A stretch of DNA of 64,000 nt from the NCBI GenBank assembly GCA_964385105.1, contig CAYLMU010000001.1, forward strand, positions 258,252 to 322,251, read 5' to 3'. Made by a program: the position numbers and the translations under genes. This document shows positions 1 through 64,000 of the stretch, piece after piece. The notes under the pieces are model-generated. The model ran no database searches and was not told where the DNA came from. It was given only the letters and a program-made list of their open reading frames with translations. Origin of the DNA: an uncultured Candidatus Saccharibacteria bacterium. GTDB taxonomy: Bacteria; Patescibacteriota; WWE3; UBA101185; UBA10185. Position 1 is the stretch's first letter. Each line of letters starts with the position of its first letter.

Positions 1-528
1 TCTATTTCAGGAAGAGGAACTGTTGCTACAGGAAGAATTGAAAGAGGTATTGTAAAAGTAGGAGAAGAAGTAGAGCTTGTAGGTATTAAAGGTACAAAGA
101 AAACCGTTGTGACCGGAGTTGAGATGTTTAACAAACAACTTCAGGAAGGTCAGGCCGGAGATAACGTAGGACTATTGTTAAGAGGTGTTGAAAGAGAAGG
201 TATTGAAAGAGGTCAGGTTTTGGCTAAAACCGGATCGATTCAACCTCATACCGAATTTGAAGCACAGATTTACGTGCTCTCAAAAGAGGAAGGCGGACGA
301 CACAAAGCATTTTTTACCGGATACAGACCTCAATTCTATTTACGAACCACTGACGTAACCGGAGAGATAACTTTACCGGACGGAGTTGAAATGGTAATGC
401 CTGGTGATGACGTAAGTATTAAAGTAAAACTTATCACACCTGTTGCATTGGAAGATGGTCTTAAATTTGCTATAAGAGAAGGCGGACATACAGTTGGAGC
501 AGGAGTTATTACAAAAGTAACTGCATAA
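1..528 (+). CDS. tuf: Elongation factor Tu, C-terminal fragment (5' end lies outside the window)
   Basis: Frame continuous from nt 1 ([16 protein letters not shown]...), showing EF-Tu domain 2/3 motifs; stop TAA 526-528; lies upstream of rpsJ as in the str/S10 arrangement. Confidence 0.93.
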
Positions 529-543
529 TAATCAAAAATTAGC

Positions 544-570
544 GGGGCGTCGCATAGACGCCCCTTTTTA
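544..570 (+). terminator. Rho-independent terminator after tuf (GGGGCGTC-GCATA-GACGCCCC + TTTTTA)
   Basis: Perfect 8-bp GC stem, 5-nt loop and U-tract seen directly in the sequence. Confidence 0.7.
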
Positions 571-585
571 AGCAGGAAATCAGAT

Positions 586-909
586 ATGGCAAAAGCAAAA
601 ACACAACAAACAAGAATAAGAATAAAACTAAACGCTTATGACAGCAGAATAATTGACTTAAGTTGTGATAGAATCGTGGATGCTGCTGTACGCACAGGAG
701 CATCAGTAGCCGGACCCATACCGTTACCTACAAGGATTGAAAAATTTACGGTAATTAGAGGTCCTCATATTGATAAAAGATCACGGGAACAATTTGAATT
801 AAGAACACACAAGAGGGTAATAGACGTGATAAATCCAACATCATCAACAATAGAGAATCTGTCTAATCTCAATCTACCGGCAGGAGTTGGGATTTCTATA
901 AAGATGTAA
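586..909 (+). CDS. rpsJ: 30S ribosomal protein S10
   Basis: 107 aa; conserved S10 sequence (IRIKLKAYD..., PIPLPT). Confidence 0.93.
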
Positions 910-1033
910 GATTCATATACGTAGTGAAAAGTTAAAATATGTGTATATTGAATAAAATTAATTATAATTTTTAAACTAAAGGGTTAAACTAAGGTACTTA
1001 AAGGCCCTTTAAGGGTCTTTTTTATTGAATAAG

Positions 1034-1474
1034 ATGACTGAAGAAACACAAAATAAAATAATAACAGGTTCAAAGATGCAAATGAGCCAGGTTTTTACAC
1101 CTGAAGGTAAAGTGATTCCTGTTACTATTGTTAAAGTTTCAGGAAAAGTGGATGAAGATTTAGAAAATAAAGAAGTTATAGTTGTAGGTAAGTCAAAAGG
1201 TAAAGGTTTTACCGGAACCATTAAAAAATGGGGATTTGCCCGCCAACCGGTTACCCGTGGACAGTCAGACAAAACAAGAGCTCCGGGGTCAATTGGTGCT
1301 CAAACTCCGGGAAGAGTTTTTAAAGGTAAAAAAATGGCCGGTCGCCATGGAAACAAACAGGTTACAATAAAAGGTTTAAAAGTTATTAAGGTAGATTTTG
1401 AAAATAATCATGTAATGGTTTCAGGACCCATACCGGGTGCAAGAAATTCTGAAGTGAAAATTAGGGTCATTTAA
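1034..1474 (+). CDS. rplC: 50S ribosomal protein L3 (unusually short, ~147 aa). The ATG at 1034 is the preferred start; the ORF track uses TTG at 1025.
   Basis: Motifs VFTPEGKVIPVT, GKGFTG, PGSIGA, KMAGRHG align to bacterial L3, but ~60 aa of the N-terminal globular region are absent. Confidence 0.85.
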   Translation: MTEETQNKIITGSKMQMSQVFTPEGKVIPVTIVKVSGKVDEDLENKEVIVVGKSKGKGFTGTIKKWGFARQPVTRGQSDKTRAPGSIGAQTPGRVFKGKKMAGRHGNKQVTIKGLKVIKVDFENNHVMVSGPIPGARNSEVKIRVI

Positions 1475-1475
1475 C

Positions 1476-2102
1476 ATGAAAATAGATATTTTTGATAAAA
1501 ACGGAAAATCTGTAGAAAAAGCCACATTATCTGATGAGGTTTTTGGTATTGAGCCAAGAACAACATTGCTAAGACAGTATATAAGAGTTGTTCAAAATAA
1601 TAAAAGACAAGGCACATCAGCGGCCAAAACACGAGCCGAAGTAAGTGGTGGCGGTAGAAAGCCATACAGACAAAAAGGAACAGGTAGAGCAAGAGCCGGG
1701 TCAACACGTAGTCCTTTATGGCGACACGGTGGTATAATCCATGGGCCAAAACCAAAAAGCTGGTCGTTGTCTTTTCCTAAGAAAATGAGGAGATTGGCAA
1801 TGCTTTCTGCGCTTTCAATTAAAGCTGCCGAAAATAAAATTATAGTAGTTGATCAATTAAAGTTTGATGAGCCAAAAATTACAAATATTGAAAGCTTTTT
1901 GAAAAATAATAATGTAGAAACCAAAAAAGGATTAATTGTATTAAATGAAAACGATATGGTTGTTAGAAAAAGTGCAAATAATCTTCCTATGGTAAGAACT
2001 GTGCTTTTAAACAATTTAAGTGCATATGATGTTCTTAAGTCAGACACGCTTATTTTTACAAAAGATTCGCTTGAGAAGTTAGAAGAGAAATATAAGGCAT
2101 AA
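1476..2102 (+). CDS. rplD: 50S ribosomal protein L4
   Basis: 208 aa; L4 signature (GGGRKPYRQKGTGRAR); position after rplC. Confidence 0.9.
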   Translation: MKIDIFDKNGKSVEKATLSDEVFGIEPRTTLLRQYIRVVQNNKRQGTSAAKTRAEVSGGGRKPYRQKGTGRARAGSTRSPLWRHGGIIHGPKPKSWSLSFPKKMRRLAMLSALSIKAAENKIIVVDQLKFDEPKITNIESFLKNNNVETKKGLIVLNENDMVVRKSANNLPMVRTVLLNNLSAYDVLKSDTLIFTKDSLEKLEEKYKA

Positions 2103-2105
2103 AAT

Positions 2106-2402
2106 ATGAATTTAAGTAAAGTTATAAAAAAACCAATAATTACCGAAAAAAGTATTTCAGGGCAAAATGCTCAAAATAAATATTTTTTTGAGGTACACAG
2201 AAGCGCATCAAAAGGTTTAATTAAAGAAGCTGTTGAAAATATGTTTGGTATAGATGTTGTGGATGTAAGAACGAGCATTGTTCCTGGTAAAAAGCGCCGA
2301 ATTTTAAGAACAAGAAAATTTACAAAGCTTCCTGCATGGAAAAAAGCAATTGTAACAGTTGCCGAGGGGCAGGAAATCAAACTGATTAAAGAAGGAAAGT
2401 AA
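2106..2402 (+). CDS. rplW: 50S ribosomal protein L23
   Basis: 98 aa; position between L4 and L2; L23-like sequence. Confidence 0.88.
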
Positions 2403-2403
2403 G

Positions 2404-3231
2404 ATGATAAAAAAATACAAACCGACAAGTCCGGGAATGAGGACACGAAAAACAATAAAAAGAGACGAAATAACAAAAAATCGTCCTGAAAAATCATTGA
2501 CTAAGCCGCTAAAAGGAGCAGTCGGTCGAAATAATGGCAGAATATCTATAAGAGCCAGAGAACGTGGTGCAAAAAAGCATTATAGAATAATTGACTTTAA
2601 ACGTGACAAAAAAGACATTCCTGCAAAAGTAGCTGCAATTGAATATGATCCCAACAGAGGGCCTAATATTGCTTTATTACATTATGCAGACGGAGAAAAA
2701 AGATATATATTAGCTCCTGAAGGTTTGGAAGTTGGCATGACCGTCATGTCGGGAGAAAATTCTGACATTAAAGTTGGAAATGCTTTACCTCTTGAAAAAA
2801 TACCACTTGGGTTTGAAGTTCATAATATAGAAATCAGCCCCGGTAAAGGAGGACAATTAGCTCGAGGTGCAGGTAATAAAGGTGTTTTATTGGCAAGAGA
2901 TGCAGGCATGGTGAATATAAAGTTACCAAGCGGAGAAGTTAAAAGAATAAGAGCTATGTGTTATGCTACAATCGGTGCGCTAGGTAATGCAGATGAAAGA
3001 CACACAAGACTTGGAAAAGCCGGAAAGAAAAGACACTTAGGTAGAAGACCACAAGTTAGAGGACTTGCTATGGCAAATCCAAAGGATCATCCGCATGCAG
3101 GTTCATATAGTGATACCGGTACAGGACATCCAAAAACTCCGTGGGGCAAGCCTACTAAAGGTTTTAAAACTAGAAAAAGAAAGCATACTAATAAGTATAT
3201 AGTTACACCAAGGCGTAAGAAGAAACGCTAG
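2404..3231 (+). CDS. rplB: 50S ribosomal protein L2
   Basis: 275 aa; L2 motifs ([24 protein letters not shown]). Confidence 0.95.
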
Positions 3232-3242
3232 TTAGGTAAAAT

Positions 3243-3518
3243 ATGGCAAGATCACTTAAAAAAGGTCCGGTAATAGATGAAAAGCTGATGAAAAAGCTTA
3301 ATAAAATGAAAGAATCCGGGCAGAAAAAACCAATAAAGACCTGGGCTAGATCCAGCACAATTACTCCTGAGATGGTGGGATATACTTTTCAGGTGCATAA
3401 CGGAAGAATTCACATAGATGTTTATGTGACCGAAGCAATGGTAGGTCACAAACTTGGAGAATTTTCACCAACAAGAACATTTAGAGGTCATTCATCCAAA
3501 AAAGCAAAAATGAGGTAA
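3243..3518 (+). CDS. rpsS: 30S ribosomal protein S19
   Basis: 91 aa; MARSLKKGP..., HNGR motif. Confidence 0.95.
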
Positions 3519-3522
3519 AAAT

Positions 3523-3873
3523 ATGAATAAAGCTTTAGTATACGCAAAAAGTAAATATGTACGAACATCCGTTAAAAAGACGCGACCTGTATTGGATTTG
3601 GTTAGAGGTAAAGATGTGAATGAAGCCAAAAAAATACTAAGATTTCATCCGGCAAAACCTGCAAAGTTGCTTTTGAAAACATTAAATTCTGCGGTTTCAA
3701 ATGCAAGGCATAATCTGGATTTAAATGAGAAAAACCTGTATATTTCAGAATTGTATGTTAATGAGGGTCCAACAATGAAACATGGTCAGTTTGTAGGTAG
3801 AGGAAGATTCAACCCTATTTTAAAAAGGACATCTCATATAGTTGTAGGTTTATCTGAAAGGGACAAGAAATAA
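3523..3873 (+). CDS. rplV: 50S ribosomal protein L22
   Basis: 116 aa; position and L22-like sequence. Confidence 0.88.
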   Translation: MNKALVYAKSKYVRTSVKKTRPVLDLVRGKDVNEAKKILRFHPAKPAKLLLKTLNSAVSNARHNLDLNEKNLYISELYVNEGPTMKHGQFVGRGRFNPILKRTSHIVVGLSERDKK

Positions 3874-4505
3874 TGGGACAAAAAATACACCCCCACGGTT
3901 TTAGACTTGGAATAATAAAAGACTGGAAATCCAAATGGTATGTTGACCAGGATAAATTTGGTGATTATGTTGTTGAAGATTTTAAAATTCGTCAATTTTT
4001 GGATAAGCAGCTAAGTACCGCAGGACTGGAATCGGTAATTATTGAGAGGTCGCCAAATGAAGTGAATATTATGGTTCGTGTGTCTCGCCCGGGATTAGTT
4101 ATTGGTAGAGGTGGTTCAGGTGTGGAAGAGCTTGAAAAGAAGCTTCGTAAATTAACCGAGTCAAAGCTAAAACTCACTGTAGAAGAGGTAAAGTCTCCGG
4201 AGCTTAATGCAGCACTTGTTGCAGAATATATAGGAAGACAATTTAAAAGAAGAATTCCGTACAGACGTGCAGTGAATTCTGCAGTTCAATCTGCAATGGA
4301 TAAAGGTGCCAAGGGTATAAAAATAAGAGTTTCAGGTTTATTAAGCGGAGGAAACTCTATTGCAAGAACCGAAACATATGAAAGAGGCTCTGTTCCGACA
4401 CAAACATTAAGAGCTAACATAGATTATGCACAAAAAGATATTCATTTAATTTACGGAACCGTAGGTGTGAAGGTTTGGATTTATCATGGAGAGGAAGAAA
4501 TTTAA
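3873..4505 (+). CDS. rpsC: 30S ribosomal protein S3
   Basis: 210 aa; MGQKIHPHGFRLG start, KH domain (GRGGSGVEEL). Confidence 0.95.
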   Translation: MGQKIHPHGFRLGIIKDWKSKWYVDQDKFGDYVVEDFKIRQFLDKQLSTAGLESVIIERSPNEVNIMVRVSRPGLVIGRGGSGVEELEKKLRKLTESKLKLTVEEVKSPELNAALVAEYIGRQFKRRIPYRRAVNSAVQSAMDKGAKGIKIRVSGLLSGGNSIARTETYERGSVPTQTLRANIDYAQKDIHLIYGTVGVKVWIYHGEEEI

Positions 4506-4521
4506 ATAAGGAAAAAAGCTT

Positions 4522-4929
4522 ATGTTGATGCCAAAAAAAGTAAAATTTAGAAAAGCAATGAGAGGAAATAACAAGGGCATGGCCGTTAGGGGTTCTACTG
4601 TTTCATTTGGTGAATATGCTTTAAAGGCTGAAGAAAGAGGTCTTCTTACATCAAGACAAATTGAGTCGGCAAGAAAAGCTGTGACACACAGAACAAAAAG
4701 AGGCGGAAAATTGTGGATTAGAGTGTTTCCTGATAAGCCTATATCAAAAAAGGCCGCAGAAACAAGAATGGGGGGAGGTAAATCCCCGGTCTCGCACTAT
4801 GCAGCTGTTATCAAACCCGGAAAAATCATCTTTGAGATTTCAGGAGTAACAGAAGAAACAGCTCGTGAAGCATTTAAAATGGCAGCAAATAAACTGCCTA
4901 TTAGAACAAGATTTATAAAGGTAGATTAA
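4522..4929 (+). CDS. rplP: 50S ribosomal protein L16
   Basis: 135 aa; [11 protein letters not shown]..., conserved L16 core. Confidence 0.95.
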
Positions 4930-4930
4930 T

Positions 4931-5128
4931 ATGGATTTAAAAGAATTAAGAAAACAATCTATAGAAGAATTAAAAGCAACATTAAAAGCGAAAGAATCGG
5001 AAGCACAGGAAGCGGTTATGGATTTATTGAAAGAAAAAGAAAAAAATGTTAGTAAAGTAAGGTTTTTAAAAAAGGATATTGCAAGAATAAAAACAATTAT
5101 AAATGAAAGGAAATTTGTAGAACAATAA
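4931..5128 (+). CDS. rpmC: 50S ribosomal protein L29
   Basis: 65 aa; position between L16 and S17; LRKQSIEELK motif. Confidence 0.85.
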   Translation: MDLKELRKQSIEELKATLKAKESEAQEAVMDLLKEKEKNVSKVRFLKKDIARIKTIINERKFVEQ

Positions 5129-5129
5129 T

Positions 5130-5369
5130 ATGGCTAAAAAAACATTTAAAGGATCAGTAGTTTCGGATAAGATGCAAAAAACCGTGGTAGTAGCGGTTGA
5201 GCTTCCGAAAAAACATCCTTTATATAACAAAGAAATAAAGAATACAAAAAGGTTTAAGGCACGAAATGAAGTTGATGCTAAATTAAACGATATTGTTGTT
5301 ATTGAAGAATGCAGACCTTACAGCAAAGAAGTTACATGGAAAGTGGTGGAGGTAGTTTCTGCCAAATAA
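5130..5369 (+). CDS. rpsQ: 30S ribosomal protein S17
   Basis: 79 aa; GSVVSDKMQKTVVV OB-fold start. Confidence 0.9.
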   Translation: MAKKTFKGSVVSDKMQKTVVVAVELPKKHPLYNKEIKNTKRFKARNEVDAKLNDIVVIEECRPYSKEVTWKVVEVVSAK

Positions 5370-5386
5370 TTTAGAAAAGGGAAAAT

Positions 5387-5755
5387 ATGGTACAAATTGG
5401 CACAACATTAAATGTAGCAGACAACTCGGGAGCAAAACTACTAAAAATTGTAGGTATACCCGGTCATTCAAAAAAGAAAGTAGCTAAAGTCGGAGATATT
5501 GTTACATGTGCTGTCAAAGGTGCTTCATCAAGGGGAGTAGTTAAAGACCATAGTGTGGTAAAAGTAGTTATTGTGAGAACAAAAAAGGAAACCAGAAGAA
5601 ACGACGGTTCATACATTAGATTTGACGATAACGCAGGTGTTGTGATTAATAAAGACAAAAACATGCTGGGAACAAGAATTTTTGGGCCGGTTGCAAGGGA
5701 ATTAAGAGACCAGGGTTATTTAAAAATAGCTTCATTGGCTAAAGAAGTTTGGTAA
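5387..5755 (+). CDS. rplN: 50S ribosomal protein L14
   Basis: 122 aa; [17 protein letters not shown] start. Confidence 0.95.
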
Positions 5756-5761
5756 AAATAT

Positions 5762-6070
5762 ATGAAAATAAGAAAAAATGACAAAGTAAAAATTATAGCA
5801 GGAAAAGATAAGGGTAAAACCGGGAAAGTTATTGCTGTGCTTACGGATAAAAATAAAGTTATAGTTGAGGGTGTTAATTTAGTTAAAAAACATATTAAAA
5901 AAGGTCAAGGCAGCGAAGAAGGCGGAATAGTTAATATGGAAAAGCCAATTGATGCGTCAAATGTAATGTTTATTGATGAAAAGTCAGGTTTACCCGTAAG
6001 ACTTGGATATAAAGTTGTAGACGGTAAAAAATATAGAGTTTCTAAAAAAAACGGAGAAATAATTAAATAA
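5762..6070 (+). CDS. rplX: 50S ribosomal protein L24
   Basis: 102 aa; KIRKNDKVKIIAGKDKGKTGKV KOW motif. Confidence 0.9.
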   Translation: MKIRKNDKVKIIAGKDKGKTGKVIAVLTDKNKVIVEGVNLVKKHIKKGQGSEEGGIVNMEKPIDASNVMFIDEKSGLPVRLGYKVVDGKKYRVSKKNGEIIK

Positions 6071-6071
6071 A

Positions 6072-6614
6072 ATGAATAGACTTAGAACAGCATACAAAGA
6101 AAAAGTTCAGAATCAATTAGTGGAAGATCTTGGTTTATCTAGTATAATGGAAGCTCCTAAGCTCCGAAAGATTGTTGTTAACGCAGGTATTGGAGATTTT
6201 AAAGATAACAAGGAAGCATTGGATTCATTTGTAGAAGAGTTAATGCAAATTACAGGTCAGAAACCGGCACCCAGAGCTGCACGAAAATCAGAATCGGGAT
6301 TTAAGATAAGACAGGGAGATGTAGTTGGGTACTCTGTAACCTTAAGAGGTGAAAGAATGTGGGCTTTTCTTGATAAGTTTATAAATATTGTATTGCCAAG
6401 AGTAAGAGATTTTAAGGGCTTAAACCCAAAATCTTTTGATGAAAGCGGTAATTATTCGGTTGGGATAAGGGAACATGTTATATTTCCGGAAATAAACCCA
6501 AACAAAGTTAAAGGAATTAGAAGTTTACAGATTACATTTGGTATATCTTCAAAAGAACCTGCACACAGCAGAGTATTACTTGAAAAACTTGGTATACCAT
6601 TTATGAAAGATTAA
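6072..6614 (+). CDS. rplE: 50S ribosomal protein L5
   Basis: 180 aa; L5 motifs. Confidence 0.93.
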
Positions 6615-6615
6615 T

Positions 6616-6801
6616 ATGGCTAAAAAAGCATTAGTACAAAAACAAAAAAAAGGATCAAAATTTTCTGTTAGAGATTACAACAGGTGTAAAATTTGTGGTA
6701 ACTCTCGCGGGTTTATGAGAAGATTTAAAATTTGTCGTAAATGTTTTAGGGAACTCGCACACAAAGGTGAGATTCCGGGTGTAAAGAAGTCAAGCTGGTA
6801 A
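6616..6801 (+). CDS. rpsN: 30S ribosomal protein S14, type Z (zinc-binding, 61 aa)
   Basis: [20 protein letters not shown] shows a C-x2-C ... C-x2-C zinc ribbon; position between L5 and S8. Confidence 0.9.
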
Positions 6802-6803
6802 AT

Positions 6804-7205
6804 ATGAGTAAAGATTTATTATCAAACATGTTAAGCACTATTCAAAATGCAGCCCTTGTTAAAAAGGAGTTTGTAGAAGTGCCTTTTAGTAATGAATGCT
6901 TGGCTGTGGCCGAAGTTTTAAAAAATCATGGTTATTTAACTGACGTAAAAACTTTTAAAGAAAAAGGAAAATATTACAAAAAGTTAAGATTAGATATTGC
7001 TTATAAATCAGACGGCACTCCAAAATTAAGTTCAGTTCAAAGAGTATCAAAACCAGGAAGAAGATTATACAAAGGCACATCAGCTATTGGAAGTGTTATG
7101 GGAGGATATGGTTTGCTTGTTGTTTCTACTTCCCGCGGGGTTATGTCGGGTGAAGAGGCAAAAAAGAAAAAATTAGGCGGAGAAGTTGTTTGTAGGATAT
7201 TTTAA
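6804..7205 (+). CDS. rpsH: 30S ribosomal protein S8
   Basis: 133 aa; position and S8-like sequence. Confidence 0.9.
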   Translation: MSKDLLSNMLSTIQNAALVKKEFVEVPFSNECLAVAEVLKNHGYLTDVKTFKEKGKYYKKLRLDIAYKSDGTPKLSSVQRVSKPGRRLYKGTSAIGSVMGGYGLLVVSTSRGVMSGEEAKKKKLGGEVVCRIF

Positions 7206-7207
7206 AA

Positions 7208-7750
7208 ATGTCAAGAATAGGAAAAAACCCAGTTTCAATACCAAGTGATGTTACCGTTCAAATAAATAACGGTGTTATAAATGTTAAAGGACCTAAAGGT
7301 GAATTAAGTTATGAAACACGACCGGAGATTGATGTAAAAGTGGTAGAAGATAAGGTGGTTGCCGAGGTAAAAATTGACACAAAACAGTCAAATGCTTTGT
7401 GGGGTTTGACACAATCTTTAGTAAAAAATATGATTGAAGGCGTAACAAAAGGATATGAAAAGAAATTGGAATTGGTTGGTGTTGGATATAGGGTAAAAAG
7501 TGTGAATCCTACTGAGGTAAGCATAACAGTTGGATATTCGCATCCTGTGGAATTTAAGGCTCCGGAAGGCGTTACTTTGGATGTAGAGGGTACAACCGAA
7601 CTAACAGTAAAAGGAATAGATAAACACCTGGTCGGGCAGACTGCGGCCAACATCAGAAAAATAAGAAAACCCGAGCCATATAAAGGTAAAGGAATAAAAT
7701 ATGCAGACGAAGTAGTTAGAAGAAAACCGGGTAAAACAGGTAAAGTTTAA
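7208..7750 (+). CDS. rplF: 50S ribosomal protein L6
   Basis: 180 aa; MSRIGKNPVSIP start. Confidence 0.9.
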   Translation: MSRIGKNPVSIPSDVTVQINNGVINVKGPKGELSYETRPEIDVKVVEDKVVAEVKIDTKQSNALWGLTQSLVKNMIEGVTKGYEKKLELVGVGYRVKSVNPTEVSITVGYSHPVEFKAPEGVTLDVEGTTELTVKGIDKHLVGQTAANIRKIRKPEPYKGKGIKYADEVVRRKPGKTGKV

Positions 7751-7758
7751 AGGAAAAT

Positions 7759-8118
7759 ATGTATCACGTTAAACTAAGAACAGGAAAAGAAAAAAGAAAG
7801 CTAAGAGTTAGAAAGAATATTTTCGGTACTCCAGAAAGGCCAAGGCTTTCTATTTTTAGATCAAATAAATATTTATATGCTCAGCTTATTGATGATGAAA
7901 AAGGAACTACAATTGTTTCGTTATCATCAAATGATGTAAAAAAAACTCATGCTGAAAACAAAAAAGTGGATGCAGCGTTTGAATTGGGTAAAAAACTTGC
8001 AAATAGCGCCAAAAAAGCTAAAGTTACAAAAGTAGTATTTGATCGAAGCGGGTACAAGTATCATGGTAGAGTAAAAAGTTTTGCAGATGGTGTCCGTGAA
8101 GGCGGTTTGGAATTTTAA
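7759..8118 (+). CDS. rplR: 50S ribosomal protein L18
   Basis: 119 aa; position and L18-like C-terminus (GYKYHGRVK..ADGVREGGLEF). Confidence 0.9.
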   Translation: MYHVKLRTGKEKRKLRVRKNIFGTPERPRLSIFRSNKYLYAQLIDDEKGTTIVSLSSNDVKKTHAENKKVDAAFELGKKLANSAKKAKVTKVVFDRSGYKYHGRVKSFADGVREGGLEF

Positions 8119-8120
8119 TT

Positions 8121-8585
8121 ATGAATAGAGGATTTAAACAAGATAGAGAATTTGAAGATAGAATTGTAGAAACTAAAAGAGTTTCAAAAAAAACCCGCGG
8201 AGGTAATAAAATCGGGTTTACTGCTTTAGTTGTGAGCGGAAATAGAGACGGAAAAGTAGGGTTTGGGCTTGGAAAAGCTCCGGACATTTCTTCTGCGATT
8301 CAAAAAGGTATTAAACTTGCAAAACGCAACATGATTGAAGTAAATCTTACTGAACACGGCTCTATTCCACATGAAATTACAGAAAAATACAAAGCATCCG
8401 TTGTAAAGCTCATGCCTGCTCCTGAAGGTTCGGGGGTTATTGCCGGCGGCGCTGTAAGGCACATTGTTGAATTGGCAGGAGTAAAAAATATTTCGGCCAA
8501 ATTAATCGGCTCTAATAATAAAATGGCTACAATTCAGTGTACTGTTAATGCTTTACAAAAATTAAAGTCTGAAAGTGAAAAATAA
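8121..8585 (+). CDS. rpsE: 30S ribosomal protein S5
   Basis: 154 aa; S5 dsRBD and C-terminal motifs (GFGLGKA, GSGVIAGGAVR). Confidence 0.95.
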   Translation: MNRGFKQDREFEDRIVETKRVSKKTRGGNKIGFTALVVSGNRDGKVGFGLGKAPDISSAIQKGIKLAKRNMIEVNLTEHGSIPHEITEKYKASVVKLMPAPEGSGVIAGGAVRHIVELAGVKNISAKLIGSNNKMATIQCTVNALQKLKSESEK

Positions 8586-9029
8586 ATGAAATTAGATAAT
8601 TTAAACAAATTAAAAGGTGTTAAATCTGCAAAAAAACGAAGAGGTCGTGGTGCAGGTAGTGGAAAAGGTATGCATACCACAGGGGCTGGTCACAAAGGGC
8701 AAAAAGCAAGAGCAGGAAATAGTATGCCATTTGGATTTGAGGGCGGTCAGGTTCCTTTATACAAGAAACTACCAAAGCTTGGAGGTTTTAGAAGCTTAAA
8801 CCCAAAAAAAGTTGCAATAATCAACTTATCTAATTTAAATAAGTTTGATGAAGGTGCAGTGGTTACTCCTGAAAGTATTGTTGAGAGTGGTATGATTAAC
8901 TTTATACCAAGACACGGCGTGAAAGTATTGGCAAACGGGGAAATAGAAAAGAAACTTACGTTAAAAGGCTTTTTGTTTTCGGAATCGGCAAAGCAAAAAC
9001 TTGAAAAAGCAGGCTGCAAAATAGAATAA
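8586..9029 (+). CDS. rplO: 50S ribosomal protein L15
   Basis: 147 aa; RRGRGAGSGKGMHTTGAGHKGQKARAG; its start abuts the S5 stop directly (no L30 gene). Confidence 0.92.
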   Translation: MKLDNLNKLKGVKSAKKRRGRGAGSGKGMHTTGAGHKGQKARAGNSMPFGFEGGQVPLYKKLPKLGGFRSLNPKKVAIINLSNLNKFDEGAVVTPESIVESGMINFIPRHGVKVLANGEIEKKLTLKGFLFSESAKQKLEKAGCKIE

Positions 9030-9036
9030 TTAATTC

Positions 9037-10311
9037 ATGATAAAAGCACTAAAGTTACCTCATTTAAGAAGAAAAATTCTTTTCACATTTTTAGTTATTG
9101 TTATTTTTAGATTTTTGGCATTTATACCTGTTCCCGGTGTTGATGTAAGCGCGGTTAAAAGTTATGTTGAATCAAACCAGCTTTTAGGAATTTATAATTT
9201 ATTGGGAGGTGGGGGTTTGCAAAACTTTTCATTAATTACGCTTGGTTTAGGCCCATATATTAATGCATCCATTATTATTCAGTTGTTTACGGCAATGATT
9301 CCAAGTCTTGAAGAGTTATCTAAAGAAGGAGAATCAGGCCGCGAGAAGATTAATCAGTATACAAGGCTGCTTTCGTTGCCTATTTCGGTAATGCAGGCCT
9401 ATGGAATTTACTTTTTATTGAGCAATCAGGCACAAATAGGTACTCAAAAAGTACTGGGAGATCTTGATGCTTTTGGACTGCTGGTGCTTATTACCTCAAT
9501 GACAGCCGGTTCGATGCTTTTAGTTTGGGTTGGAGATTTAGTTACTGAATATGGAATTGGAAACGGAGTTTCAATACTAATTTTTGCCGGAATTATTAGC
9601 AGTTTACCATTTGCAGCGTTGCAGTTTATTTCCTCGGCTCAATTAATAGGATTGATGAGCATTGTTGTCTTTTTATTTTTAAGTTTGATTGTTATTTTTG
9701 GAGTTGTGCTTGTCAATGAGGGAACAAGAAATATTCCCATCGAATATGGACGTAGGGGTACGTTGTCTCAAAAAGTTTCTAACCACTTACCTATTAAACT
9801 TAACCAGGCCGGTGTTATTCCAATAATTTTTGCTGTTTCTATTGTAACTTTGCCAACAATAATCAGCGGACCATTAAGTGCTGCTTCTCAGCCTTATTTA
9901 TATAACACAGGAATATTTTTGGCACAAAATTTTAACCCTCAATCGTGGGGCTACAACTTGCTTTACTTTTTATTGGTAGTCGGATTCACGTTTTTTTACA
10001 CATTTGTACAGTTTAATCCGGAAAAGATTGCAGATGACATAAAAAGACGCGGAGGGTTTATTCCGGGGATAAGACCGGGTAAATCAACAAAAGAATATTT
10101 GCAAAGTGTTGTTACCAGATTAACTTTATTCGGTTCTGTGTTTCTTGGTCTAATCGCAATATTGCCATACATAGTACAAAATATAACCGGTTTAACAAAT
10201 CTTTCAGTTGGAGGTACAGGATTATTAATTGTAGTATCAGTTGTTTTGGAAACTGTGAGGCAAATACAATCCCAGGCTGTAAATAAGAGTTACAGTAGTT
10301 ATTTAGATTAA
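9037..10311 (+). CDS. secY: Protein translocase subunit SecY
   Basis: 424 aa, 10 TM helices, SecY signature segments; position after rplO. Confidence 0.95.
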
Positions 10312-10332
10312 ATTTGGTAAAATAGAGGGGCT

Positions 10333-10602
10333 ATGATTGATAAATTACAAGCATTTAATCAAGTTAGAAAAATGAAAGCCGAAATGGAAAAGGAGCTGGA
10401 ACAGATTTTTCACCAGGAAGAAAAGGGTGATAATCTGATTTTGTTGAGAGGAGATAAACGGGTAGAAAGAATTGTTATAAACGGCGAAGAAAGAAAAGAA
10501 ATAAAAGATCTTATAAACGAAGCAATGAAAAGTCTTGATAAAAAAGTTGAAAAGAAAATGCGCGGCAGAACGGAAGATATTTTGTCGATGTTTGGAAAAT
10601 AA
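10333..10602 (+). CDS. YbaB/EbfC-like nucleoid-associated protein (89 aa, tentative)
   Basis: Pattern EEKGDNLILLRGDKRVERIVINGEE...KDLINEAMKSLDKKVEKKM resembles the YbaB_DNA_bd family; inserted between secY and adk. Confidence 0.45.
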   Translation: MIDKLQAFNQVRKMKAEMEKELEQIFHQEEKGDNLILLRGDKRVERIVINGEERKEIKDLINEAMKSLDKKVEKKMRGRTEDILSMFGK

Positions 10603-10604
10603 TC

Positions 10605-11216
10605 ATGAGATTACTGTTATTGGGACCTCCAAGTTCGGGTAAGGGTACAATTGGTGAGATGTTGAGTGAAAGGCTTAATATTCCGCTTATTGGCATGGGA
10701 AGTATTTTGCGAAGCTTACCCCAAACACATCCAAGGTATGAGGAAGTTGACAAAATTATGGATAGTGGCGGATTAGCCCCAAACGAACTCGTGAGCGGAC
10801 TTTTAAATGAAAGATTGCAACATCCTGATTGTGCAAACGGATACATTATTGACGGTTATCCCCGAGACCCCGACCAATTGGCATTATACGAACCACAAAT
10901 TGATAAAGCTATATTGCTATTGGTGTCAATTGATTCTATTTTCAGACGCGTAACCGGCCGTCGAATTTGTACAAGCGACAACAAACCTTACAACATATAC
11001 ACTCTTCCTGAAGAAGAACTAAAGAAATGTACAGGTGAGTTAATTCAACGAGATGACGACACAGAAGAAGCTTTGACCAAAAGACTGGAAATTTATTTGA
11101 ATAAATCCGTAAAAGTTAGTGATTATTATAGAAAAAAAGGAATTCTTTATGAGGTTAGCGCAGAACCGCTTCCACAGGAAATAGTAGAAAGCATAGAAAA
11201 ACTTTTAAATGATTAA
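10605..11216 (+). CDS. adk: Adenylate kinase
   Basis: P-loop GPPSSGKGT; adenylate kinase core and lid segment; canonical position after secY. Confidence 0.9.
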   Translation: MRLLLLGPPSSGKGTIGEMLSERLNIPLIGMGSILRSLPQTHPRYEEVDKIMDSGGLAPNELVSGLLNERLQHPDCANGYIIDGYPRDPDQLALYEPQIDKAILLLVSIDSIFRRVTGRRICTSDNKPYNIYTLPEEELKKCTGELIQRDDDTEEALTKRLEIYLNKSVKVSDYYRKKGILYEVSAEPLPQEIVESIEKLLND

Positions 11217-11958
11217 GCTTAAATCCCCTGAAGAAATTGAATTAATGAAAGAAGGAGGCAAAATTACCGAGGGTGCTATGCATGAGGTTTTGCTTGCAGT
11301 AAGAGAAGGAATTAGTTTGTTTGAACTTAACACAATAGCCGAAGATTATATAAAAAAAAGTAATGCCCAAGCTTCATTTAAGACGGTTGATGATTATGAC
11401 TTTGCCACATGTATAAATGTAAATGAAGGAATTGTTCACGGGATTCCAAATGATTACATGCTTAAAAGTGGTGATGTGGTAAGTGTAGATTTAGGTGTAT
11501 TATTTAAGGGTTTTCATACTGATTTGTCTTATACTGTTGAAGTAAGCACAAATAATGAAGAAAAATTTTTAGAAACAGGAAAAAAAGCTTTAAATAAGGC
11601 AATTGAGCAATGTATAACGGGAAATAGGTTAGGCGATGTGTCGGCAGCAATACAGGAAACTATTGAAAAAGAGGGTTATACGGTTTCTGAAGACTTGGTT
11701 GGTCATGGTATTGGTAGAAAGCTGCATGAAGCTCCGTATGTAATGTGTTATGGTAACAGGGGTGAGGGTATAAAGCTTAAAGAAGGTATGGTATTTGCAA
11801 TTGAGGTAATTTATCAAAAGGGAAATCCTGAACTGACGCTTGATGCTGACGGCTGGACGTTAAAAACTGCCGATGGAAGTTTGTCGGGATTATTTGAGAG
11901 TACTGTAGCTGTAGGAAAAAGTAGCCCGATAATTATTGCAAATTATTTTGAAAAATAG
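11209..11958 (+). CDS. map: Methionine aminopeptidase type I
   Basis: 249 aa; pita-bread metalloprotease motifs (D...D...H...E...E pattern, VGHGIGR); 8-nt overlap with adk. Confidence 0.9.
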   Translation: MIKLKSPEEIELMKEGGKITEGAMHEVLLAVREGISLFELNTIAEDYIKKSNAQASFKTVDDYDFATCINVNEGIVHGIPNDYMLKSGDVVSVDLGVLFKGFHTDLSYTVEVSTNNEEKFLETGKKALNKAIEQCITGNRLGDVSAAIQETIEKEGYTVSEDLVGHGIGRKLHEAPYVMCYGNRGEGIKLKEGMVFAIEVIYQKGNPELTLDADGWTLKTADGSLSGLFESTVAVGKSSPIIIANYFEK

Positions 11959-11992
11959 TGTTATGATGCTATTATCATAAAACGGGTTTTTA

Positions 11993-12021
11993 TTGACGGT
12001 ATAGCAATATTTTGTTAGAAT
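11993..12021 (+). promoter_or_regulatory. Sigma-70-like promoter upstream of infA (TTGACG - 17 nt - TAGAAT)
   Basis: -35 TTGACG at 11993-11998, 17-nt spacer, -10 TAGAAT at 12016-12021; lies ~25 nt upstream of the infA ATG. Confidence 0.5.
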
Positions 12022-12046
12022 TTGCCCCGTCTATATAATATAGTTA

Positions 12047-12268
12047 ATGCAAGATACAAAAGAAGTAGTAACTAAAGAAGGAATAGTAAAAGAAGCACAG
12101 GCAGGAGGCATGTTTAAAATAGAGTTTGAAGATGGTGAACAGGCATGGGGTGTATTATCGGGTAAGATGAGGAAGTTTAGAATAACTATTCTGCCGGGAG
12201 ATAAGGTTAAAGTAGAGTTTTCTCCGCACGACCTTACACGCGGAAGGATTACTTACAGGCAAAGGTAA
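12047..12268 (+). CDS. infA: Translation initiation factor IF-1
   Basis: 73 aa; S1-like OB fold with the IF-1 sequence ([26 protein letters not shown]). Confidence 0.95.
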
Positions 12269-12270
12269 AT

Positions 12271-12384
12271 ATGAAAGTTAGAAGTTCAGTAAAGAAAATT
12301 TGCAGAGATTGCAAAATAATAAAACGCGAGGGTGTGTTGCGAGTAATATGCAAAAACCCAAAGCACAAGCAAAGGCAAGGATAA
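12271..12384 (+). CDS. rpmJ: 50S ribosomal protein L36 (37 aa; absent from the ORF track because <60 aa)
   Basis: My manual translation gives [37 protein letters not shown]; C-x2-C...C...H zinc ribbon; sits exactly between infA and rpsM. Confidence 0.9.
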
Positions 12385-12774
12385 ATGGCCAGATTTTTAG
12401 GTATTGACATACCAGACAACAAAAGAGTAATAATAGCACTTACCTATATTAAAGGTATCGGTCGACCTACTGCTGAAAGGATTTTAAAAGAAACAGGTAT
12501 TGATGAAAATATTAGAACCCATCAATTAACCGATGCTGATTTTGCAAACTTGAGAAACAAGATTGAAGAGCTGAAGCTTCCTGTTGAGGGTGAATTGAGA
12601 AGAATTATCAATCAAAATATTAGAAGATTACAAGAAATTAAAAGCTACAGGGGTGACAGGCATACAAAAGGATTACCCGCAAGAGGACAGAGAACAAGAT
12701 CAAATTCTAGAACCAGAAAAGGAAAGAAAAAAACAGTAGCCGGAGCACAAAAGAAAGCTACTGCAAAGAAATAA
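12385..12774 (+). CDS. rpsM: 30S ribosomal protein S13
   Basis: 129 aa; [14 protein letters not shown] start. Confidence 0.95.
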
Positions 12775-12778
12775 TATT

Positions 12779-13168
12779 ATGGCAGTTAAGAAAAAAAAGA
12801 CAAAAAAATCAACGAGGCAAATACCTACTTCCGGAAGAGCATATATTGCAGCCGGTTTTAATAATACCCTTATCACAATAACTGATGCAGAGGGTAATGC
12901 TTTGTTTTCAGGTAGTGCCGGTGGAGCCGGATTTAAAGGCTCAAGAAAATCAACTCCTTATGCTGCTACCAAGTCAACCGAAGTTATTGCTCAAAGAGCT
13001 CATGAATCAGGATTGAGGGAAGTAGCTGTTTACATTAAAGGACCGGGTCACGGAAGAATTCCTGCGATTAAGGCTTTAAAAAGTGCAGGATTAAAAGTAA
13101 TCTCTATTGCGGATGTCACACCGATGCCTCATAATGGCTGTCGTCCTAGAAAGAAAAGAAGGGTTTAA
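12779..13168 (+). CDS. rpsK: 30S ribosomal protein S11
   Basis: 129 aa; conserved S11 core. Confidence 0.95.
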
Positions 13169-13177
13169 GGAAATAAT

Positions 13178-13780
13178 ATGGCAAGATATACCGGACCAAA
13201 GTGTAAATTATGCAGAAGAGAAGGAATGAAACTTTATCTTAAAGGTACAAGATGCGAGTCTGATAAGTGCGGTGTTGTTAGAAGAAACACAGCCCCCGGA
13301 CAACACGGTACATCAAGAAGAAGGCTTTCAAACTACGGTGTGCAACTTAGAGAAAAGCAGAAAGTTAAGAGAATTTATGGCGTACTCGAAAGGCAATTTA
13401 GGAACTATGTTAATGAAGCAATGAAAACAACAGGTGTGTCGGGTGAGGTTTTAGTACAAATGCTTGAAACCAGGCTTGATAATATGGTTTACAGAAGCGG
13501 ATTTGCCGTTTCAAGAGCTCAAGCACGGCAGCTTATTAGGTCGGGGTTTTTTATGATTAATGATGAAATCGTTAAAACTCCGTCATATAGAGTGCAAACC
13601 GGTGATATTATTAAACCGGTAAGTTTTGATAAGATTCATTTGCGTGAAGGGTTTGTTCTGCCTGAATGGATTGACGCAAATGTTAAAGAAAGATACGTAA
13701 AATTAGTAAGACTGCCTGAGTTGCAGGAAGTAACTGAAAACATAAATATTCAGTTAATTATCGAATTCTATTCGAGATAA
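13178..13780 (+). CDS. rpsD: 30S ribosomal protein S4 (zinc-finger type)
   Basis: 200 aa; CKLCRREG...CESDKC N-terminal Zn finger; S4 domain. Confidence 0.95.
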   Translation: MARYTGPKCKLCRREGMKLYLKGTRCESDKCGVVRRNTAPGQHGTSRRRLSNYGVQLREKQKVKRIYGVLERQFRNYVNEAMKTTGVSGEVLVQMLETRLDNMVYRSGFAVSRAQARQLIRSGFFMINDEIVKTPSYRVQTGDIIKPVSFDKIHLREGFVLPEWIDANVKERYVKLVRLPELQEVTENINIQLIIEFYSR

Positions 13781-13802
13781 TTTTTAAAGGAGGATTAAAA
13801 AA

Positions 13803-14723
13803 GTGTTATTACAAACAAGTGATGTACAAATTAAAAAAATATCCGAAAAAAATAACGAGGGTATTTTTGAGTTCAGCCCATTACCTGAAGGATTTGGTCA
13901 TACCTTAGGTAGTAGTTTAAGAAGAGTGTTACTGACATCCTTAAAGGGTGCAGCAGTTACCCAAGTGAGAATGCCTAAAGTTTCACATCAATTTACAACC
14001 GTGCCGGGTGTTAAAGAAGATGTAGTTGAGCTCACTTTAAATTTAAAGGGTATTAGAGCAAAAGTATACGGAGATAACCCTGTTGTTGGGAGAATAGAAA
14101 AATCCGGACCGGGAGCTGTTACCGCAAATGACATTGAGCTCTCATCTGATGCTGAAATAGTAAATAAAGACCTTCATATTGCTGAACTTGCAGATAAAAA
14201 TGCCAAATTTGAAGCTGATATTACAATAGAGCCCGGAACCGGGTATTTATCGGTGGAAGACAGAAAGTCATCAAAAGTAGGTGTTATTTTGATTGATGCA
14301 TTGTTTTCACCTGTAACACATGTTTCATATGAGGTAGAACCAACACGATTAGGTGAAGTAATTGGTTTAGATAAGTTAACAATCACAATAAAAACCGACG
14401 GCACTATGACACCAGGGGATGCAATAGTTGAGGCATCCACTTTACTTAGAAATTTCTTTTCAAGATTCTCAAAAGGTGAAGACCCAGTAGAAGAAGTTGA
14501 GGAACCAGTTACAAAAGAATCAGGAACCAAAGAAAAGTCTGTTACATATATTGAAGATTTGTCACTTCCTACAAGAACAATAAACGCCCTTAAAAAAGCA
14601 GGAATTGACACACTAAATCAACTTGCAAAATTGTCGGATGAAGAATTAGCTGACATCAAAAACCTTGGCGATAAGTCCATTGACGAGATTACCAAAGTTA
14701 TGAAAAAAGAAGGACTAATATAA
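13803..14723 (+). CDS. rpoA: DNA-directed RNA polymerase subunit alpha
   Basis: 306 aa; GTG start preceded by AAAGGAGG; NTD and CTD (HhH) motifs. Confidence 0.9.
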   Translation: MLLQTSDVQIKKISEKNNEGIFEFSPLPEGFGHTLGSSLRRVLLTSLKGAAVTQVRMPKVSHQFTTVPGVKEDVVELTLNLKGIRAKVYGDNPVVGRIEKSGPGAVTANDIELSSDAEIVNKDLHIAELADKNAKFEADITIEPGTGYLSVEDRKSSKVGVILIDALFSPVTHVSYEVEPTRLGEVIGLDKLTITIKTDGTMTPGDAIVEASTLLRNFFSRFSKGEDPVEEVEEPVTKESGTKEKSVTYIEDLSLPTRTINALKKAGIDTLNQLAKLSDEELADIKNLGDKSIDEITKVMKKEGLI

Positions 14724-14741
14724 AATTTTTAGTTAGATCTT

Positions 14742-15104
14742 ATGAGACACAGAGTAGCAAAAAAGAAATTAAATAGAGACACAGATCACAGAAAAGCCTT
14801 AATAAGGAATTTATCACGATCGTTGATTTTGGAGGGTAAAATAGAAACTACTCTGGCTAAAGCCAAATATGTACAGCCGTATGTTGAAAAACTGGTTACA
14901 AAAGCAAAAAAGGGAAGCGATTTTAATAACTTAAATAATTTAAATGCAAAGCTACGTTCAAATAAGGCCTTGGATGTTCTGGTTAAAGAACTTGCTCCAA
15001 AATACACATCAAGAAGTGGCGGATACACAAGAATAGTAAAGTTAGGATTTAGAGACGGCGATAAAGCACCTATGGCAAGAATAGAATGGGTAAAAAATGA
15101 CTAA
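14742..15104 (+). CDS. rplQ: 50S ribosomal protein L17
   Basis: 120 aa; MRHRVAKKKLNRDTDHRKAL start. Confidence 0.9.
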   Translation: MRHRVAKKKLNRDTDHRKALIRNLSRSLILEGKIETTLAKAKYVQPYVEKLVTKAKKGSDFNNLNNLNAKLRSNKALDVLVKELAPKYTSRSGGYTRIVKLGFRDGDKAPMARIEWVKND

Positions 15105-15519
15105 AACTACAATAACAAGAAAAGAAGACTTAAAAAGAGATTGGCATGTAATTGATGCACGCGGAAAAATATTAGGCCAGGTTGCATCTGAAGCCGCCCA
15201 ATTACTATTGGGAAAACACAAGCCTAATTTTACTTTTCATTTAAATAACGGAGATAAAGTCATTATTACAAATGCTTCAAAGATTGCTGTAACCGGAAAT
15301 AAAGAAAATGCAAAAGTTTATTCCAGGTATAGCGGATACCCTGGTGGAATAAAGTCAGAGACTTTAAAACAGCTAAAAGCCAGAAAACCTGATGAAGTAA
15401 TAAGGTTGGCAGTAAAAGGTATGTTGCCAAAAAATAAGCTTCAAAAAGACAGAATGAGTAATTTATATATTTATGAAGGTGAAAGCCACCCTCATCAAAA
15501 TATAGCTAAAGATAAATAA
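15097..15519 (+). CDS. rplM: 50S ribosomal protein L13
   Basis: 140 aa; WHVIDARGKILGQVAS motif. Confidence 0.9.
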   Translation: MTKTTITRKEDLKRDWHVIDARGKILGQVASEAAQLLLGKHKPNFTFHLNNGDKVIITNASKIAVTGNKENAKVYSRYSGYPGGIKSETLKQLKARKPDEVIRLAVKGMLPKNKLQKDRMSNLYIYEGESHPHQNIAKDK

Positions 15520-15520
15520 T

Positions 15521-16021
15521 ATGGCACAAGCACAAGATTTACAAACAAGTGAAAACATGGAAATAAAAAAAGGATTTAAATTCTGGAATAATGAAAAAAA
15601 TGCCGGTGAAGATGCTGAAAAAGGCAAGTTCATAATTACCGGAACTGGCAGAAGAAAAACTGCAGTCGCCAGATTATTTTTGTACACAGAAAAAGGCGAT
15701 TTTTTTGTAAACGATAAGCCGATTGACGAATATTTTGAATCTGAACAGGCTAAAGCAACTTGGATGAGGCCTTTTCATGCTGTAGGCATTTCTCACCCCA
15801 TGTCACAATTTAGCGGAACTGTTAAAATTCACGGGTCAGGTAAATCGGCTCAAGCTGACGCACTTATGCTTGCTTTTGCCCGAGCTCTGGATTTAGTAAA
15901 CGAAGAATACTCAAGTGCCATAAGAAAGCAAGGACTATTAACAAGAGATTCAAGAATGGTAGAAAGAAAGAAGCCTTTCTTAAAGAAAGCACGAAAGAGA
16001 CCTCAATACTCTAAACGTTAA
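15521..16021 (+). CDS. rpsI: 30S ribosomal protein S9 with an N-terminal extension of ~35 aa
   Basis: C-terminal ...PQYSKR and GTGRRKTAVARL core; 166 aa versus ~130 typical. Confidence 0.9.
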   Translation: MAQAQDLQTSENMEIKKGFKFWNNEKNAGEDAEKGKFIITGTGRRKTAVARLFLYTEKGDFFVNDKPIDEYFESEQAKATWMRPFHAVGISHPMSQFSGTVKIHGSGKSAQADALMLAFARALDLVNEEYSSAIRKQGLLTRDSRMVERKKPFLKKARKRPQYSKR

Positions 16022-16290
16022 TCAAGAAGTATTCGAATTTCTTCAAGCACAGATTCAACGTCTCTAATTCGTTGTGACAATATTACCTTTTGTTCCCTGG
16101 ATAAATAAAGTATACCTACATTGTATTCGTTTGAGATTTTTTCAAGTACTTTATAAGAAGGAATTACTTTTCCGGTTTCGTAGGCAGATATTGTTTTAGC
16201 GGACACGCCGATTTTTTTGCCAAACCTGTTTTGTGACAGATTGAGCTTTAATCTTAATAATTTTATTCTTGTGCCTACATTTTCATTCAT
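16018..16290 (-). CDS. XRE-family (Cro/CI-type) helix-turn-helix transcriptional regulator
   Basis: 90 aa; IKLLRLKLNLSQNRFGKKIGVSAKTISAYETGK HTH_3 motif; its stop codon overlaps the rpsI stop (convergent). Confidence 0.7.
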   Translation of the reverse strand: MNENVGTRIKLLRLKLNLSQNRFGKKIGVSAKTISAYETGKVIPSYKVLEKISNEYNVGILYLSREQKVILSQRIRDVESVLEEIRILLD

Positions 16291-16311
16291 ATCTATTTAT
16301 ATTAGAATATA

Positions 16312-16353
16312 CTATATTGTAATTAATGTTGCAATAACCTATATTGTGATTAT
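16312..16353. promoter_or_regulatory. Two 14-nt direct repeats (CTATATTGTAATTA / CTATATTGTGATTA) in the HTH/radC divergent intergenic region; candidate operators
   Basis: Repeats at 16312-16325 and 16340-16353 seen in the sequence; the second overlaps the radC ATG. Confidence 0.35.
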
Positions 16354-17056
16354 GCAAATGAGTTTAAAAATACATGACCTTCAATCCTCAGAAAAGCCTA
16401 GAGAGAGGCTGTTAAATTATGGTGAATCAATATTATCAGACGCGGAGTTACTTGCAATTATTTTAAGGTCAGGTGGTGTTAAAGGGTCTTCACTTAGTCT
16501 CGCGAGCGTGTTGTTGAAAAAGTTTTCAGGTTTGAATGGTGTAATATTTGCCAGATATGAAGAGTTGGTGGGAATAAAAGACGTAGGCCCTGCAAAGGCA
16601 ACGAGTATTAAGGCAATTTCTGAGATTGCACTTAGATTAAACATGGACAGTAAAGTAAAAAAATTTAAATTATCGGGTCCGCGAGATGTGTTTGTTTACA
16701 TGAAAAAATCCATTTATAAAAAAGAAAAAGAACACCTATATGTTATCTCACTTGATTCAAGAAATTTTGCTATATCTGCAGATTTAGTGTCTGTTGGTAC
16801 AGTAAATGAAACTTTAATTCATCCAAGAGAAGTGTTTCGTGAGGCTATTTATAAAAATGCCACTTATATAATTTTGGCTCATAATCATCCCTCTGGGGAT
16901 ACAAGCCCGAGTGAAGAAGATATACAGGTTACGCACAGATTAGTGGAAACCGGGAAAATTATTGGAATTCCGCTTGTTGATCATGTGATATTAAGCAATG
17001 ACTCATATACAAGCTTAAAGTCAAAAGATTTGATTAATAAAGAGGATAAACAATAA
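16352..17056 (+). CDS. radC: RadC-like JAB/MPN-domain protein (UPF0758 family). The ORF track starts it at 16217; I prefer the ATG at 16352.
   Basis: HhH N-terminus (SDAELLAIILRSG), JAMM motif HNHPSGDTSPSEED. Confidence 0.8.
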   Translation: MQMSLKIHDLQSSEKPRERLLNYGESILSDAELLAIILRSGGVKGSSLSLASVLLKKFSGLNGVIFARYEELVGIKDVGPAKATSIKAISEIALRLNMDSKVKKFKLSGPRDVFVYMKKSIYKKEKEHLYVISLDSRNFAISADLVSVGTVNETLIHPREVFREAIYKNATYIILAHNHPSGDTSPSEEDIQVTHRLVETGKIIGIPLVDHVILSNDSYTSLKSKDLINKEDKQ

Positions 17057-17096
17057 ATGTGAAAAGTAGTAGGTTTTTTTGAAAGGAGGTGAGAAG

Positions 17097-17675
17097 GTGA
17101 AAAAGCTAATTTATGTTTATGCTTCGCTTGCTGCTTTGGTTTTGGTTGTAGCCGGTGTGACGTATGCAGCGTTTTCTGATAAAGGCAACGTGTTAGGTTC
17201 GACTTTTTCTGTAGGCAGTGCGGATATAAAGTTACTAAATGACATAACACAAGGATTGGGTGAGGGTAATCTTGTTGAAGAAAAAGCAGGTCCGAATTTT
17301 AACAACATAAGTCCATTCTGGACGAAAGATTACCTGATGAAAATCTATAACAACGCTGCTACTCAAATTAGTTTAAGTTCCAATTCAAATTATGAGACGG
17401 CAAACGACCCCATGGAGCTTAGACAAATAATATTTGTTGAACCGTTTGAATGGAATGACAACAATAGTGATGGTGTATTGGATGCCGGTGAACTTGGGAC
17501 TTCGTATGGAAGAAAGACAATTGTGAAATGGAAAACCGAGGGTTTTAATTTGGGAAGTGTTGATGCAGGTGCAGTAAAAAGTTTAGTGTTAAGGTTTTCT
17601 ACTGATGCTGTTTCTGACACAAAGCAAGGTGCTAGTGCTTTGTTTGATTTTCAGTTTAGTTCTTTAGGGTTGTAA
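17097..17675 (+). CDS. Secreted protein with a SipW-cognate-class signal peptide (TasA/camelysin-like N-terminus)
   Basis: AAAGGAGG SD then GTG at 17097; N-terminus KKLIYVYASLAALVLVVAGVTYAAFSD matches the (T/V)xAxFxD motif of SipW-dependent signal peptides; the rest is Asn/Ser/Thr/Asp-rich. Confidence 0.5.
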   Translation: MKKLIYVYASLAALVLVVAGVTYAAFSDKGNVLGSTFSVGSADIKLLNDITQGLGEGNLVEEKAGPNFNNISPFWTKDYLMKIYNNAATQISLSSNSNYETANDPMELRQIIFVEPFEWNDNNSDGVLDAGELGTSYGRKTIVKWKTEGFNLGSVDAGAVKSLVLRFSTDAVSDTKQGASALFDFQFSSLGL

Positions 17676-17681
17676 TAAGAA

Positions 17682-17709
17682 ATTCTTGCCTACCCGGGAA
17701 GGCAAGAAT
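17682..17709 (+). promoter_or_regulatory. Perfect 9-bp inverted repeat (ATTCTTGCC - TACCCGGGAA - GGCAAGAAT) between the TasA-like gene and the signal peptidase gene
   Basis: Seen directly in the sequence; no U-tract follows, so it may be an attenuator or processing hairpin rather than a full terminator. Confidence 0.4.
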
Positions 17710-17715
17710 AAATAT

Positions 17716-18174
17716 ATGAAGAAAAAAGTTATACCTATTTTAATATCTCTTTTAATAATATGTGCTTATGTAATTGAGTATAGGCCAATGGTTTATATCA
17801 TTGCTTCAGATTCCATGTCTCCGGTAATTAGAAAAGGAAGCCTTATTGTTGTTGTAAAAAAAGATCAATACTCTTTGTATGATGTTGTAACTTATAAAGT
17901 ATCGTCAAAAATGGATACCTATGTTACACACAGAATTAATAGAATTACTGATATTGAGCAAGCTAAGATGTATTATACAAAAGGTGATGCTAACAAACAC
18001 GAAGATTTTTTGCCTATAACACAGGAAGAAATAATAGGTAAGGTTTATTTTGTTATTCCCTATTTTATATATATATTTCATCCGACTTTGTTATTGATGT
18101 TTTTTTATATGCCTGTTGGGTATTTAGCCGGAAGATTAGTAAAAAAGATTGTGTTATTATCATCGTATGAGTAA
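17716..18174 (+). CDS. Signal peptidase I, archaeal/ER-type (SipW-like, S26B)
   Basis: N-terminal TM then the SDSMSP(V) catalytic Ser box; ~150 aa size typical of SipW/Sec11-type peptidases; the TTG at 17686 used by the ORF track lies inside the hairpin. Confidence 0.7.
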   Translation: MKKKVIPILISLLIICAYVIEYRPMVYIIASDSMSPVIRKGSLIVVVKKDQYSLYDVVTYKVSSKMDTYVTHRINRITDIEQAKMYYTKGDANKHEDFLPITQEEIIGKVYFVIPYFIYIFHPTLLLMFFYMPVGYLAGRLVKKIVLLSSYE

Positions 18175-20746
18175 TTTGCTACCTTTAATTACCAGATTTT
18201 TTGAATGGTATATGGTCTATATACCCAAAAGATTGTTCAAACTGGCTCGGGTTTTAATATCGCTAACAAATAACTCAATGGCCTTTACTCTTAATCTTCG
18301 ACTGTTTTTTACCCCTTTATACGGCGACTATACTTGGATAGGAAGATTTATGGGTTTTACGGTCAGAAGTTTTCAGGTAGTTTTTGGGATACTTTTTTTA
18401 CTTGTAACAACATCCCTGCTTTTATTGTTACCGGTATTCTGGTTTGCTGTTCCAATATTGTTGTTTTATGTGCATGAGAGTTTAGTTTTTGTTTTTTATA
18501 TTGCACTGGCAGCTTATTACTTTTCCACAAATAAAAACCGGCCGGCAAAACGTGTTTATGAGGTTAAAAACGATGATGTAAAGAAGAGTTTTAGACCGTT
18601 AGTTTTGGATTTTTATAATCAATCTATGAGGTCAGGTTCAATGCCCAAAAATCTATTAGCTGAAAAAGATATTGTTTTGCTTTTGAAAAAGTCTGAAATT
18701 TATACCGATGAATTTATGAATAAAGTGGTTGAGGTCAAAGCCGATTTTAATACACTGGATCAAGCTGCATACAAGTATGCCACTGAACACGATTCCAGAT
18801 ATGTTGAAGTGGAGCATTTATTTTTAGGGTTATTAAGTTTATTACCTAAACTCGATGTAACACTGGCAGCATACAATTCGTCATTTCATCTAATTGAAGA
18901 AACGGCCAAATGGATGACATTTGAAAAAGAAAGCTTAAAAAATGTTTATTTCTGGCAGGAAGATTATGAATTGCCTAAAATGGGCGGTATCGGTAGAGGG
19001 TTAACAGGAAGAGTAACTCCCCAGCTTGATTCTGTTTCGGAAGATTTTACCAAACAAGCTCAAAAAGGAATCATCCAAAATATTGTTGCCCATCAAGACA
19101 AAATAAGTGAGGTAATGGAATTGTTGAGCAGTTCCAATAAAAATCTATTGCTAATAGGGCCTCCGGGGTCGGGGAAAACTTCGGTTATTAAGGGTCTGGC
19201 GGAAAGAATTGTAAAAGGAACTGATGTTAAAGGCGTAAAGTTTAAGCGTGTAGTGAGCATCGATACGGCATCACTAATTGCAGGAAGTAAAACGGTTGGT
19301 GATATTGCTCAAAGGTTTAAAAATATAATGTCGGAAATTAAAGCATCAGGTGACGTGATATTGTTTTTTGATGAAATTCATAACCTGGTCGCCGGGGTAC
19401 AGGGCGATAACTCATCAACAATATTTTCAATATTAGAACCGCATTTAACCGAAGGACATATTCAGTTTATTGGTGCAACAAATCTTGAAAATTATAGAAA
19501 ATATCTTGAACCAAGCGGGTCGTTTTCGACTTTGTTTACTACAATAGAAATTCCTCCTGCGTCGGATGAAGATACATTTGGTGTGCTAAAAACCCAAGCA
19601 AAAAAATATGAAAAAGAATATGGCGTTTTTGTTACCTACCCGTCATTGAGAGAAATTATAGTACTTTCAAAAAAACTAATTCACGACCGGGTGTTTCCCG
19701 ACAAAGCACTGGATATTTTAAATAGAGTTTGTGTAACAGCTGCTAAAGGTACAAAAGTTGTTGACTCTGAAACTGTACGTAAAGTCGTATCTGATATAAC
19801 ACATGTTCCCGTTACGTCACTTTCAGAAGACGAATCTCAAAAATTGTTGAATATTGAAAATGAGATTAAGAGCAGAGTCTTAGGACAGGATCATGCAATT
19901 ATTCAAATATCAAAAGCTTTACAAAGAGCAAGAGTGGGAATTAGAAGTGAGGGAAAGCCAATTGCAAGCTTTTTGTTTGTTGGAACTACAGGGGTAGGTA
20001 AAACAGAAACAGCCAAAGCACTTGCTGAAAAGTATTTTGGAAGTGAAAAGAATATGGTGAGAATTGATATGAGCGAATATCAACAACAGGATAGCATAAA
20101 CAGATTAATCGGTGAGCCGGGAGGCCGCACAAAGGGTATACTTACCGAGGCAATCAGGTCAAATCCATATACTTTGATATTGCTTGATGAGATTGAAAAA
20201 GCATATTCAAATATTTTACTTACATTTTTACAAGTTTTAGATGACGGAAGATTAACCGATTCTTCTGGATTTACCGTGGATTTTTCAAATACGATAATTA
20301 TTGCAACCAGTAACGTTGGTACCAGATCGATTCAGGACGTTGTGCAAAGAGGCGGTACATTTGAAGAGATAAATGAGATAGCAATGAGGGATGTTCGAAG
20401 TCATTATGCCCCCGAGTTTCTAAACAGATTTACGGGAATTATTGTATTTAGACCTTTAACTGTAGATGTTGTGAAAAAAATAGCAGAACTTACACTCCAG
20501 AAGGTGCGAATAATGGCTGAGGCTAAAAGTATTAAAGTAAGTTTTAAACCTGAGCTTATAGATGAGCTTGTGAAACGAGGATACAATGTTGAATGGGGTG
20601 CAAGGCCTCTGCGAAGATTAATTGAAGATACAGTTGAGTCTCACTTGGCAATGAAGATATTATCAAAGGATTATATTCAAGGCGATGAAGTAGAAGTGGG
20701 GCTTGAGGTTTTTGAAGAGGAAAGAATACCCACAGCTTTGTTATAA
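18149..20746 (+). CDS. Clp/Hsp100-family two-ring AAA+ ATPase with an N-terminal transmembrane anchor (ClpC/ClpA-like, no obvious M-domain)
   Basis: ~130 aa hydrophobic N-terminus (2-3 TM); Clp_N-like repeat (VEHLFLGLLS); D1 Walker A GPPGSGKTS; D2 Walker A GTTGVGKTETAKALA plus sensor motifs. Confidence 0.8.
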   Translation: MCYYHRMSNLLPLITRFFEWYMVYIPKRLFKLARVLISLTNNSMAFTLNLRLFFTPLYGDYTWIGRFMGFTVRSFQVVFGILFLLVTTSLLLLLPVFWFAVPILLFYVHESLVFVFYIALAAYYFSTNKNRPAKRVYEVKNDDVKKSFRPLVLDFYNQSMRSGSMPKNLLAEKDIVLLLKKSEIYTDEFMNKVVEVKADFNTLDQAAYKYATEHDSRYVEVEHLFLGLLSLLPKLDVTLAAYNSSFHLIEETAKWMTFEKESLKNVYFWQEDYELPKMGGIGRGLTGRVTPQLDSVSEDFTKQAQKGIIQNIVAHQDKISEVMELLSSSNKNLLLIGPPGSGKTSVIKGLAERIVKGTDVKGVKFKRVVSIDTASLIAGSKTVGDIAQRFKNIMSEIKASGDVILFFDEIHNLVAGVQGDNSSTIFSILEPHLTEGHIQFIGATNLENYRKYLEPSGSFSTLFTTIEIPPASDEDTFGVLKTQAKKYEKEYGVFVTYPSLREIIVLSKKLIHDRVFPDKALDILNRVCVTAAKGTKVVDSETVRKVVSDITHVPVTSLSEDESQKLLNIENEIKSRVLGQDHAIIQISKALQRARVGIRSEGKPIASFLFVGTTGVGKTETAKALAEKYFGSEKNMVRIDMSEYQQQDSINRLIGEPGGRTKGILTEAIRSNPYTLILLDEIEKAYSNILLTFLQVLDDGRLTDSSGFTVDFSNTIIIATSNVGTRSIQDVVQRGGTFEEINEIAMRDVRSHYAPEFLNRFTGIIVFRPLTVDVVKKIAELTLQKVRIMAEAKSIKVSFKPELIDELVKRGYNVEWGARPLRRLIEDTVESHLAMKILSKDYIQGDEVEVGLEVFEEERIPTALL

Positions 20747-20756
20747 TACACAATGA

Positions 20757-21758
20757 ATGGAAGAAGCAAAATCCAGACTGGAACAACTAAAAAGTGATCT
20801 CTTTATTGACGAAAAGCGTCAAAAAATCTTACAACTTGAAGAGCGTTTGCAGGATGAATCAATTTGGAATGAATGGGAAGAAGGAAAACGTGTTTCTCAA
20901 GATTTGGCTGAGTTAAGGCGGGATATAGAAGATTATGAAATGCTTGAGTTAATGTTGGCGGAGGGTGATTTGGATGCGTTTAACAAGGAATTTAAAAAAG
21001 CTGAGGTTAAAGCATTTTTGTCGGGTAAACATGATAAGGACGATGCTATATTGTCTATTCATGCCGGACAGGGTGGTACCGAAGCAATGGACTGGGCTGA
21101 GATGCTTTGGCGAATGTATTCACGTTTTGCTGAGAAAAAAGGTTGGAAAGTATCTGTAATAGATTCAACACCCGGGGATGAGGCCGGTATAAAGAGTGTA
21201 ACCCTTGAAATAACCGGATTGTATGCTTATGGATTTTTGAAAAATGAGTCAGGTGTTCATCGACTTGTGAGGCAATCTCCGTTTAATGCAGATAATTTAA
21301 GGCAAACATCATTTGCACTTGTGGAAGTTGTTCCATTAATTGATGAAGATGTTGAGGTAGAAATAAAAGATGAAGATATAGAGTTTGAAGCATTCAGGTC
21401 GGGAGGGCATGGTGGTCAGAATGTTAATAAAGTGTCTACTGCGGTAAGAATTAAACATATTCCTACAGGTATTGTGGTTGAATGTCAGGAAGAGCGCCAT
21501 CAAGGTAAAAATCGTGAAAAAGCTATGAAAATTTTGAGATCGCGATTATATGCCCTTGAACTCAAAAAACTTGAAGAAGAAAAAAATAAATTAAAAGGCG
21601 AATATAAGACTCCGGGGTGGGGAAATCAGATTAGAAATTATGTATTGCACCCTTATAAATTAGTTAAGGATTTAAGAACTGAGGTAGAAAGCACTCAGCC
21701 TGAAGCTGTTTTAGATGGGGAACTTACAGAATTTATAGATGCCGAAATTAAACTTTAA
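20757..21758 (+). CDS. prfB: Peptide chain release factor 2 (no programmed frameshift; short N-terminus)
   Basis: SPF tripeptide-anticodon motif and GGQ motif; 333 aa. Confidence 0.85.
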
Positions 21759-21786
21759 CAAAACCGCTTATAGTATAGGTCATTAC

Positions 21787-21815
21787 TAGACAAAGTTTGT
21801 ACTCAATTATATAAT
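21787..21815 (+). promoter_or_regulatory. Sigma-70-like promoter (TAGACA - 17 nt - TATAAT) upstream of the DUF3048 gene
   Basis: Hexamers at 21787-21792 and 21810-21815 with a 17-nt spacer. Confidence 0.45.
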
Positions 21816-21826
21816 CAACTTATACT

Positions 21827-23020
21827 ATGGATTTACAAAATATGGCAAATGATCAGCAAAATAAACCCCCTGTAAACATGTATCCCGGACTAGGAATGCA
21901 AAAAGATATGCCAAATCACAAGAAGAAAAAAATATTAATAGGTGTAGGGTTAATAATAGCTTTATTGGTTGGTGGATTCGTATATTATCAAGTATCCATA
22001 CCTAATAATTCAAATGTTTTTAAGCCAATAGCAAATGGTTCGTCTGGAGGCGGTGAAAAAAATGTGGAGAATCCTTTGACAGGAGTCAAATATACTGAAG
22101 CCGAAGCACAGGCTTGGATTGAAAAAAGACCTCTTGCAGCAATGGTAAATAATTTTGTTGATGCACGGCCTCATTCAGGTTTGGTTGATGCGGATATTGT
22201 ATATGAGATTGTAGCTGAAGGTGGTATAACAAGGTTTTTAGCGTTCTTTTTATCTGAAACACCCGAAAAAATAGGGCCTATTAGAAGTACAAGACATTAT
22301 TATTTGGTTGTAGTTAAAGAGCTTGGCGATGCAATGCTTGCACATATCGGATGGTCACCTCAGGCACTTGAAGCAATTGAGACATGGCCGGTTAGAAGTT
22401 TAGCAAGAGGTGGAGCTCAGTTTTGGAGGGATCAGGCAAGGATTGATTCGGGAATTGCAATTGAACACACAGCCTATTATAACGGAAAAGAATTACGTCA
22501 GCTTGGAGATGAACTTGGCTGGGACGGAAAAGACCCTAATTTTAGACCATGGCTATTTAAAGACGACTCACCCGCTGACGCCACAAGTTCAGTGGTAGGT
22601 GAAAACACTCCAATTGAAATTGATTTTTGGTTTGAAGGTGATTACAGTGCAATTTGGAATTATGACCGTGCCACAAATTCATATTTACGATTTACCGGTT
22701 ATGATAGTGGAGGGAATCCTATTCCCCATACCGATTTAGAGACCGGTGAACAAGTTACAGTTAAAAACCTTATTGTTCAATTTGTAACGGAAAGTGCAAT
22801 AACCGGAGATGATAGTAGTAGGTTGGATTATCAGTTAATAGGCAGCGGAAGTGGCATAGTATTTATTGATGGTAAAGCAATTAGAGTAACCTGGGCAAAA
22901 GATTCAAGAGAAGGAAGAACTGTTTTTTATGATGAAAATGGCAAAGAAGTTGAATTTAATAGAGGCAAGTTTTGGATAAGTATTGTACCTGAGAGAAATC
23001 AAACACAGGTAACTTACTAG
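21827..23020 (+). CDS. Membrane-anchored DUF3048 (YerB-like) domain protein
   Basis: N-terminal TM; segments NPLTG, ARPHSGL, ADIVYEIVAEGGITRFLAFF resemble the DUF3048 family; I could not confirm this without a search. Confidence 0.45.
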   Translation: MDLQNMANDQQNKPPVNMYPGLGMQKDMPNHKKKKILIGVGLIIALLVGGFVYYQVSIPNNSNVFKPIANGSSGGGEKNVENPLTGVKYTEAEAQAWIEKRPLAAMVNNFVDARPHSGLVDADIVYEIVAEGGITRFLAFFLSETPEKIGPIRSTRHYYLVVVKELGDAMLAHIGWSPQALEAIETWPVRSLARGGAQFWRDQARIDSGIAIEHTAYYNGKELRQLGDELGWDGKDPNFRPWLFKDDSPADATSSVVGENTPIEIDFWFEGDYSAIWNYDRATNSYLRFTGYDSGGNPIPHTDLETGEQVTVKNLIVQFVTESAITGDDSSRLDYQLIGSGSGIVFIDGKAIRVTWAKDSREGRTVFYDENGKEVEFNRGKFWISIVPERNQTQVTY

Positions 23021-23024
23021 GGGT

Positions 23025-23606
23025 ATGCTGAAAAAGCTTTTTGTCTCGGAAGTGAGACTGAACATACTTAAGACGATGCTGCCCAACCCGGAAAAATCCT
23101 TACACGTACGAGGTATTGTAAGATTAGTGGGAACCGAGATTAATGCCGTTAGACGTGAATTAAGAAAACTCGAAGCTCTTGGATTGTTAAAAAAAAGAAA
23201 AAGCAGTAATAGAGTTTATTATACCGTTGACACATCATGCATTTTATATCCAGAATTACTTTCATTAATTACAAAAGAAGAAGGTTTAGGTGCTGAGATT
23301 ATAAAAAACAAAAAAGAACTTGGTGATGTGAAATTTGCTATCTTATCAAGAAGGTTTTCCAGAAATCTACCTGCGACACCGTTAGATGTGGATTTATTTG
23401 TTGTAGGAGCAGTAAATTTTGACCTGCTTGAATCACTAATAAAGAAGTATCAGGCGGAATTAAAGCGAGAAATAAACTATACAGTTATGGGCGAAGAAGA
23501 ATTTAAATTTAGAAAAAGAAAGAATGACCAGTTTGTTTCAAAAGTACTGGCACAAGGTAGAACAATGCTTATAGGTGATGAACATGAATTTTGGTCTATC
23601 CAGTAA
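23025..23606 (+). CDS. Winged-helix DNA-binding protein (ArsR/MarR-like N-terminal wHTH), hypothetical
   Basis: VRLNILKTML...HVRGIVRLVGTEINAVRRELRKLEALGLL wHTH pattern; the C-terminal half has no recognisable family. Confidence 0.4.
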   Translation: MLKKLFVSEVRLNILKTMLPNPEKSLHVRGIVRLVGTEINAVRRELRKLEALGLLKKRKSSNRVYYTVDTSCILYPELLSLITKEEGLGAEIIKNKKELGDVKFAILSRRFSRNLPATPLDVDLFVVGAVNFDLLESLIKKYQAELKREINYTVMGEEEFKFRKRKNDQFVSKVLAQGRTMLIGDEHEFWSIQ

Positions 23607-25036
23607 CAACTATGAGCAGTTTCTTTGGCAATGTATATTTTAAATTGGGATTAATTCTCGGTTTATTCGTTGTCTCATTATTAATTGTACTGCCAAAAAC
23701 ACCGATAAAAATTAAAAATGAGTATGTGAGTATTGATACATCAATTGGCGGATATTATTTGACTTCATCCGATGGAGCAAGAGTACTTGATCTGAGGGGT
23801 TTCAAAAAGGGTTTTGACATTGACGGAGGTTTAAATATAGTATTAAAAGCTGATATGTCAGAGGTTTCTGCTGAAGAAAGGCTTGGTGTTTTAGAAACAA
23901 CGCGTGAGGTTATTGAAAACAGAATCATAATGCTGGGTGTTAGAAATGCAAATGTAACAGCCGAAATTTTAAATGATGAATACCTTATATCTATAAATCT
24001 ACCGCGTTTGGAAAGTGAAAGTAGAGTAATTGAGGTAATAAGCCAAACTGCCCGAATAAATTTTATGGAACTAAAAGACGGTTTTGATTGGGATGAAAGC
24101 AAACGTGAAGAATATTATTCTAACAAGCAGGTTTGGCAGGTAACAGATGTTAACGGTGCAGATATTAAAAGTGCTGAAGTGGTTTTTTTGGATGAATCCG
24201 GTAACGAGCCGGGTGTTCAAATTGTGTTTACTGATGAAGGGCAAAATGAGTTTGAGGAATTAGCAAAAAATAATATCGGTTTGCCTGTTGCTGTCTTTTT
24301 TGATAATTCTGATTTTCCAATTTTTATGCCCATTGTTAGTGAAGAATTTGCCGAAGGTAGCGTAGTGAACCCCACCATAAGCGGTGACTTTAATTTGGAA
24401 ACAGCAAGTTCATTGAGTATACAAATAAATTCAGGGGCTCTTCCCGTGTCGATTAGTTTAGTTGAACAAAATAATGTTGATGCTCCATTTGAAGTTTTGC
24501 AGGGTAAAAACTTGTTTTATATTGGTTTTTCAATAATTTCTTTGTTATCGGCAATTTTAATATTTTTATACGGCCGACTTGGATTAACAGCAATAATTTC
24601 TTTTATTTTGTATGAGACTATGCTGCTTTCGTTTTTTAAGCTTCTGCCTATTGTAGTGACTGTTCCCAGCTTAGTGGGGTATTTGCTTGCTTCTATTATT
24701 GCATTATATTTTCTCATTTTATTTTCTGAAATTTACAAACAGGAGATTAAAGGTAATAAGCCAAAAAATCTTGCCGTTATTTCAGGATTCTTGCGATCCT
24801 GGAAGCCTACACGAGATTCTATATTGTTAATTTTGGTAATATCAGGATTTTTAATGTACATTGGTATTGATTATGTGCAAGGGTTTGCGACTGCATTATT
24901 CTTGGGCATGTTATTATCACTTATTTTTACACTTTTTATAAGTAAGACGCTTATTAAGGTAATGGGTATAAAAAAAGACTCACAAAACTCTAAGTTTAAG
25001 CGGTTATTTTTTTGGAGAAAGTATGCAAGTTCTTAA
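23591..25036 (+). CDS. secD: Protein translocase subunit SecD (start possibly ATG at 23612)
   Basis: N-terminal TM, periplasmic domain with LDLRGF..GFDIDGG and ETTREVIENRIIMLGV motifs, C-terminal 5-TM block ending GFATALFLGML. Confidence 0.8.
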   Translation: MVYPVTTMSSFFGNVYFKLGLILGLFVVSLLIVLPKTPIKIKNEYVSIDTSIGGYYLTSSDGARVLDLRGFKKGFDIDGGLNIVLKADMSEVSAEERLGVLETTREVIENRIIMLGVRNANVTAEILNDEYLISINLPRLESESRVIEVISQTARINFMELKDGFDWDESKREEYYSNKQVWQVTDVNGADIKSAEVVFLDESGNEPGVQIVFTDEGQNEFEELAKNNIGLPVAVFFDNSDFPIFMPIVSEEFAEGSVVNPTISGDFNLETASSLSIQINSGALPVSISLVEQNNVDAPFEVLQGKNLFYIGFSIISLLSAILIFLYGRLGLTAIISFILYETMLLSFFKLLPIVVTVPSLVGYLLASIIALYFLILFSEIYKQEIKGNKPKNLAVISGFLRSWKPTRDSILLILVISGFLMYIGIDYVQGFATALFLGMLLSLIFTLFISKTLIKVMGIKKDSQNSKFKRLFFWRKYASS

Positions 25037-25685
25037 ATATAGCTTTATATATGTAATTTTAGCTCTTTTTACATTTTTGTTGTGTGCCTATCTGTTGTTT
25101 GATACATTTACTAACCTACAACTAACTGCTCAAACAGCAGGTTATGCAAAAAGTTCCATATTTGTGGTAGTCTTTGCAGCTTTGCTTATTTTTGCTTATA
25201 TAACATTTATATTCAGAAATATCCCAAAACCTTATGTAAGTTACAAATTAGGTATAATTATTGTTTTTGCTTTGTTACATGATATGGCTTTAACTTTTAG
25301 TGCATATACAATTTCTCATAAAATTATTGACTTTTCTGCTCAAGGCTGGTTGTTGATTGCAATTTTGTCAGTATTGGTTTTTTCTATAATCGATAAAATT
25401 GTGGTTTTTAGCTTAATTGAAGAAAATTTAAAAGAGTATAGAAAAAAGAAACTTTTTGAGAATGTTAATAATTCATTAAATGAAGTACTTAAAAAGTCAT
25501 TTGTAATCTTACTGGCACTTTTAATTATTTTAATTGGATTTATGTTAGCGGGCGGGATAGAAATAAGGTATTTTATTTTAGTTATGGGCATTGGATTAAT
25601 CTCAGGGACTTATTCGACCTTATTTATTGCAGCACCATTGTTTGTCTTGTTGGAAAACCCAAAAAAAACACAAAGAAAGAAATAA
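25023..25685 (+). CDS. secF: Protein translocase subunit SecF (minimal, 220 aa)
   Basis: C-terminal GTYSTLFIAAPLFVLLE SecF signature; 6 TM; short periplasmic loop. Confidence 0.72.
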   Translation: MQVLKYSFIYVILALFTFLLCAYLLFDTFTNLQLTAQTAGYAKSSIFVVVFAALLIFAYITFIFRNIPKPYVSYKLGIIIVFALLHDMALTFSAYTISHKIIDFSAQGWLLIAILSVLVFSIIDKIVVFSLIEENLKEYRKKKLFENVNNSLNEVLKKSFVILLALLIILIGFMLAGGIEIRYFILVMGIGLISGTYSTLFIAAPLFVLLENPKKTQRKK

Positions 25686-25710
25686 ATTTGTATGGTATTC
25701 TTAGCACATA

Positions 25711-27366
25711 ATGCGCTGGAATATTTTGAATGTACATACAAAAGAAAAAGATTTACTAAACCTGCTTCTTGAAAATAGAGGAATTTTAACAGATGATGAA
25801 AAGAAAAGATTTTTAAATCCTCCGGCGGTTGAGTACTTTTTGAAAGAATTACCCGTTGAGTTTAAGCAAAGTTTAAAAAAAGCGCGCGAGCTGGTTTTAC
25901 AGGCCATAAACGACAATATTCCGATTATTATTCACGGGGATTATGACGCCGACGGTATATGTGCTACTGCCATAATATACAATACACTAACTGATGAATT
26001 AAATTACAATAAGACGAGCGCTTTTATTCCAAACAGGTTTGAGCATGGTTACGGACTTTCAGAAGCGTCGATTAAAAATGCATTAGAGAAATTAAAAAGT
26101 GAAGTAGGTGACTTTGAAAAAGTGTTATTCATAACAGTTGATAGCGGAATTACAGCTGTAAAAGAAGTGGAATATATAAAGTCGCTTGGCCATTTGGTTA
26201 TTATTACCGATCATCACCAAAAACCGGAAAAATTACCTGATGCTGACTGCATTGTATGGAATGACGCGGTGGTAGGGTCTACAATTTCATGGCTTTTGAG
26301 TAAGGTTTTGGGCTCAAAGAATAAGCAGGATATAGCACTTGCAGGTCTTGCTACCGTTACAGACGTACAACTTCTAACCGGTTTTAACCGAACTCTTGTT
26401 AAAAACGCACTTGAAGTGTTAAACACCAATCCTCCGCATGGAATAAAAAAACTCATAGACATTTCAGGAAAGTCAAACGGTGAGATTACTACATATGACC
26501 TTGGCTGGGTAATTGGGCCAAGACTAAATGCAGCAGGTCGAATTGAAGATGCTCATCATTCGTTGACGCTACTTGTTGAGAAGAATTTAAATGAAATTGA
26601 ATCCTCAGCACGAAAACTTCATGCAATCAATCAAAACAGACAAGATGTGACGTTGGAAATGTTTGAGTTAGCAGCCGGAATAAATGACGCCAATATGCCA
26701 AAAGTTCTAATTTCCCATGACGAGAAATACCATGAAGGTATAATTGGGCTTGTTGCATCAAGACTTGTACAAAAGTATTATCGACCTTCTATTGTTATGA
26801 GTGTTGAAGACGGGTATGCAAAAGGTTCTGTTAGATCTGTTTCAGGAATCGACATAATTTCGATGTTGCAAAAGTTTAGTGATTTGTTTGTAAATGTTGG
26901 TGGTCATCCAATGGCTGCCGGGTTTACAATTGATTTAAAAAATTTAGATGTGTTTAAAGAAAAATTCACTCTTTTTTGTAACGAAGAAATTGATGAAACT
27001 TTACTCGTACCCGTACTCGATGTTGACGCGGAATTTACCGATGGATTACCATCATTAACTGAAGTTGAAAACCTGGATAAATTAAAACCTTTTGGAATTG
27101 GTAATAATGAACCTAAATTTCTAAGTAAAGGTATGGGAATTACCCAAACGAATTGGGTAGGAGGCAACAAACAGCACTTATCTCTTAAATTTTATAAAGA
27201 TAACGAATATTACAAAGCAATATACTTTAATGCCTTTGATAAACCTGAAAACTTTGACCTGAAGCTTGGAGACGTTGTGGATGTTGTATATAAACTCAAA
27301 AAAGATTCATATAACGGAAATGACAACTTAAACCTTATAGTTGTTGACTTAAAAAAACGTGAATGA
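25711..27366 (+). CDS. recJ: Single-stranded-DNA-specific exonuclease RecJ
   Basis: DHH motifs (IIHGDYDADGI, ITDHHQ), DHHA1 domain GGHPMAAG, C-terminal OB-fold region. Confidence 0.85.
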   Translation: MRWNILNVHTKEKDLLNLLLENRGILTDDEKKRFLNPPAVEYFLKELPVEFKQSLKKARELVLQAINDNIPIIIHGDYDADGICATAIIYNTLTDELNYNKTSAFIPNRFEHGYGLSEASIKNALEKLKSEVGDFEKVLFITVDSGITAVKEVEYIKSLGHLVIITDHHQKPEKLPDADCIVWNDAVVGSTISWLLSKVLGSKNKQDIALAGLATVTDVQLLTGFNRTLVKNALEVLNTNPPHGIKKLIDISGKSNGEITTYDLGWVIGPRLNAAGRIEDAHHSLTLLVEKNLNEIESSARKLHAINQNRQDVTLEMFELAAGINDANMPKVLISHDEKYHEGIIGLVASRLVQKYYRPSIVMSVEDGYAKGSVRSVSGIDIISMLQKFSDLFVNVGGHPMAAGFTIDLKNLDVFKEKFTLFCNEEIDETLLVPVLDVDAEFTDGLPSLTEVENLDKLKPFGIGNNEPKFLSKGMGITQTNWVGGNKQHLSLKFYKDNEYYKAIYFNAFDKPENFDLKLGDVVDVVYKLKKDSYNGNDNLNLIVVDLKKRE

Positions 27367-27388
27367 TAATCTGAATTAATGTAAAAGA

Positions 27389-27443
27389 CCAGGTGGCACA
27401 GTCCACCGTCAGGACCCTGGCGTTTTGTGCCGGGTTTTTTTTG
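27389..27443 (+). terminator. GC-rich compound hairpin followed by T8 tract; likely intrinsic terminator of recJ, possibly a leader element for aspS
   Basis: Alternative pairings CCAGG/CCTGG, GGTGG/CCACC and GGCAC/GTGCC followed by GGGTTTTTTTT; a local GC island in an AT-rich genome. Confidence 0.45.
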
Positions 27444-27460
27444 TTTTAAGGAGGCATTTT

Positions 27461-28750
27461 ATGCAACGAGTTCGTTTAAAGGAAATACATAGACATGTTG
27501 GATTTGAAGTTATAGTGAAAGGGTTTGTACATGCTATTAGGGATCAGGGCAGTATTAAATTTTTAATATTAAGAGATGTTTCAGGGTTGGCACAGGTTGT
27601 TGTGTTAAAAAGTAATTCTGACGTTTTTTCTCAAATTTCTGAACTTACCATTGAATCGGTTGTAGAAATTAAAGGAATTGTAAAAGAAGAAAAACAGGCG
27701 CCTGGAGGTTTTGAAATTGAAGCAAAAGAGATGAAGGTGTTATCGCGTGCTCACGCGGAATTGCCGATTCCTGTGGCGGTTGAAAAAGGCGCCGATGACG
27801 TGGAAATGACAAAAAGGTTTGACTGGAGGTGGCTTGACTTAAGAAAAAGTGAAAAGCAGCAGATATTTAGAGTTTGGACTGATTTTGAAGCAGGTGTTAG
27901 GAAATATTTTGCAGATTCCAACTATTTTCAATTATATTCACCTTCTTTTATGAGCACACCAAGTGAATCAGGGGCTGAAGTATTTGCAGTAAAATATTTT
28001 GACAGGTTTGCATATTTGGCTCAATCTCCACAATTCTACAAACAAATGGCCATGGCTGCAGGTTTTGAAAAAGTTTTTATGACAGGACCGGTGTTTAGAG
28101 CAGAGCCGTCATACACATCAAGACACATGACTGAATTTACCGGTTTGGATTTTGAAATTTCGTACATAGATTCACATTACGATGTAATGGCGGAAGAAGA
28201 AAAAATGATGGTAGAAGGATTTAAAAGCGTAAAAGAAGTAGGTTTTGATATTGATATACCTGTCATCCCTTTTCCAAAGGTAACTATGAAAGAAGCAAAA
28301 AACATGTTAAAAGAATCCGGCGTTATTGGTGAAAAAGAACATGACTTAAGCCCAGAAGAAGAAAGAGAGTTGAGCAGAATTATAAAAGAAAGTAAAGGTC
28401 ATGATTTTGTCTTTGTTACAGATTATTCAATTCACGTTAGACCTTTTTACCATATGAGGCACGAAGATGACCCCGAAATCACAAAAAGTTTTGATTTGCT
28501 TTATAAAGGTGTTGAGGTTACAACAGGCGCTCAAAGAGAACATAGAGATGATATTCTTGAAAAACAAGCTATTGAAAAAGGAATGAATCTTGAGTCATTG
28601 GATTATTACATAAACTTTTTTAGATTTGGTTGTCCGCCTCATGGTGGTGTAGGCATTGGCCCGGGTAGAATAATTATGCAGATGTTAGGATTACAAAGTG
28701 TTAAAGAAGCAGCACTTTTACCAAGAGACGTAAAAAGAATAAGCCCATAA
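27461..28750 (+). CDS. aspS: Aspartate--tRNA ligase, archaeal/eukaryal type (class IIb). SD AAGGAGG then ATG at 27461; the ORF track starts at TTG 27425.
   Basis: Motif 2 FRAEPSYTSRHMTEFTGLDFE (compare yeast AspRS FRAENSNTHRHMTEFTGLD), QSPQFYKQ, motif 3 GCPPHGGVGIGPGR; ~430 aa, not the ~590-aa bacterial type. Confidence 0.78.
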   Translation: MQRVRLKEIHRHVGFEVIVKGFVHAIRDQGSIKFLILRDVSGLAQVVVLKSNSDVFSQISELTIESVVEIKGIVKEEKQAPGGFEIEAKEMKVLSRAHAELPIPVAVEKGADDVEMTKRFDWRWLDLRKSEKQQIFRVWTDFEAGVRKYFADSNYFQLYSPSFMSTPSESGAEVFAVKYFDRFAYLAQSPQFYKQMAMAAGFEKVFMTGPVFRAEPSYTSRHMTEFTGLDFEISYIDSHYDVMAEEEKMMVEGFKSVKEVGFDIDIPVIPFPKVTMKEAKNMLKESGVIGEKEHDLSPEEERELSRIIKESKGHDFVFVTDYSIHVRPFYHMRHEDDPEITKSFDLLYKGVEVTTGAQREHRDDILEKQAIEKGMNLESLDYYINFFRFGCPPHGGVGIGPGRIIMQMLGLQSVKEAALLPRDVKRISP

Positions 28751-28775
28751 TTGAACCTGTGGTATCATCTATAAC

Positions 28776-29801
28776 ATGAGTTTTACAGCCCAAGATATTA
28801 AGCTCTTTGCGCTTAAAATTTTTCTGGAAATATTACTTTTTATTGATTTTTTGGAAGAGTTGCCTTCTAAATTTTTAAAATATTCATTACGCGCTATGTT
28901 TTTGTCACTAATATTTGCCGCCTTTTTTTCATTTTTTGCTTATGAGTCTGCTACTCACAGCTACCATAACATGGTTGCATATTTATTAATTCCCGAGTTG
29001 AGAAATTCCGCGTCGACGGCACTTCCGGTATATCCTAAGTTAAGAGAAAATATTGAATTCCCTCAAATCAGTGCAAAATCACTGCTTGTCGTAGATAACA
29101 AAAATCACAAAATTTTATATGAACTGAATTCAAATAATCCTTTACCTCCGGCTTCTACCACAAAATTAATGACGGCACTTGTAGTTTTAGATTCAGGTGT
29201 TGATTTATCAAATGTTGTTGTTATGCCCGAAGTATGTGTGCAAATTGAGTCGCAAAAAGTGGGTTTTTTGCCCGAAGAATTAGTAAGTGTGAACGACTTA
29301 TTATATAGCTTACTGGTGAGTTCGGCCGGTGATGCTGCATGTGCTTTGGCTTATAACACACTAGATTCCTACGACGCGTTTATATCTCAAATGAACAAAA
29401 AAGCGATGGATTTTAATTTAAAAAACACATTCTTTACAAATCCGATAGGGCTTGATGATCCAAATGGCTTACATGTTTCATCTGCTAATGATTTGTACGT
29501 GTTGACCGAAAATGTGTTAACTAACCCGCACGTTCAACAAATAATTCAAACAAAAGATTACAATATTACTACAGGCCATAATGTTAGAAAAATATTTAAC
29601 ACTAATGATATGTTATGGGATGTTCCCGGCACTGTAGGCGTGAAAACCGGAAGAACTTATGGTGCCGGGGAAGTGTTGATATATGAATATAAAAAAGATG
29701 CAGCAGACTTGATTATTGTTGTTATGGGAAGTGATGATAGATTTGAAGATACCAAAAAGATACTTGATTGGTCACTTAGAAGTTATGACTTTGGGAACTA
29801 A
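28776..29801 (+). CDS. D-alanyl-D-alanine carboxypeptidase (S11 family, PBP5-like), membrane anchored
   Basis: SxxK (ASTTK), KTG (KTGRT) and SAGD motifs; N-terminal TM. Confidence 0.75.
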   Translation: MSFTAQDIKLFALKIFLEILLFIDFLEELPSKFLKYSLRAMFLSLIFAAFFSFFAYESATHSYHNMVAYLLIPELRNSASTALPVYPKLRENIEFPQISAKSLLVVDNKNHKILYELNSNNPLPPASTTKLMTALVVLDSGVDLSNVVVMPEVCVQIESQKVGFLPEELVSVNDLLYSLLVSSAGDAACALAYNTLDSYDAFISQMNKKAMDFNLKNTFFTNPIGLDDPNGLHVSSANDLYVLTENVLTNPHVQQIIQTKDYNITTGHNVRKIFNTNDMLWDVPGTVGVKTGRTYGAGEVLIYEYKKDAADLIIVVMGSDDRFEDTKKILDWSLRSYDFGN

Positions 29802-30967
29802 TTTTGTTGAGTTTCTTGAGTGGGCTCCTGAGTTTCGAGCGGTATTACGTATTGCCCCGGAATTGCAGGGTAATAAAGGGTAATATTTCCTCCGGGACTG
29901 TTTCCTACATTATAGCTGCCTTCAAAAACGTAAATCGGTTGAATGTATTTTTGTCTTTCGGGTGTGTCGTAATATGCAAGATAAATGTTATTAATCAGCA
30001 CTTTATCAATTCTTGTAGGTACATAATTGTTAAAAATAGAAGAATTAACAGGTGTAATGTTTGTAATAACGCCTCTATTTTCTTGCGAAACTGCATGCCA
30101 TGCTTCTGCAACACCAATTATTGGATAAGTTGCACGTTGGTTTCCTGTTGTTGAAATAATTTCCCATTCTGAGTAGTTAATTAAAGAATGATTTAACACT
30201 ATACTTGCATCTTTTGGTCTGCTTACAGTAATATTTATTAATCCCTTTGCAGGGTCAGGGCCAAGAACCGTGTAATCGTTTATGTCTCTGAAAAAATCAA
30301 CTCGTGCCAATTCGGTATCAAGACTCCCGCTTCTGATAATTCCGTTTCCTTGAATCTTGCCCATAGTAACTGTTTGAGTACCCTCATTATAAAGAGTGTC
30401 ATATAATCGCCCGATTGATCTTAATGATTGAAAAGCCCAGTTTAAAGCAGCACTTTCAGTTACTGAACCGGGAACCATATACTGTTTTTTGTCACCCAAT
30501 GGTGTGTTTAATGTGAGTTTTTTGGTATTAATATCTATTTCCAACATGGCGTTTGTTTCAGTGTCGCGCCACCTATAAGTGTCGCCCTTTAGGTCTGTAA
30601 TTAACTCATCATCAGTAAAACCAAGAATTGCCGCATGTTGTTGAGCCAGTTTGCCGGCAGAATATGAAAATGCTGGTGTAGCGGTAGGATATACAACCAT
30701 ACTTGCAGGAAATCCCGCAGGAAGCCGACCGTCTTTTGTGTTGAGTTCAAAATTTAAAGGTTGGGTGTTTGTAATAGCTTTTTCAACAAATTCTAATGGT
30801 GGAAGCTGGCCATAAATCACATTAGGTGGGTTTCTAGGTGGGAATAACGTTTTAACCAATCCTTTGGCACCGGGGGCTAAAATAATTATTAGAAGATATA
30901 TTGTGGCAGCACCCAGAATTCCGGCTATAATTTTTCTGGCATAAAAGGCCACTTCGGTCAATGTCAT
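29798..30967 (-). CDS. Hypothetical membrane-anchored extracytoplasmic protein (no recognised family)
   Basis: 389-aa ORF, N-terminal TM then a polar Asn/Thr-rich domain; convergent and overlapping 4 nt with the dacA-like gene. Confidence 0.5.
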   Translation of the reverse strand: MTLTEVAFYARKIIAGILGAATIYLLIIILAPGAKGLVKTLFPPRNPPNVIYGQLPPLEFVEKAITNTQPLNFELNTKDGRLPAGFPASMVVYPTATPAFSYSAGKLAQQHAAILGFTDDELITDLKGDTYRWRDTETNAMLEIDINTKKLTLNTPLGDKKQYMVPGSVTESAALNWAFQSLRSIGRLYDTLYNEGTQTVTMGKIQGNGIIRSGSLDTELARVDFFRDINDYTVLGPDPAKGLINITVSRPKDASIVLNHSLINYSEWEIISTTGNQRATYPIIGVAEAWHAVSQENRGVITNITPVNSSIFNNYVPTRIDKVLINNIYLAYYDTPERQKYIQPIYVFEGSYNVGNSPGGNITLYYPAIPGQYVIPLETQEPTQETQQN

Positions 30968-31023
30968 TCAATATTATTTTGCCTTAAAACAGCACTAAAA
31001 GCAAAATATGATAAAATGCTTTT

Positions 31024-32451
31024 ATGACGGTAAGAACAAGAATGGCTCCCAGTCCTACAGGCGAATATCATATCGGCGGATTACGAACTTTTTTGTATAA
31101 CTACGCGTTTGCTAAAAAAAATAACGGGGCTATGATTTTGCGAATTGAAGACACTGATAAAGAACGTGAAGTTGAAGGAGTTTTGCAAAGAATAATTGAT
31201 GTTATACATGACTATGGCTTAGGTTGGGATGAAGGACCGTTTATTCAATCTCAACGGCTTGATTTGTATAAAAAACATGGGCAGGAGCTTGTTGAGAAAA
31301 ACCATGCATATTATTGTTTTTGTTCACCTGAAAGGTTAAAAAATCTACGTGAGCAGCAGATTAGTGAGGGCAAAATAACCAAATATGACAGACATTGCTT
31401 AAAACTTACACATGATGAGGTCAAAAAAAAGCTTGAGACTGGCGAAAATTATGTAATTAGAATGAAAGCTCCCGATGATGTGGCAATTTCTTGGAATGAT
31501 GAGATTTTGGGGGAGATTACTATAAATTCATCCGAGCTTGATGATCAGGTTTTGTTAAAGTCCGACGGGTATCCGACATATCATTTGGCAGTTGTGGTTG
31601 ATGACCATTATATGAATATATCCCACGTCTTGCGGGGTATGGAGTGGTTACCATCAACACCTAAACATATTTTACTTTTTAACTATTTTGAATGGAATTT
31701 ACCTAAATTTGGACATTTACCCAATCTAAAAGAAGTAGGATCAAACAAAAAACTTTCTAAGAGATTTGGTGATGTTCATGCAGAAAAGTTTTTGGAAAAC
31801 GGTTATCTGCCGGAAGCAGTTTTGAATTTTGTAATGTTTTTAGGCTGGAATCCCGGAACCGACCAAGAAGTTTATTCACTTGAGGAGTTTATAAATGATT
31901 TTACGCTTGAAAGAGTTCATAAGACTGATCTTGTAGCTTTTGATAGGGAAAAACTTGTGTGGTATAACGGTGTTTATATTAGAAACATGTCACCTGAATC
32001 GTTGTGGGAGCGCATAAAACAATGGGCAGAAAAATACTCTGTTAATCTGGTATCAGAAGGATTTGACGATGATTATGTAATTAAAGTATTGAGTACGGTT
32101 CAAGAAAGGATGAAGTTATTAAGCGAATTTAATTTATTGACTGAGTATTTCTTTACCGATAAGTTTACTGTTAATAGTGCAGATTTGGCTAAATTTGCTA
32201 AAGATAAAACCACTCAAATCTTGAAATTATTTATTGATGAATATTCAAAAGTAGATGAAAGTTTATGGAATAGCGAAAACTTAGACAGTCTGTCTCATGA
32301 AGTTATCAATAATCATGGTTATAAACCAAAAGAAGCGTTTATGACAATTAGAATTGCTGTTACGGGGAATACAGCTACACCACCTTTGTTTGATGTATTG
32401 GAATTGCTTGGTAAGGAAGAAGTTTTAAAAAGGCTAAATTTAAATGTTTGA
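31024..32451 (+). CDS. gltX: Glutamate--tRNA ligase
   Basis: HIGH motif (PSPTGEYHIGGLRT), KMSKS variant KLSKR; 475 aa. Confidence 0.9.
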   Translation: MTVRTRMAPSPTGEYHIGGLRTFLYNYAFAKKNNGAMILRIEDTDKEREVEGVLQRIIDVIHDYGLGWDEGPFIQSQRLDLYKKHGQELVEKNHAYYCFCSPERLKNLREQQISEGKITKYDRHCLKLTHDEVKKKLETGENYVIRMKAPDDVAISWNDEILGEITINSSELDDQVLLKSDGYPTYHLAVVVDDHYMNISHVLRGMEWLPSTPKHILLFNYFEWNLPKFGHLPNLKEVGSNKKLSKRFGDVHAEKFLENGYLPEAVLNFVMFLGWNPGTDQEVYSLEEFINDFTLERVHKTDLVAFDREKLVWYNGVYIRNMSPESLWERIKQWAEKYSVNLVSEGFDDDYVIKVLSTVQERMKLLSEFNLLTEYFFTDKFTVNSADLAKFAKDKTTQILKLFIDEYSKVDESLWNSENLDSLSHEVINNHGYKPKEAFMTIRIAVTGNTATPPLFDVLELLGKEEVLKRLNLNV

Positions 32452-32455
32452 AAAT

Positions 32456-32554
32456 TTACTTATTTGAGCCAAAAATACTGGTAATAGCCTGTATAACACT
32501 TGTAATAACTCCATCAACTATTGCTTCTATTACATCTGCCATTGCTTTCATCAT
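32456..32554 (-). CDS. Candidate leaderless small amphipathic protein (32 aa), speculative
   Basis: My manual translation gives MMKAMADVIEAIVDGVITSVIQAITSIFGSNK; the minus strand upstream reads TTGACT - 17 nt - TATATT ending 6 nt before the ATG; no SD. Confidence 0.25.
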   Translation of the reverse strand: MMKAMADVIEAIVDGVITSVIQAITSIFGSNK

Positions 32555-32697
32555 AAGCTAAATATAGCGCCATTACAATAAAAAGTCAAGGGGCTTATTG
32601 ATTGTAATATCTAGTGAAAATAGACTTATAGGCGTTGTAAAGGTGGGGTTTTTTGATACAATTCAAGTTAGAAATTTTTTTAGAAATGGAGATTAAA

Positions 32698-33780
32698 ATG
32701 GCAAAAAGTAAAAAAGATAATACCTCAAACGTAAATGATGTAGATAAAAATAAAGAATTAGCGCTGAAATCAGCACTTTCTCAAATAGAAAAAAATTTTG
32801 GTAAAGGTTCAATAATGAAACTTGGAGACCGCCCGACAGAAAAGAATGTTCCTGCAATTCCAACAGGTGCTATAGCATTAGATATGGCATTAGGTGTAGG
32901 AGGCATACCCAGAGGAAGAATTGTTGAATTATATGGCCCTGAATCATCAGGTAAAACAACTTTAGTCCAACATATAATTGCAGAAGCTCAGGAGCAGGGG
33001 GGAACAGCAGCGCTTATAGATGCCGAGCATGCTTTTGATCCTGTATATGCTGAAAAAACCGGAGTTGATGTTGATAATCTGTTAATTTCACAGCCGGATA
33101 CAGGTGAACAGGCCTTGGAAATTGCAGAAACGTTAATCAGATCTAATGCGGTTGATTTGATAGCAATAGACTCAGTTGCTGCTTTAACGCCTCGAGCTGA
33201 AATTGAAGGTGACATTGGAGACAGTCATATTGCTTTACAAGCCAGATTAATGAGTCATGCTTTAAGAAAAATAACCGGAGCCATAAACAAGTCCAACTGT
33301 ACAGTTATATTCACAAATCAATTAAGAACCAAGGTTGGTGTAATGTTTGGAAATCCTGAGGTGACTCCCGGTGGTAGAGCTTTAAAATTTTATGCATCCG
33401 TGCGAATGGAAATTAGAAGGATTCAAACAATAACCGAAGGATCAGATGCAGAAGGTATAAAAGTCAGAGTTAAAGTCGTTAAAAACAAAGTAGCACCTCC
33501 GTTTAGGGTAGCTGAGTTTGACATTATGTTTAATGAAGGAATCAGCAAGGAAGGTAATTTGGTGGATGTAGGTGTTGAAATGGGCGTGGTTAATAAAAGT
33601 GGTGCCTGGTATGACTATGAGGGTGAAAGACTTGGTCAGGGTAGAGAGTCAGCCAAAGCAACTCTTAAGGAAAACAAAAAACTTGCAGATGAAGTAGAAA
33701 AGAAAATCAGAGAAGCTTTATCAAGCGGCAAAGAAATACCTATGGCAATAAGTTCGGATGAGGAAGAAATTAGTGAATAA
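32698..33780 (+). CDS. recA: Recombinase RecA (SD GGAG then ATG at 32698; the ORF track starts at 32653)
   Basis: [18 protein letters not shown], Walker [11 protein letters not shown]1/L2 loop motifs. Confidence 0.95.
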
Positions 33781-34286
33781 TGTTTTCTACGGAGAATATT
33801 GAATCAAAGTGTCATGGCGCTGCGCTTAATTTTATAGCAAATCGTCCGCGGACTGAAAAAGAGGTATATGACAAGCTTAAAGTTTTGCTGGAAAAGCATT
33901 ACGGCAAAGGTTCAATAACACTAGAAGAAGGTTCTTTGGTTTTGAATAAAGTAATTTCTTCATTACGAGATGGAAAGCTTTTAAATGATGAAGAATATGC
34001 AAAAACGTATGTGTCACAAAGCATCAGAAAAACAAATCCATTGAGTAAATTTGAAATCATCTCGTTTTTGGCCAGAAAAGGAGTAAATAAAGCAATAATA
34101 ACAGACGCTTTAAGTTTATATGATGATGATGTAGAAAGAAAATCCATTGAAAAAATTGTGAAAAAAAGAATAAAAAACCCAATCATACTTACAGATACAA
34201 AAATGAAGGCAAAACATATTAATTATTTAGTACGACGGGGTTTTTCTTATAATTTAGCTTATGAGGTTCTAAGCAACTCAATTTGA
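33780..34286 (+). CDS. recX: RecX-like regulatory protein
   Basis: 168 aa helical-repeat protein immediately after recA, start overlapping the recA stop; LNFIANRPRTEKEV... repeats resemble RecX. Confidence 0.65.
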   Translation: MFSTENIESKCHGAALNFIANRPRTEKEVYDKLKVLLEKHYGKGSITLEEGSLVLNKVISSLRDGKLLNDEEYAKTYVSQSIRKTNPLSKFEIISFLARKGVNKAIITDALSLYDDDVERKSIEKIVKKRIKNPIILTDTKMKAKHINYLVRRGFSYNLAYEVLSNSI

Positions 34287-34510
34287 CACAAAAACTAAAA
34301 GAATCTACAATCAGTACAGGAATTTTGCTGTAATAACGGCATTACTTATTGAGTTAGCGGAAAATTATGTACAGAACAAAAAAGCTATTAAAACAAATTT
34401 ATACATCTAAAATATTTATTGGTTTTGAGGAACTTACTGTTCTAACCCCTAACATGCGTAAGTAAGCCTTTACAGCTAGTATTTGATTATTAGCCAAATT
34501 TAGGAGGCGC

Positions 34511-36088
34511 ATGGAAAATTTACTTTTAGTTATAGTTGCAGTGGTAATCCTATCGGGGTCAATAGGTACTGCCGTGTATTTCGCACTTACCAAAACAAAA
34601 AAATCAGAAGACACAGAAACTGTCAGTGCTGTAGTAAAGGAAGCAGCAAATATTTCTAGTACAGATGATGCAGTTTCTAAGCAACAGATTGTAATTGAAG
34701 CAAGAGCCAAAGCTAAAGAGATGATTATAGAGGCAAAGGATGCTGCTTTTAAAATAAAGACTGAAGCTGAAAAGCAGGCTCAGGAACTTAAAAAAAATCT
34801 TGAAGGAAAAGAAAAGGATCTTGCAATAAAGGAAACTGAGATTAACGTAAAAGAAAAGGAAATTAAAGATAGACAGGAAGAAGTAAAAGTATTAAAAGAA
34901 TCAATCGAGAAAAAGATTGAAAAAATCGATGTATTAACTAGACAAAAAAAAGAAAGTCTGGAAAAAGTCGCTAATTTAACTAGAGAAGAAGCACGTGAAG
35001 AACTCCTTGAAGCTTTTGATAAAGAATTGGCTGAAGAAAAGAGTAAAAGAATAAGAGCAATTGAAGAAGAAATCAAGAAAAATAAAGAAACTATGGCTCA
35101 AGAAATTTTAATTGATGCCATGAGACATGGAGCTACGGATTATGTGGTTCAGCATACCACCTCACATGTAAAACTCCCCGATGATGAAATAAAAGGCAGA
35201 ATAATTGGTAAAGAAGGTAGAAACATACGTAAATTTGAAGAACTCACCGGAGTTGAGCTTGACTTGGATTCGGCACCGGGGGAGGTAATTATTTCATCAT
35301 TTGATCCGGTAAGAAGAGAAATAGCAAGAGCAGCATTAGAAAAACTTATTGTAGACGGAAGAATACAGCCAACCAGAATTGAAGAATTAGTAGAAAAAAC
35401 TCAAGAGGAAATCGATCAGATGATGTATAAAGAAGGCGATAACTTATGTCACAGGGTGGGAGTTTACAATATTCCGGATGATTTGGTGAGAATGCTGGGA
35501 AGATTTAAGTACAGATTTTCTTATGGCCAAAACATGATTGAACATACACTTGAAGAAACACGAATAGGTGTGGCGATTGCAAAAGAGTTAAAAGCCGATG
35601 CCGAGGTAGTGAAGCTTGGATGTTTATTTCATGACATAGGAAAAGTTGTAAGCGACGAAGAAGGCACACATGTTGAGCTTGGGGTAGATTTATTAAAGAA
35701 ATACAAAATAGCCGAACCGGTTGTAAATGCCGTAGCAGAACATCATGAAGATAAGCCTTTTAGTTCTATTGAATCTGCAATTGTGGCGCTTGCTGACCAC
35801 ATAAGCGGTGCAAGACCCGGGGCAAGGTCTGAAGATTACGAATCTTATGCCGAAAGAATGAGAAACCTTGAAGAAGCTGCTATGTCGTTTGACGGAGTGA
35901 AACAAGCTTATGCCATATCGGCAGGGCGTGAAGTGCGAGTGTTTGTTGAACCGGCAAAGGTCGATGATGAAACCACAGCACTTCTGGCCAGGGAAATAGC
36001 TAAAAAAATAGAACTGGAACAATCATATCCCGGAATTGTTAAAGTAACGGTGATTAGAGAAACAAGGTACAGCGACACAGCGAAGTAA
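34511..36088 (+). CDS. rny: Ribonuclease Y
   Basis: N-terminal TM, long coiled-coil, KH domain (GRIIGKEGRNIRKFEELTGV), HD domain (LFHDIGK). Confidence 0.9.
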   Translation: MENLLLVIVAVVILSGSIGTAVYFALTKTKKSEDTETVSAVVKEAANISSTDDAVSKQQIVIEARAKAKEMIIEAKDAAFKIKTEAEKQAQELKKNLEGKEKDLAIKETEINVKEKEIKDRQEEVKVLKESIEKKIEKIDVLTRQKKESLEKVANLTREEAREELLEAFDKELAEEKSKRIRAIEEEIKKNKETMAQEILIDAMRHGATDYVVQHTTSHVKLPDDEIKGRIIGKEGRNIRKFEELTGVELDLDSAPGEVIISSFDPVRREIARAALEKLIVDGRIQPTRIEELVEKTQEEIDQMMYKEGDNLCHRVGVYNIPDDLVRMLGRFKYRFSYGQNMIEHTLEETRIGVAIAKELKADAEVVKLGCLFHDIGKVVSDEEGTHVELGVDLLKKYKIAEPVVNAVAEHHEDKPFSSIESAIVALADHISGARPGARSEDYESYAERMRNLEEAAMSFDGVKQAYAISAGREVRVFVEPAKVDDETTALLAREIAKKIELEQSYPGIVKVTVIRETRYSDTAK

Positions 36089-36096
36089 ATCTGCAC

Positions 36097-36279
36097 ATGT
36101 ATTATTTGCTGCTGTTTCTGCTTATTTTGATTTTGGCATCTGTTGTTGGATTCCTGGTTCATTCGGTTGCTAAAGGGTGTTTAATCGTTATATTTGTAAT
36201 AATTGTTGGACTTTTTATTTTTTTCCTTATAAAATCAACAATAGAACCAGTTGAGTTATTTAACGTTATGTTAAATTAG
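36097..36279 (+). CDS. Small two-TM membrane protein (60 aa), hypothetical
   Basis: Two hydrophobic helices; wedged between rny and ymdB with 8-nt and 4-nt gaps. Confidence 0.35.
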   Translation: MYYLLLFLLILILASVVGFLVHSVAKGCLIVIFVIIVGLFIFFLIKSTIEPVELFNVMLN

Positions 36280-36283
36280 AACC

Positions 36284-37066
36284 ATGAAATTTTTAATAAT
36301 AGGAGATATAGTTGCACAGCCGGGCAGAAAAGCAATAAGTGAAACTCTGCCTCAATTAAGGCAGGAATTAAACCCTGATTTGGTAATTGCAAATGTGGAA
36401 AATCTTGCACATGGCAGAGGAATAACTAAAGTCACTTTAGATGAAATGCACCTACACGGTGTAGAATTTTTTACCGGCGGCGATCACATTTTTTGGCAAA
36501 GAGAGCTATTGAATGAATTTTCTGATTTACCCCTTGTACGGCCTGCCAACTATCCAGAAGGCACTCCGGGAAATGGTTATAAGATTTTAGATATTGGAAA
36601 AAACGGAAAAGTGCTTATAATAAACTTAATGGGCAGGACATCTTTTGGTGGTACAGCTACATATTTAAATTGTCCCTTTAGAACCGCTGACCTTATTTTA
36701 GAAGAAGTATCATCACATAACGACATTTCACACACAATAATTGACTTTCATGCCGAAGCCACAAGCGAGAAGTATGCTTTTGCATTTTATATGGATGGTA
36801 GAGCAAATATTGTTTATGGAACTCATACTCATGTACCTACATGTGACCAAAGAGTTTTACCGCGAGGAACATATTATGTAAGTGATATCGGAATGACAGG
36901 TAATATTGATACAGTATTGGGCGTTAGAACGGAAATAGTACAACAAGTGTTTTTAACTGCACAAAATCAAAAATTTGAATGGGAAGAACAAGGACAAAAA
37001 GCTTTTAGAAGCATTTTTGTTGATACCGAACAAAAGACTATTGAGCGGGTAGACAGATATCTATAA
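36284..37066 (+). CDS. ymdB: YmdB-like metallophosphoesterase (2',3'-cyclic-nucleotide phosphodiesterase family)
   Basis: IIGDIVAQPGR, GDHIFW and NVENLAHGRGIT metallophosphatase motifs; rny-ymdB synteny as in Bacillus. Confidence 0.8.
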   Translation: MKFLIIGDIVAQPGRKAISETLPQLRQELNPDLVIANVENLAHGRGITKVTLDEMHLHGVEFFTGGDHIFWQRELLNEFSDLPLVRPANYPEGTPGNGYKILDIGKNGKVLIINLMGRTSFGGTATYLNCPFRTADLILEEVSSHNDISHTIIDFHAEATSEKYAFAFYMDGRANIVYGTHTHVPTCDQRVLPRGTYYVSDIGMTGNIDTVLGVRTEIVQQVFLTAQNQKFEWEEQGQKAFRSIFVDTEQKTIERVDRYL

Positions 37067-37120
37067 AGCCAGGTAGTTTTTTTCGCTAACCGCGAACAAA
37101 TTTGAAAGGGGGTGTAAACT

Positions 37121-37393
37121 GTGACAAAACAAGAAATAGTAAATCAGTTATCTGATAAAGCAGGTATGACTAAAGTTGATGCTAACAAAGCATTAGATGC
37201 ATTGACAGAAATAATCTCAGATGCATTAGCAAAAGGAGAAAAAGTAACTTGGACTGGCTTCGGAACATTCGAAGTTAGATCAAGAGCTGCCAGAATGGGA
37301 AGGAATCCCCAAACCGGATCTCCGTTACACATTCCTGAAACTAAGACACCGGCTTTCAAAGCAGGAAAAGGTCTTAAGGATGCTGTTAAATAA
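37121..37393 (+). CDS. hup: DNA-binding protein HU
   Basis: 90 aa; GFGTFEVRSRAARMGRNPQTG arm motif; GTG start with a GGGGG SD. Confidence 0.9.
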   Translation: MTKQEIVNQLSDKAGMTKVDANKALDALTEIISDALAKGEKVTWTGFGTFEVRSRAARMGRNPQTGSPLHIPETKTPAFKAGKGLKDAVK

Positions 37394-37414
37394 TTAACTG
37401 CTATCTCAGAAAAC

Positions 37415-37440
37415 AAGGCGGGCTTTTAGCCCGCCTTTTG
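37415..37440. terminator. Bidirectional intrinsic terminator (AAGGCGGGC-TTTTA-GCCCGCCTT) shared by hup (+) and the histidine-kinase operon (-)
   Basis: Perfect 9-bp GC-rich stem with T-runs on both sides, lying between convergent genes. Confidence 0.85.
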
Positions 37441-38607
37441 TTATTTACCGGCAGAATGTAAAGGCAGAGTTACCCAAAACGTACTACCTTTTCCTAGTCC
37501 TTCTGATGCAACACCAACCATTCCTTTCATCTTTTGTGTGTAAGTTTTCACAATATATAAACCAAGGCCTGTGCCACCTGTTTCAGCCATTGTTTGATAC
37601 GAACTGTCTATTCTGTGAAATTTTTGAAATAGCTTGTCTAACTGCTCTTTTTCAATTCCGGGGCCGGTGTCAATAACCGAAATTTTGGCAAAATCATTAT
37701 CTAGTGTAGGTGCTATGCGAATTGTGATTCCGCCCGACTCGGTGAATTTAACTGAGTTTCCTGCTAAGTTTATAATAATTTCCCGCAATTTCTGTCTATC
37801 TGCATAGATTTTTTTAACATCTTTAATATCCAGTTTGAAATACAAGTTTTTTTCTTTTGTTTTAATTTCAAGCTCATCATATATATCATGCATAAATTCT
37901 TCTATATCAATTTCTTCAAGTTTAAATTCCATCCTGCCCTGCTCTAGACGTGAAATATTCAAAATGTCGTTTATTAGATTTATCATCCTTTCGGTGCCTT
38001 TTACTGCTTTTTCAATATAATCTTTTTGCTTTTCGTTTAGTACACCGCCTTTTTCTGATTGCAGCATCCATAAATAGCTTTTTATTATAGTCATTGGCGT
38101 TTTTAATTCATGTGACGTAATTGATATAAACTCATCTTTTGTTTTTTCAAGTTCTTTTTCGCGTGTAACATCAGACATTGTTACCAGGTGTTCTTTATAG
38201 CCCATATCGGTTTCAATCGGGGATATTTTTATGTGTACATATCTGTCTTTGTTGGGAGTTTTTAATATGGCAAGTGGAGGAAGTTTTGGAAGGTCGGCAG
38301 TCTTTATAAACCGGCAATATTGTGTAATATCCAATAAATTTCCTTCTTCGTCGGTTAGTGTAACAACATCTGCAATATGTTTTCCCAATACTTCAGCCGA
38401 CTTTACATGCAGTAATTTTTCGAGGGCATGGTTAAAAAGTGTTATTCTACAAAATTCATCCACTGCGTAAATTGCTTCTGAGACCCTGTATAACAACTCT
38501 TCGGTACGCTTACGTTCTTTATGAAGCTCTACATTACGCTTGTATAGTTCTTTTGCAATAGTTTCTGAATCAAGTATTGTATTTTCTTGGGCAGTAGTGT
38601 CGGCCAT
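37441..38607 (-). CDS. Cytoplasmic PAS-domain sensor histidine kinase (no TM, no adjacent response regulator)
   Basis: H-box ITSHELKTPMTII, N/G1/G2 boxes (LAGNSVKF, DTGPGI, GTGLGL); PAS-like N-terminal region. Confidence 0.8.
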   Translation of the reverse strand: MADTTAQENTILDSETIAKELYKRNVELHKERKRTEELLYRVSEAIYAVDEFCRITLFNHALEKLLHVKSAEVLGKHIADVVTLTDEEGNLLDITQYCRFIKTADLPKLPPLAILKTPNKDRYVHIKISPIETDMGYKEHLVTMSDVTREKELEKTKDEFISITSHELKTPMTIIKSYLWMLQSEKGGVLNEKQKDYIEKAVKGTERMINLINDILNISRLEQGRMEFKLEEIDIEEFMHDIYDELEIKTKEKNLYFKLDIKDVKKIYADRQKLREIIINLAGNSVKFTESGGITIRIAPTLDNDFAKISVIDTGPGIEKEQLDKLFQKFHRIDSSYQTMAETGGTGLGLYIVKTYTQKMKGMVGVASEGLGKGSTFWVTLPLHSAGK

Positions 38608-38623
38608 TACTTTTTATGCATAA

Positions 38624-39532
38624 CTATTTGTAACTAATCTCAAATTTTTTTAAAAAATACTCAGGCTGCCAGGATTCCTTTGAACTTCGGAGATTTTGTA
38701 TACCAAGATCCTGCTCAATGTTTATATGTGTACAGCCCATTTTTTTAAATAATCGCAATGTCTCAATTTCAGCTACTTGCATTACCCCATCATATGCATA
38801 ATCGTATGAACCAAAAAGCCCGGTACAATATTTATTATACAGAGCATCGCTTATTGTGTAACCGACAATAGTGTTATCTACATAAATACCTATGGATATA
38901 AGTTCAAGAATATCACTTTGAGTCAAAATCTTTAGTGTGGCTTTAAATTCGGTTTCCGTCTCATTAGGATCTCTATTCTGAGCCCATTTCTTAAAAAGTT
39001 CAATTACATCATCTTGTGATTGTTTAAGGTTTAAATCAAGCAATCTAACTTCATAATGCGGGTATGCATTAATAAATTTAGTAACTTTTTTTCTGATTTT
39101 TTTATATTTGTTACCTTTTAAGCTCAAAGTTTCATTTATTGAAATTATATAGTCAAAATGGTCTCTCTCTTCTTTTAACACAAATATTTCGTTTAAATTA
39201 GCAAAATCAGTTTTCAAATTCTCTTCGGGTACAAGCTTAAGTGCATGGTGCAAATTTTTTTCGTTAGCAAACTTTAGTAATGTACTTATTGTTTCAACAG
39301 GTCTGTTTACGCCTAAAAAAGTTAAAAAGTGAAAATCTTCAAGATAATCTTTCATTTTAATAACAAGATTATCATTTAAAATTGTAAATTCCGCACTATC
39401 GCCAACATCATAACTCCATAAACTGTTGAAATTAAAATCAGAATAGGGAGCAAAATTTTTTGTGTAACTATCAAAATATTTTTTATCTGCAAGTTCTATT
39501 TGTTTGAAATTTGGAAATGTAGGCAGTTTCAT
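38624..39532 (-). CDS. Hypothetical protein, possibly a DUF2156 / MprF-C-terminal-like GNAT-fold transferase; co-operonic with the histidine kinase
   Basis: 302-aa soluble ORF lying 16 nt upstream of the kinase gene; family assignment by weak pattern memory only. Confidence 0.45.
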   Translation of the reverse strand: MKLPTFPNFKQIELADKKYFDSYTKNFAPYSDFNFNSLWSYDVGDSAEFTILNDNLVIKMKDYLEDFHFLTFLGVNRPVETISTLLKFANEKNLHHALKLVPEENLKTDFANLNEIFVLKEERDHFDYIISINETLSLKGNKYKKIRKKVTKFINAYPHYEVRLLDLNLKQSQDDVIELFKKWAQNRDPNETETEFKATLKILTQSDILELISIGIYVDNTIVGYTISDALYNKYCTGLFGSYDYAYDGVMQVAEIETLRLFKKMGCTHINIEQDLGIQNLRSSKESWQPEYFLKKFEISYK

Positions 39533-39586
39533 GTTTTATAACGACTTTGTTTATGTTAATCTTAATTAAGTTATATTAAATGTAGC

Positions 39587-40411
39587 ATGCTGTCAGTCAT
39601 AAAGAAAAACTATTATCTAATCTTTTTGCTCCTGCTTTATAAATTATTTATTTTATTCTGGATATATATTCACATGTTTGAACCGGCCGAGTCGCCATTA
39701 TATGGATTGTTTTCTGATTCATATGGATATTTGACTTTTCTTTCCGGAATATATGGTTTGTATATGTCGCGCAGGTGGGGAAGTTTTCAAAGCTACATGG
39801 GCAAAGCGGTGTCATTTTTGTCTATCGGACTTTTGTTACAGGGCTTTGGTCAGCTGGTATATTCATACTACTATCTGGTTTTAAATATTGACGTACCGTA
39901 CCCTTCACTTGGTGATGTAGGGTTTTTCGGAAGTATATTTATGTATATTTTAGGCGTATGGTTTTTAGGTAGAGCCTCAGGTGTTTCGTATAATTTAAAG
40001 TCAGCTAAGAGCTGGTTCTTAGCAATTTTAGTACCAATCGTCTTGTTGGCAATTTCATATAATATACTTCGATCAGAATATGCCTTTGATTCAAACAGTT
40101 CTCTTGTGATATTTCTAGATTTCGGGTATCCATTCGGACAGGCAGTATATATATCTCTTGCCGTATTGATTTATTTACTGACTAATAATTTCTTAGGCGG
40201 ATCTATGCGTCCTAAAATATTATTTATTATTTTTGCTTTATTTGTTCAATATGTTGCTGATTTTATGTTTTTATACCAGGTTGACCGTGAGACGTGGACA
40301 GCAGGCGGCCTCAACGAATTTATTTACTTACTGTCTTATTTACTAATGACTCTGGCACTTATTAAATTAGAAAGTACTTTTTCATTGTATAAGGTTAAAC
40401 CGGAAAAATAA
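39587..40411 (+). CDS. Polytopic membrane protein (about 7 TM), hypothetical
   Basis: 274-aa ORF rich in aromatic and hydrophobic residues, divergent from the kinase operon. Confidence 0.5.
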   Translation: MLSVIKKNYYLIFLLLLYKLFILFWIYIHMFEPAESPLYGLFSDSYGYLTFLSGIYGLYMSRRWGSFQSYMGKAVSFLSIGLLLQGFGQLVYSYYYLVLNIDVPYPSLGDVGFFGSIFMYILGVWFLGRASGVSYNLKSAKSWFLAILVPIVLLAISYNILRSEYAFDSNSSLVIFLDFGYPFGQAVYISLAVLIYLLTNNFLGGSMRPKILFIIFALFVQYVADFMFLYQVDRETWTAGGLNEFIYLLSYLLMTLALIKLESTFSLYKVKPEK

Positions 40412-40686
40412 TGGAAAAATATACACAAGCTGCCTCAAATATTATTATGGCTCAAAAAATGGTAATGGGGCCGTTGGCTTATGATTTGGCCAAACAGGTA
40501 GACGGATTAGTTTTGAGTAACAACGAAGTTGCAATAAACAAAGATCCAAAAGTTGTACTTACTAATTTAATTGTGCAATATAAAAGCCTGTTTGGTGATG
40601 CATCGGTTAGAGTGAGCAAAGAAGCCATAAAAGACATAAAATCCAGTTTTACACCTGATGAGCTTCCAAAAGAACTTTTTAGTTAA
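40411..40686 (+). CDS. Hypothetical small soluble protein (91 aa)
   Basis: ORF translationally coupled to the upstream membrane protein (ATG overlaps its stop). Confidence 0.4.
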   Translation: MEKYTQAASNIIMAQKMVMGPLAYDLAKQVDGLVLSNNEVAINKDPKVVLTNLIVQYKSLFGDASVRVSKEAIKDIKSSFTPDELPKELFS

Positions 40687-41594
40687 TTTATAAGTAAAGT
40701 TCCAAAAAAGATAATTGCTATGAAAATCACTTTTTTTGCCAAATCCTCTTTTTTTAATGATTCTTCACTTATTTTAGGCAAAAATACCGAAATCAAAATT
40801 CCGATTATAAGCACAAAAACGGGCTGAAATCCTCCGGTAATAACAGATACTAAAGCAACCGGAGCCAAAAGTGAAGCAAAATTAAATGAAAGTTTACCCA
40901 CAATATTAATTGACTCATTGAGTGAATTTAATAAAAGCACGCTTTTTGTGTCGGTCTTAATTACTTGCAAAAAACCTTTTCTATATGAACCAACAAGCAA
41001 AAGTAAAAGTGCTGCAACAAAAAATCCGATATATTCCCAAAAACTTGTTACAAGAAAGCTTTCTTCTATTGCAATATATTTAAAAATTAAAGCATTTAAA
41101 GCTACCAGAAAACTTGCAATAGTCATTAAAACAAGTACTTTTGTTTTTACTTTGGGTTTATGAATAACCGTAAGGTCTGAAGTTAGGCCGATAGCTCCTA
41201 TTATAATAAGCCCGGAACCTATAAGTTGAAGTGGCGTTAAAGCTTCACTCAAGAAAATATAGCCCAAAATAATTGTAAAAACTCCGCTCAATTGAAATAA
41301 AGGAACTACAATCGAGGCCTCTTCAATTTCAAGAGCATATAAATACGGCAATACAAATCCTATGTAAAACAGTCCGTTTATTATCATAATCAGCTTTGAA
41401 GTTGTGCTTATTTCAAATACATCGGGGTTTATGAGAAAAATAATAAATGCCACCGGTAGGCCAATTAGGGCTGAAAAAATTATGAGAGCGCCAATTCCTC
41501 TTCCCTTAATTATTTTATTTATAAGATATTTATCGGTATGATTTACCAAAGCCCACATAAAAGGAGCTATTAAAGTTATTGTTAGCCAATTCAT
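40683..41594 (-). CDS. EamA/DMT-superfamily transporter (10 TM)
   Basis: Two EamA-like 5-TM repeats; 303 aa. Confidence 0.72.
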   Translation of the reverse strand: MNWLTITLIAPFMWALVNHTDKYLINKIIKGRGIGALIIFSALIGLPVAFIIFLINPDVFEISTTSKLIMIINGLFYIGFVLPYLYALEIEEASIVVPLFQLSGVFTIILGYIFLSEALTPLQLIGSGLIIIGAIGLTSDLTVIHKPKVKTKVLVLMTIASFLVALNALIFKYIAIEESFLVTSFWEYIGFFVAALLLLLVGSYRKGFLQVIKTDTKSVLLLNSLNESINIVGKLSFNFASLLAPVALVSVITGGFQPVFVLIIGILISVFLPKISEESLKKEDLAKKVIFIAIIFFGTLLIN

Positions 41595-41595
41595 G

Positions 41596-42015
41596 TTAGT
41601 AAATGTTGTCGGTCGGGTATTTTAAACCCCTATCCATTTTCACAATATCCACATCTTTTGGTTCAAATGTTGTTTTTAGGTAATCTATTGCACCATTAAC
41701 GTTAAATTCCTTGCATGAATATAAGTCTATTGTTACAAAGCCGCGTCTGGCAAATGTATGAATGCTAATATGGGATTCCTGTATAACCAGAAAACCGGTA
41801 AAACCGCCGGGGTCTTTTCCCCCTAATGTTTCATTGCCATCGGCTTTAAGTACATAAGGTTCTGTGAGTTTTCTCATACCTGCAATTATTGCCAGATTGT
41901 TTAATACATCAAAGCAAAGTTCCATGTTATTGAGTTTTTCAAAAGGGCAGCCGTATGCGTCAAATATTAAGTGCGGGCCAAATCTTATTGTGCCTGAAAC
42001 TGTATTTATAGTCAT
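41596..42015 (-). CDS. speH: S-adenosylmethionine decarboxylase proenzyme, pyruvoyl-dependent class 1 (SpeH-like)
   Basis: 139 aa with the ESHISIHT self-processing motif characteristic of AdoMetDC/SpeH. Confidence 0.6.
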   Translation of the reverse strand: MTINTVSGTIRFGPHLIFDAYGCPFEKLNNMELCFDVLNNLAIIAGMRKLTEPYVLKADGNETLGGKDPGGFTGFLVIQESHISIHTFARRGFVTIDLYSCKEFNVNGAIDYLKTTFEPKDVDIVKMDRGLKYPTDNIY

Positions 42016-42084
42016 TATTTAACTTTAGCAAACTCAAATGTATTTGAGAAGAAAATTGGGCGCCTGTGTACTATAATTAAGTAC

Positions 42085-43062
42085 ATGCATAGTGACCTGC
42101 CCATTCATAAATCCGACCCAATTGATAAATATCAGTTCATGCATCATTTTGTTCCGCACCCCAAACACAAAAAAAGGGCAACATTACTTTCGAATAACGC
42201 ATTTAAATTTTACATTTTTTTATTGTTAATAAACTTTTTGGCATTAAGAATTACACCAAAAGTAGTACCTGGAATACTTGGCTATGCCTCAAGTATTTAT
42301 GTTCAGGAGTTATTGTCTGAAACAAACAAGGTTAGGCGTGAGCATGGGCTAGAGCCTTTGACCATTAACGCTGACTTGTCCCAGGCTGCACAACAAAAAG
42401 CTAATCACATGTTTGAAAACGATTACTGGGCACATGTTGCGCCCGATGGCACAAGACCCTGGGATTTTATACTTGGCCAACAATATGATTATGAATATGC
42501 AGGTGAAAACTTGGCAAAAAACTTTAATACATCAAAACAGGTTGTTGATGCATGGTTTGACTCTGAATCACACCGGGATAATTTGCTCAATAAAAATTAC
42601 ACTGAAATAGGCTTTGCTGTAGTAAACGGAGAACTTGATGGCTACGATACCACATTGGTGGTTCAAATGTTTGGTAAGCCGCGTGTGCCAAATTATCAAG
42701 CTGCTGGACCTACAAATCCACCAACTACCGAGGTTCCGGCTACTGCGCCTGAAACAGAAGTATTGGATGAAGTAGGAGTTGAGGTAACACCTGCAGTAAC
42801 ACAAGAACCACTTTTACAACAAAACGAAGCCGTACAAGTACATCCAGAACAAAATGAGGTTGTAATTGATGTTGGCGCTGTTTCAAGATATATGATTTTA
42901 ATTTTTGGTGTATTTTTTGTCGGATTACTTTCTTTAGATATTTGGTACTCGCATAGAAAAGGTATAGCCAAGTTTACGGGTCATACATTTGCTCATATGC
43001 TATTTTTAATTCTTATATTAACGAGTGTACTTATATCATTGAGTCCGGGAAGGGTTTTATAA
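42085..43062 (+). CDS. CAP/SCP (YkwD-like) domain protein with a Pro/Thr-rich linker and C-terminal TM anchor
   Basis: CAP motifs (HG..PL...LS.AAQ..A, YWAHVAPDG, GENLAKNF, WFDSESHRDNLL); C-terminal hydrophobic segment. Confidence 0.7.
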   Translation: MHSDLPIHKSDPIDKYQFMHHFVPHPKHKKRATLLSNNAFKFYIFLLLINFLALRITPKVVPGILGYASSIYVQELLSETNKVRREHGLEPLTINADLSQAAQQKANHMFENDYWAHVAPDGTRPWDFILGQQYDYEYAGENLAKNFNTSKQVVDAWFDSESHRDNLLNKNYTEIGFAVVNGELDGYDTTLVVQMFGKPRVPNYQAAGPTNPPTTEVPATAPETEVLDEVGVEVTPAVTQEPLLQQNEAVQVHPEQNEVVIDVGAVSRYMILIFGVFFVGLLSLDIWYSHRKGIAKFTGHTFAHMLFLILILTSVLISLSPGRVL

Positions 43063-43063
43063 T

Positions 43064-43336
43064 ATGGTTCATTTTAACGAAAATCAACATCCGCGCCACT
43101 TTTTACACTTGGCAATATTGTTTGGCGGTACAAGTGTAATTTGCATTTTATTTTATGTTTTTAGACATATCCCGTCATACCAGGTAATAACCGCGTTAAC
43201 CGGTTCGATTTTTTATTCGGCATGGGGTATAATTCACCATGCTATTGAAGGAAGATTAACAAGCATTATTGCTATTGAGTATATACTCCTTTCACTTTTA
43301 GCGTTTGTAGTAATTTTCACTGCCTTATTTATATAA
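43064..43336 (+). CDS. Small membrane protein (90 aa, 3 TM), hypothetical
   Basis: ORF immediately 5' of the glycosylation island. Confidence 0.4.
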   Translation: MVHFNENQHPRHFLHLAILFGGTSVICILFYVFRHIPSYQVITALTGSIFYSAWGIIHHAIEGRLTSIIAIEYILLSLLAFVVIFTALFI

Positions 43337-43340
43337 AAAA

Positions 43341-44477
43341 ATGAAAGTTGCAGTTGTAATACCAACTTATAATGAGGCAGAGAATATTAAGCAGTTAATT
43401 CCTGCGCTAAACGATGAGTTTAAAAAAATACCCCAACATGAATGTCATATTTTAATTGTGGACGGAAATTCTCCTGACGGTACCGGAAGTGTCGTAAATG
43501 AACTTAAAGAAGCATATTCCAATGTTCATCTGTTAACCGAAAAAGAGAAAAAAGGTCTTGGGGCAGCATATGTGTATGGGTTTAGGCACGCAATGGATGC
43601 ACTTAGTGCCGATATTATAGTAGAAATGGACGGGGATTTTCAGCACAACCCCGAAGATGTGGCTATTATGCTAAAAGAAATCGATAACGGGTACGATTAT
43701 GTTGTAGGTTCACGATTTATTGCTGGCGGGAGTATTCCCAAAGACTGGGAGTTATATAGAAAATTGTTAAGTTGGGGTGGAAATTTGTTTTCAAAAGTTG
43801 TGCTTGGTATGTGGTCTTTTAATGACTTCACTTCAGGTTTTAAAGCATCACGCGTAGAAGGATTTGCTAACAAACTTGATTTTGATAATATTTTGTCTCA
43901 AGGTTTTGCTTACAAAATTGACCTTTTGTACCGTATGCACAAACTTGGAGCAAAAATAAAAGAAGTTCCAATAACTTTCAGATCACGAGGCAGAGGAGCT
44001 TCAAAAATGGAAAAAAACAACTTTATTGACTCGTTGAAAGTGGTTTTGTTAATAAGAATGAGTGAAAACAAGAATTTTTTTAAATTTGTTATCGTTGGGT
44101 TTTTAGGACTATTTACCGATATTCTATTATCAAACGGTTTTAGACTTACCGACATGGCTCCAAACGTAGCGGCTTCTGTTGCTGCGCTTTGTGCAATGCT
44201 TGTTACATTTTTACTAAATAATTTCTGGTCATTTCGTGATAGGCCAATTAAAAGCAACAAAAAAAGAATCCAGAAGTTTGTTTTATATGTATTGTCGTCA
44301 TTTGTTCCTATAATTTTCAGATATTATTTTGTTGCATATATGATTAGTTTATTTGGTAATACGTTTATTATTTACAATCTTTCACTTTTTGTAAGTATTT
44401 CTTTTGGATTAATCTGGAATTTTACCGTTTACAGCAAAATAATCTGGAAAGAGCAGAATTTGAGTACTTTGGAATAA
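43341..44477 (+). CDS. GT2 polyprenyl-phosphate hexosyltransferase (DPM1/GtrB-like) fused to a C-terminal GtrA-like flippase domain
   Basis: VVIPTYNE...DGNSPDG...EMDGDFQH GT-A motifs; C-terminal 4-TM block typical of GtrA. Confidence 0.8.
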   Translation: MKVAVVIPTYNEAENIKQLIPALNDEFKKIPQHECHILIVDGNSPDGTGSVVNELKEAYSNVHLLTEKEKKGLGAAYVYGFRHAMDALSADIIVEMDGDFQHNPEDVAIMLKEIDNGYDYVVGSRFIAGGSIPKDWELYRKLLSWGGNLFSKVVLGMWSFNDFTSGFKASRVEGFANKLDFDNILSQGFAYKIDLLYRMHKLGAKIKEVPITFRSRGRGASKMEKNNFIDSLKVVLLIRMSENKNFFKFVIVGFLGLFTDILLSNGFRLTDMAPNVAASVAALCAMLVTFLLNNFWSFRDRPIKSNKKRIQKFVLYVLSSFVPIIFRYYFVAYMISLFGNTFIIYNLSLFVSISFGLIWNFTVYSKIIWKEQNLSTLE

Positions 44478-44503
44478 GTAAGTAGAATTAAGTTGGAGGA
44501 TTT

Positions 44504-45256
44504 ATGGAATATTCAATAGTTACGCCCGCATATAATGAAGCCGATAAAATAACTACTACGTTACGTCAGATGCTAGGTTTTATGAGGGAGTACAGTACGG
44601 AATTTGAGATCATTATTGTTGACGACGGTAGTAAAGACAACACAGCTCAAATAGTTGAAGAATACTCAAAAGAAAATCCTGAAGTACGAGTTATTCGCAA
44701 TAAACATAAAGGAAAAGGCCCGGCCGTTTGGAGAGGAATGATGGAAGCACAAGGAGATTTAATTTATATGGCTGACGCCGATCTTGCAACACCTATTTCA
44801 GAACTTAAAAAACTTTCAAACTGGATTAAAGACCATGACTTTGATATTGTAATCGCGTCACGAGAGGGTGTTGGGGCAGTACGGGTAAAAGAGCCTTTTT
44901 ACAGACATTTTGTGGGGCGTGTATTCAACTTTTTAGTACAAACGGTAGCACTTCCCGGAATTAAAGATTCGCAGTGCGGATTTAAACTTTTTAAAAAACA
45001 AGCAGCAAAAGATATTTTTGGTAAGCTTAAGATTTATGGAGACGACGCACCCGAGCGTGACCAGCCGTTTTTTGGTGCATTTGATGTGGAAGTATTGTAT
45101 TTGGCAAAAAAGCTTGGTTATAAGGTAAAAGAATTGCCGGTTACGTGGAATTTTGTAAAAACTCCAAGATTTAATTTTATTTACAATTCATTTAACATGG
45201 CAAAAGATGTATTAAAAGTGCGAATTAACGATATGCGTGGTGTTTATGAAGTGTAA
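44504..45256 (+). CDS. GT2 glycosyltransferase (soluble, DPM1/GtrB-like)
   Basis: IVTPAYNE, IIVDDGSKDNT, DADL(A) DxD-type motif. Confidence 0.8.
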   Translation: MEYSIVTPAYNEADKITTTLRQMLGFMREYSTEFEIIIVDDGSKDNTAQIVEEYSKENPEVRVIRNKHKGKGPAVWRGMMEAQGDLIYMADADLATPISELKKLSNWIKDHDFDIVIASREGVGAVRVKEPFYRHFVGRVFNFLVQTVALPGIKDSQCGFKLFKKQAAKDIFGKLKIYGDDAPERDQPFFGAFDVEVLYLAKKLGYKVKELPVTWNFVKTPRFNFIYNSFNMAKDVLKVRINDMRGVYEV

Positions 45257-45271
45257 TTTATATATTTTACA

Positions 45272-46465
45272 ATGAAAAAAATATTAATTTTTGTACCCGA
45301 ATTTCCTGTGCTAACTGAAACTTTCATAGAGCGTGATATATCAAAGCTAATAGAACTGGGCAATCTTGATATTAATGTTTTGTTTATTAAAAAGGGTAAC
45401 GGTCAAATGTCAAAAAATGTTGAAGACCGTGCTTATTTAATAAATCTTACATATTTTGAAGCTTTGCTGTCACTTGGCTACTTTATTACACACTTTAGCA
45501 GTGTAGTTCAATCTTTTAAATTATGTTTAAGTGATAATACAAAGCTATTGCCAAATAGAGTATTTTTATTTTTAAAATGCCTTGGGTATACCAGGGTTTT
45601 TAGTAAGTACCATCCTGATGAAATTCATGCTCACTTTCTTTCTGACCCTTCTACAATTGGAATGGTTGCATCGATAATGTTAAATATTCCATTTAGTGTG
45701 AGTGCACATGCCAAAGATGTGCTAGTTAATCCGACGCTTCCAAAACAAAAGGCACAAAGAGCAAAATTTATAACATTGTGTAATAAAAATGCCTATACAC
45801 GGGCAATTGAGCTAACACAAAATGAATCCAAAATACACTTAAATTATCATGGAGTTGACCCAAAAAAGCTTTTTTCGCAAAATTTTGAAAAAAAAGCTCA
45901 TGAACGACCGGTGATTTTTTTGGGAGGTACAAGGCTAGTTGAAAAAAAAGGTATTTTGTATGTTGTTGAAGCCTCAAAAACCTTAAAAGAGCGGGGAATA
46001 GCTCATCAAATGAGTGTTGTTGGTCCGGGGCCTCTTTTTGATGAAATAAAAGCCAAAATATCGGAATATGGGCTTGAAAATAACTTTTTTGTTCATGGAG
46101 ACGGTAAAGGTTTACCATTTGAAAAAGTGTCAGAATTGTATCTTGATGCAGACATATTTGTTTATGCCGGAATAAACACGTCCGAGGGTGATGCTGACGG
46201 CATACCAAATGTTTTAATCGAGGCAGCATTTGCAAAACTTCCAATAATTACAACAAATGCAGGCAGTATTTCAGAATTTGTTAATTCAAACAATGGAATC
46301 ATAATCCCGCAAAAAGATCCTTATGCCATAGCCGATTCTGTTGAAAGGTTAATATTTGATGAAGCTTTAAGAGTTGAACTAGGTAATAAAGTTTTTGAAA
46401 AGGCAAGTGCAATGTTTAACATAGAAAAAAATGTTAAAGAGTTAGAAGCACTTTTGTTAAAATAA
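45272..46465 (+). CDS. GT4-family glycosyltransferase (GT-B)
   Basis: C-terminal Glycos_transf_1 motifs (EGDADGIPNVLIEAAFAKLPIITT). Confidence 0.72.
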   Translation: MKKILIFVPEFPVLTETFIERDISKLIELGNLDINVLFIKKGNGQMSKNVEDRAYLINLTYFEALLSLGYFITHFSSVVQSFKLCLSDNTKLLPNRVFLFLKCLGYTRVFSKYHPDEIHAHFLSDPSTIGMVASIMLNIPFSVSAHAKDVLVNPTLPKQKAQRAKFITLCNKNAYTRAIELTQNESKIHLNYHGVDPKKLFSQNFEKKAHERPVIFLGGTRLVEKKGILYVVEASKTLKERGIAHQMSVVGPGPLFDEIKAKISEYGLENNFFVHGDGKGLPFEKVSELYLDADIFVYAGINTSEGDADGIPNVLIEAAFAKLPIITTNAGSISEFVNSNNGIIIPQKDPYAIADSVERLIFDEALRVELGNKVFEKASAMFNIEKNVKELEALLLK

Positions 46466-46468
46466 ATC

Positions 46469-47662
46469 ATGCGCATTGCTGTTTTTATTAAAAACACAAC
46501 ACATCATCAAAGTTATGGCGGTTTTGAAACCCAAAACAAAATTTTATGTGAAGGGCTTTCTGCGCGTGGTCATGAAGTTATAGTTTTTTCACCAAAAAAA
46601 GAACTCACAACAGAAAAAATAAGAGAGAACGGGGTAGAATACGTGTTTATTGACTGTATATTCAAAAAATTCAATCTTTTATATGAAAAAAGTGATAAAT
46701 CATGGCAGAATCGCTCTTATAAAACTTTTACGCAATTTCACAACCAAAGTAAATTTGATGTGATAATAAGCCAGAGTAGTTGGGGTTTGGGTGTAATTAA
46801 AAGAAAAGATGTTCATAAAGTTCCTGTTGTTTCAGTTTCACACGGGAGCAAAATAGGAGAATATAAAACCCGCATTCAAAGCGCAGTTTCAATAAAAGAC
46901 TACATTAGAATTGCAATTGATATTCCTCATGTGTTGTATGCTTTTTTTGTTACTCAAAGACGATTTCTTCATGGTTCCGACAATGTTGTAGCAGTGTCCA
47001 GTTCGGTAAAAAAACAAATTGTATCTGAAGCTTTTTTGCCGGAGCAAAAAGTAGTTGTAATTCATAACGGAATACATCCGCCATCAATAAACCTTAATTT
47101 GCAAAAAAACAGTAACAATGTGGAAATTTTGTATGTGGGAAGAATTCTTAGAGAAAAAGGTTTGTTTGCTTTGGTCGATGTTTTGGAAAAACTAATTAGT
47201 TTGGATTTAGAAGTAAATTTGAATTTGGTGGGAGAGGGCAATGACACTGAAGCACTTAAAAAATATGTGAGTGACAAAAGTCTTATTAAATATATTAATT
47301 TAGAGGGTAAATTGTCGTACACTGATGTTATAAACAGAATGGCACAGGCTGATATTTTTGTGTTACCTTCACTTAGGGTTGAAGGGTTTCCTATGACTAT
47401 TGTTGAAGCAATGTTTGCCGGATTGCCTGTTGTGGCATCCGATATAGGAGGAAATGCGGATGCGGTTGTTGATGGGGATACAGGATATTTGGTTGAGCCG
47501 GGCAATGTAGACTCACTTACAGAAAAACTTGAGCAATTAGTAAAAAACAAGGATGAAAGGTTGAGAATGGGTAAAAATGCACAAAATAAAGCTCAAAGTG
47601 AATTTACACAAGATATAATGATAGATAAGTATTTATCTGTTTTAACCGGAGTTATGAAATGA
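46469..47662 (+). CDS. GT4-family glycosyltransferase (GT-B)
   Basis: EGFPMTIVEAMFAGLPVVASDIGGNADAV canonical GT4 E-x7-E region. Confidence 0.8.
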   Translation: MRIAVFIKNTTHHQSYGGFETQNKILCEGLSARGHEVIVFSPKKELTTEKIRENGVEYVFIDCIFKKFNLLYEKSDKSWQNRSYKTFTQFHNQSKFDVIISQSSWGLGVIKRKDVHKVPVVSVSHGSKIGEYKTRIQSAVSIKDYIRIAIDIPHVLYAFFVTQRRFLHGSDNVVAVSSSVKKQIVSEAFLPEQKVVVIHNGIHPPSINLNLQKNSNNVEILYVGRILREKGLFALVDVLEKLISLDLEVNLNLVGEGNDTEALKKYVSDKSLIKYINLEGKLSYTDVINRMAQADIFVLPSLRVEGFPMTIVEAMFAGLPVVASDIGGNADAVVDGDTGYLVEPGNVDSLTEKLEQLVKNKDERLRMGKNAQNKAQSEFTQDIMIDKYLSVLTGVMK

Positions 47663-48855
47663 AAATAGTTAGAGTAATTTATGACTGGCCTCCACCATGG
47701 TATGGTCTGTCACCACATCCTTACGAGCTTACACTGGCTCAGGTAAAAGCAGGGCATGAGGTTGAAGTGTTTTGTGGCCGCTGGCCAAAAGCCGGCCCTG
47801 TGGAAACTTTTGACGGCGTAAATGTGCATGCTTATATGCGTGAGCCCTTTAAAGGATTAATTTTTTTTACTACAGCTTTGTTGGCATTTTTTGGTTTTCG
47901 TAAATGGAAGAAAAGAAACACCTATGATATTTTGCATGTACATGGGCATATGGGGATTTGGTTCTTTTTGCATAGGCATTTGTTAAAAAAATATAAAAAA
48001 AACTCACCGCAGCTTAAAATCCCGCTTGTTGCACATTTTCACAATACTATTGAGGGACGAAAACATGCACTACTGGAAAAAGGTGAAACTCCAAGCTTTA
48101 TATCAAGCAAACTGGAATGGCCATTGGCAAGATATTCAGATATGCTGGCTGTAAAAAATGCTGATGCGCTAATTTTTGCAGGAGAAGAAATAAAGGATGA
48201 AGCAATTAAATATTATGGAGCTGATGCAAATAAGTGTTACGTTGTTGAGTCGGGTGTAAATACTGATGAATTTCATTCTGTAGGGGCTGAAGAAAAAGGT
48301 AAAACGCGCAGTGAACTGGGTTTTGACCATACCGACATAGTAGTTTTAAATCACGGGTATATGGTTGAACGAAAAAACATACATTCATTGGTTGAAGCAT
48401 TTAAATACTTGCCCGAACAATACCGTTTGTTTTTGGTGGGTCCGTTTGATAGCGATGATTATAGATTTAAGATAAATACGTTAATTGAAGAAAATAAACT
48501 ACAAGAAAAAGTCACTATGACGGGGTATGTACCTTATCCCGAAACACCTATTGCTTTTCAGGCTTCTGATTTGTTTGTTTTACCGTCGTCGTTTGAAGGT
48601 GTACCTAAGGTGGTAATGCAAAGCCTTTCATGCGGTGTGCCGGCACTGGTATCAGGTTTTAGGCTAAATGAAGAAATTCAAGGTTTGAAATACCTTGATA
48701 CACAAGATCCAAAAGAAATTGCAGATCAAATAGTTAATACTTTTACCAATTATCCGGCTGTAGATGTTGCAAAAGTGCAAAGTCTTTACTCATGGAAAAC
48801 AAGAGCCAGATTAATAGATGAAATTTATGCATCTCTTAAACAAAATATATCTTAA
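47659..48855 (+). CDS. GT4-like glycosyltransferase (GT-B)
   Basis: FEGVPKVVMQSLSCGVPALVS C-terminal motif; start overlaps the previous stop. Confidence 0.68.
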   Translation: MKIVRVIYDWPPPWYGLSPHPYELTLAQVKAGHEVEVFCGRWPKAGPVETFDGVNVHAYMREPFKGLIFFTTALLAFFGFRKWKKRNTYDILHVHGHMGIWFFLHRHLLKKYKKNSPQLKIPLVAHFHNTIEGRKHALLEKGETPSFISSKLEWPLARYSDMLAVKNADALIFAGEEIKDEAIKYYGADANKCYVVESGVNTDEFHSVGAEEKGKTRSELGFDHTDIVVLNHGYMVERKNIHSLVEAFKYLPEQYRLFLVGPFDSDDYRFKINTLIEENKLQEKVTMTGYVPYPETPIAFQASDLFVLPSSFEGVPKVVMQSLSCGVPALVSGFRLNEEIQGLKYLDTQDPKEIADQIVNTFTNYPAVDVAKVQSLYSWKTRARLIDEIYASLKQNIS

Positions 48856-50401
48856 TTTAAAGCCTATTCACATTTTTGCGTTGTTTGTGTTTTTTCATTT
48901 GCTCTTGCTGAATTTCAATGCTGCTGAATGGGGTGATAGTTATAGGATTCTTCGAGCTACGGAGTTTATTAAAAACGATTTTACTTACCCTGAAGATGAA
49001 AAAAGACCACCATTATATTCGCTGGTTTTGGCATTTAGGCCTCAAAATATTGATGCAGTGCTGTGGGGGCGTCTTACAATGTTTGTTGTTAGTATTTTAG
49101 CCTTTGTGGTTTTTTATAGACTTTTGCAAAAAATTTTTCCGGACGACCTGAAAAAACAGCTACTTGGATTGCTTTTATTCACATTAAATCCCGTTTATCT
49201 ATATTGGTCTATAAGAATTATGTCGGATGTGTTTTTTTCGCTTATTATACTTACGGGTATTTATTATTACGAAAGTTATAAACACAAAATTAGGCCGAAA
49301 AACGCAGTTGTATTAGGTATTTTAGCGGGATTAGCAATTCTCACACGTTTTGAAGGTTTTATATTGTTTGGGGCTTTTGGTCTGGGATTGTTATATACAG
49401 AATCTTTCAATCTCAAAAAATTTACCCGACAAATAGCAAAAAATCTGAAAACTTTATTTTTTTACGTTATTTCAGCGTTTGCGGTACTTTTACCTTATTG
49501 GCTTTATAGAAACCCGCTTGATTCAACGTATTTTGAGGAACCTGCAAGCCGAACTTATGATTTAAATACAATTTTAATATTTCTAGGTTCGTTATTTTTT
49601 GTATTTGGATTTGTTTATGCATTTTATTTTATATTCCAAAATCGCCGGTCGGTTATTAAATTTTTATCAAGTCACATCGCAATATCTGCTTTTATTTTTG
49701 TTGAGCTTATATTAATACTTGCATGGCCTGCAGCAATTCCAAGGTTATTTGTACCTATAATACCTTTTTTAATAATTATTCTGGCTGATTCTATAATCGA
49801 ATTCTTTTTTAACAATACGCAAAATAAAATAAAAATACATGATGTAATACTGCTTGGGTTTTTATTGATAGCTTTTTTGGGAATTCAATATGTTTATAAG
49901 TTGCAATTTCTCATTTTAATCAAGCCGGTTCTGGGAGCTGTGGTAGTATTGTCAGTCTTTCAGGCTTTAGCTATATACAAAAAAAATTATAACCTCTTTT
50001 TGTTTTTGCTTATTCCCATTTTAACACTTTGGTCGTTTGCAACCATTTATATCCACAAAGATATTTTTGCCGTAATAAAAGAAGCAAATGTTTATGTGAT
50101 AAATAATCTTGAGGGAAGAGTGGGATATAATGACATAAGTAGCGTATCCGATTGGTATTTAAATCAGCGCAATAAAAACGATGACGTTGAAGGATTTTAC
50201 TATGACCTCACAAATCGTTCTAATCGAACGTATGAGAAGCTTATTGAAAACAATGTAGATTATATAACTGTCACCAATGAACACAATACAACAACAGAAC
50301 TTGACTTAGACGATTGGGAACACCTTGAAGTGATTAAAGAATTTAAAAAAGAAATTAACGGGAAAGAGTTTTGGACAAGAATTATTAAGTTTAACAAGTA
50401 G
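48818..50401 (+). CDS. GT-C-fold polytopic glycosyltransferase (ArnT/PMT_2-like)
   Basis: >10 TM; N-terminal periplasmic-loop motif GDSYRILRATEFIKN...DEKRPPLY resembling PMT_2/ArnT. Confidence 0.5.
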   Translation: MKFMHLLNKIYLNLKPIHIFALFVFFHLLLLNFNAAEWGDSYRILRATEFIKNDFTYPEDEKRPPLYSLVLAFRPQNIDAVLWGRLTMFVVSILAFVVFYRLLQKIFPDDLKKQLLGLLLFTLNPVYLYWSIRIMSDVFFSLIILTGIYYYESYKHKIRPKNAVVLGILAGLAILTRFEGFILFGAFGLGLLYTESFNLKKFTRQIAKNLKTLFFYVISAFAVLLPYWLYRNPLDSTYFEEPASRTYDLNTILIFLGSLFFVFGFVYAFYFIFQNRRSVIKFLSSHIAISAFIFVELILILAWPAAIPRLFVPIIPFLIIILADSIIEFFFNNTQNKIKIHDVILLGFLLIAFLGIQYVYKLQFLILIKPVLGAVVVLSVFQALAIYKKNYNLFLFLLIPILTLWSFATIYIHKDIFAVIKEANVYVINNLEGRVGYNDISSVSDWYLNQRNKNDDVEGFYYDLTNRSNRTYEKLIENNVDYITVTNEHNTTTELDLDDWEHLEVIKEFKKEINGKEFWTRIIKFNK

Positions 50402-50418
50402 GGTATAATTATTTAGAT

Positions 50419-51111
50419 ATGAAATTGTCCATTGTTATGCCGGTTTATAATGAAAAAGACACTTTGGTCAAAATACTTGATTTAATTCAAGATGTAAACT
50501 TAGGTGAAGTAGAAAAAGAAGTTGTTTTAGTTGATGATGCTTCAACTGACGGAACTACAGAAATATTAAAAAAGTTAAGCAACGAGAATCCGCAATATAA
50601 GGTTATTTTCAAACAAACAAACGAAGGAAAAGGTTTTGCACTTAGAGACGGGTTTAAGGTATCAACTGGTAATTATGTAATAGTTCAGGATGCAGATTTG
50701 GAATATGATCCCAATGACTATGTAAAATTGCTAAATGCGTTAAATACACAAAATGTTGATGTTGTTTATGGCTCACGTTTTTCGGGAAATTATAAGGATA
50801 TGTCGAGTTTGCACTATGTAGGTAATAAATTTCTGACTTTTGCTACAAATATATTGTATGGCGTTAAACTCACAGATATGGAAACTTGTTATAAGTTAAT
50901 TCCGGGGGATTTTATTAGAAATATGGAAATAAAAGCAGCAAGATTTAATTTTGAGCCCGAGATTACGGCAAAAATTTTAAAATCGGGAATGAATATTGGC
51001 GAGGTTTCCATAAACTATCACGGACGTTCACATGCCGAAGGTAAAAAAATTACCTGGAGAGACGGAATTTCGGCATTATGGACACTTATAAAATTTAGAT
51101 TCACAAACTAA
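50419..51111 (+). CDS. GT2 polyprenyl-phosphate sugar synthase (DPM1/GtrB-like, 230 aa)
   Basis: IVMPVYNE, LVDDASTDGT, QDADLEYDP. Confidence 0.8.
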   Translation: MKLSIVMPVYNEKDTLVKILDLIQDVNLGEVEKEVVLVDDASTDGTTEILKKLSNENPQYKVIFKQTNEGKGFALRDGFKVSTGNYVIVQDADLEYDPNDYVKLLNALNTQNVDVVYGSRFSGNYKDMSSLHYVGNKFLTFATNILYGVKLTDMETCYKLIPGDFIRNMEIKAARFNFEPEITAKILKSGMNIGEVSINYHGRSHAEGKKITWRDGISALWTLIKFRFTN

Positions 51112-53252
51112 TGAAAAATATATTCATAAAATTTAGGGAAAATTTTTTTGTTATTGCGCTTTTGTGTTTCATGTTAGGAGTGTTTGCAATCTCTGTAAGA
51201 ATAAACCTTTTTAGGTATAACAACTTTGATTATGGAAAATTTGACCTTGGTAATATGACCCAAATGGTGTGGAATACTTTACACGGAAGAGTTCTTTACA
51301 TGACTGATTATTTTGGAACAAATCTTCCTCGATGGTCAATGAGCCATGTTGACCCTATTTTACTTGTTTTTGTGCCGGTCTTTGCTTTGTTTCAGCATCC
51401 GTTGACTTTAGTTTTTTCACAAATAATACTTGTTTTGCTTTCTGCTCTAATAATTTATAAGATTGCTCTTTTGGAACTTAAGTCTAAATTTGCTGCGATG
51501 GCTTTTGGCTTGTCATTTTTGCTATATCCGGCTGTAGGATTTTTAATTGCATGGACAGGGTTTCATGGAGTAACCGCTGTTATACCGTTTTTCTTGCTGG
51601 CTTTTTACACTTTTGAAAAGATGTTTCACACAAAAAACTTTACTCGTCGTGGTGTTATTTTGTTTTGGATCTTTTTGATTCTAACTATGATGGGTAAAGA
51701 GCAGCTTCCGTTATATATTGTGATGTATGGGTTTTTTATAATTTTATTTAGGTTTGTTGAGCCTCTGCCTTTCCCGTCATGGGAAAATCTAAGTTCATGG
51801 TTTAAAGGCCTGTGGAAACACATAAATGTGAGAATTGGAACTGCCATGGTAATTGTTGGACTATTGTGGTTTTATATAGCTTTTTTTGTTGTAATTCCGG
51901 CATATTCTGATTTACGTGCACAGGGGTTTCAAAAATTTGCTGAAACCATGCGTATAGATCCCGATTCAGTAAGAGATGTAGATAGTGATAATTATTTTAT
52001 TAGTCGGTATGAGGCTTTCGGCGATACTTACACTGAGGTAATCTGGGGAATGATTACACATCCTAAAGAATTAGTGCTAATAAGTTTAGGTGGAGACAAA
52101 CCCGACAATTTAAAAAAGACTCTTGAGCCTATGATGTACACTTCTGTACTATATCCGCCGCTTTTTATAATTGCATTTCCGGACTTTTTAATTAATTATG
52201 CTACTTCTGCGGGGGGAATCGGTACTTCTGAAATTATAAATCATAGAATTTCTATGATTGTGCCTGTAGTTTTTATATCAAGTATTTATTCGATAGGGTT
52301 ATTGGCATATCTGGCATCCTCAATAACAAAACTCGACAAACGCTATTTAGTAATTGGCTTGTCGGGAGCTGTGTTGCTTGGAAATATTTATACTACCTTT
52401 CAATATAATAATCCTATTTATTTGTGGTTAACACAGGCCGTATCAAAAAGAATTCCTGTTTTGGCCAAGTCTGATACACAGATAATAAAAGAAAATATTG
52501 AAATAGGTGACAGGTTTACGCTTTCAAAACTGGAAACAAAAGATCGGGAATGTGCGGAAAAAATAGTTAGGATGATTCCTGATGATGCGTCGGTGTCAGG
52601 ACCTGATTATTTAGGTGCGCATTTATCAATGAGAGAAACTTATGCTATATTCCCAGCTTTATACAACGAAGCTGATTACGTGATTGTTGATGTTTTTTCA
52701 CAAAAAATCCTAAGAATTCTTGATGCTGATTTAACCTTAGTGCGTGACGTGGTATCTGACATTATAAAAGCTGAAGATTACGGCTTTAAACTTGGCTGCG
52801 GAAATCTTTTTGTCTTTGAAAAAACTCCAAATGCATCAAAATCAATGTTATTACCGCTTCAAGAAAGATATCAGTATGAGGAGCAGGTTAATTTGGAAAT
52901 ATTTGAAAGTCTAACAGTGGTAGATTATGAATTTCCTCAAGAAATGAAGAAAAACACTGTTTATGATGCTCAAATTGTGTATGTAAAAAAAGAAGAAAAA
53001 CGACTTGATGACTACGTATTATTTTTAACATTTATTAACAGCGAGTCGGGAGAAATTTATCAGGTGGCAAACTTACCTTCATTTGCATTAAACCAACTTC
53101 GAAATTGGCCTGAAGATATGTACTTTATTGAAAATCTGCAAATTGCGCCGCCTGAATTTTTAGCCACAGGTACTTATAAAGTTTTTATCGGTATGTCAAA
53201 CGAAATTAGAACCAGAAGTATTTATTTAGGCGATGCAGAAATTGTACAATGA
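51111..53252 (+). CDS. Large polytopic membrane protein with a ~300-aa extracytoplasmic C-terminal domain (GT-C-like architecture, possibly DUF2079-like)
   Basis: ~400-aa multi-TM N-terminus (FDLGNMTQMVWNTLHG loop) then a soluble domain; no STT3 WWDYG motif. Confidence 0.42.
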   Translation: MKNIFIKFRENFFVIALLCFMLGVFAISVRINLFRYNNFDYGKFDLGNMTQMVWNTLHGRVLYMTDYFGTNLPRWSMSHVDPILLVFVPVFALFQHPLTLVFSQIILVLLSALIIYKIALLELKSKFAAMAFGLSFLLYPAVGFLIAWTGFHGVTAVIPFFLLAFYTFEKMFHTKNFTRRGVILFWIFLILTMMGKEQLPLYIVMYGFFIILFRFVEPLPFPSWENLSSWFKGLWKHINVRIGTAMVIVGLLWFYIAFFVVIPAYSDLRAQGFQKFAETMRIDPDSVRDVDSDNYFISRYEAFGDTYTEVIWGMITHPKELVLISLGGDKPDNLKKTLEPMMYTSVLYPPLFIIAFPDFLINYATSAGGIGTSEIINHRISMIVPVVFISSIYSIGLLAYLASSITKLDKRYLVIGLSGAVLLGNIYTTFQYNNPIYLWLTQAVSKRIPVLAKSDTQIIKENIEIGDRFTLSKLETKDRECAEKIVRMIPDDASVSGPDYLGAHLSMRETYAIFPALYNEADYVIVDVFSQKILRILDADLTLVRDVVSDIIKAEDYGFKLGCGNLFVFEKTPNASKSMLLPLQERYQYEEQVNLEIFESLTVVDYEFPQEMKKNTVYDAQIVYVKKEEKRLDDYVLFLTFINSESGEIYQVANLPSFALNQLRNWPEDMYFIENLQIAPPEFLATGTYKVFIGMSNEIRTRSIYLGDAEIVQ

Positions 53253-54802
53253 AAAGTTTAACGGCCTGGCAGTTTGTAAGTTTTGTTTCAAGAGGTGTGG
53301 CAAATGTTATTGGGCTTGTTCAGACATTTATTTTTGTAAGAATTCTCACTGTTTCGGAATATGGTTTAGTACAGCTTGCTGCTGCAGTTGGCGGAGCACT
53401 AGGAATTTATCAGCATTTAGGGCTGGCTTCAGGCAGTACGCGTGAGATATCATCAGCAAAAGATGATACTGAGATTTTTAAAATTTTTTTGACGTCAGTT
53501 TTTATTCGTTATCTTGTGGCAATTCCTTTGGCTATTTGGCTATTTGTTTATGCAGACAATATTGCTGTAGATCAGTATTCACAACCATCATTAATAACCC
53601 CGCTAAAAATATATGCTCTTGTTTTACCGATTCAAGGTATGCAAGGAATTCTTAACTCAGTGATTGCAGGTACAAAGCGGTTTAAGCAGTTATTTACTTA
53701 TCAGGCAACTGTACCGTTGGTGAGCATAATTTTGTATGTGGCATTAATTTATATTTATCGGGTTGACGGCTATTTTTATGCATTTTTTATATTTAACTTA
53801 ATTTCAACCATTGTGTTGTCATATATTGCATTTCGCCCGTTAAAAGGCAAACTCATGCTACCCTCAAAAGACGATTTTAAAAGATTGTTAAAAGAATTAT
53901 TTTCAATTAGTCTGGCAATTTATGTTGTAAAAATCGTATATACATGGTGGGAAAAAGCCGGCCCTTTACTGCTTGGGTTTGAGGTAACACCTGAACTTGT
54001 AGGTATTTTTACTTTCGCTCTTTTATTTTCAAAAAAAATAATTCAGGTTTCTGATGCGGTTACCGATATTAATCTTCCGGTGTTTTCTGAAAAATATGTT
54101 CAAAATATTGATGAATTTAAAGAAATGTTTATCAGAAACTTTAATAAAGTATTTGCATTTATTATTTTTGCAGCCACCAGTGCTGTTTTCTGGTCGAGTG
54201 AAATTGTATATTTATTCGGAGGTTCTAAGTATGATGGCGCTGTTCCTCTCATATTACCTCTTGTGTTTACTTTCACTTTTTACGCGTTTACTAATATTAT
54301 TAAATCAAGCATACTAATTCCTGCAAAATTTATTAAAGAAATGATATTCAGCTTTATTATCATGTTATTTGTTACTACCGGATTTTACTCATTATTTACC
54401 GAAGCAAATATTTTGGTTAGGTTAAGTGGAATGCTTGGAATTGAGCATTTAGAAAGTTTAGCCCTGCGATTGCCCAATTTTGCTGAAATCTATTCTTTAC
54501 CTCAACTGGATTACTTATCCGGTATGACATTTGGGTTGTTAGCAGGCTCGTTCTTGGGCTTTGTTTATATGGTAGTTTCATCACAATATAAGCTAAAAAT
54601 GAAATATATCGACCATTCTCATATTTTAGTATTACTTCAAAGTTTTATTATTTCTCTAACAAAAGATATTGGCACTTTCTGGCAGAAAATCCCGTTATAC
54701 ATAGTTTTTGTAGTTTTGTACATGGTTGGGATTTATATAGCTCAATTCATAACAAAGGATGATTTATTACTGCTCAAAAACAAATTGAGGAGATTTACAT
54801 AA
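53249..54802 (+). CDS. Wzx-like MOP-superfamily polysaccharide/oligosaccharide flippase
   Basis: 517 aa, ~14 TM, polysaccharide-biosynthesis-protein pattern. Confidence 0.58.
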   Translation: MKSLTAWQFVSFVSRGVANVIGLVQTFIFVRILTVSEYGLVQLAAAVGGALGIYQHLGLASGSTREISSAKDDTEIFKIFLTSVFIRYLVAIPLAIWLFVYADNIAVDQYSQPSLITPLKIYALVLPIQGMQGILNSVIAGTKRFKQLFTYQATVPLVSIILYVALIYIYRVDGYFYAFFIFNLISTIVLSYIAFRPLKGKLMLPSKDDFKRLLKELFSISLAIYVVKIVYTWWEKAGPLLLGFEVTPELVGIFTFALLFSKKIIQVSDAVTDINLPVFSEKYVQNIDEFKEMFIRNFNKVFAFIIFAATSAVFWSSEIVYLFGGSKYDGAVPLILPLVFTFTFYAFTNIIKSSILIPAKFIKEMIFSFIIMLFVTTGFYSLFTEANILVRLSGMLGIEHLESLALRLPNFAEIYSLPQLDYLSGMTFGLLAGSFLGFVYMVVSSQYKLKMKYIDHSHILVLLQSFIISLTKDIGTFWQKIPLYIVFVVLYMVGIYIAQFITKDDLLLLKNKLRRFT

Positions 54803-55737
54803 TGAATAAAAAAGCGTTGCTAAAAGTTGTTATAAGTTCTGTTTTGCTGTTCATAACACTTAATAATGTTGACTTAGAACAATTGGTTCTAAATTTTAGG
54901 CAGTTCGAACTAATTTATATACCTTTGATTGTAGGGTTTTTATTGTTGAACTATGTTATCAGCTCGGTGAGATGGAAAAAACTTTTAATTTTTGAGAATT
55001 CACAAAAGGCTTCACTGTCGTATTTGATGAATTTATATTTTGTTGGGGCGTTTTTTAACAATTTCATGCCCACAAGCATTGGTGGGGATGTTTATAAAGT
55101 GTACAAATTAGGAAACAAAATAGGTAGCAAAGCAAATGCTTTTTCAGCCACATTTATGGAGCGATTCACAGGTATGGTGGCTTTAGTACTGATTTCATAC
55201 TTTGGTATTGTAAAAACCTGGAGTATTTGGCTATCTTTTTTACCCCAAGAAATTGCCCAAAGTAATTTATTGTTAACTATGTTTAAACTGATGATATTTT
55301 TAGGCTTTTGGGTCGGTGCCGTAGCTGCATTTGTGTTTTTGAAAATTTTGGCCAAAAAATCAAAGAAATTAAAAAAACTTTATGAATCAATAATGGTTTA
55401 TAAAAAAGAAAAAGAAGTTATGTTCTGGGCTTTTTTAACATCTTTTGTTGTACAGCTAATTTCTATTTTCACACAATTTTTTATATTTAAGGGGCTTAAC
55501 GTTGACATGAACATTTGGTATGCATTAGCAGTATTTCCTGTTATTACACTTGCAAGCTTTTTTATACCTTCTCTCAATGGAATCGGTGTTCAAGATGCAA
55601 TGTATAATCAGATTTTCACTGCTGGAGGTATAACTACAAGTACAATAGCTTTAAGCGCTTCAATTATTTATCATTTATTTAGATTATTTGTCAGTTTGAT
55701 TGGCGGATTTATTTATGCATTTAACAAAAATACTTAA
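54802..55737 (+). CDS. UPF0104 / MprF-N-terminal-like flippase-domain membrane protein
   Basis: RWKKLL...NNFMPTSIGGDVYKVYKL pattern of the LPG_synthase_TM family; 8 TM. Confidence 0.52.
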   Translation: MNKKALLKVVISSVLLFITLNNVDLEQLVLNFRQFELIYIPLIVGFLLLNYVISSVRWKKLLIFENSQKASLSYLMNLYFVGAFFNNFMPTSIGGDVYKVYKLGNKIGSKANAFSATFMERFTGMVALVLISYFGIVKTWSIWLSFLPQEIAQSNLLLTMFKLMIFLGFWVGAVAAFVFLKILAKKSKKLKKLYESIMVYKKEKEVMFWAFLTSFVVQLISIFTQFFIFKGLNVDMNIWYALAVFPVITLASFFIPSLNGIGVQDAMYNQIFTAGGITTSTIALSASIIYHLFRLFVSLIGGFIYAFNKNT

Positions 55738-57289
55738 AAATAAATATTTACCGGTAGGTCTTTTTATTTTGCTTTTTTTTACTACCCGATTACCGTCATT
55801 GGGTGTTGATGCAATAAATCCCGATGGAGTTAATTGGCACTACAGGTCACAACAATTTATAGTCGGTTTAAAATCAGGTGATTTTGAAAAAACTCATCAG
55901 CATTACCATCCCGGTGTTACGTTAATGTGGGTAGCCGGTATACCAATAGAATTAATAAAACAATTAAATCCTGAAGATGCAGTTTATACCCATCTCAACT
56001 TTATGAAATTTCACACTGCTGCTAAATTAGCACTTGTTTTGGTGCAGTTTATCGTTTCTATATTGATTATATTTGTTTTATACAAAGTTTTGTTGCTTAA
56101 AAACAGGCAATTTCCCTTGCTTATGTCAGTATTCACTGTTGGTCTGTTTTCTCTGGAGCCATTCTTTCTTGGGAACTCAAGGTTATTACACTTGGATGTT
56201 TTGTTGGCGTTACTATTGTTTTTAGGCTTGCTACTGTTTTACTTGTACATAGGCACTTACAAATATACATATGGTGTTTTTGCAGCAATTATTTTGAGTC
56301 TTGCTTTTTTGACTAAAAGTATTGCAATAGGCGCACTTTCTTTTTCATTAGCAATAGGAGGAATGTTATTTTTTAAAGAATTAGGCTTTAAAGGTACTCT
56401 CAAGTTGTTACTCCCATTTTTGGTAATTTATATTGTTACTTTATTTTTGTTCTTTCCTGCTATGTGGACGGCTCCGGTAGACACAATTTATAACATTTTT
56501 GACGAAGCTGAAAGGGTTGGAATAAGAAAAGGTCATGAACAAATCGTTTTTGGCGAGTATACACGTGATGCAGGTCCTTTATTTTATATTCTTGTGTTAT
56601 TACTTAAGACAACACCTTTTACATTAATCGGATTAGTGGCCTTTTTGGTGTTTAAGTTTAAAAGTGTTTTATTGAATATGAACGCCTCGATTGAAAAAAT
56701 AAAAATTTCGCCCGAATTGTTTCTGGGAATTTTTTACTTTGGTTATCTGCTTGTAATGATGTATCCGTCAAAAAAGCTTGATCGATACATGATTCCTCTG
56801 TATCCTTTTTTTGGGTTTATAGCAGTGTACGGTTACTATGAGCTTTATAATAAACTTAAAAGGGTTCATTTTGTCATATTAACTTTAGTTTTGAGTATGC
56901 TTTTTGTGGTATGTCCGGTATTAAAGCTACATCCTTATCCATTTACATATTCAACTCCATTAGTAGGAAGTGCTGACTCCGCACACAAAATCTTAGCACA
57001 AAAACCTTTTGGTATAGGTATACCGGCGCTAAGGGAATTTATTTTTGAAAAATACGGAGAATATCCTACGCTTGGTTTTATTGATACAAAACCTATGAGC
57101 GCTATTTACATGAATTCTCGTTTATTTGACATACGCGTGGATGGAACAAGCAATTACGATATTATTGTTTTGGCAGTTGATGAAGAAATGCCCCAAGAAA
57201 TCCTTGAATCCGAAAACAAGTTTGTTCATGACAGTTCATACTACATAAACGGATTGGAATACTGGAGAATTTATGTTAAAGAGAAGTAA
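55700..57289 (+). CDS. GT-C-fold membrane glycosyltransferase, paralog A (PMT/ArnT-like)
   Basis: Shares YHPGVTLMW, SLEPF(F/Y)LG..R..HL(D/E) and PSKKLDRY(M/L)(I/L)P blocks with the ORF at 58543-60177. Confidence 0.5.
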   Translation: MADLFMHLTKILKNKYLPVGLFILLFFTTRLPSLGVDAINPDGVNWHYRSQQFIVGLKSGDFEKTHQHYHPGVTLMWVAGIPIELIKQLNPEDAVYTHLNFMKFHTAAKLALVLVQFIVSILIIFVLYKVLLLKNRQFPLLMSVFTVGLFSLEPFFLGNSRLLHLDVLLALLLFLGLLLFYLYIGTYKYTYGVFAAIILSLAFLTKSIAIGALSFSLAIGGMLFFKELGFKGTLKLLLPFLVIYIVTLFLFFPAMWTAPVDTIYNIFDEAERVGIRKGHEQIVFGEYTRDAGPLFYILVLLLKTTPFTLIGLVAFLVFKFKSVLLNMNASIEKIKISPELFLGIFYFGYLLVMMYPSKKLDRYMIPLYPFFGFIAVYGYYELYNKLKRVHFVILTLVLSMLFVVCPVLKLHPYPFTYSTPLVGSADSAHKILAQKPFGIGIPALREFIFEKYGEYPTLGFIDTKPMSAIYMNSRLFDIRVDGTSNYDIIVLAVDEEMPQEILESENKFVHDSSYYINGLEYWRIYVKEK

Positions 57290-58565
57290 AAATATTGTTG
57301 TTGAGAATAAGCTTTTGTTTGGCATATTTGCTTTTACGCTCTTTTTAAGACTGCTTTCTATAGAACATTCATTCCCCAATATTGTGCATCCCGATGAACC
57401 TACAATTGTGAGGTCGGCACTTGGGATTAGATTTTTTCCAAATCCTAAGCATTTTGACTGGCCACATTTGTATATCTATTTAAATTACTTTGTATACATG
57501 CTTTTTGCCTGGGTACGTAATATTTTAGCAATGTTGGGGCTTAAGAGTACTTTTTCAAATATTTTTCCGCTTTTGTGGAACGATGACCTTATTTTTTATT
57601 TAATCAGCAGAATATTTTCATCATTTTTGGGAGCATTAACGGTTTTTCCGGTTTATCTGGCTGCATTAAATTTATTTAAAAATAAGAAAGTTGCCATTTT
57701 TTCGGCTTTAGTTATGGCTGTGTTACCATACCACATCTGGCATTCCCAGTACTCGTTGGCAGATGTTCCAATGACATTTTTTTTGGCTATGGCAATGTAC
57801 TTTTGCACGCATATATTTAAATCAAATAAAACTTTTTATTATATATTGGCAGGTTTATTTGTAGGTTTTGCCGCGTCTACAAAGTATAACGGTGGATTAT
57901 CGGCTTTAATTGTGCTAACAGCACATTTATTGCGCGTTTACAGCACCAAAGAAAGATTATTTAGCATTGAAAATTTAAAAAATTTGTTTTTGTCAGGTAC
58001 TTTTTCACTAATCGGATTTGTTATGGGAACTCCGTATGCTTTACTTGATTTTTCAACTTTTATACGAACAGATGGCCCAAAAGGAGCTTTGTGGCAGTTC
58101 ACAAACGTAGGTAAAGTTTCACTTGATTTACAGGTGATTAAATTTGTAAGTTTATTTTTTACCAAACTTCCGGACGATTTTGGTTTTATGCCTCTTATTG
58201 CATATCTTACGGTTGTACTTTCACTGCCCTTCAAAATAGTAAGAAATTTTATTTTTGTACATGTGGAGCCTTTATTATTGCTGATAATTCCTTCGTTGAT
58301 TTTTTTCTTTTATATTGCAGGATTTGAAAAAAGCAGATCTCATTATTATTTTATTACCTATCCTTTAGTGGCTGTTGTTGCTGGATATTTGGTACATAAA
58401 TTATTTGATTATGTTGGTACCTCATTTAATAAAAAGGTACAAATGTTAATGTTATTGCTCTTTTTCATTTTTCCGCTCATAGTAATAATACAAAATACAA
58501 TTTCCAGATTTGAAAGTTACAATATTGTAACGGAAGAAACTTATGAAACTAAAGAAGATTATTGA
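57273..58565 (+). CDS. GT-C-fold membrane glycosyltransferase (ArnT/PMT_2-like)
   Basis: HPDEPTIVRSALGI first-loop motif resembling the DE-containing loop of ArnT/PMT; >10 TM. Confidence 0.55.
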   Translation: MLKRSKNIVVENKLLFGIFAFTLFLRLLSIEHSFPNIVHPDEPTIVRSALGIRFFPNPKHFDWPHLYIYLNYFVYMLFAWVRNILAMLGLKSTFSNIFPLLWNDDLIFYLISRIFSSFLGALTVFPVYLAALNLFKNKKVAIFSALVMAVLPYHIWHSQYSLADVPMTFFLAMAMYFCTHIFKSNKTFYYILAGLFVGFAASTKYNGGLSALIVLTAHLLRVYSTKERLFSIENLKNLFLSGTFSLIGFVMGTPYALLDFSTFIRTDGPKGALWQFTNVGKVSLDLQVIKFVSLFFTKLPDDFGFMPLIAYLTVVLSLPFKIVRNFIFVHVEPLLLLIIPSLIFFFYIAGFEKSRSHYYFITYPLVAVVAGYLVHKLFDYVGTSFNKKVQMLMLLLFFIFPLIVIIQNTISRFESYNIVTEETYETKEDY

Positions 58566-60177
58566 TTTTAAATGGGAATTATCTTTTTTAATATTTTTTG
58601 TGGCTTCACGATTACCTATGCTTGGCCATGATATATTCAACACTGATGTATGGAAATGGAAAAGCCGAATTTTTGATTTTGGTACCGGAATATTCACATT
58701 AAACTTTGAAAAAACAATTCAAAGATATCATCCAGGTGTAACTTTAATGTGGATTGGTAGTTTTGCTGTTAAAGTTTATAACTTTGGGTATGAGCTAATA
58801 TTTAAAATTCCTCCGCCTGATAACTCAATACATACTATTTTTCAATTACACTTTATGCAAAAGTTTTTTATAGTTTTAGCTATCGGATTTACTTTATTTT
58901 TTGTGTTTTATGTTGTTAAACAACTGTTTTCGCTAAAGTATGCTTTGTTAACACTGCTAATGATGTCGCTTGAGCCTTTTTATGTCGGATTGACACGTGT
59001 AGTGCATCTAGAGGGGTTAATGTCAACATTTATGATTGCGTCGTTTGTTGCTTTTTATATGTATATAAGAAATTCCCATATGAGAAAATACATAATTCTC
59101 TCTGCATTCTTTGGTGCTTTAGCAATACTCACCAAAACGTCAGCACTTTTTTTGTTACCGATGATGGCTTTAATACTAGTGTGTGAGCGAATACCAGATT
59201 TTTCCCGCGGATTAAACTTGAAAAATTCAATAAATTATATATTAGTTAACTTTCTCACTTGGTTAGTATTTGTACTTATATTTTTTATAGCTTTGTGGCC
59301 GGCCATGTGGACAATGCCCCAACAAGCCCTAAGCACACTTTATTCAGGTATATCAGAAACCGGAGTAGAAGAAGGGCATATTCAATTATATTTTTCAAAC
59401 TTAGTTGAAGATCCCGGACTCACCTTTTATCCCGTTGTTTTGTTTTTGCGCTCATCAGTTATGTTGATTATTGGGGTCATTGGATTTTTCTTGATTTATA
59501 AAAAATTAAATGCAAATGAGCGTAAATTTGCGTCATATGCTTTGCTGTTTGCACTTTTTTATGGAATTGAAATGACAATCCCATCAAAAAAGCTGGATCG
59601 ATACCTATTGCCAAGTATTATAAGTTTATGGTTTACAGCAGGATTTTTTTATATACATCTATTAAAAAAGATTGAACCATTTGTTGTTGGTTTAATTATT
59701 TTATTATTGCTTCCGGTTTTCACATTGATTGTTTTGCATTCAGACTATTTGGCCTATTACAACCCGCTTATTGGTGGTACGGCAAAAGGTATTTATATCA
59801 TTGAGCCAAAGTGGATGATTGGCCAACATGAGATTGTGGATTACTTAAATGAGCTAAAAACACAAAACGCATACGCTAGCTTTGAAGACGGTGAAAGTAT
59901 TGATGAATACGTGAATACTGTTTTTATTCAGGATAAGCTTGTGGTAGGATTCCAGGAAAAATATTACACTCAAATATGGCCATTTGTTAATGAAATCGGA
60001 GCCAGAGCAACCATTACAGATTTAACAGGACAGGCAATTAATACAAAGTACTTTATATATCCTGTTTGGGATGATACTTCGCACGAAGAAGATCGCTTTG
60101 AGCTTGTTAAAGTTGGCGAAATTGAATCAAAAGGCATAATACTTTACCATGTGTACGAAAGGATAATAGTTTTATGA
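58543..60177 (+). CDS. GT-C-fold membrane glycosyltransferase, paralog B
   Basis: Paralogous to 55700-57289 (conserved blocks listed there). Confidence 0.5.
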   Translation: MKLKKIIDFKWELSFLIFFVASRLPMLGHDIFNTDVWKWKSRIFDFGTGIFTLNFEKTIQRYHPGVTLMWIGSFAVKVYNFGYELIFKIPPPDNSIHTIFQLHFMQKFFIVLAIGFTLFFVFYVVKQLFSLKYALLTLLMMSLEPFYVGLTRVVHLEGLMSTFMIASFVAFYMYIRNSHMRKYIILSAFFGALAILTKTSALFLLPMMALILVCERIPDFSRGLNLKNSINYILVNFLTWLVFVLIFFIALWPAMWTMPQQALSTLYSGISETGVEEGHIQLYFSNLVEDPGLTFYPVVLFLRSSVMLIIGVIGFFLIYKKLNANERKFASYALLFALFYGIEMTIPSKKLDRYLLPSIISLWFTAGFFYIHLLKKIEPFVVGLIILLLLPVFTLIVLHSDYLAYYNPLIGGTAKGIYIIEPKWMIGQHEIVDYLNELKTQNAYASFEDGESIDEYVNTVFIQDKLVVGFQEKYYTQIWPFVNEIGARATITDLTGQAINTKYFIYPVWDDTSHEEDRFELVKVGEIESKGIILYHVYERIIVL

Positions 60178-61466
60178 ACGGGGCAAAAATCACATCTATT
60201 CTAAAAGGCGATTTCATTTTAAAAGGTACTGCTTTGATGAGCATTGGATTTTTTGTTGCCAGCATATTTAATTATTTATTGCAGGTTGTATTGGGGCGAG
60301 TACTAACTATTCCGGAGTTTGGAGTTTTCAATGCATTATTGTCTTTATCATATTTGTTTATCGTTCCGGCTAATGTATTGTCGTTGTCTCTGGTGAAAGT
60401 AACTTCTGAATTAAAGGCAAAAAATTCGTTTAACGAACTCACTCACTTATATAAGTCTTTAGTAAAATGGGCTATTCTACTTGGATCTATACTTGCTTTA
60501 TTTATTTACTTAAGTAGCCCGTGGATATCGTCGTATTTGAGAATTGAAAACCGAAACATTTTTGCTACATATTCATTATTTCTTGGAGCCACTTTTCTGA
60601 CCATAATTCCTGCAGCATTTTTGCAAGGACTTCTTAGATTTAAAGGTTTTGCGTTTTTTGCAATTTCAAGTTCAGTAATAAGGTTAATATTACCGTTATT
60701 GTTTATATACCTGGGGTATAGAGTGGCAGGAGTTTTTGGAGGGCTTTTTATTTTTGCACTATTTAGTTATGTACTTGCACACCTGATTCTTAAAAAAAAT
60801 CTGATTGTTAAAGAAAAGATTGAGGTGAGAAATTTGTTGAGGCGTATACTAACGTTGAGTATTCCTGTGTTGATAATAAGAGTCAGTTTGGATTTAATGG
60901 GTAATGTTGATTTAATTTTGGTAAAACATTTTTTCACTGCTCATGATGCCGGGCTTTATGCGGGAGTAGTTACAATTTGCAAAGTCTTTTTGTTTGGTGC
61001 GGGAATGTTGGGAATGGTTATGTATCCAATAATTTCTGAGATTCACGCAAAAGGTGAAAGTATAATTCCTGCAGTAAAAAAATTTATTATAATACAACTT
61101 GTTTTAGTAACAGGGGGATTAATAACGTTTGTCTTTTTTCCGGATTTGATTTCGGGCGTAATGTTTGGGCAGAAATATATTGAATCAGCAGCATATGTTC
61201 CTCTTTTCGCGTTGTTTGTAGGTGTCTACATACTTATTAATTTTTTTACAATGTTGTGTATTGCAGTTGGAAAGGTGAATGTATATGCTATTTTATCAAT
61301 AGGGGTTATATTGCAGTTTATTGGAATTCAAATGTATCACACTAACCTGTATAACATTATAAGTGTAAACTTAGTTGTTTCAATATGCGTTTTGGTGGTT
61401 TTACTAGCCTATACTGCTAAAATATTAAATCATGAAAAAAGTATCCATAATAATTCCCGCCTATAA
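60174..61466 (+). CDS. Wzx-like MOP-family flippase (second copy)
   Basis: 430 aa, 12-14 TM, PST-family-like N-terminus. Confidence 0.5.
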   Translation: MNGAKITSILKGDFILKGTALMSIGFFVASIFNYLLQVVLGRVLTIPEFGVFNALLSLSYLFIVPANVLSLSLVKVTSELKAKNSFNELTHLYKSLVKWAILLGSILALFIYLSSPWISSYLRIENRNIFATYSLFLGATFLTIIPAAFLQGLLRFKGFAFFAISSSVIRLILPLLFIYLGYRVAGVFGGLFIFALFSYVLAHLILKKNLIVKEKIEVRNLLRRILTLSIPVLIIRVSLDLMGNVDLILVKHFFTAHDAGLYAGVVTICKVFLFGAGMLGMVMYPIISEIHAKGESIIPAVKKFIIIQLVLVTGGLITFVFFPDLISGVMFGQKYIESAAYVPLFALFVGVYILINFFTMLCIAVGKVNVYAILSIGVILQFIGIQMYHTNLYNIISVNLVVSICVLVVLLAYTAKILNHEKSIHNNSRL

Positions 61467-63252
61467 ACAAGAAAAAACGATAAAGCAGGATATTGACAAT
61501 ATTTGCAATACAATGAAACAAACCCGTTTGGATTTTGAAATTATTGTTGTTGACGATGGATCCACCGACAATACTTTTGATGAAGCGAAAAAAAGCCAGT
61601 GTGAAAATGTAAAAGTTGTGCGATACGAAGAAAATGAAGGAAAAGGTTATGCGGTAAGATATGGAATGGCACGTTCAAAAGGTGATTATATCGCATTTAT
61701 TGATGCAGGTATGGATATTGACTCAAATGGAATATCCATGCTTCTTGAACATATGGAGTGGTATGATGCTGATGTAATTGTGGGGAGTAAAAGACATCCT
61801 GCATCTCAGGTAAACTACCCTTTTACCCGAAGAATTTATAGCTGGGGCTATTACACATTGGTTAGATTATTGTTTGGGTTGAAAATTAGAGACACTCAAA
61901 CAGGACTAAAGGTGTTTAAAAGAGAAGTTCTGGAGCAAGTTTTGCCACGGTTGGTAATAAAAAGATTCGCTTTTGATATTGAAATTTTGGCGGTAGCACG
62001 TTATGTGGGATTTAAAAAGATATATGAGGCACCTGTACGCATCAGCTGGGACTTTAATAACACCAACTTTAAAAAATTTTTGATTTTTGAACCATTTATA
62101 AGAGGAATGATTGTAGATACTTTTGGTGTGTTTTACAGGATGCGTATTTTAAAGTATTACCATTCCGATAATAGCGGAAATTGGTATTTAAGCAAAAAAA
62201 TGACTCCGGGTGTTGTTGACGAGGCGTCACCTGTTACATACAAGTTTAGTGTAATTATCCCTGTCAGATCCTTTAATGACTTCTTAACAGAAAATATAAA
62301 AGCGTTGAAATCACAAACTTACAAAAATTTTGAAGTAATTATTATTTTAGACAATGAAGAGTCTTTTGACTTTAAAGGTGATAAAAGATTTAAGGTTATA
62401 GCTGCAGGTGAAATTGGACCTGGTGATAAAAGAAATATTGGAGCGAAAGCATCAACCGGGGATATCTTAGTTTTTTTGGACGATGACGCTTATCCTACTA
62501 TAACTTGGCTTGAATATGCAGATGATGTATTTAATGAAAATGATATTTATGCTTTGGGGGCGCCTGGTGTCACTCCTCCAAATGCCGGAGTTCGGGAGAG
62601 GTGTTCAGGTAGAGTCCTTGAGTCTATGCTTGCAAGTTATAAAGAAGTTTATAGACATATACCATCCTCAAGCCGATTAATAAGCGATTATCCTACGGTA
62701 AATCTTTTCGTAAAAAAAGATGCATTTTTTAAAGTAGGTGGATTTAATGAAAATTTCTGGCCGGGAGAAGACACAAAATTGTGTTTGGACTTAGTTAAAG
62801 AATTTGGAAAACCCTTTTTATACGACCCAAAGCCTGTAGTTTATCATCATCGAAGAAAGCTCTTTTTACCGCACTTAAAACAAATTTCCCGCTACGGGAA
62901 GCACCGGGGTTACTTTGCAAAAAAATTTCCCGAGACCTCCCGTAAGCTCTCATATTTTATTCCCTCCTTATTTGTCTTGGGATTATTTGCAGGACCTATA
63001 ATTGTGTTGTTTTTTAGAGATTTATTATGGATATATTTAATCGCCGTTTATATTTATATTTTCTTTTTGGTTTATGAAACGATAAAAACTATACTATACG
63101 AATTATCTTTTGTAAGTGGTTTATGTGTGGGAGTGGGAATTTTTTTGACTCACGTTGTTTATGGTATAAATTTCATGATTGGACTTTTAAAAAAGCCTGA
63201 CTTAAAATTAAAAAGATTTGACTCCGCTTCCGGAAATTATATAGAAGGATAA
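61432..63252 (+). CDS. Tandem GT2-GT2 two-domain glycosyltransferase with C-terminal TM helices
   Basis: Two GT-A modules (SIIIPAYKQE...VVDDGSTDNT and FSVIIPVRSF...LDDDAY) plus a C-terminal hydrophobic region. Confidence 0.8.
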   Translation: MKKVSIIIPAYKQEKTIKQDIDNICNTMKQTRLDFEIIVVDDGSTDNTFDEAKKSQCENVKVVRYEENEGKGYAVRYGMARSKGDYIAFIDAGMDIDSNGISMLLEHMEWYDADVIVGSKRHPASQVNYPFTRRIYSWGYYTLVRLLFGLKIRDTQTGLKVFKREVLEQVLPRLVIKRFAFDIEILAVARYVGFKKIYEAPVRISWDFNNTNFKKFLIFEPFIRGMIVDTFGVFYRMRILKYYHSDNSGNWYLSKKMTPGVVDEASPVTYKFSVIIPVRSFNDFLTENIKALKSQTYKNFEVIIILDNEESFDFKGDKRFKVIAAGEIGPGDKRNIGAKASTGDILVFLDDDAYPTITWLEYADDVFNENDIYALGAPGVTPPNAGVRERCSGRVLESMLASYKEVYRHIPSSSRLISDYPTVNLFVKKDAFFKVGGFNENFWPGEDTKLCLDLVKEFGKPFLYDPKPVVYHHRRKLFLPHLKQISRYGKHRGYFAKKFPETSRKLSYFIPSLFVLGLFAGPIIVLFFRDLLWIYLIAVYIYIFFLVYETIKTILYELSFVSGLCVGVGIFLTHVVYGINFMIGLLKKPDLKLKRFDSASGNYIEG

Positions 63253-63253
63253 T

Positions 63254-63517
63254 ATGCAAAAAAACGGTCAGGATGAATTTGCAGTAAACGCGAATTCAAA
63301 ACTAAGAATAAAAGTAATCAAAACTAAATGTATAAGTGCAGCTACGTGTGTGATTATTGCTCCTCTTACTTTTGACCTGGATGATGAAGGCATTGCATAT
63401 GTAAAAGAAGGTACGTGGGATGAAGCAGTTACAATAATTGATGCTGCAAAATCCTGCCCGACAACCGCAATTATTGTGGAAGATATGGACGGTAATCAAA
63501 TTTATCCGGCAATTTAA
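63254..63517 (+). CDS. Mono-cluster ferredoxin-like protein with three Cys ligands (probable [3Fe-4S])
   Basis: CISAATC ... CPTTAI resembles the Pyrococcus-type Fd C-x5-C...CP pattern, with Ala at the Asp/Cys ligand position. Confidence 0.55.
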   Translation: MQKNGQDEFAVNANSKLRIKVIKTKCISAATCVIIAPLTFDLDDEGIAYVKEGTWDEAVTIIDAAKSCPTTAIIVEDMDGNQIYPAI

Positions 63518-63520
63518 ATT

Positions 63521-64000
63521 ATGCACAAATCTTTATTTTTAAATACTATTTCACCTCAAACGCTAAATACTCTTAATAATATAAATTTAAGCTCACTCAT
63601 ATTGGATCAGTCGTTGGTTAACAAAGATTTAGTCGAAGAGATTAAACAGAAATTGAGCAACATTGAGATATATGTTTCAGTCTCTGTTTTTGATTCACAA
63701 AAATTGCAAAAATACGCCGATGCATTAGCTATTGATTCCGAAGGTAGAGATACAAGCAATGGTGGAGTTTGCCCAACTCACCCGGGCGTACGGTCTGAAG
63801 CACTTGATGCAATTAGAGCTTTATTAAATGAAAATATTGACGGAATTTGGTTGGATCAGCTTAAATACCCAACACAATGGGATGTTCCCGAGCCGAACAT
63901 TTTAGACACATGCTACTGTGGACGTTGTTTAAAGCTTTTTGAAGAGTACATTGGTGAGCCTATAGAAGGTGTTGGTGGAGAAGGTACCGAACTTGAAAAT
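63521..64000 (+). CDS. Hypothetical protein, 5' fragment (3' end lies outside the window); possibly a TIM-barrel glycoside-hydrolase-like (GHL/DUF4015-like) protein
   Basis: Frame open from the ATG at 63521 to the window end; family call is weak. Confidence 0.35.
   Translation, partial: MHKSLFLNTISPQTLNTLNNINLSSLILDQSLVNKDLVEEIKQKLSNIEIYVSVSVFDSQKLQKYADALAIDSEGRDTSNGGVCPTHPGVRSEALDAIRALLNENIDGIWLDQLKYPTQWDVPEPNILDTCYCGRCLKLFEEYIGEPIEGVGGEGTELEN

Follow-up and report, generated by a model that had tools for sequence, protein, structure and literature searches.

Results

Organization of the locus

The locus under study comprises two adjacent genes on the plus strand of a 64-kb stretch of DNA, analysed as a whole and referred to here as the window. 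The first gene (positions 17097 to 17675) is an open reading frame with a GTG start that encodes a 192-aa preprotein, assigned below to a WWE3-specific branch of the TasA superfamily and termed the cargo; a Shine-Dalgarno-like motif, AGGAGGTGA, can be read on the same strand (17083 to 17091), 5 nt ahead of the GTG. The second gene (17716 to 18174) has an ATG start and encodes a 152-aa signal peptidase I of the SipW type (S26B, ER/archaeal-type; TIGR02228). Between them, folding of the plus strand revealed a hairpin (17682 to 17709), set 7 nt from the cargo stop codon on one side and 7 nt from the sipW ATG on the other. Directly upstream of the cargo lies a plus-strand gene for a RadC-like JAB-domain protein (16352 to 17056; Pfam RadC, E 8.8e-42), separated from it by 40 nt here and overlapping it in several relatives (L002, L003), and beyond this a divergent gene for an XRE-family HTH regulator (16018 to 16290, minus strand; Pfam HTH_3, E 1.1e-15). 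On the downstream side, the ATG of a plus-strand gene for a ClpB/ClpC-like double-AAA+ protein whose N-terminal region is hydrophobic over approximately 120 aa (18167 to 20746; Pfam AAA, AAA_lid_9, AAA_2 and ClpB_D2-small) overlaps the sipW stop codon (ATGAGTAA).

Searches with the cargo retrieved 264 homologues showing 55-68% identity within candidate division WWE3/Patescibacteria, in agreement with the CPR-like genome that the initial annotation had suspected. The block rpsI - XRE - RadC - cargo - (SipW) - ClpB-like - prfB was found to be syntenic across WWE3: the position of the regulator is conserved and, of 68 loci, 58 have the RadC-like gene upstream of the cargo and 57 have the ClpB-like gene after the cargo or SipW. 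The window contains no second cargo paralogue.

The peptidase is of the SipW/Sec11 type

The peptidase passed the TIGR02228 model (81.8 bits against a cut-off of 51.85; E 4.6e-23) and failed the bacterial LepB model TIGR02227 (27.4 bits against a cut-off of 47), which bears out the earlier reading of SDSMSP as a Ser box of the S26B/Sec11/SipW type and leaves the LepB-type S26A assignment, then named as the competing possibility, without a match. Its best sequence matches among solved structures are human SEC11C and SEC11A, with S33 (SDSMSP), H72 (THRI) and D91/D97 (KGDANKHED) aligning with the SGSMEP, HRV and KGDNN..DD boxes of SEC11A/C. Across 18 peptidase orthologues, S33, M34, T71, H72, R73, K89, G90, D91, N93 and D97 are invariant. 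This residue pattern supports a predicted Ser-His-Asp enzyme, and not the Ser-Lys dyad of LepB-type S26A. The score against the Bacillus SipW equivalog NF046067 was below its cut-off (61.2 bits against 190); as judged by these models, the peptidase is of the same enzyme type as Bacillus SipW, and not an orthologue-level match to it.

More generally, the boxes SxSMxP, THR(I/V) and KGDxNxxxD are common to the WWE3 peptidase, SEC11A/SEC11C and archaeal signal peptidase I (S26B). In contrast to these enzymes, the WWE3 protein is very short (152 aa) and stands alone, with two hydrophobic segments, N- and C-terminal, and no partner subunits of a complex. The initial description gave a single TM; hydropathy placed two hydrophobic segments, at residues about 4-24 and 110-131+. 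Relatives of SipW numbered 10 in a single-sequence search and 580 when a profile of the 18 orthologues was used.

Signal peptide and mature N-terminus of the cargo

Residues 1-24 of the cargo (17097 to 17168, plus strand) form a predicted signal peptide made up of MKK, a hydrophobic core and VTYA, as indicated by TIGR04088 and by hydropathy, which showed a single hydrophobic segment in the preprotein (residues 1-28). The translation of residues 18-30 reads ...VAGVTYAAFSDKG..., and residues 9-33 passed the SipW-cognate model TIGR04088 with 19.7 bits (cut-off 19; E 7e-4), a margin of just 0.7 bits. The claim that the signal ending ...GVTYAAFSD is SipW-cognate therefore held, marginally, and both of the model searches suggested at the outset, TIGR02228 and TIGR04088, gave scores above cut-off. 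Within the 64 kb, the cargo has the sole secretory N-terminus bearing the T.A.F[ST] pattern of SipW-type signals, and distant cargo relatives carry the name of a SipW-dependent-type signal in NCBI and JGI annotation. VTYA|A is also acceptable as an ordinary signal-peptidase-I site, a point against the explanation favoured below.

The mature N-terminus of TasA is AFND and, by analogy with it, we infer cleavage of the cargo at TYA|AFSD, with the mature protein starting at A25. The resulting polypeptide would be acidic, with 168 aa, 18 kDa, a pI of 4.45, neither Cys nor His, and a D+E content of 12.5% (family medians: pI 4.35, D+E 14%). Its N-terminal extension, AFSDKGNVLGSTFSV (17169 to 17213, plus strand), is a candidate donor strand on the grounds of conservation, pLDDT and alignment with TasA. 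The motif within it aligns to ATFASGTLDLS of TasA and is the most conserved part of the cargo family, F26 being invariant and D28 at least 90% conserved among 38 WWE3 homologues.

Fold of the cargo and its place in the TasA superfamily

Taken alone, the cargo gave no match to Pfam PF12389 (Peptidase_M73, TasA/camelysin) at E <=1, and a Pfam scan returned one sub-threshold DUF4179 match and nothing else. PF12389 was matched by 12 of 70 cargo relatives (best E 4.1e-16), and comparison of the WWE3 cargo family with the PF12389-containing relatives by HHalign yielded a probability of 100% (E 4e-48). Against the PDB, the profile of the relatives recovered AbpX (9sj2, E 0.0012) and TasA (5of1/8aur, E 0.04-0.05). 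AbpX was the best PDB sequence match, if a weak one, with E 0.11 for profile A1 and 0.0012 for A3.

The AF2 models of the cargo are all-beta, with a pLDDT of 94.6 (full-length) and 91.1 (mature). A Foldseek search with the model that still contained the signal helix produced weak, mixed matches and was rerun with the mature protein; the top match was then the TasA fibre 8AUR (E 5e-5, probability 1.0), a moderate fold match (TM 0.52, rmsd 9 Å), with cannulae, the Saci_0406 thread, AbpA and chaperone-usher pilins at lower ranks. All specific solved-structure matches of the mature cargo are donor-strand polymers. These models give a high-confidence prediction of a beta jelly-roll for the mature cargo, with the TasA fibre subunit as its closest solved relative; the TasA-like jelly-roll for which structure prediction had been proposed is thus recovered, even though PF12389 is unmatched. 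Profile comparison and fold match together support the placement of the cargo in the TasA superfamily (TasA, AbpX, AbpA, CanA, 0406 threads, Tafi).

The names attached to these families could point elsewhere, namely to a camelysin-like metalloprotease, given that cargo relatives match a family named Peptidase_M73 and that one homologue is called 'Camelysin metallo-endopeptidase' in UniRef. The solved relatives are, however, structural fibres, and the absence of His and Cys from the mature cargo excludes an HExxH or comparable zinc site. This assignment was rejected as highly improbable.

Residues 121-133, DNNSDGVLDAGEL (17457 to 17495, plus strand), match the PROSITE pattern PS00018 and form an EF-hand-like loop, a predicted Ca2+ site. 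Of the 38 WWE3 homologues, 20 carry the strict pattern and 32 a relaxed form, while D121, G126 and E132 of the loop are invariant in all 38. The same segment also matches repeats from proteins with a Pfam SdrD_B assignment: the W-x-D-x-N-x-D-G-x-x-D-x-G-E region is like the EF-hand loops of the SdrD B-repeat (PF17210), with which the cargo does not have the domain itself in common. The sole direct PDB sequence match of the cargo, a calmodulin-like kinase, was restricted to the EF-hand and judged to be due to chance. It was this match that drew attention to the loop.

A protein of TasA ancestry need not polymerize, and the cargo could be a secreted or wall-associated monomeric Ca2+-binding beta-sandwich acting as an adhesin or envelope protein. 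The resemblance of its loop to SdrD_B adhesin repeats, the moderate TasA fold match, the full-length AF2 model, in which the N-terminal strands fold back and pack onto their own chain, and a locus that contains no TapA-like, accessory, tip or anchor subunit would all fit such a protein. We nevertheless regard it as rather unlikely, as the motif used as donor strand by TasA and AbpX is the most conserved part of the cargo family, the specific solved matches are without exception donor-strand polymers, and the mature-only model, which lacks the signal peptide, leaves the N-terminal 14 residues unplaced (pLDDT <50).

Distribution and conservation of the pairing across WWE3

A survey of related genomes for the pairing of cargo and SipW, as the initial annotation had advised, showed that it recurs without being universal: of 65 loci, each representing a species, 27 have SipW next to the cargo and the remaining 38 lack it, with no SipW remnants found downstream of the cargo. 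SipW is missing beside the cargo in all 18 loci where cargo identity to that of the window reaches 60% or more. In the 38 species without SipW at the locus the cargo signal is unchanged, so that dependence on this peptidase cannot be taken as proven. In addition, three other, unrelated Patescibacteria contexts place the same peptidase type beside proteins with SipW-type signals or PF12389.

Identity across WWE3 is 56% for the cargo, 51-60% for ribosomal proteins and 36% (median) for SipW, in a comparison biased by the retrieval of loci through conserved cargo peptides. For a subunit under constraint from polymer interfaces, conservation on a par with ribosomal proteins would be expected.

These data also bear on the possibility that the peptidase does general housekeeping work on signal peptides in a reduced genome and lies next to the cargo through inherited gene order, not as a dedicated partner. 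The synteny of the rpsI-to-prfB block, the 38 of 65 species whose locus lacks SipW but retains an unaltered cargo signal, the fast evolution of SipW where the cargo is conserved, and the absence of a second signal peptidase from the 64-kb window all speak for it. Set against these are (i) the three unrelated Patescibacteria contexts that repeat the association with SipW-type signals or PF12389 and, with it, the well-known Bacillus arrangement, and (ii) the match of the cargo signal to the SipW-cognate model. On balance, we consider a purely housekeeping peptidase to be unlikely.

The hairpin marks the 3' end of the cargo gene

The hairpin had been reported as a perfect 9-bp structure at 17682 to 17709; hairpin and position were confirmed, whereas the stem proved to have 10 bp (ATTCTTGCCT/AGGCAAGAAT), closing an 8-nt loop, ACCCGGGA. 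Its dG is -13.8 kcal/mol (z = -2.8), equally good folds were obtained in 3 of 200 shuffles, and no U-tract follows it on the plus strand. At the cargo 3' position, 49 of 66 loci have a hairpin of comparable stability, compared with 15 of 66 for an intragenic control segment; such a hairpin was observed after the cargo stop both in loci without SipW (30/38) and in loci with it (19/28). In 15 of the 66 loci, window included, an invariant CCCGGG apex sits on covarying stems; this apex is kept on unrelated stems, SipW present or absent. Where SipW is absent, the hairpin is followed by a T-run and then by a -10-like TGATATYCT motif ahead of the ClpB-like gene. A covariance model of the CCCGGG hairpin found no further match in 562 kb, Rfam has no family at the hairpin or elsewhere in the window, and none of the other CCCGGG sites in the window lies in a hairpin. 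A role of the 3' arm as a sequestered Shine-Dalgarno sequence for the downstream gene was dropped, the spacing to start codons being inconsistent.

The proposal that this structure sets the stoichiometry of cargo and peptidase is not sustained by its distribution. Being conserved with or without SipW, the hairpin marks the cargo 3' end and is not a SipW-specific device, so that an effect on stoichiometry would be at most a local consequence and not the reason for its existence. We think it probable that it is a 3'-end element of the cargo transcript (terminator, stabilizer or factor-binding site) and not a tuner of SipW dosage. Consistent with such an element are the frequencies in both classes of loci relative to the intragenic control, the T-run and -10-like motif before the ClpB-like gene where SipW is missing, the apex conserved irrespective of SipW, and the failure of the covariance model to match anything else in the 562 kb. 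The window hairpin fits less well, in that it lacks a U-tract and ends so close to the sipW ATG; furthermore, no promoter is visible for sipW or for the ClpB-like gene, so read-through must occur, and a dosage effect of the hairpin on SipW is therefore a likely local consequence.

Discussion

We favour, as the probable explanation, a minimal secretion-and-processing module in which the two genes serve an extracellular TasA-superfamily protein that forms a donor-strand fibre, probably with the assistance of Ca2+. The cargo would be exported by the Sec pathway and then cut by the peptidase at TYA|AFSD, which would free the N-terminal extension A-F-S-D...TFSVGSADIKL for insertion as a donor strand into the next subunit, and the subunits would polymerize in this way, without a chaperone, into surface or matrix fibres. 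Ca2+ would probably assist, as in AbpX and cannulae, through the EF-hand-like loop and/or the acidic residue at the fourth position of the donor strand. Because sipW and the ClpB-like gene lie downstream of the hairpin with no room for a promoter, this hairpin, at the end of the cargo message, may lower their expression relative to that of the structural subunit. It is from the structural models and the sequence motifs that we infer donor-strand polymerization and Ca2+ binding of the cargo.

The closest known parallel is the tapA-sipW-tasA operon of Bacillus subtilis, near which the XRE-family regulator SinR is encoded. In both cases an ER/archaeal-type peptidase lies beside a jelly-roll matrix subunit with an XRE-family regulator nearby, and in both TasA and the cargo a signal end ...A|AF(N/S)D is followed by a TF(A/S)xG(T/S)xD(L/I) strand. 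Unlike the Bacillus operon, the WWE3 locus is without TapA and runs from cargo to peptidase; the mature subunit is shorter (168 aa against about 233 aa in TasA), is unmatched by PF12389 and has the extra EF-hand-like loop, and the peptidase, with 152 aa, differs from Bacillus SipW by its NF046067 score of 61.2 against 190 bits. It had initially been stated that the Bacillus pairing builds amyloid fibres; TasA fibres are now viewed as donor-strand-exchange polymers and not as classical amyloid (PMC9674648).

AbpX-like proteins are acidic (pI about 4, about 15% Asp/Glu), form a Ca2+-responsive biomatrix, and carry a donor-strand signature consisting of an aromatic residue 2 and an acidic residue 4 of the mature N-terminus (bioRxiv 10.64898/2026.01.04.697558). 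Like Pyrodictium abyssi AbpX (9sj2, 9rhp), the WWE3 cargo is acidic and small, and would show the aromatic-2/acidic-4 signature (A-F-S-D) given the putative cleavage site. AbpX loci are reported to encode a dedicated ten-transmembrane-helix peptidase and a DUF5305 accessory gene (bioRxiv 10.64898/2026.01.04.697558), whereas in WWE3 the peptidase shows two hydrophobic segments and the locus is devoid of DUF5305, minor-subunit, tip and anchor genes. A further difference is that the putative WWE3 Ca2+ site is a canonical EF-hand-type loop, and not the donor-strand interface alone. Cannulae CanA (9h8b, 7uii), AbpA bundling pili (7ueg) and Saci_0406 threads (7pnb) ranked 2, 8 and 9 among the fold matches of the cargo. 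Such archaeal donor-strand filaments are described as polymerizing without a chaperone, with cannulae using Ca2+; their similarity to the WWE3 cargo is much lower and by structure only, and their loci rely on a generic signal peptidase.

Patescibacteria already figured among the phyla with TasA homologues reported by Wang et al. 2022 (PMC9245690), which belong to the same phylum and superfamily as the WWE3 cargo, so that the type of module was already known and the WWE3 cargo is an added case. That study used PF12389, which misses the WWE3 branch, and gave no locus description, SipW pairing or Ca2+ loop, while the AbpX survey covered RefSeq and made no mention of Patescibacteria (bioRxiv 10.64898/2026.01.04.697558). 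What is new here is the conservation of the cargo at the level of ribosomal proteins and the CCCGGG-apex hairpin in 15 of 66 loci. The WWE3 cargo also extends the TasA/AbpX superfamily to a bacterial lineage overlooked by RefSeq-based surveys. As PF12389 is blind to the WWE3 branch and TIGR04088 is marginal, the cargo is mostly annotated as 'hypothetical'.

A broader and more speculative interpretation, to which we attach a low probability, is that the WWE3 TasA-like protein is the core Ca2+-dependent surface fibre of the lineage, a single-subunit, chaperone-free donor-strand polymer whose ribosomal-level conservation would stem from attachment to host or matrix. Its mRNA might then be controlled by the previously undescribed 3' hairpin, the palindromic CCCGGG apex of which could be recognized by a factor or engage in loop-loop contacts.

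Attachment is central to the presumed episymbiotic life of CPR/Patescibacteria and, to our knowledge, their cell-surface structures are poorly known beyond type IV pili. In WWE3, a TasA-type subunit occupies a fixed position in the core genome, is conserved at the level of ribosomal proteins and carries a predicted Ca2+ loop, and this combination makes the cargo a concrete and easily expressed candidate for the main extracellular fibre of the lineage.

Gene organization of the locus

The gene for the secreted TasA-like protein, hereafter the cargo (17097-17675, + strand; GTG start, 192 aa), is followed on the same strand by a hairpin (17682-17709), by the sipW ORF encoding a signal peptidase (17716-18174; ATG start, 152 aa), and by a ClpB-like gene (18167-20746; 859 aa) whose ATG overlaps the sipW stop codon (ATGAGTAA, 18167-18174). 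Support for GTG 17097 and ATG 17716 as the true starts comes from homologues, which begin MKK...; the coordinates of the initial annotation are therefore right. Upstream lies a RadC-like JAB-domain gene (16352-17056, +), separated from the cargo gene by a 40-nt spacer in which a strong Shine-Dalgarno sequence (AGGAGGTGA) can be read. In several related loci the two genes overlap by 4-11 nt at the start of the cargo, as in L002 (RadC 4304-5011, cargo 5001-5588) and L003 (RadC 4288-5004, cargo 5001-5579), suggesting co-transcription and translational coupling there. An XRE-family HTH protein (16018-16290, - strand; 90 aa) is encoded divergently from RadC-cargo, a position that is kept in relatives. 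In Bacillus, tapA-sipW-tasA is adjoined by SinR, an XRE-type repressor, which the XRE-family gene near the cargo may be said to recall. The ClpB/ClpC-like double-AAA+ protein carries, in place of the Clp N-domain, an N-terminal region of ~120 aa with three hydrophobic segments; the fixed position of a membrane-anchored ClpB-like unfoldase beside a secreted fibre gene may or may not reflect a functional link. Elsewhere in the window, an ordinary-looking 20-kb block of envelope-glycan genes (43341-63252, +) encodes a GT2 with a GtrA domain, three tandem GT4 proteins (397-398 aa), PMT_2-like membrane glycosyltransferases, a DUF2079 protein, a polysaccharide flippase, and a second GT2.

The peptidase is of the SipW type

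Assignment of the peptidase to the S26B/SipW type was borne out by profile searches: it passed TIGR02228 (archaeal/ER-type signal peptidase I; 81.8 bits against a cut-off of 51.85) and failed TIGR02227 (bacterial LepB-type; 27.4 against 47), while its score for the Bacillus SipW equivalog NF046067 was far below the cut-off (61 against 190). A LepB-type match, which would have counted against the initial annotation, was thus not obtained. Among solved proteins, human SEC11C and SEC11A come closest to it in sequence; its SxSMxP, HR(I/V), and KGDxN...D boxes align with theirs, and residues S33, M34, T71, H72, R73, K89, G90, D91, N93, and D97 are invariant among 18 WWE3 SipW orthologues. The enzyme had been described as single-TM, but its hydropathy profile shows hydrophobic segments at both ends (residues ~4-24 and 110-131+), and it is probably a two-TM protein.

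The cargo belongs to the TasA superfamily

The SipW-cognate signal proposed for the cargo was recovered with TIGR04088, though only just (19.7 against a cut-off of 19), and a Pfam scan of the window cargo assigned no family. The cargo family is tight, with at least 264 proteins, 55-68% identical and bearing names from candidate division WWE3 or Patescibacteria. In a library clustered at 50% identity, only ~50 representatives matched the cargo at E <1e-10, and these grade into ~200-aa proteins sharing the ...TYAAF(S/T)... N-terminus. One of these clusters (P0149/P0385) holds a protein from a Bathyarchaeia (archaeal) MAG, 33-36% identical to the cargo and named by NCBI "SipW-dependent-type signal peptide-containing protein", so that the nearest relatives beyond WWE3 may be cross-domain. 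PF12389 (Peptidase_M73, the TasA/camelysin family) was matched by 12 of 70 aligned cargo relatives (best E 4e-16), and HHalign linked the WWE3 cargo family to these PF12389-matching relatives with a probability of 100% (E 4e-48). Against solved structures, the relatives' profile matched AbpX (E 0.0012) and TasA (5OF1/8AUR; E 0.04-0.05). The label "camelysin metalloprotease" is disfavoured for the cargo, as the mature protein is without His or Cys.

The AlphaFold2 model is all-beta and confident, with a pLDDT of 94.6 when the signal peptide is included and 91.1 when it is not. With the signal helix still attached, Foldseek matches were weak; for the mature model, the top PDB match was the cryo-EM TasA fibre 8AUR (E 5e-5, probability 1.0, TM 0.52), followed by Pyrodictium cannulae, the Sulfolobus 0406 thread, AbpA bundling pili, and chaperone-usher pilins, all of them, 8AUR included, donor-strand polymers. 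The proposed TasA-like jelly-roll thus holds at the superfamily level, as judged from HHalign, AlphaFold2, and 8AUR, but does not extend to PF12389 membership of the cargo itself, which Pfam did not match. TasA is cleaved between WA and AFND; if the cargo is processed in the same way, cleavage between TYA and AFSD would give a mature protein starting A-F-S-D. Among 38 WWE3 cargo homologues, F26 is invariant, D28 is at least 90% conserved, and the best-conserved stretch, TFSVGSADIKL, lies downstream of A-F-S-D and aligns with ATFASGTLDLS of TasA. In the mature-only model, pLDDT falls below 50 over the first 14 residues, behaviour that would be expected of an extension completing the fold of a neighbouring subunit. 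AbpX-like proteins are acidic, with a pI of about 4 and about 15% D/E (2026 preprint, bioRxiv 10.64898/2026.01.04.697558); the mature cargo (168 aa, 18.2 kDa, zero Cys/His) has a pI of 4.45 and 12.5% D+E, and the WWE3 family medians are 4.35 and 14%. Cargo residues 121-133 (DNNSDGVLDAGEL) fit the EF-hand pattern PS00018, with D121, G126, and E132 invariant in WWE3 homologues. This loop region is also the part that matched multi-repeat giant proteins in an exhaustive search, and the two examined were both SdrD_B-repeat proteins. We infer that the cargo would polymerize and bind Ca2+.

Conservation and SipW pairing across WWE3

For comparison, we retrieved 65 loci from GTDB species representatives by means of conserved cargo peptides. 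Nearly all carry WWE3 or Patescibacteria labels, and many are auto-generated records named "uncultured Candidatus Saccharibacteria"; such records (L005, L006, L010, L013-L015, and many more) have a WWE3-type cargo and synteny, and in these automated MAG submissions the Saccharibacteria label is probably generic or mistaken. The conserved order is rpsI - XRE(-) - RadC - cargo - [SipW] - ClpB-like - prfB; of 68 loci, 58 have RadC, and in 57 a ClpB-like gene follows the cargo or SipW. Median identity to the window protein over the same loci was 55.8% for the cargo (57.1% mature), a value inflated to some unquantified degree because the loci were picked through cargo motifs; it was 60% for S9, 56% for L17, 53% for RpoA, 51% for L13, 50% for ClpB-like, 46% for RadC, 45% for XRE, and 35.5% for SipW.

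Of the 65 loci, 27 have a SipW orthologue directly 3' of the cargo. In the others, the ClpB-like gene follows 4-130 nt after the cargo or beyond a short non-coding gap, with no detectable SipW remnant downstream of the cargo. SipW is absent at this position from each of the 18 loci with a cargo 60% or more identical to that of the window, so that the window genome stands out from its nearest relatives. SipW-bearing and SipW-less loci share one cargo signal motif, G(V/I)(T/A)xAAF(T/S/G)DK. A profile of WWE3 SipWs found 580 proteins, and in the three peptidase contexts sampled outside WWE3 (a Shapirobacteria, a Portnoybacteria, and one further contig) proteins with SipW-type signals, some matching PF12389 and the cargo profile, adjoin the peptidase (3/3). 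On this evidence, the pairing is common across the phylum. On the Shapirobacteria contig (L069, 3223-5572), a 209-aa SipW-signal protein, SipW, a 201-aa protein, and a second SipW paralogue stand in a row.

The hairpin is a feature of the cargo 3' end

The hairpin at 17682-17709 was confirmed, with an 8-nt loop (dG -13.8 kcal/mol, z -2.8) and a stem of 10 bp rather than the 9 bp first described; Rfam has no family there. The 60 nt past the cargo stop fold at -12 kcal/mol or below in 49 of 66 loci (median about -18), against 15 of 66 for an intragenic control segment (median -8.8). Stable folds occur alike with SipW (19/28) and without it (30/38), so the hairpin is a feature of the cargo 3' end rather than of the junction with SipW. 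Within 100 nt of the cargo stop, 16 of 66 loci have CCCGGG (about 0.8 expected), and in 15 of them it forms the hairpin apex (the window, L006, L007, L014, L018-L020, L022, L027, L038, L041, L046, L048, L053, and L067). The stems of these 15 are wholly different, with 3-6 pair types per position, and elsewhere in 562 kb only 2 marginal CCCGGG-apex cases were seen. A covariance model built from five of the hairpins recovered seven more, including that of the window (E 3e-4), all at the post-cargo position and none elsewhere. As the apex is palindromic, it could conceivably pair loop to loop or be bound by a dimeric factor. In L011 (~4560-4620), the post-cargo hairpin is followed by a long poly-G run, probably an assembly artefact of the MAG contig.

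In several SipW-less loci (L006, L007, L012, L014, L020, L039, L055, and L057), the hairpin is followed, ~40-90 nt past the cargo stop and ahead of the ClpB-like gene, by a T-run and then TGATAT(C/T)CT or TGCTATCCT. By sequence this resembles the tail of a terminator with an extended -10 promoter element after it, and suggests termination followed by a separate promoter. The window lacks this motif; its hairpin has no U-tract, and the sipW ATG lies 7 nt past the stem, so that transcription can reach sipW and the ClpB-like gene only by reading through the hairpin, which would lower their levels relative to the cargo. The suggestion that the hairpin sets cargo-to-peptidase stoichiometry is therefore plausible locally, but is not the conserved function, since SipW-less loci also have the hairpin.

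A new branch of a known system

Patescibacteria were already among the phyla with PF12389 homologues (Wang et al. 2022, PMC9245690), and a RefSeq survey that does not mention Patescibacteria (bioRxiv 10.64898/2026.01.04.697558) has described the TasA superfamily, whose members are often encoded in linkage with signal peptidase I genes. We found no treatment of the WWE3 cargo family in the searchable literature. The initial annotation was correct as a whole, and the checks run gave the outcomes it predicted; its term "amyloid" is outdated, TasA fibres now being described as donor-strand-exchange polymers (PMC9674648). The system itself is of a known kind, and the cargo and SipW are a new, previously unannotated branch of it. 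The features that deserve further attention are the cargo subunit's exceptional conservation and its fixed place in the core genome, its EF-hand-like loop, the variable presence of SipW, and the CCCGGG-apex hairpin.

Follow-up and report, generated by a model that had tools for sequence, protein, structure and literature searches.

The 64-kb stretch of DNA analysed here (the window) carries a gene for an integral membrane protein that belongs to the Clp/Hsp100 AAA+ superfamily, class 1 (two-ring). Its N-terminus is a novel membrane module of approximately 125 aa, composed of a basic amphipathic helix, a signature loop and an N-in/C-in two-helix hairpin. We propose the name mClp for a family of Patescibacteria proteins in which this module, fused or split, accompanies a Clp-like two-ring ATPase lacking pore-loop tyrosines. 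The window protein carries every defining element, namely the motif, the transmembrane (TM) hairpin and the two-ring ATPase without pore tyrosines. In our best reading, to which we give about even chances, mClp is an Hsp100 derivative integrated in the membrane that works without ClpP and DnaK, uses D1 as assembly ring and D2 as motor, and remodels membrane-proximal clients without the canonical, tyrosine-driven threading. The features of the locus are listed in Table 1.

Table 1. Features of the mClp locus (positions in the window; aa numbering from the ATG start)
Feature	Position	Strand	Basis
Secreted protein gene, SipW-dependent-type signal peptide (TasA/camelysin-like class)	17079..17675	+	TIGR04088, 19.6 bits (cutoff 19)
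SipW-type (archaeal-type) signal peptidase I gene, upstream	17686..18174	+	TIGR02228, 81.7 bits (cutoff 51.85)
mClp (membrane-anchored Clp-like ATPase) gene, complete	18167..20746	+	859 aa plus TAA stop
Amphipathic basic helix, 35 residues, aa 4-38	18176..18280	+	AlphaFold H4-38, pLDDT >85-96
Module signature motif LFFTPLYGDYTWIGRFMGFTVR, aa 46-67	18302..18367	+	Conservation in fused and stand-alone forms
TM1, long kinked hydrophobic helix, aa 69-102	18371..18472	+	Hydropathy; AlphaFold H57-102, or 57-86 plus 88-102
TM2, aa 105-120	18479..18526	+	Hydropathy, AlphaFold, charge distribution
Divergent Clp N-domain fold (predicted), aa ~138-257	18578..18937	+	Foldseek on AlphaFold model; Pfam Clp_N half repeat
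Conserved linker W..DY....GG.NRGWTGR.TP.LD, here YFWQEDYELPKMGGIGRGLTGRVTPQLD	18938..19036	+	Family alignment
D1 AAA+ module	19037..19846	+	Pfam, PDB sequence alignments
D1 Walker A GPPGSGKT	19157-19180	+	Motif
D1 pore loop AGSKTVGD, without tyrosine	19280-19303	+	Alignment
D1 Walker B ILFFDEIH	19358-19381	+	Motif
D1 arginine-finger position, STLF in place of ERRF	19523-19537	+	Alignment
D2 AAA+ module	19847..20476	+	Pfam, PDB sequence alignments
D2 Walker A GTTGVGKT	19982-20005	+	Motif
D2 pore loop 1 remnant GEPGGRTKGILTE, YVGY deleted	20111-20149	+	Alignment
D2 Walker B LILLDEIEKA	20174-20203	+	Motif
D2 arginine finger in PEFLNRF	20411-20431	+	Motif
ClpB_D2-small C-terminal domain	20477..20743	+	Pfam PF10431, E 1.3e-18
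Sensor-2 GARPLRR	20597-20617	+	Motif in ClpB_D2-small domain
prfB (peptide chain release factor 2), 10 nt downstream of mClp	20757..21758	+	ORF and synteny

Membrane module and its fusion to the ATPase

A preliminary description of this DNA had proposed one uninterrupted reading frame leading from an N-terminal membrane part into two AAA+ modules, and such an ORF is indeed present at 18149..20746 (+ strand), with a TTG at 18149 as its earliest start. The best start is the ATG at 18167, because public gene callers give an identical 859-aa product, the aligned start position is common to 29 mClp orthologues, and this ATG overlaps the stop codon of sipW (ATGAGTAA); the TTG extension is unsupported.

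The same description held that approximately 130 hydrophobic residues with two to three TM helices open the protein. A hydrophobic part is real, but only aa ~69-120 passed the Kyte-Doolittle 19-mer threshold, and they form a two-helix hairpin. Two TM helices are thus predicted by hydropathy and by AlphaFold, which modelled helices at 57-102 and 104-121 (pLDDT 88-94); the AlphaFold models had pLDDT 88 and 94. TM1 includes conserved W92 and P96, while TM2 is preceded by a polar turn (H-E-S) and followed by the basic stretch TNKNRPAKR and a conserved P126 in a P-x-K-K/R context. With eight K/R ahead of TM1, none in the turn and eight past TM2, the positive-inside rule predicts an N-in/C-in topology for the hairpin. 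The first 67 residues have an amphipathic, basic character (8 K/R vs 2 D/E), and the helix at aa 4-38, with W14 and P20 conserved in A1/A2/A3, is modelled as the cytoplasmic or interfacial part of the module. In the signature motif (consensus LFxPL[FY]GDY[TS]xxGR, extended as ...FR..R), P50 and R67 are invariant and D54 and G59 are at least 90% conserved across fused and stand-alone forms. The module matched no Pfam or NCBIfam model, and no PDB relative was found.

The combination of mClp elements was observed in 38 genome loci, nearly all from WWE3/Patescibacteria MAGs, and the window itself most likely comes from a WWE3/Katanobacteria genome. An exhaustive phmmer search with aa 1-284 returned 93 cluster representatives, of which about 30 were 780-880 aa long and aligned from residue ~7, and a hydrophobic N-terminus was present in all 112 of the nearest full-length relatives of the ATPase part (112/112). 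The homolog search suggested in the preliminary description thus recovered the same N-terminal fusion both in 29 orthologous loci and among divergent proteins of Patescibacteria, where dozens of examples were seen. Parcubacteria-type genomes have the module as a separate gene of ~110 aa directly upstream of a Clp-like ATPase. Five independent arrangements of this split form were found (loci L037-L044), with the module gene 0-45 nt ahead of an ATPase of 817-868 aa. The occurrence of both fused and split forms indicates that module and ATPase are functionally linked. The fusion is conserved in the ultra-small Patescibacteria (CPR), to which the family appears restricted. The earlier view that a membrane-tethered two-ring Clp ATPase is unusual next to ClpA/B/C/E also held, and no description of the mClp architecture was found in the literature searched.

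We also considered whether the fusion could be an artefact, either a separate small ORF joined to the ATPase by a sequencing or assembly error, or an N-terminus bypassed by a soluble isoform made from an internal start. The existence of the module as a gene of its own in Parcubacteria-type genomes would fit the former, and a promoter-like match (10/12) at 18590-18619, ahead of in-frame ATGs at 18626 and 18641, would fit the latter. However, independent assemblies show module and ATPase in one intact frame at 29/29 full-length orthologous loci, the same is true of ~30 full-length representatives that are divergent, and the 859-aa product is recorded identically in public collections. A sequencing error is ruled out as the source because the fusion is conserved across Patescibacteria. 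The split-form ATPases have extra TM segments of their own and are therefore membrane proteins too. Promoter-like matches occurred at chance frequency (35 vs 29 +/- 6), and the internal Met is not conserved and a start there would truncate the predicted Clp_N fold. Ribosome-binding sites were uninformative on internal starts since Shine-Dalgarno motifs are rare genome-wide (8/29 genes). An artefact is hardly credible, and for the fusion it is already refuted; a minor soluble isoform from an internal start may exist.

Domain architecture and losses of the ATPase

The two complete AAA+ modules announced in the preliminary description were recovered by Pfam and by their Walker A motifs, GPPGSGKT and GTTGVGKT. 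AAA (333-446), AAA_lid_9, AAA_2 (603-762) and ClpB_D2-small (770-850) were placed in this order (PF00004, E 1.6e-28; PF17871, 2.1e-11; PF07724, 2.6e-53; PF10431, 1.3e-18), which is the tandem arrangement of the broad class-1 Clp/Hsp100 group. The Clp_N repeat also described there was recovered in sequence only as a single half repeat below cutoff (aa 207-230 in TTG numbering, E 0.003, 18.2 bits vs 20.7), but Foldseek with the modelled aa ~138-257 matched only Clp/Hsp104/HSP101 N-domains in the PDB (TM-target 0.5-0.59, probability ~1, with weak E-values of 0.08-1), including the HSP101 structures 4irf and 4iod. The family-specific linker that follows, rich in conserved aromatic residues and glycines, is located at the entrance of the D1 ring, and its W263 and G274 are invariant in the family. 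Its mean identity among orthologues (57.5%) is exceeded only by that of D2 (67.7%), the best-conserved part of the protein, while D1 (48.8%) and the N-helix plus motif (45.5%) have similar values.

The catalytic set of D2 is intact in the window mClp, comprising Walker A/B, sensor-1 (TSN), arginine finger and sensor-2. D1 is degenerate: both of its arginine fingers are missing from the window protein, and the split-form relatives have lost the D1 Walker B. Since one D1 arginine (ARLF) and the D1 Walker A/B motifs are retained in most family members, ATP hydrolysis by D1 may persist in many of them.

Both pore-1 loops have lost their tyrosine. In D1 of the window mClp, KYRG has become KTVG, and the tyrosine is absent from 31/31 aligned family members and also from split-form partners. 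The GYVG loop of D2 is deleted in the window protein (GEPGG----RTKG), and across the family its tyrosine is replaced or the loop deleted, entirely so in several members (P0023, P0027, P0033, P0055 and P0060); one member (P0070, GEVGY) keeps the second D2 loop tyrosine. An aromatic residue was missing from 98 of the 104 D2 loops recovered from the nearest relatives. In ClpA, ClpB and Hsp104, these tyrosines drive threading and are important for substrate processing (PMC5540906). Judged from the sequences, the loss of aromatic pore loops argues against canonical threading, but translocation by other means may occur; pore-2 loops, other loop residues or the W/Y-rich linker could grip substrates.

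These losses bear on the alternative of a membrane-tethered unfoldase, disaggregase or extractase, comparable to FtsH without its protease or to Msp1, that uses non-canonical pore residues to thread membrane or aggregated proteins through its axial channel. From the architecture, the N-terminal anchor would point the N-domain/D1 entry face at the membrane, an orientation known from FtsH and Msp1. In addition, D2 has its complete catalytic motifs, a Clp_N substrate/adaptor domain is probably retained, the aromatic-rich linker could stand in for the pore-loop aromatics, and the neighbouring genes belong to secretion and the envelope. Against this, the pore-1 tyrosines are missing family-wide from both rings, several members lack the D2 loop altogether, and D1 is catalytically degenerate in split relatives. 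We therefore regard this alternative as unlikely, yet the most substantial competitor of the non-threading reading.

Another candidate was a regular ClpP-protease subunit of the ATP-binding ClpC/ClpA type to which an N-terminal anchor has been added, in line with annotation pipelines that call relatives 'ATP-dependent Clp protease ATP-binding subunit (ClpA/ClpC)' and with a ClpA-like spacing without M-domain. However, the search for an IGF/IGL docking loop proposed in the preliminary description gave none in the window mClp, and no [ILVM]G[FLM] tripeptide was present between sensor-1 and the arginine finger in 31/32 family sequences; ClpP binding depends on the IGL/F motif (PMC5540906). Neither a VGF variant nor the 11-residue loop insertion of ClpC was seen in alignments to PDB sequences. 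The scores were far under every NCBIfam equivalog cutoff (ClpA TIGR02639, 479 bits vs 993; ClpB TIGR03346/NF008118, 528 vs 1232, less than half), and tblastn of the 64-kb window and the retrieved loci gave no ClpP, which is weak evidence given this partial sampling. Identity as a ClpP subunit is contradicted at the sequence level by the missing docking motif and the low equivalog scores, and we consider it very improbable.

The M-domain is also absent from mClp. With a Walker A-to-Walker A spacing of ~275 aa (275 aa in the window protein) and a ClpA alignment in one stretch (aa 287-849), while ClpB aligns in two with the M-domain region missing, mClp should not be coupled to DnaK. Canonical ClpB/ClpC and FtsH were not found in the 64-kb window. 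Of the earlier label of a Clp/Hsp100 unfoldase or disaggregase, the two-ring, membrane-anchored Clp/Hsp100 type stands; the unfoldase part is not supported in that form, as pore tyrosines, ClpP loop and M-domain are missing. Indeed, a processive unfoldase or disaggregase seems unlikely from these sequences because ClpP docking, DnaK coupling and aromatic pore loops are all lacking.

Gene neighbourhood and proposed mechanism

In the window, the SipW-substrate gene, sipW, mClp and prfB form an apparent operon with overlaps or 10-nt gaps, and prfB is probably co-transcribed with mClp. The overlap with a SipW-like gene, pointed out in the preliminary description, is true of the window, but sipW adjoins mClp in only about one-third of WWE3 loci and is absent in distant lineages. 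The SipW-substrate gene is a conserved upstream neighbour in WWE3 only (most of 38 loci), being absent in L045-L048. The most widely conserved neighbour is prfB, and a PCRF/RF-1 gene lies directly downstream of mClp in the divergent loci L045, L046 and L047.

This context raises the alternative that mClp powers a secretion, assembly or translocation machine whose 12-TM collar forms or gates a membrane conduit, the motor serving the export or maturation of envelope proteins such as the adjacent SipW-dependent TasA/camelysin-like protein, or cooperating with Sec or FtsEX. Nearly every WWE3 locus has the SipW-substrate gene just ahead of mClp, and in about a third of them sipW is placed between the two. 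Locus L047 has the order secA-mClp-prfB-ftsE-ftsX-M23, with similar orders in L045 and L046, and secD/secF lie 3 kb downstream of mClp in the window. HSP101 of the Plasmodium PTEX translocon, whose N-domain is among the fold matches, is a precedent of a Clp/Hsp100 protein docked on a membrane pore. However, mClp has no pore-loop tyrosines for pushing a polypeptide, the linkage to the SipW substrate is missing outside WWE3 and in split forms, and two TM helices with a 3-residue external turn offer no obvious polar pore lining. Moreover, Firmicutes-like genomes have secA-prfB-ftsEX as an ancestral arrangement of housekeeping genes, so adjacency to secA and ftsEX may be historical. Most of the mClp context consists of syntenic housekeeping genes (ribosomal proteins, radC, prfB) and may carry no functional information. 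Such a machine is, in our view, improbable.

We favour the non-threading, membrane-integrated Hsp100 derivative, for which homology and prediction suggest that it forms hexamers, hydrolyses ATP and inserts into the membrane. The protein would form a hexamer as its relatives do, and the six N-termini would contribute a collar of 12 TM helices plus six amphipathic helices to the cytoplasmic membrane, towards which the side with N-domain and D1 would be directed. D1 would bind ATP and serve mainly as an assembly or regulatory ring, because in the window protein its pore loop is degenerate and both arginine fingers are lost, and split relatives lack Walker B. D2 would be the ATP-hydrolysing motor, since it has an intact set of catalytic motifs and the highest conservation in the protein. 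Its ATP cycles could then serve to remodel membrane-proximal clients bound at the predicted Clp_N domain and the conserved linker, or to release them, or act on the membrane module and its partners, in the manner of a Torsin-like, membrane-tethered Hsp100 derivative. The clients probably belong to the secretion/envelope sphere, which is the weakest step of this proposal.

More broadly, mClp might be an ATP-driven membrane machine that occurs throughout the Patescibacteria, is probably ancient, may be essential and has a mechanism unlike that of every characterised bacterial Clp/Hsp100, a generalisation that we put forward tentatively. If true, the module and the pore-loop-less ATPase would constitute a non-threading, Torsin-like remodeller or the gate of a 12-helix membrane collar, and these ultra-small episymbionts might use it in envelope or secretory-protein handling or membrane remodelling. 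In that case, the module of ~125 aa would represent a new family of membrane protein domains whose role is to recruit or regulate AAA+ rings, in cis in the fused form and in trans in the split one.

Comparison with known systems

The best overall sequence match of mClp was Thermus thermophilus ClpB (1qvr, E 3e-128). Like ClpB/Hsp104, mClp has two AAA+ rings, a probable Clp_N-type N-domain, ClpB_D2-small, the same D2 catalytic motifs and no ClpP loop. It differs from them in lacking the M-domain coiled-coil, hence Hsp70/DnaK coupling, and the pore-loop tyrosines, in its reduced or lost D1 arginine fingers, and in the added integral membrane module. With ClpA/ClpC/ClpE, it shares the predicted N-domain-D1-D2 layout without a long M-domain, but it is membrane-anchored, lacks the IGF/IGL/VGF loop and the pore-loop tyrosines and, compared with ClpC, also lacks the short M-domain.

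N-terminal TM anchoring is shared with FtsH and Msp1/ATAD1, hexameric AAA+ rings whose substrate-entry face is thereby placed next to the membrane. Those proteins are, in contrast, single rings of the classic AAA clade with aromatic pore loops, plus a protease domain in FtsH, and the mClp membrane module has no homology to either. Pfam gave no Peptidase_M41 match in mClp, and its domain set is Clp-type, which separates it from FtsH. HSP101 of PTEX and ClpV of type VI secretion are also Clp/Hsp100 members recruited to membrane-associated machines. Unlike mClp, they are soluble, docked on partners, and retain the pore-loop tyrosines through which substrates are threaded.

The closest functional analogy is offered by the eukaryotic Torsins of the ER and nuclear envelope, which associate with the membrane via an N-terminal hydrophobic domain. 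Torsins are related to Clp/Hsp100 proteins and associated with membranes, and as they have no aromatic pore loops, threading by them is considered unlikely (PMC5425593). A Torsin is a single, luminal AAA+ module that has no arginine finger of its own and needs LAP1/LULL1, whereas mClp is a bacterial, cytoplasmic two-ring protein that keeps its D2 arginine (FLNR). The resemblance between mClp and Torsins is one of convergent degeneration, not of membership.

The mClp gene and its conservation

The gene for mClp, the name we propose for a membrane-anchored Clp-like ATPase, lies in a window with a G+C content of about 35% that also carries ribosomal-protein, secDF, recA and aminoacyl-tRNA synthetase genes. 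We found the single long ORF reported in the preliminary description (18149 to 20746, forward strand) to be present and uninterrupted. TTG 18149 is the most upstream start available to it. We numbered residues from ATG 18167, because this codon overlaps the stop codon that ends the upstream gene (tATGAGTAA), its 859-aa product is found verbatim in public protein collections (source contig of 468,751 bp) and it matches the aligned N-termini of 29 mClp orthologues. Many genes in the window overlap or sit about 10 nt apart, and Shine-Dalgarno-like motifs were seen upstream of only 8 of the 29 genes examined, so that start-codon choice in this genome cannot rest on ribosome-binding sites.

Both AAA+ modules claimed for the protein were recovered, as Pfam AAA (first ring, D1), AAA_lid_9, AAA_2 (second ring, D2) and ClpB_D2-small. 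The top NCBIfam models were ClpB, ClpA, ClpV, ClpG and ClpK, every score being far under the equivalog cutoff (528 vs. 1232 bits for ClpB, 479 vs. 993 for ClpA). By these comparisons, mClp is a divergent Clp/Hsp100 and the orthologue of no named member.

When run with the N-terminal 300 aa or with an alignment of it, word-indexed homologue searches gave just one and five fragments, respectively, and an exhaustive phmmer search was required. Using only aa 1-284 and covering 1.84 billion representatives, it yielded 93 proteins, about 30 of which are 780-880 aa long, with alignments that begin at their own residue ~7. These full-length matches have a common N-terminal pattern (W-W ... P ... LFxPL[FY]GDY[TS]xxGRxxGxxFRxxRI, hairpin, PxKK). 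Scanning one genome per GTDB species, we found 38 mClp loci, nearly all in MAGs of candidate division WWE3/Patescibacteria, a complete curated WWE3 genome included. The lineages sampled with the family were WWE3, Parcubacteria, Nomurabacteria and MAGs labelled Saccharibacteria.

The hydrophobic N-terminus is fused to the ATPase, as first proposed: both are encoded in a single ORF in 29/29 full-length orthologues, and all 112 nearest full-length relatives retrieved with the ATPase part alone are hydrophobic at this end (100 of them match a strict motif pattern). Identity among orthologues in the N-terminal helix and motif (45.5%) is close to that of D1 (48.8%). This conservation excludes a sequencing error or a separate small ORF. 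A soluble isoform was also considered, as the ORF contains a sigma-70-like match (10/12) at 18590-18619, just 5' of in-frame ATG codons at 18626 and 18641. This AT-rich region holds about as many matches of that kind as expected by chance, promoter- and terminator-like sites are no commoner than chance, the internal Met is not kept in homologues and Shine-Dalgarno motifs are too rare to inform; we rejected an internal start, and an artefact or soluble isoform is the least probable of all the explanations weighed here. mClp is a conserved, integral-membrane class-1 Clp/Hsp100 derivative, so far found only in Patescibacteria.

The membrane module and its partnership with the ATPase

The N-terminal ~125 aa form what we call the membrane module, which consists of an amphipathic helix, a motif loop and a transmembrane (TM) hairpin. 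About 130 hydrophobic residues had been described here; the hydrophobic part is real, but hydropathy restricted the membrane-like stretch to aa ~69-120, aa 1-67 being basic and amphipathic. AlphaFold models of aa 1-284 (21 sequences, pLDDT 88.4) and aa 1-131 (51 sequences, pLDDT 94.2) agreed in layout, with a 35-residue helix (aa 4-38), a short helix, the conserved loop (aa 46-56), a kinked long helix (aa 57-102), an H-E-S turn and a second helix (aa 104-121). Eight lysines and arginines precede the first TM helix, none lies in the turn and eight follow the second helix, a distribution that indicates an N-in/C-in hairpin, with the ATPase predicted to be kept cytoplasmic. No relative of the module was found in Pfam, NCBIfam or PDB, and ten stand-alone homologues likewise matched no Pfam or NCBIfam family. 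As confidently modelled, it is a new and well-defined domain. For aa ~138-257, the only PDB fold matches were N-domains of ClpC/ClpC1, ClpB, Hsp104 and HSP101 (TM-target 0.5-0.59), and the Pfam Clp_N match was sub-threshold. The Clp_N repeat noted previously is therefore supported only at the fold level.

The phmmer search also yielded stand-alone module proteins of about 105-125 aa. In every case examined (L037 and L038 from two Parcubacteria genomes, L039, L040/L041, L042-L044), the module gene (~110-140 aa in L037, L038, L040 and L042) lies 0-45 nt upstream of a gene for a two-ring Clp-like ATPase of 817-868 aa. The ATPases of this split form bear their own N-terminal TM segment(s), lack the pore-loop tyrosines and have a destroyed D1 Walker B motif (IPHIH, IPDIH, IADMH). 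Since module and ATPase are fused in some lineages and encoded by adjacent genes in others, a classical fusion/fission signature, the two are predicted by Rosetta-stone logic to be physical partners. This is a clean prediction and directly testable.

Coordinates of mClp, its neighbours and related loci
Feature	Sequence	Position	Remark
TasA/camelysin-class secreted protein gene	window	17079-17675	SipW-dependent signal peptide
SipW-type (archaeal-type) signal peptidase gene	window	17686-18174	adjoins its TasA/camelysin-class neighbour in CPR genome
mClp gene	window	18167-20746 (+)	859 aa
N-domain-D1 linker	window	18938-19036	aa 258-290
prfB (RF2)	window	20757-21758	directly downstream of mClp
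Envelope-glycan cluster	window	43341-63252	GT2 and GT4 glycosyltransferases
Three GT4 paralogues	window	45272-48855	consecutive, ~397 aa
Split form, module / ATPase	L037	7980-8306 / 8323-10929
Split form, module / ATPase	L038	1290-1712 / 1714-4254
Split form, module / ATPase	L040	5001-5342 / 5342-7840
Split form, module / ATPase	L042	5001-5339 / 5353-7806
mClp and prfB frames	L032	7971-11609	one ORF
AP_endonuc_2 gene	L045	5123-5959	adjoins mClp
AP_endonuc_2 gene	L046	5026-5901	adjoins mClp
AP_endonuc_2 gene	L037	10941-11810	adjoins mClp

Gene neighbourhood

In the window, the gene order is radC, the gene of a protein with a SipW-dependent signal peptide (TIGR04088), sipW (TIGR02228), mClp and prfB, with successive spacings of 22, 10, -8 (overlap) and 10 nt. 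Synteny is strong in WWE3 (rplQ-rplM-rpsI-(HTH)-radC-sipW substrate-[sipW]-mClp-prfB), with sipW detectable in only about one third of the loci; its substrate gene is retained beside mClp far more consistently. Divergent fused members have other upstream genes (nfo-like endonuclease, secA) and again prfB directly downstream, followed in L045, L046 and L047 by a small ORF and then ftsE, ftsX and the gene of an M23 peptidase. L047 reads secA-mClp-prfB, and L048 has none of these neighbours. Hence, the overlap with the SipW-like gene pointed out earlier exists in the window, but the adjacency is lineage-specific and confined to WWE3, which weakens a specific functional link to SipW/TasA. These surroundings would suit a secretion or assembly motor linked to Sec/SipW/FtsEX, a role that we consider distinctly unlikely. 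Among the neighbours, prfB alone is broadly conserved, inside a housekeeping cluster of the secA/prfB/ftsEX type, and this adjacency could either be housekeeping synteny passed on by descent or reflect a genuine operon. A defence role was rejected: PADLOC gave only generic AAA-domain matches (DolB, PDC-M37B; D2 core only) and none among the neighbours.

Several side observations were made. The single mClp-prfB frame of L032 may reflect a genuine fusion, the loss of a stop codon or faulty assembly. The AP_endonuc_2 (endonuclease IV-like) gene adjoins mClp in three loci whose contexts otherwise differ. The large envelope-glycan cluster of the window also encodes several PMT/PMT_2-type membrane glycosyltransferases, a DUF2079 protein and a Wzx-like flippase.

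Motor motifs and proposed function

We aligned mClp to Thermus thermophilus ClpB and Staphylococcus aureus ClpC and within a family alignment of 32 sequences. The D1 Walker A/B motifs are kept in most members (GPPGSGKT and FFDEIH in the window). The D1 pore loop KYRGEFE is replaced by KTVGDIA in the window, its tyrosine being absent throughout the aligned family, and the arginine fingers ERRF have become ARLF in most members and STLF in the window. D2, the most conserved region (67.7%), has intact Walker A/B, sensor-1, arginine (FLNR) and sensor-2 (GARPLRR) motifs. Its pore-1 loop, GAPPGYVGYEEGGQLTE, reads GEPGG----RTKGILTE in the window and is GAPPGQKDAEAGGQLTE-like in other members, with five representatives in which it is entirely deleted; of the 104 loops recognisable in the nearest relatives, 98 have no aromatic residue. 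The second most conserved segment (57.5%) is the N-domain-D1 linker, which lacks conservation in ordinary Clp proteins. Its signature (W..DY....GG.NRGWTGR.TP.LD, W263 and G274 invariant) is family-specific and its model confidence low; it could stand in functionally for the pore entrance or plug it. Pore-loop tyrosines in both rings matter for how ClpA, ClpB and Hsp104 process substrates (PMC5540906).

mClp has no M-domain: ClpA aligns to it as one stretch and ClpB as two, with a Walker A spacing of ~275 aa. ClpP binding requires the IGL/F motif (PMC5540906), and the window protein has neither a ClpP-docking tripeptide nor a loop insertion. The database names of the family are 'ATP-dependent Clp protease ATP-binding subunit', 'AAA family ATPase' and 'hypothetical protein', the first of which would suggest an ordinary ClpP partner. 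No clpP was found in the window or the fetched loci, and with the docking features missing, such a partner is very improbable; that label is a mis-annotation. The 64-kb window also holds no clpX, ftsH, lon, second Clp gene or other protease or chaperone gene, which says little on the whole genome.

mClp combines a new membrane module with the absence of M-domain, ClpP loop and pore-loop tyrosines. We propose that it would assemble as a hexamer, giving a 12-TM collar in the membrane, in which D1 would be a ring for assembly or regulation and D2 the motor, and that it may use ATP to remodel membrane-proximal clients or partners rather than thread them processively. With its D2 motor intact, it might instead be a true membrane extractase or unfoldase that grips by non-canonical residues, a possible if rather unlikely reading.

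The literature searched (full text) gave no account of a membrane-integrated Clp/Hsp100, of this module, or of Clp proteins of CPR/Patescibacteria/WWE3; a TM7x transcriptome paper mentions just a 'predicted clp protease'. The Hsp100 chassis is recognisable and known, while the membrane domain and the systematic loss of Hsp100-defining mechanistic features are new. Patescibacteria have minimal genomes that tend to retain just indispensable functions. Because mClp is conserved across the sampled lineages with such genomes, it is probably important to their envelope or proteostasis biology.

To our knowledge, the characterised bacterial Hsp100s (ClpA, B, C, E, L, G/K and V) are all soluble and thread substrates via pore-loop tyrosines. 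In contrast, mClp is integral to the membrane and without pore-loop tyrosines, ClpP docking or Hsp70 coupling, while its D2 motor is kept. It thus offers a natural experiment in how an Hsp100 ring can act when it does not thread. Torsins are membrane-associated Clp/Hsp100 relatives without aromatic pore loops, in which threading is unlikely as a result (PMC5425593). With Clp/Hsp100 kinship, membrane association and the lack of aromatic pore loops in common, mClp is a bacterial counterpart of the unsolved Torsin problem.

Follow-up and report, generated by a model that had tools for sequence, protein, structure and literature searches.

A locus of 15 genes (g1-g15), 20 kb in length and lying at positions 43341-63252 of the analyzed 64-kb stretch of DNA (hereafter, the window), raises the question of whether its many glycosyltransferases and flippase-like proteins constitute several glycosylation systems placed side by side or a single pathway, and what surface glycan such a pathway would produce. 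The host is a bacterium of candidate division WWE3 (Katanobacteria, CPR/Patescibacteria), whose members are tiny and uncultivated, in agreement with the CPR-like origin proposed in a first-pass annotation of the sequence. Glycosyltransferases are unusually numerous in WWE3, LPS is absent, and a glycosylated S-layer was proposed for these bacteria (Kantor 2013, PMC3812714). Our literature search found no account of the operon; of glycosyltransferases, the latter paper remarks only on their richness in WWE3.

Organization of the locus

The ORF listing of this interval contains exactly 15 + strand ORFs with intergenic distances of -38 to +26 nt and overlaps at 9 of the 14 junctions, as expected from the initial description of co-directional, tightly packed genes. 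All genes except g11 (14/15) passed the Pfam gathering scores. None of the operon's genes reached an NCBIfam equivalog cut-off that would name a donor sugar or an acceptor. Peptidoglycan and LPS housekeeping genes, the alternative content considered for the locus, are absent from the 15 genes. The initial gene tally is retained for the three GT4 proteins, the two Wzx proteins, and the single MprF-N-like protein, but the GT2 genes are four (g1, g2, g7, and g15) rather than five, and the GT-C proteins, given as "five or six" in a list that sums to 16-17 for a 15-gene locus, are exactly five.

Predicted cytoplasmic glycosyltransferases

The g1 gene (43341..44477, + strand; Pfam GT2 95.9 bits, GtrA_DPMS_TM 53.8 bits) encodes a predicted DPMS-type polyprenyl-phosphate hexose synthase that combines a GT2 catalytic domain with a built-in GtrA/DPMS_TM domain (four TM segments at 246-359). 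Residues 1-359 align with the Pyrococcus furiosus Dol-P-Man synthase 5mlz (E 5.6e-41), and 93% or more of 53 sequences keep the D97xD99 motif. The protein is a homologue of archaeal DPMS and shares its architecture over the full length, so that g1 does not represent a novel fusion of GtrB with GtrA. The soluble GT2 protein g2 (44504..45256, +; Pfam GT2 120.4 bits) is an ArnC/PgfS/DPMS-like candidate polyprenyl-P-sugar synthase with conserved D91xD93; its best NCBIfam matches, ArnC (74 bits) and PgfS (69 bits), are both far below the equivalog cut-offs, and its PDB matches are DPMS, ArnC, and GtrB (72.6, 63.8, and 52.1 bits). The soluble g7 (50419..51111, +; Pfam GT2 112.5 bits) is AglJ/DPMS-like: in NCBIfam it matches AglJ over nearly the full length (111.7 bits) and the halophile Dol-P-hexose transferase (62.8 bits), in the PDB it matches DPMS (60.6 bits) and GtrB (48.1 bits), and D91-A-D93 is kept in 71 sequences. 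The DxD motifs of these single-domain GT2 proteins are kept over 53-71 orthologues. The nearest characterized relatives of g1, g2, and g7 are polyprenyl-phosphate sugar synthases (DPMS, ArnC, GtrB, AglJ, and PgfS), which corroborates the proposed proximity to DPM1/GtrB. No TM segments were estimated in g2 or g7. Directly upstream of g1 there is always up2 (43064..43336, +), a 90-aa protein with two estimated TM helices, only a weak DUF5656 match, and orthologues in 51 loci (median 86 aa); speculatively, it is possibly a membrane partner of the soluble GT2 proteins.

The last gene, g15 (61432..63252, +; Pfam GT2 164.4 bits in two stretches), encodes two fused GT2 enzymes followed by three C-terminal TM helices at 509-586. 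The N-domain is a g2 paralogue (32% identity) with an ambiguous assignment, DPMS 5mlz (E 1.2e-16) being marginally closer than chondroitin synthase (E 2.8e-15), and the C-domain is EpsD/MftF/AglG-like. The two halves are separate genes in 35 loci and are fused only here and in two related loci (L037 and L070).

Three consecutive genes encode cytoplasmic GT4 glycosyltransferases. The retaining GT-B enzyme g3 (45272..46465, +; Glycos_transf_1 86.9 bits) is EpsE/WcaL/TuaC-like below the NCBIfam cut-offs, has only generic GT4 matches in the PDB, and, like g4 (46469..47662, +; Glycos_transf_1 142.7 bits, Glyco_transf_4 70.4 bits), has no TM segment. The g5 protein (47659..48855, +; Glyco_transf_4 84.5 bits, Glycos_transf_1 80.7 bits) weakly resembles diacylglycerol and glycolipid-anchor glycosyltransferases, with NCBIfam scores all far below the cut-offs (MSMEG_0565, 74 bits; IagA/BgsA, 65 bits; Dgs, 41 bits) and generic PDB matches.

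Polytopic GT-C glycosyltransferases

Five polytopic proteins share the GT-C fold, as established by modelling for g6 and g8, via Pmt1 for g12, and via profile and BLAST comparisons for g11 and g13. The AF2 model of the ArnT-like g6 (48818..50401, +; PMT_2 29.3 bits) has a pLDDT of 91.1 and a pTM of 0.90; its best Foldseek match in the PDB is ArnT 5f15 (E 2.2e-8, TM 0.62), and every match from rank 1 to rank 47 is a GT-C enzyme or a GT-C-fold protein. The g8 protein (51111..53252, +) belongs to Pfam DUF2079 and carries a C-terminal extracytoplasmic beta-sandwich likened to glycan-binding modules. The PMT_2 score of the PMT_2/GT39-like g11 (55700..57289, +) is just sub-threshold (23.4 bits; GA 26.1). 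However, many of its orthologues have PMT_2/PMT matches and bear the NCBI names GT39 or ArnT family, its profile matches that of g6 (hhalign 96.9%, E 1.4e-10), and it is 29% identical to its paralogue g13 over 490 aa (BLASTP E 7.7e-47), and therefore it was placed among the GT-C enzymes. The PMT-family protein g12 (57273..58565, +; PMT 58.3 bits with GA 22.7, PMT_2 41 bits) directly matches yeast Pmt1 (6p25_A, E 1.3e-7). The protein has 430 aa, whereas the median of its orthologues is 505 aa, and an alignment of 62 sequences shows that about 65 aa are lacking at its C-terminus; at least 93% of these sequences keep the loop-1 DE motif (D41-E42). Pfam detected neither a PMT_4TMC nor a MIR domain. 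The fifth protein is the PMT_2-like g13 (58543..60177, +; 28.7 bits).

All five proteins keep acidic residues right after TM1, among them D40 in g6 (invariant, as are D60/E61), D42 (invariant) in g11, and D35 in g13. Together with the PMT_2, PMT, and DUF2079 matches, these observations bear out the proposed GT-C assignment. DNA matches between g13 and g11 are short and confined to shared motifs; the "repeated modules" reported previously are ancient paralogues of at most 33% identity, not recent duplications.

Flippase-like proteins

Two predicted Wzx-like lipid-linked glycan flippases are encoded by g9, of the MOP superfamily (53249..54802, +; Polysacc_synt_3 70.4 bits, Polysacc_synt 57.3 bits; at least 10 TM), and g14 (60174..61466, +; Polysacc_synt 65.1 bits, Polysacc_synt_3 44.8 bits; about 12 TM). 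The g10 gene (54802..55737, +; LPG_synthase_TM 137.9 bits; 7 TM) encodes a stand-alone MprF-N-type membrane protein that exceeds the cut-off of the TIGR00374 flippase-like domain family (72.3 versus 43.2 bits). By family analogy, all three proteins may act as flippases. A full-length LPG_synthase_TM domain lacking a synthase domain could also stem from an MprF split into two proteins, in which g10 would be the flippase part and would move aminoacyl-phosphatidylglycerol rather than glycolipids, its partner being the soluble stand-alone LPG_synthase_C protein encoded 15 kb upstream (38624-39532, - strand). This role for g10 is improbable, as g10 lies within the operon in 52/68 genomes and travels with g11-g13, the NCBIfam family that it matches is the generic "flippase-like domain" one, and none of the 84 related loci has an LPG_synthase_C homologue within 10 kb.

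Conservation across WWE3

Comparison of the 84 related loci revealed the same gene order in about 80 species-level genomes, so the arrangement is not due to chance. Ten core genes are colinear in 38 of the 40 species-level WWE3 genomes whose loci are fully covered, spanning up2 to g14/g15; the complete RAAC2 genome (L024) is among the colinear ones, and orthologue identities across related loci are 35-70%. This near-invariant colinearity suggests that the genes form a single functional unit and speaks for one integrated pathway rather than for independent systems strung together. The composition of the locus matches that of its flanks, and the locus is inherited vertically and conserved class-wide in WWE3; the term "island" used at first is therefore misleading, since the locus is not an acquired one.

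The g9 gene was found in every locus spanning its position and g14 in 41 of 44, whereas 16 of 68 loci do without g10. Insertions of unrelated genes behind g9 (L004/L015, L047, L069, and L077) leave g10 beside g11, and g10-g13 thus behave as a sub-unit. Genes g6 and g7 occur together in 61 loci and are jointly missing from 7 (g7 occurs alone in 1); they therefore behave as a transferase/donor-synthase pair, with g7 as the candidate synthase of the lipid-linked donor for g6. A Ugd-family UDP-sugar dehydrogenase gene lies between g2 and g3 in most relatives (after g2 in 50 related loci) and is missing from the operon of the present genome. The conserved immediate upstream neighbor, found in most loci reaching that far, is up1 (42085..43062, +; Pfam CAP 84.5 bits), a membrane-anchored CAP/SCP-domain protein with one N-terminal and two C-terminal TMs, an extracytoplasmic CAP domain, and an acidic linker rich in Pro and Thr, as judged from TM estimates and sequence. 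Its synteny suggests that up1 may be part of the pathway.

Alternative interpretations

The main alternative to a lipid- or wall-anchored heteropolysaccharide is protein O-glycosylation of the Ppm1/PMT or streptococcal Pgf type, in which the GT-C enzymes would transfer sugars from polyprenyl-P-sugars directly to Ser/Thr of secreted proteins. Suggested targets are the S-layer protein, type IV pilins, sortase substrates, and the adjacent CAP-domain protein. The PMT score, Pmt1 match, and DE motif of g12, the GT39 name carried by g6, g11, and g13 orthologues, the PgfS and AglJ matches of the GT2 proteins, the CAP-domain neighbor with its linker, and the S-layer suggested by Kantor 2013 (PMC3812714) are consistent with this view. 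Nevertheless, we regard it as unlikely: a single synthase and a single GT-C enzyme suffice for a simple PMT system, whereas the three GT4 proteins, two Wzx-like proteins, GT2-GT2 protein, and the relatives' dehydrogenase point to a lipid-built oligo- or polysaccharide. Moreover, g12 has no detected PMT_4TMC or MIR domain, the C-terminal domain of g8 resembles glycan-binding modules, and the CAP linker is only weakly enriched in Ser/Thr/Pro (0.33 versus a background of 0.26).

Gtr-type accessory systems are typically mobile and patchily distributed. Several independent synthase/flippase/GT-C decoration systems, each modifying an acceptor of its own that is produced elsewhere in the genome, would account for the numbers of synthase-like GT2 domains (three to four), flippase-like elements (four), and GT-C enzymes (five), as well as for the joint loss of g6 and g7 while other genes stay and the absence of g10 from 16/68 loci. 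However, colinearity maintained at only 35-70% identity is expected of one pathway under joint selection and not of independent accessory systems, and pure decoration leaves the GT4 proteins and g15 without a role, making this arrangement rather doubtful. A conventional Wzx/Wzy-dependent capsule or exopolysaccharide locus, with some polytopic proteins serving as polymerase or ligase, is very improbable despite two Wzx-family genes, three GT4 and several GT2 proteins resembling EPS, colanic acid, and teichuronic acid enzymes (NCBIfam EpsE, WcaL, TuaC, TuaG, EpsD), and a Ugd-family dehydrogenase in relatives as in the tua operon, given that the window contains no match to Wzy_C/O-antigen-ligase, Wzz/PCP, or phosphoglycosyl-transferase families, that the polytopic proteins resemble ArnT, PMT, ALG, and Emb/Aft-type GT-C enzymes and not Wzy or WaaL, and that three to four DPMS/ArnC-like synthases would be left unexplained.

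A proposed two-phase assembly line for a surface glycoconjugate

Based on these results, we propose that the operon probably encodes a single, integrated assembly line that works in two phases and builds a surface glycoconjugate on lipid carriers. At the cytoplasmic face, g3-g5 and g15, judging by family membership, would use nucleotide sugars to make a lipid-linked oligosaccharide or a glycolipid primer; in most relatives these sugars may include a uronic acid supplied by the in-operon dehydrogenase. In parallel, g1, g2, g7, and possibly the N-domain of g15 would charge polyprenyl phosphate with single sugars. These intermediates would be flipped to the outer leaflet by g9, g14, g10, and the GtrA-like 4-TM domain of g1, and at the outer face g6, g8, g11, g12, and g13 would pass sugars from polyprenyl-P-sugars to the growing glycan, an activity to which their observed fold and loop-1 acidic residues point. 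Several features count against this model. An initiating phosphoglycosyl transferase, a Wzy polymerase, a chain-length regulator, an LCP, and a WaaL-type ligase were sought in the window and not found; the GT4 matches are generic, g2 and g7 have no membrane segment, and the g15 N-domain is ambiguous; and g12, as a PMT-family protein, is just as compatible with protein O-glycosylation.

The sequence of events first envisaged for the locus, with a lipid-P-sugar made inside, flipped, and used outside by GT-C enzymes, is supported overall, although one pathway is favoured over its division into several concatenated systems. The enzyme families are already known, while their arrangement and product are undescribed. 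For the two-phase assembly line, our preferred reading of the product is a heteropolysaccharide that is anchored to a lipid or to the wall, is similar to a lipoglycan or a secondary cell-wall polymer, and whose assembly in WWE3 would be comparable to that of mycobacterial lipomannan/LAM and arabinogalactan.

Gene content and genomic setting of the operon

An ORF listing of the segment 43341-63252 returned exactly 15 ORFs, all on the forward strand (g1 to g15), with spacings of -38 to +26 nt between genes and overlaps at 9 of the 14 junctions. All of these genes except g11 (14 of 15) passed Pfam gathering thresholds. The assigned families were GT2 plus GtrA_DPMS_TM (g1), GT2 (g2 and g7), GT4 (g3, g4, and g5), PMT_2 (g6 and g13), PMT (g12), DUF2079 (g8), the Wzx-like Polysacc_synt (g9 and g14), LPG_synthase_TM (g10), and two GT2 domains (g15). 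The inventory of the first-pass annotation was largely correct, although its list adds up to 16-17 genes and the GT2 genes number four, not five; its "five or six" GT-C-type genes are exactly five. An NCBI contig of 468,751 bp and the Logan assembly SRR9016296 both encode identical operon proteins. Homologues of g8, g11, and g6 come almost exclusively from MAGs of candidate division WWE3 or the "Patescibacteria group," which bears out the earlier guess of a CPR-like host.

The remainder of the window is occupied by housekeeping genes, including a ribosomal-protein/SecY/Adk/Map/RpoA cluster, RadC, a Clp ATPase, a peptide-chain release factor (PCRF/RF-1 domains), SecD/SecF, RecJ, class II (D/K/N) and class I (E/Q) aminoacyl-tRNA synthetases, an S11 D-Ala-D-Ala carboxypeptidase, RecA/RecX, RNase Y, and YmdB. 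The GC content of the locus (0.31-0.35) shows no break from that of the rest of the window (0.32-0.37). The description of the locus as an "island" was not sustained, since the lack of a compositional break, the housekeeping flanks, and the class-wide synteny rule out a horizontally acquired element. Promoter and terminator consensus scans of 41500-64000 yielded no more sites than shuffled sequences and defined no operon boundaries. A tRNA scan and an Rfam search at gathering thresholds gave no match in the whole 64-kb window, despite the ribosomal-protein cluster. Six ORFs of 91-389 aa had no Pfam match at the thresholds used (17079-18174, 23025-23606, 29798-30967 on the reverse strand, and 39587-40686).

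GT2 proteins

The GT2 genes scored between 96 and 164 bits against the Pfam GT2 family. The DxD motifs of g1 (D97xD99), g2 (D91xD93), and g7 (D91-A-D93) are intact and are retained in at least 93% of the orthologues (53-71 sequences). Residues 1-359 of g1 align with the type III Dol-P-Man synthase (DPMS) of Pyrococcus furiosus (PDB 5mlz; E = 5.6e-41), and among PDB sequences g1 scored 144 bits against DPMS compared to 46 bits for the next match. This alignment, together with the four C-terminal TM helices of g1, identifies the same known architecture of a GT2 domain with an integral GtrA-like four-TM part. The previously noted fusion of a GT2 to GtrA therefore exists as a GT2 plus GtrA_DPMS_TM protein but is not a novel GtrB-GtrA fusion. 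Because the host of g1 is bacterial, its lipid carrier is probably of the undecaprenyl type.

The g2 and g7 proteins have no TM segment. The highest PDB scores were 72.6 (DPMS), 63.8 (ArnC), and 58.6 bits (chondroitin synthase) for g2 and 60.6 (DPMS), 48.1 (GtrB), and 45.5 bits (3bcv) for g7, whereas the N-terminal GT2 domain of g15 (g15-N) matched DPMS only just ahead of chondroitin synthase (63.7 versus 59.1 bits). On these sequence scores, the proposed membership of the GT2 proteins in the DPM1/GtrB group appears clear for g1 and marginal for g15-N; g2 and g7 would be closest to DPMS, ArnC, and GtrB by a modest margin over other GT2s. The best NCBIfam matches were ArnC/PgfS for g2 and AglJ for g7, all below cut-off. 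None of the operon proteins reached an NCBIfam equivalog cut-off, and the best scores against the polyprenyl-phosphate GT2 families were 74-112 bits compared to cut-offs of 325-529, so family resemblance rather than a specific enzyme or sugar can be named.

GT-C proteins

Three of the five polytopic transferases, g11, g12, and g13, were placed by sequence, and g6 and g8, for which the sequence evidence was weakest, were selected for structure modeling, since profiles of both families found no relatives among PDB sequences. A direct comparison of the g8 and g6 profiles showed them to be unrelated at the sequence level. The AF2 model of g6 (alignment A2; pLDDT 91.1, pTM 0.90) gave ArnT as its best Foldseek match in PDB (E = 2.2e-8, TM 0.62), and ranks 1-47 were all GT-C enzymes or GT-C-fold proteins, including STT3, ALG9/12/3/6, Pmt1/2/4, EmbA/B/C, AftA/B/D, PglB, GPI mannosyltransferase I, and, at rank 39, the GPI-transamidase subunit PIG-U; PimE followed at rank 50. 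The g12 protein matched PMT (PF02366) with 58.3 bits compared to a gathering score of 22.7 and yeast Pmt1 at the sequence level (E = 1.3e-7), whereas the PMT match of g13 was sub-threshold (18.1 bits). The PMT_2 score of g11 (23.4 bits) lies just under the cut-off of 26.1; its family profile matched that of g6 (hhalign 96.9%, E = 1.4e-10), the protein shares 29% identity with g13 along 490 residues (BLAST E = 7.7e-47), and PMT_2/PMT matches, with names such as GT39 or ArnT family, occur in many of its orthologues.

An acidic residue just past TM1, positioned from models and hydropathy, is kept in the orthologue alignments of all five proteins. It corresponds to D40 in g6 (invariant, in addition to D60/E61), D45 in g8 (invariant, with D40 in at least 90%), D42 in g11 (invariant), D41-E42 in g12 (the PMT "DE" motif, at least 93%), and D35 in g13 (at least 93%). 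The g6 model, the match of g12 to Pmt1, the links of g11 and g13, and these loop residues uphold the earlier assignment of the polytopic proteins, and we concluded that g6 and g8 by model and g11, g12, and g13 by sequence belong to the GT-C superfamily. The fold and the co-location with DPMS/ArnC-like synthases suggest that these enzymes would use a polyprenyl-phosphate-linked sugar donor on the extracytoplasmic face.

In the window, g12 is 430 aa long, whereas its orthologues have a median length of 505 aa; in the alignment approximately 65 residues are missing from the C-terminus, and the N-terminal catalytic part retains D41-E42 intact. No PMT_4TMC or MIR domain was detected in g12 at Pfam E values up to 0.01, and g8 showed no recognizable WWDYG-type oligosaccharyltransferase motif. 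Literature searches returned no functional mention of DUF2079 or PF09852 and nothing relevant on LPG_synthase_TM.

Putative flippases and upstream genes

Both Wzx-like proteins exceeded the gathering scores (70.4 and 57.3 bits for g9; 65.1 and 44.8 bits for g14). The g10 protein (311 aa) contains only the LPG_synthase_TM domain and hence does not have the two-domain MprF architecture. A soluble LPG_synthase_C/DUF2156-type ORF without TM segments (38624-39532, reverse strand) adjoins a PAS histidine kinase gene (37441-38607, reverse strand) and lies 15 kb from g10. None of the other 84 loci has an LPG_synthase_C homologue within 10 kb of the operon, and a split-MprF role of g10 was judged unlikely in view of this lack of synteny.

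Two genes at 42085-43336 precede the operon in most of the WWE3 loci that reach that far. The first (42085-43062) encodes a membrane-anchored CAP/SCP-domain protein with an acidic Pro/Thr-rich linker; it was considered as an obvious Ser/Thr-rich substrate of O-glycosylation and rejected, the enrichment being weak (0.33 compared to a background of 0.26). The second (43064-43336) encodes a 90-aa protein with two TM segments, which might speculatively be likened to the DPM2/DPM3 anchors of the TM-less eukaryotic DPM1.

Conservation of the operon across WWE3

When a single genome for each GTDB species was scanned with the g8 profile, 80 loci were recovered, among them the complete RAAC2_WWE3_1 chromosome (CP006914.1, 878,109 bp) and the curated complete RIFOXYC1 genome (RIFOXYC1_FULL_40_10, MEWB01000001.1), and ORFs of these loci were matched to the window proteins by BLASTP. 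A single gene order recurs, from the CAP-domain protein and the small 2-TM protein through g1 to g15, followed in nine loci by the same ferredoxin, and orthologues are 35-70% identical across loci. The ten core genes (g1 to g5, g8, g9, and g11 to g13) are colinear in 38 of the 40 loci that span the region from the small upstream gene to g14 or g15. This strict co-inheritance favors one pathway with optional branches (g6 with g7, a dehydrogenase gene, and g10) over the several concatenated, independent systems proposed in the first-pass annotation. The supposed repeated modules turned out to be old paralogues, with identities of 29% for g11/g13, 33% for g2/g7, and 32% for g2/g15-N. Recent duplication is ruled out by these values (at most 33%) and by DNA-level repeats confined to short shared-motif matches (g11/g13 and g7/g15).

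Two distant loci (L082 and L083; g8 28-33% identical) retain a partial core, g6-g7-g8 ... g9-(g10)-g12/13, composed of an ArnT-like GT-C, a GT2, DUF2079, Wzx, optionally LPG_synthase_TM, and a PMT-like GT-C, with two DUF2079 copies in L082. The core of the operon may therefore predate WWE3. Colinear WWE3-type operons are present in many species-representative MAG records titled "uncultured Candidatus Saccharibacteria bacterium" (L005, L006, L018, L020, and approximately 30 other loci); their proteins are 45-63% identical to those of WWE3, and the titles look generic or wrong.

Variable parts of the operon

In 50 loci, a gene of approximately 456 aa from the UDP-glucose/GDP-mannose dehydrogenase family (Ugd) lies between g2 and g3 (e.g., 2591-3970 in L002 and 2333-3697 in L004), and a 33-aa remnant is left in L003/L014. 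A tblastn search of the 64-kb window was negative for Ugd, and the g2-g3 gap measures only 15 nt (45257-45271). This absence implies either a glycan variant without uronic acid or a copy of the gene elsewhere in the genome. The g6 and g7 genes are both present in 61 loci and both absent in seven, with g7 alone in one, suggesting that they form a donor-synthase/transferase pair. The g10 gene occurs in 52 of 68 loci and stays with g11 to g13 where unrelated genes were inserted after g9, so that g10 to g13 behave as a sub-unit of the operon.

The g9/g10 junction is a hotspot of change (13655-14446 in L003/L014, 13613-17318 in L004/L015, and also L047, L069, and L077). Some genomes have a 263-aa methyltransferase-like gene in place of g10; others carry an insertion of an NTPase, a prolyl-tRNA synthetase, and a radical-SAM gene between g9 and g10. 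In 35 loci, the two halves of g15 (61432-63252) are encoded by individual neighboring genes. Only the present window and the loci L037 and L070 have the fused form, so the fusion, or loss of a stop codon, represents the minority condition.

Comparison with known glycosylation systems

In the mycobacterial LM-LAM and arabinogalactan pathways, cytoplasmic GT4 enzymes (PimA/PimB'/MgtA) build a lipid-linked primer from nucleotide sugars, and after flipping, GT-C enzymes (PimE, MptA-C, EmbA-C, and AftA-D) extend it from polyprenyl-phosphate sugars made by a DPM1-like GT2 (Ppm1). The WWE3 operon has this two-phase logic in common. The structural matches of g6 and g8 include Emb, Aft, and PimE, and g8 has an extra extracytoplasmic beta-sandwich, as do Emb and AftD. 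The corynebacterial LM-B has a GlcA-diacylglycerol anchor, which the uronic-acid supply in WWE3 relatives recalls. The proteins are, however, not orthologous to the mycobacterial enzymes (g6 and g8 are 9-14% identical to solved enzymes), and no Pfam match to GT87/DUF2029, Emb, or Aft was found in the operon. In WWE3 the genes form a single operon in a reduced-genome CPR host, whereas the mycobacterial ones are scattered, and the putative flippases are Wzx-like and MprF-N-like. A similar division of labor characterizes the dolichol pathway (ALG GT4s, RFT1, DPM1/ALG5, ALG3/9/12, and STT3/AglB). The structures that ranked highest for g6 and g8 include ALG9, ALG12, ALG3, and STT3/AglB/PglB, a likeness at the fold level only (again 9-14% identity), and AglJ is the best NCBIfam match of g1 and g7.

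The Gtr (GtrA/GtrB/GtrC) system of O-antigen glucosylation and its Gram-positive analogues CsbB/GtcA/YfhO and GacI/J/K/L share with the operon the logic of a GT2 polyprenyl-phosphate-sugar synthase, a small or Wzx-type flippase, and outside transfer by a GT-C enzyme. GtrB (sll0501) is among the PDB matches of g2 and g7, g1 contains a GtrA-family domain, and GacK is a proposed precedent for a Wzx-type flippase of a polyprenyl-phosphate-monosaccharide. In contrast to Gtr, the operon has no separate GtrA gene and no GtrB two-TM tail on g2 or g7, and no YfhO or GtrC family match was found in it. Housekeeping genes surround the locus, which is conserved vertically and is neither prophage-borne nor patchy; LPS genes, and with them the O-antigen acceptor of Gtr, are reported to be absent in WWE3 (Kantor 2013); and the cytoplasmic GT4 and GT2 enzymes of the operon are missing from such decoration systems. 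By analogy, the WWE3 locus would work like a Gtr system without being a member of it.

As for the ArnC/ArnT (with Ugd) pathway of lipid A aminoarabinose modification, g2 scored 74 bits against an ArnC cut-off of 529, the lineage has no lipid A, and ArnA, ArnB, ArnD, and ArnE/F were not found. With the actinobacterial Ppm1/PMT and the streptococcal Pgf systems of protein O-glycosylation, the operon shares the PMT family and loop-1 DE motif of g12, and PgfS is among the top matches of g1, g2, and g7, but these are two- to four-gene systems with far fewer components, and PMT_4TMC/MIR were not detected in g12. No initiating phosphoglycosyl transferase, Wzy, Wzz/chain-length regulator, LCP, or WaaL was found among the Pfam-scanned ORFs of the window (the 15 locus genes, their flanks, the larger ORFs of 16-43 kb, and five sampled ORFs of the ribosomal cluster), and the gene tables of L002-L004 contain no phosphoglycosyl transferase, Wzy, or chain-length regulator.

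Proposed pathway and product

Beyond the features observed directly (family or fold membership, catalytic motifs, topology estimates, operon packing, and co-inheritance), the assigned families suggest how the proteins may cooperate. The DPMS/ArnC/GtrB-like GT2s would charge polyprenyl phosphate with sugars at the inner membrane face, and the GT4s with the g15 GT2 domains would use nucleotide sugars to assemble a lipid-linked primer. Translocation of the lipid-linked intermediates would fall to the Wzx-like proteins, the MprF-N-like g10, and the GtrA-like domain, and the five GT-C enzymes would add sugars outside. The extracytoplasmic glycosylation by polyprenyl-phosphate sugars and GT-C enzymes put forward in the first-pass annotation is supported, with a cytoplasmic lipid-linked build added and other corrections.

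The main alternative is a protein O-glycosylation machine, to which the PMT-family membership of g12 would conform. A lipid- or wall-anchored heteropolysaccharide is favored as the product, given that the operon has GT4s, additional GT2s, and a pair of Wzx-like proteins, that relatives have a supply of uronic acid, and that g8 carries a glycan-binding-like domain. Searches of PDB and NCBIfam for the acceptor specificity of the GT4s gave only generic GT4 matches, far below cut-offs; a role of g5 in a diacylglycerol anchor would be a weak lead. A further reading, which we regard as improbable, is that WWE3 owes its main, lineage-defining envelope polymer to this operon, through a bacterial counterpart of the two-phase pathways of the ALG/dolichol or mycobacterial arabinogalactan type, with g8 carrying out the key extracytoplasmic step, such as chain extension or transfer to wall or protein. 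If so, and given that no complete peptidoglycan pathway was reported to be identifiable in RAAC2, the polymer would partly assume the structural role of a classical wall.

Significance for WWE3 biology

CPR/Patescibacteria account for a large share of bacterial diversity, and to our knowledge their cell envelopes are chemically essentially uncharacterized. The complete RAAC2 WWE3 genome was reported to have no LPS genes and no complete identifiable peptidoglycan pathway, together with abundant glycosyltransferases, "particularly" in WWE3, for which polysaccharides, glycoproteins, or a glycosylated S-layer were suggested as products; this operon is not described there (Kantor 2013, PMC3812714). 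PIM-like glycolipids were proposed for a soil Saccharibacterium from annotation (Starr 2018, PMC6031116). The general idea therefore has precedents. In a 2026 review of the phylum, S-layers are noted for some species, and glycosylation is not covered (the word stem "glycosyl" is absent). Within the reach of our searches, novelty lies in the operon as a defined unit that occurs class-wide, in its modular anatomy, and in the assignment of DUF2079 to GT-C; the model of this family, as a GT-C protein with a glycan-binding-like domain, would be its first structural placement.

The four DPMS-like domains and five GT-C enzymes are defined targets for cloning; they could serve for reconstitution in vitro and for probes based on lectins or antibodies, and could help to mark WWE3 in metagenomes. 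At 19.9 kb, the locus corresponds to approximately 2.3% of a WWE3 genome of approximately 0.88 Mb (relative to the 878,109-bp RAAC2 chromosome), which, together with the colinearity in 38 of 40 loci, suggests that its product is probably important to WWE3 cells. The operon consists of known families with a putative product and provides a well-defined, testable handle on CPR envelope chemistry. In these episymbionts, the surface glycan would likely be a determinant of host attachment and phage recognition.
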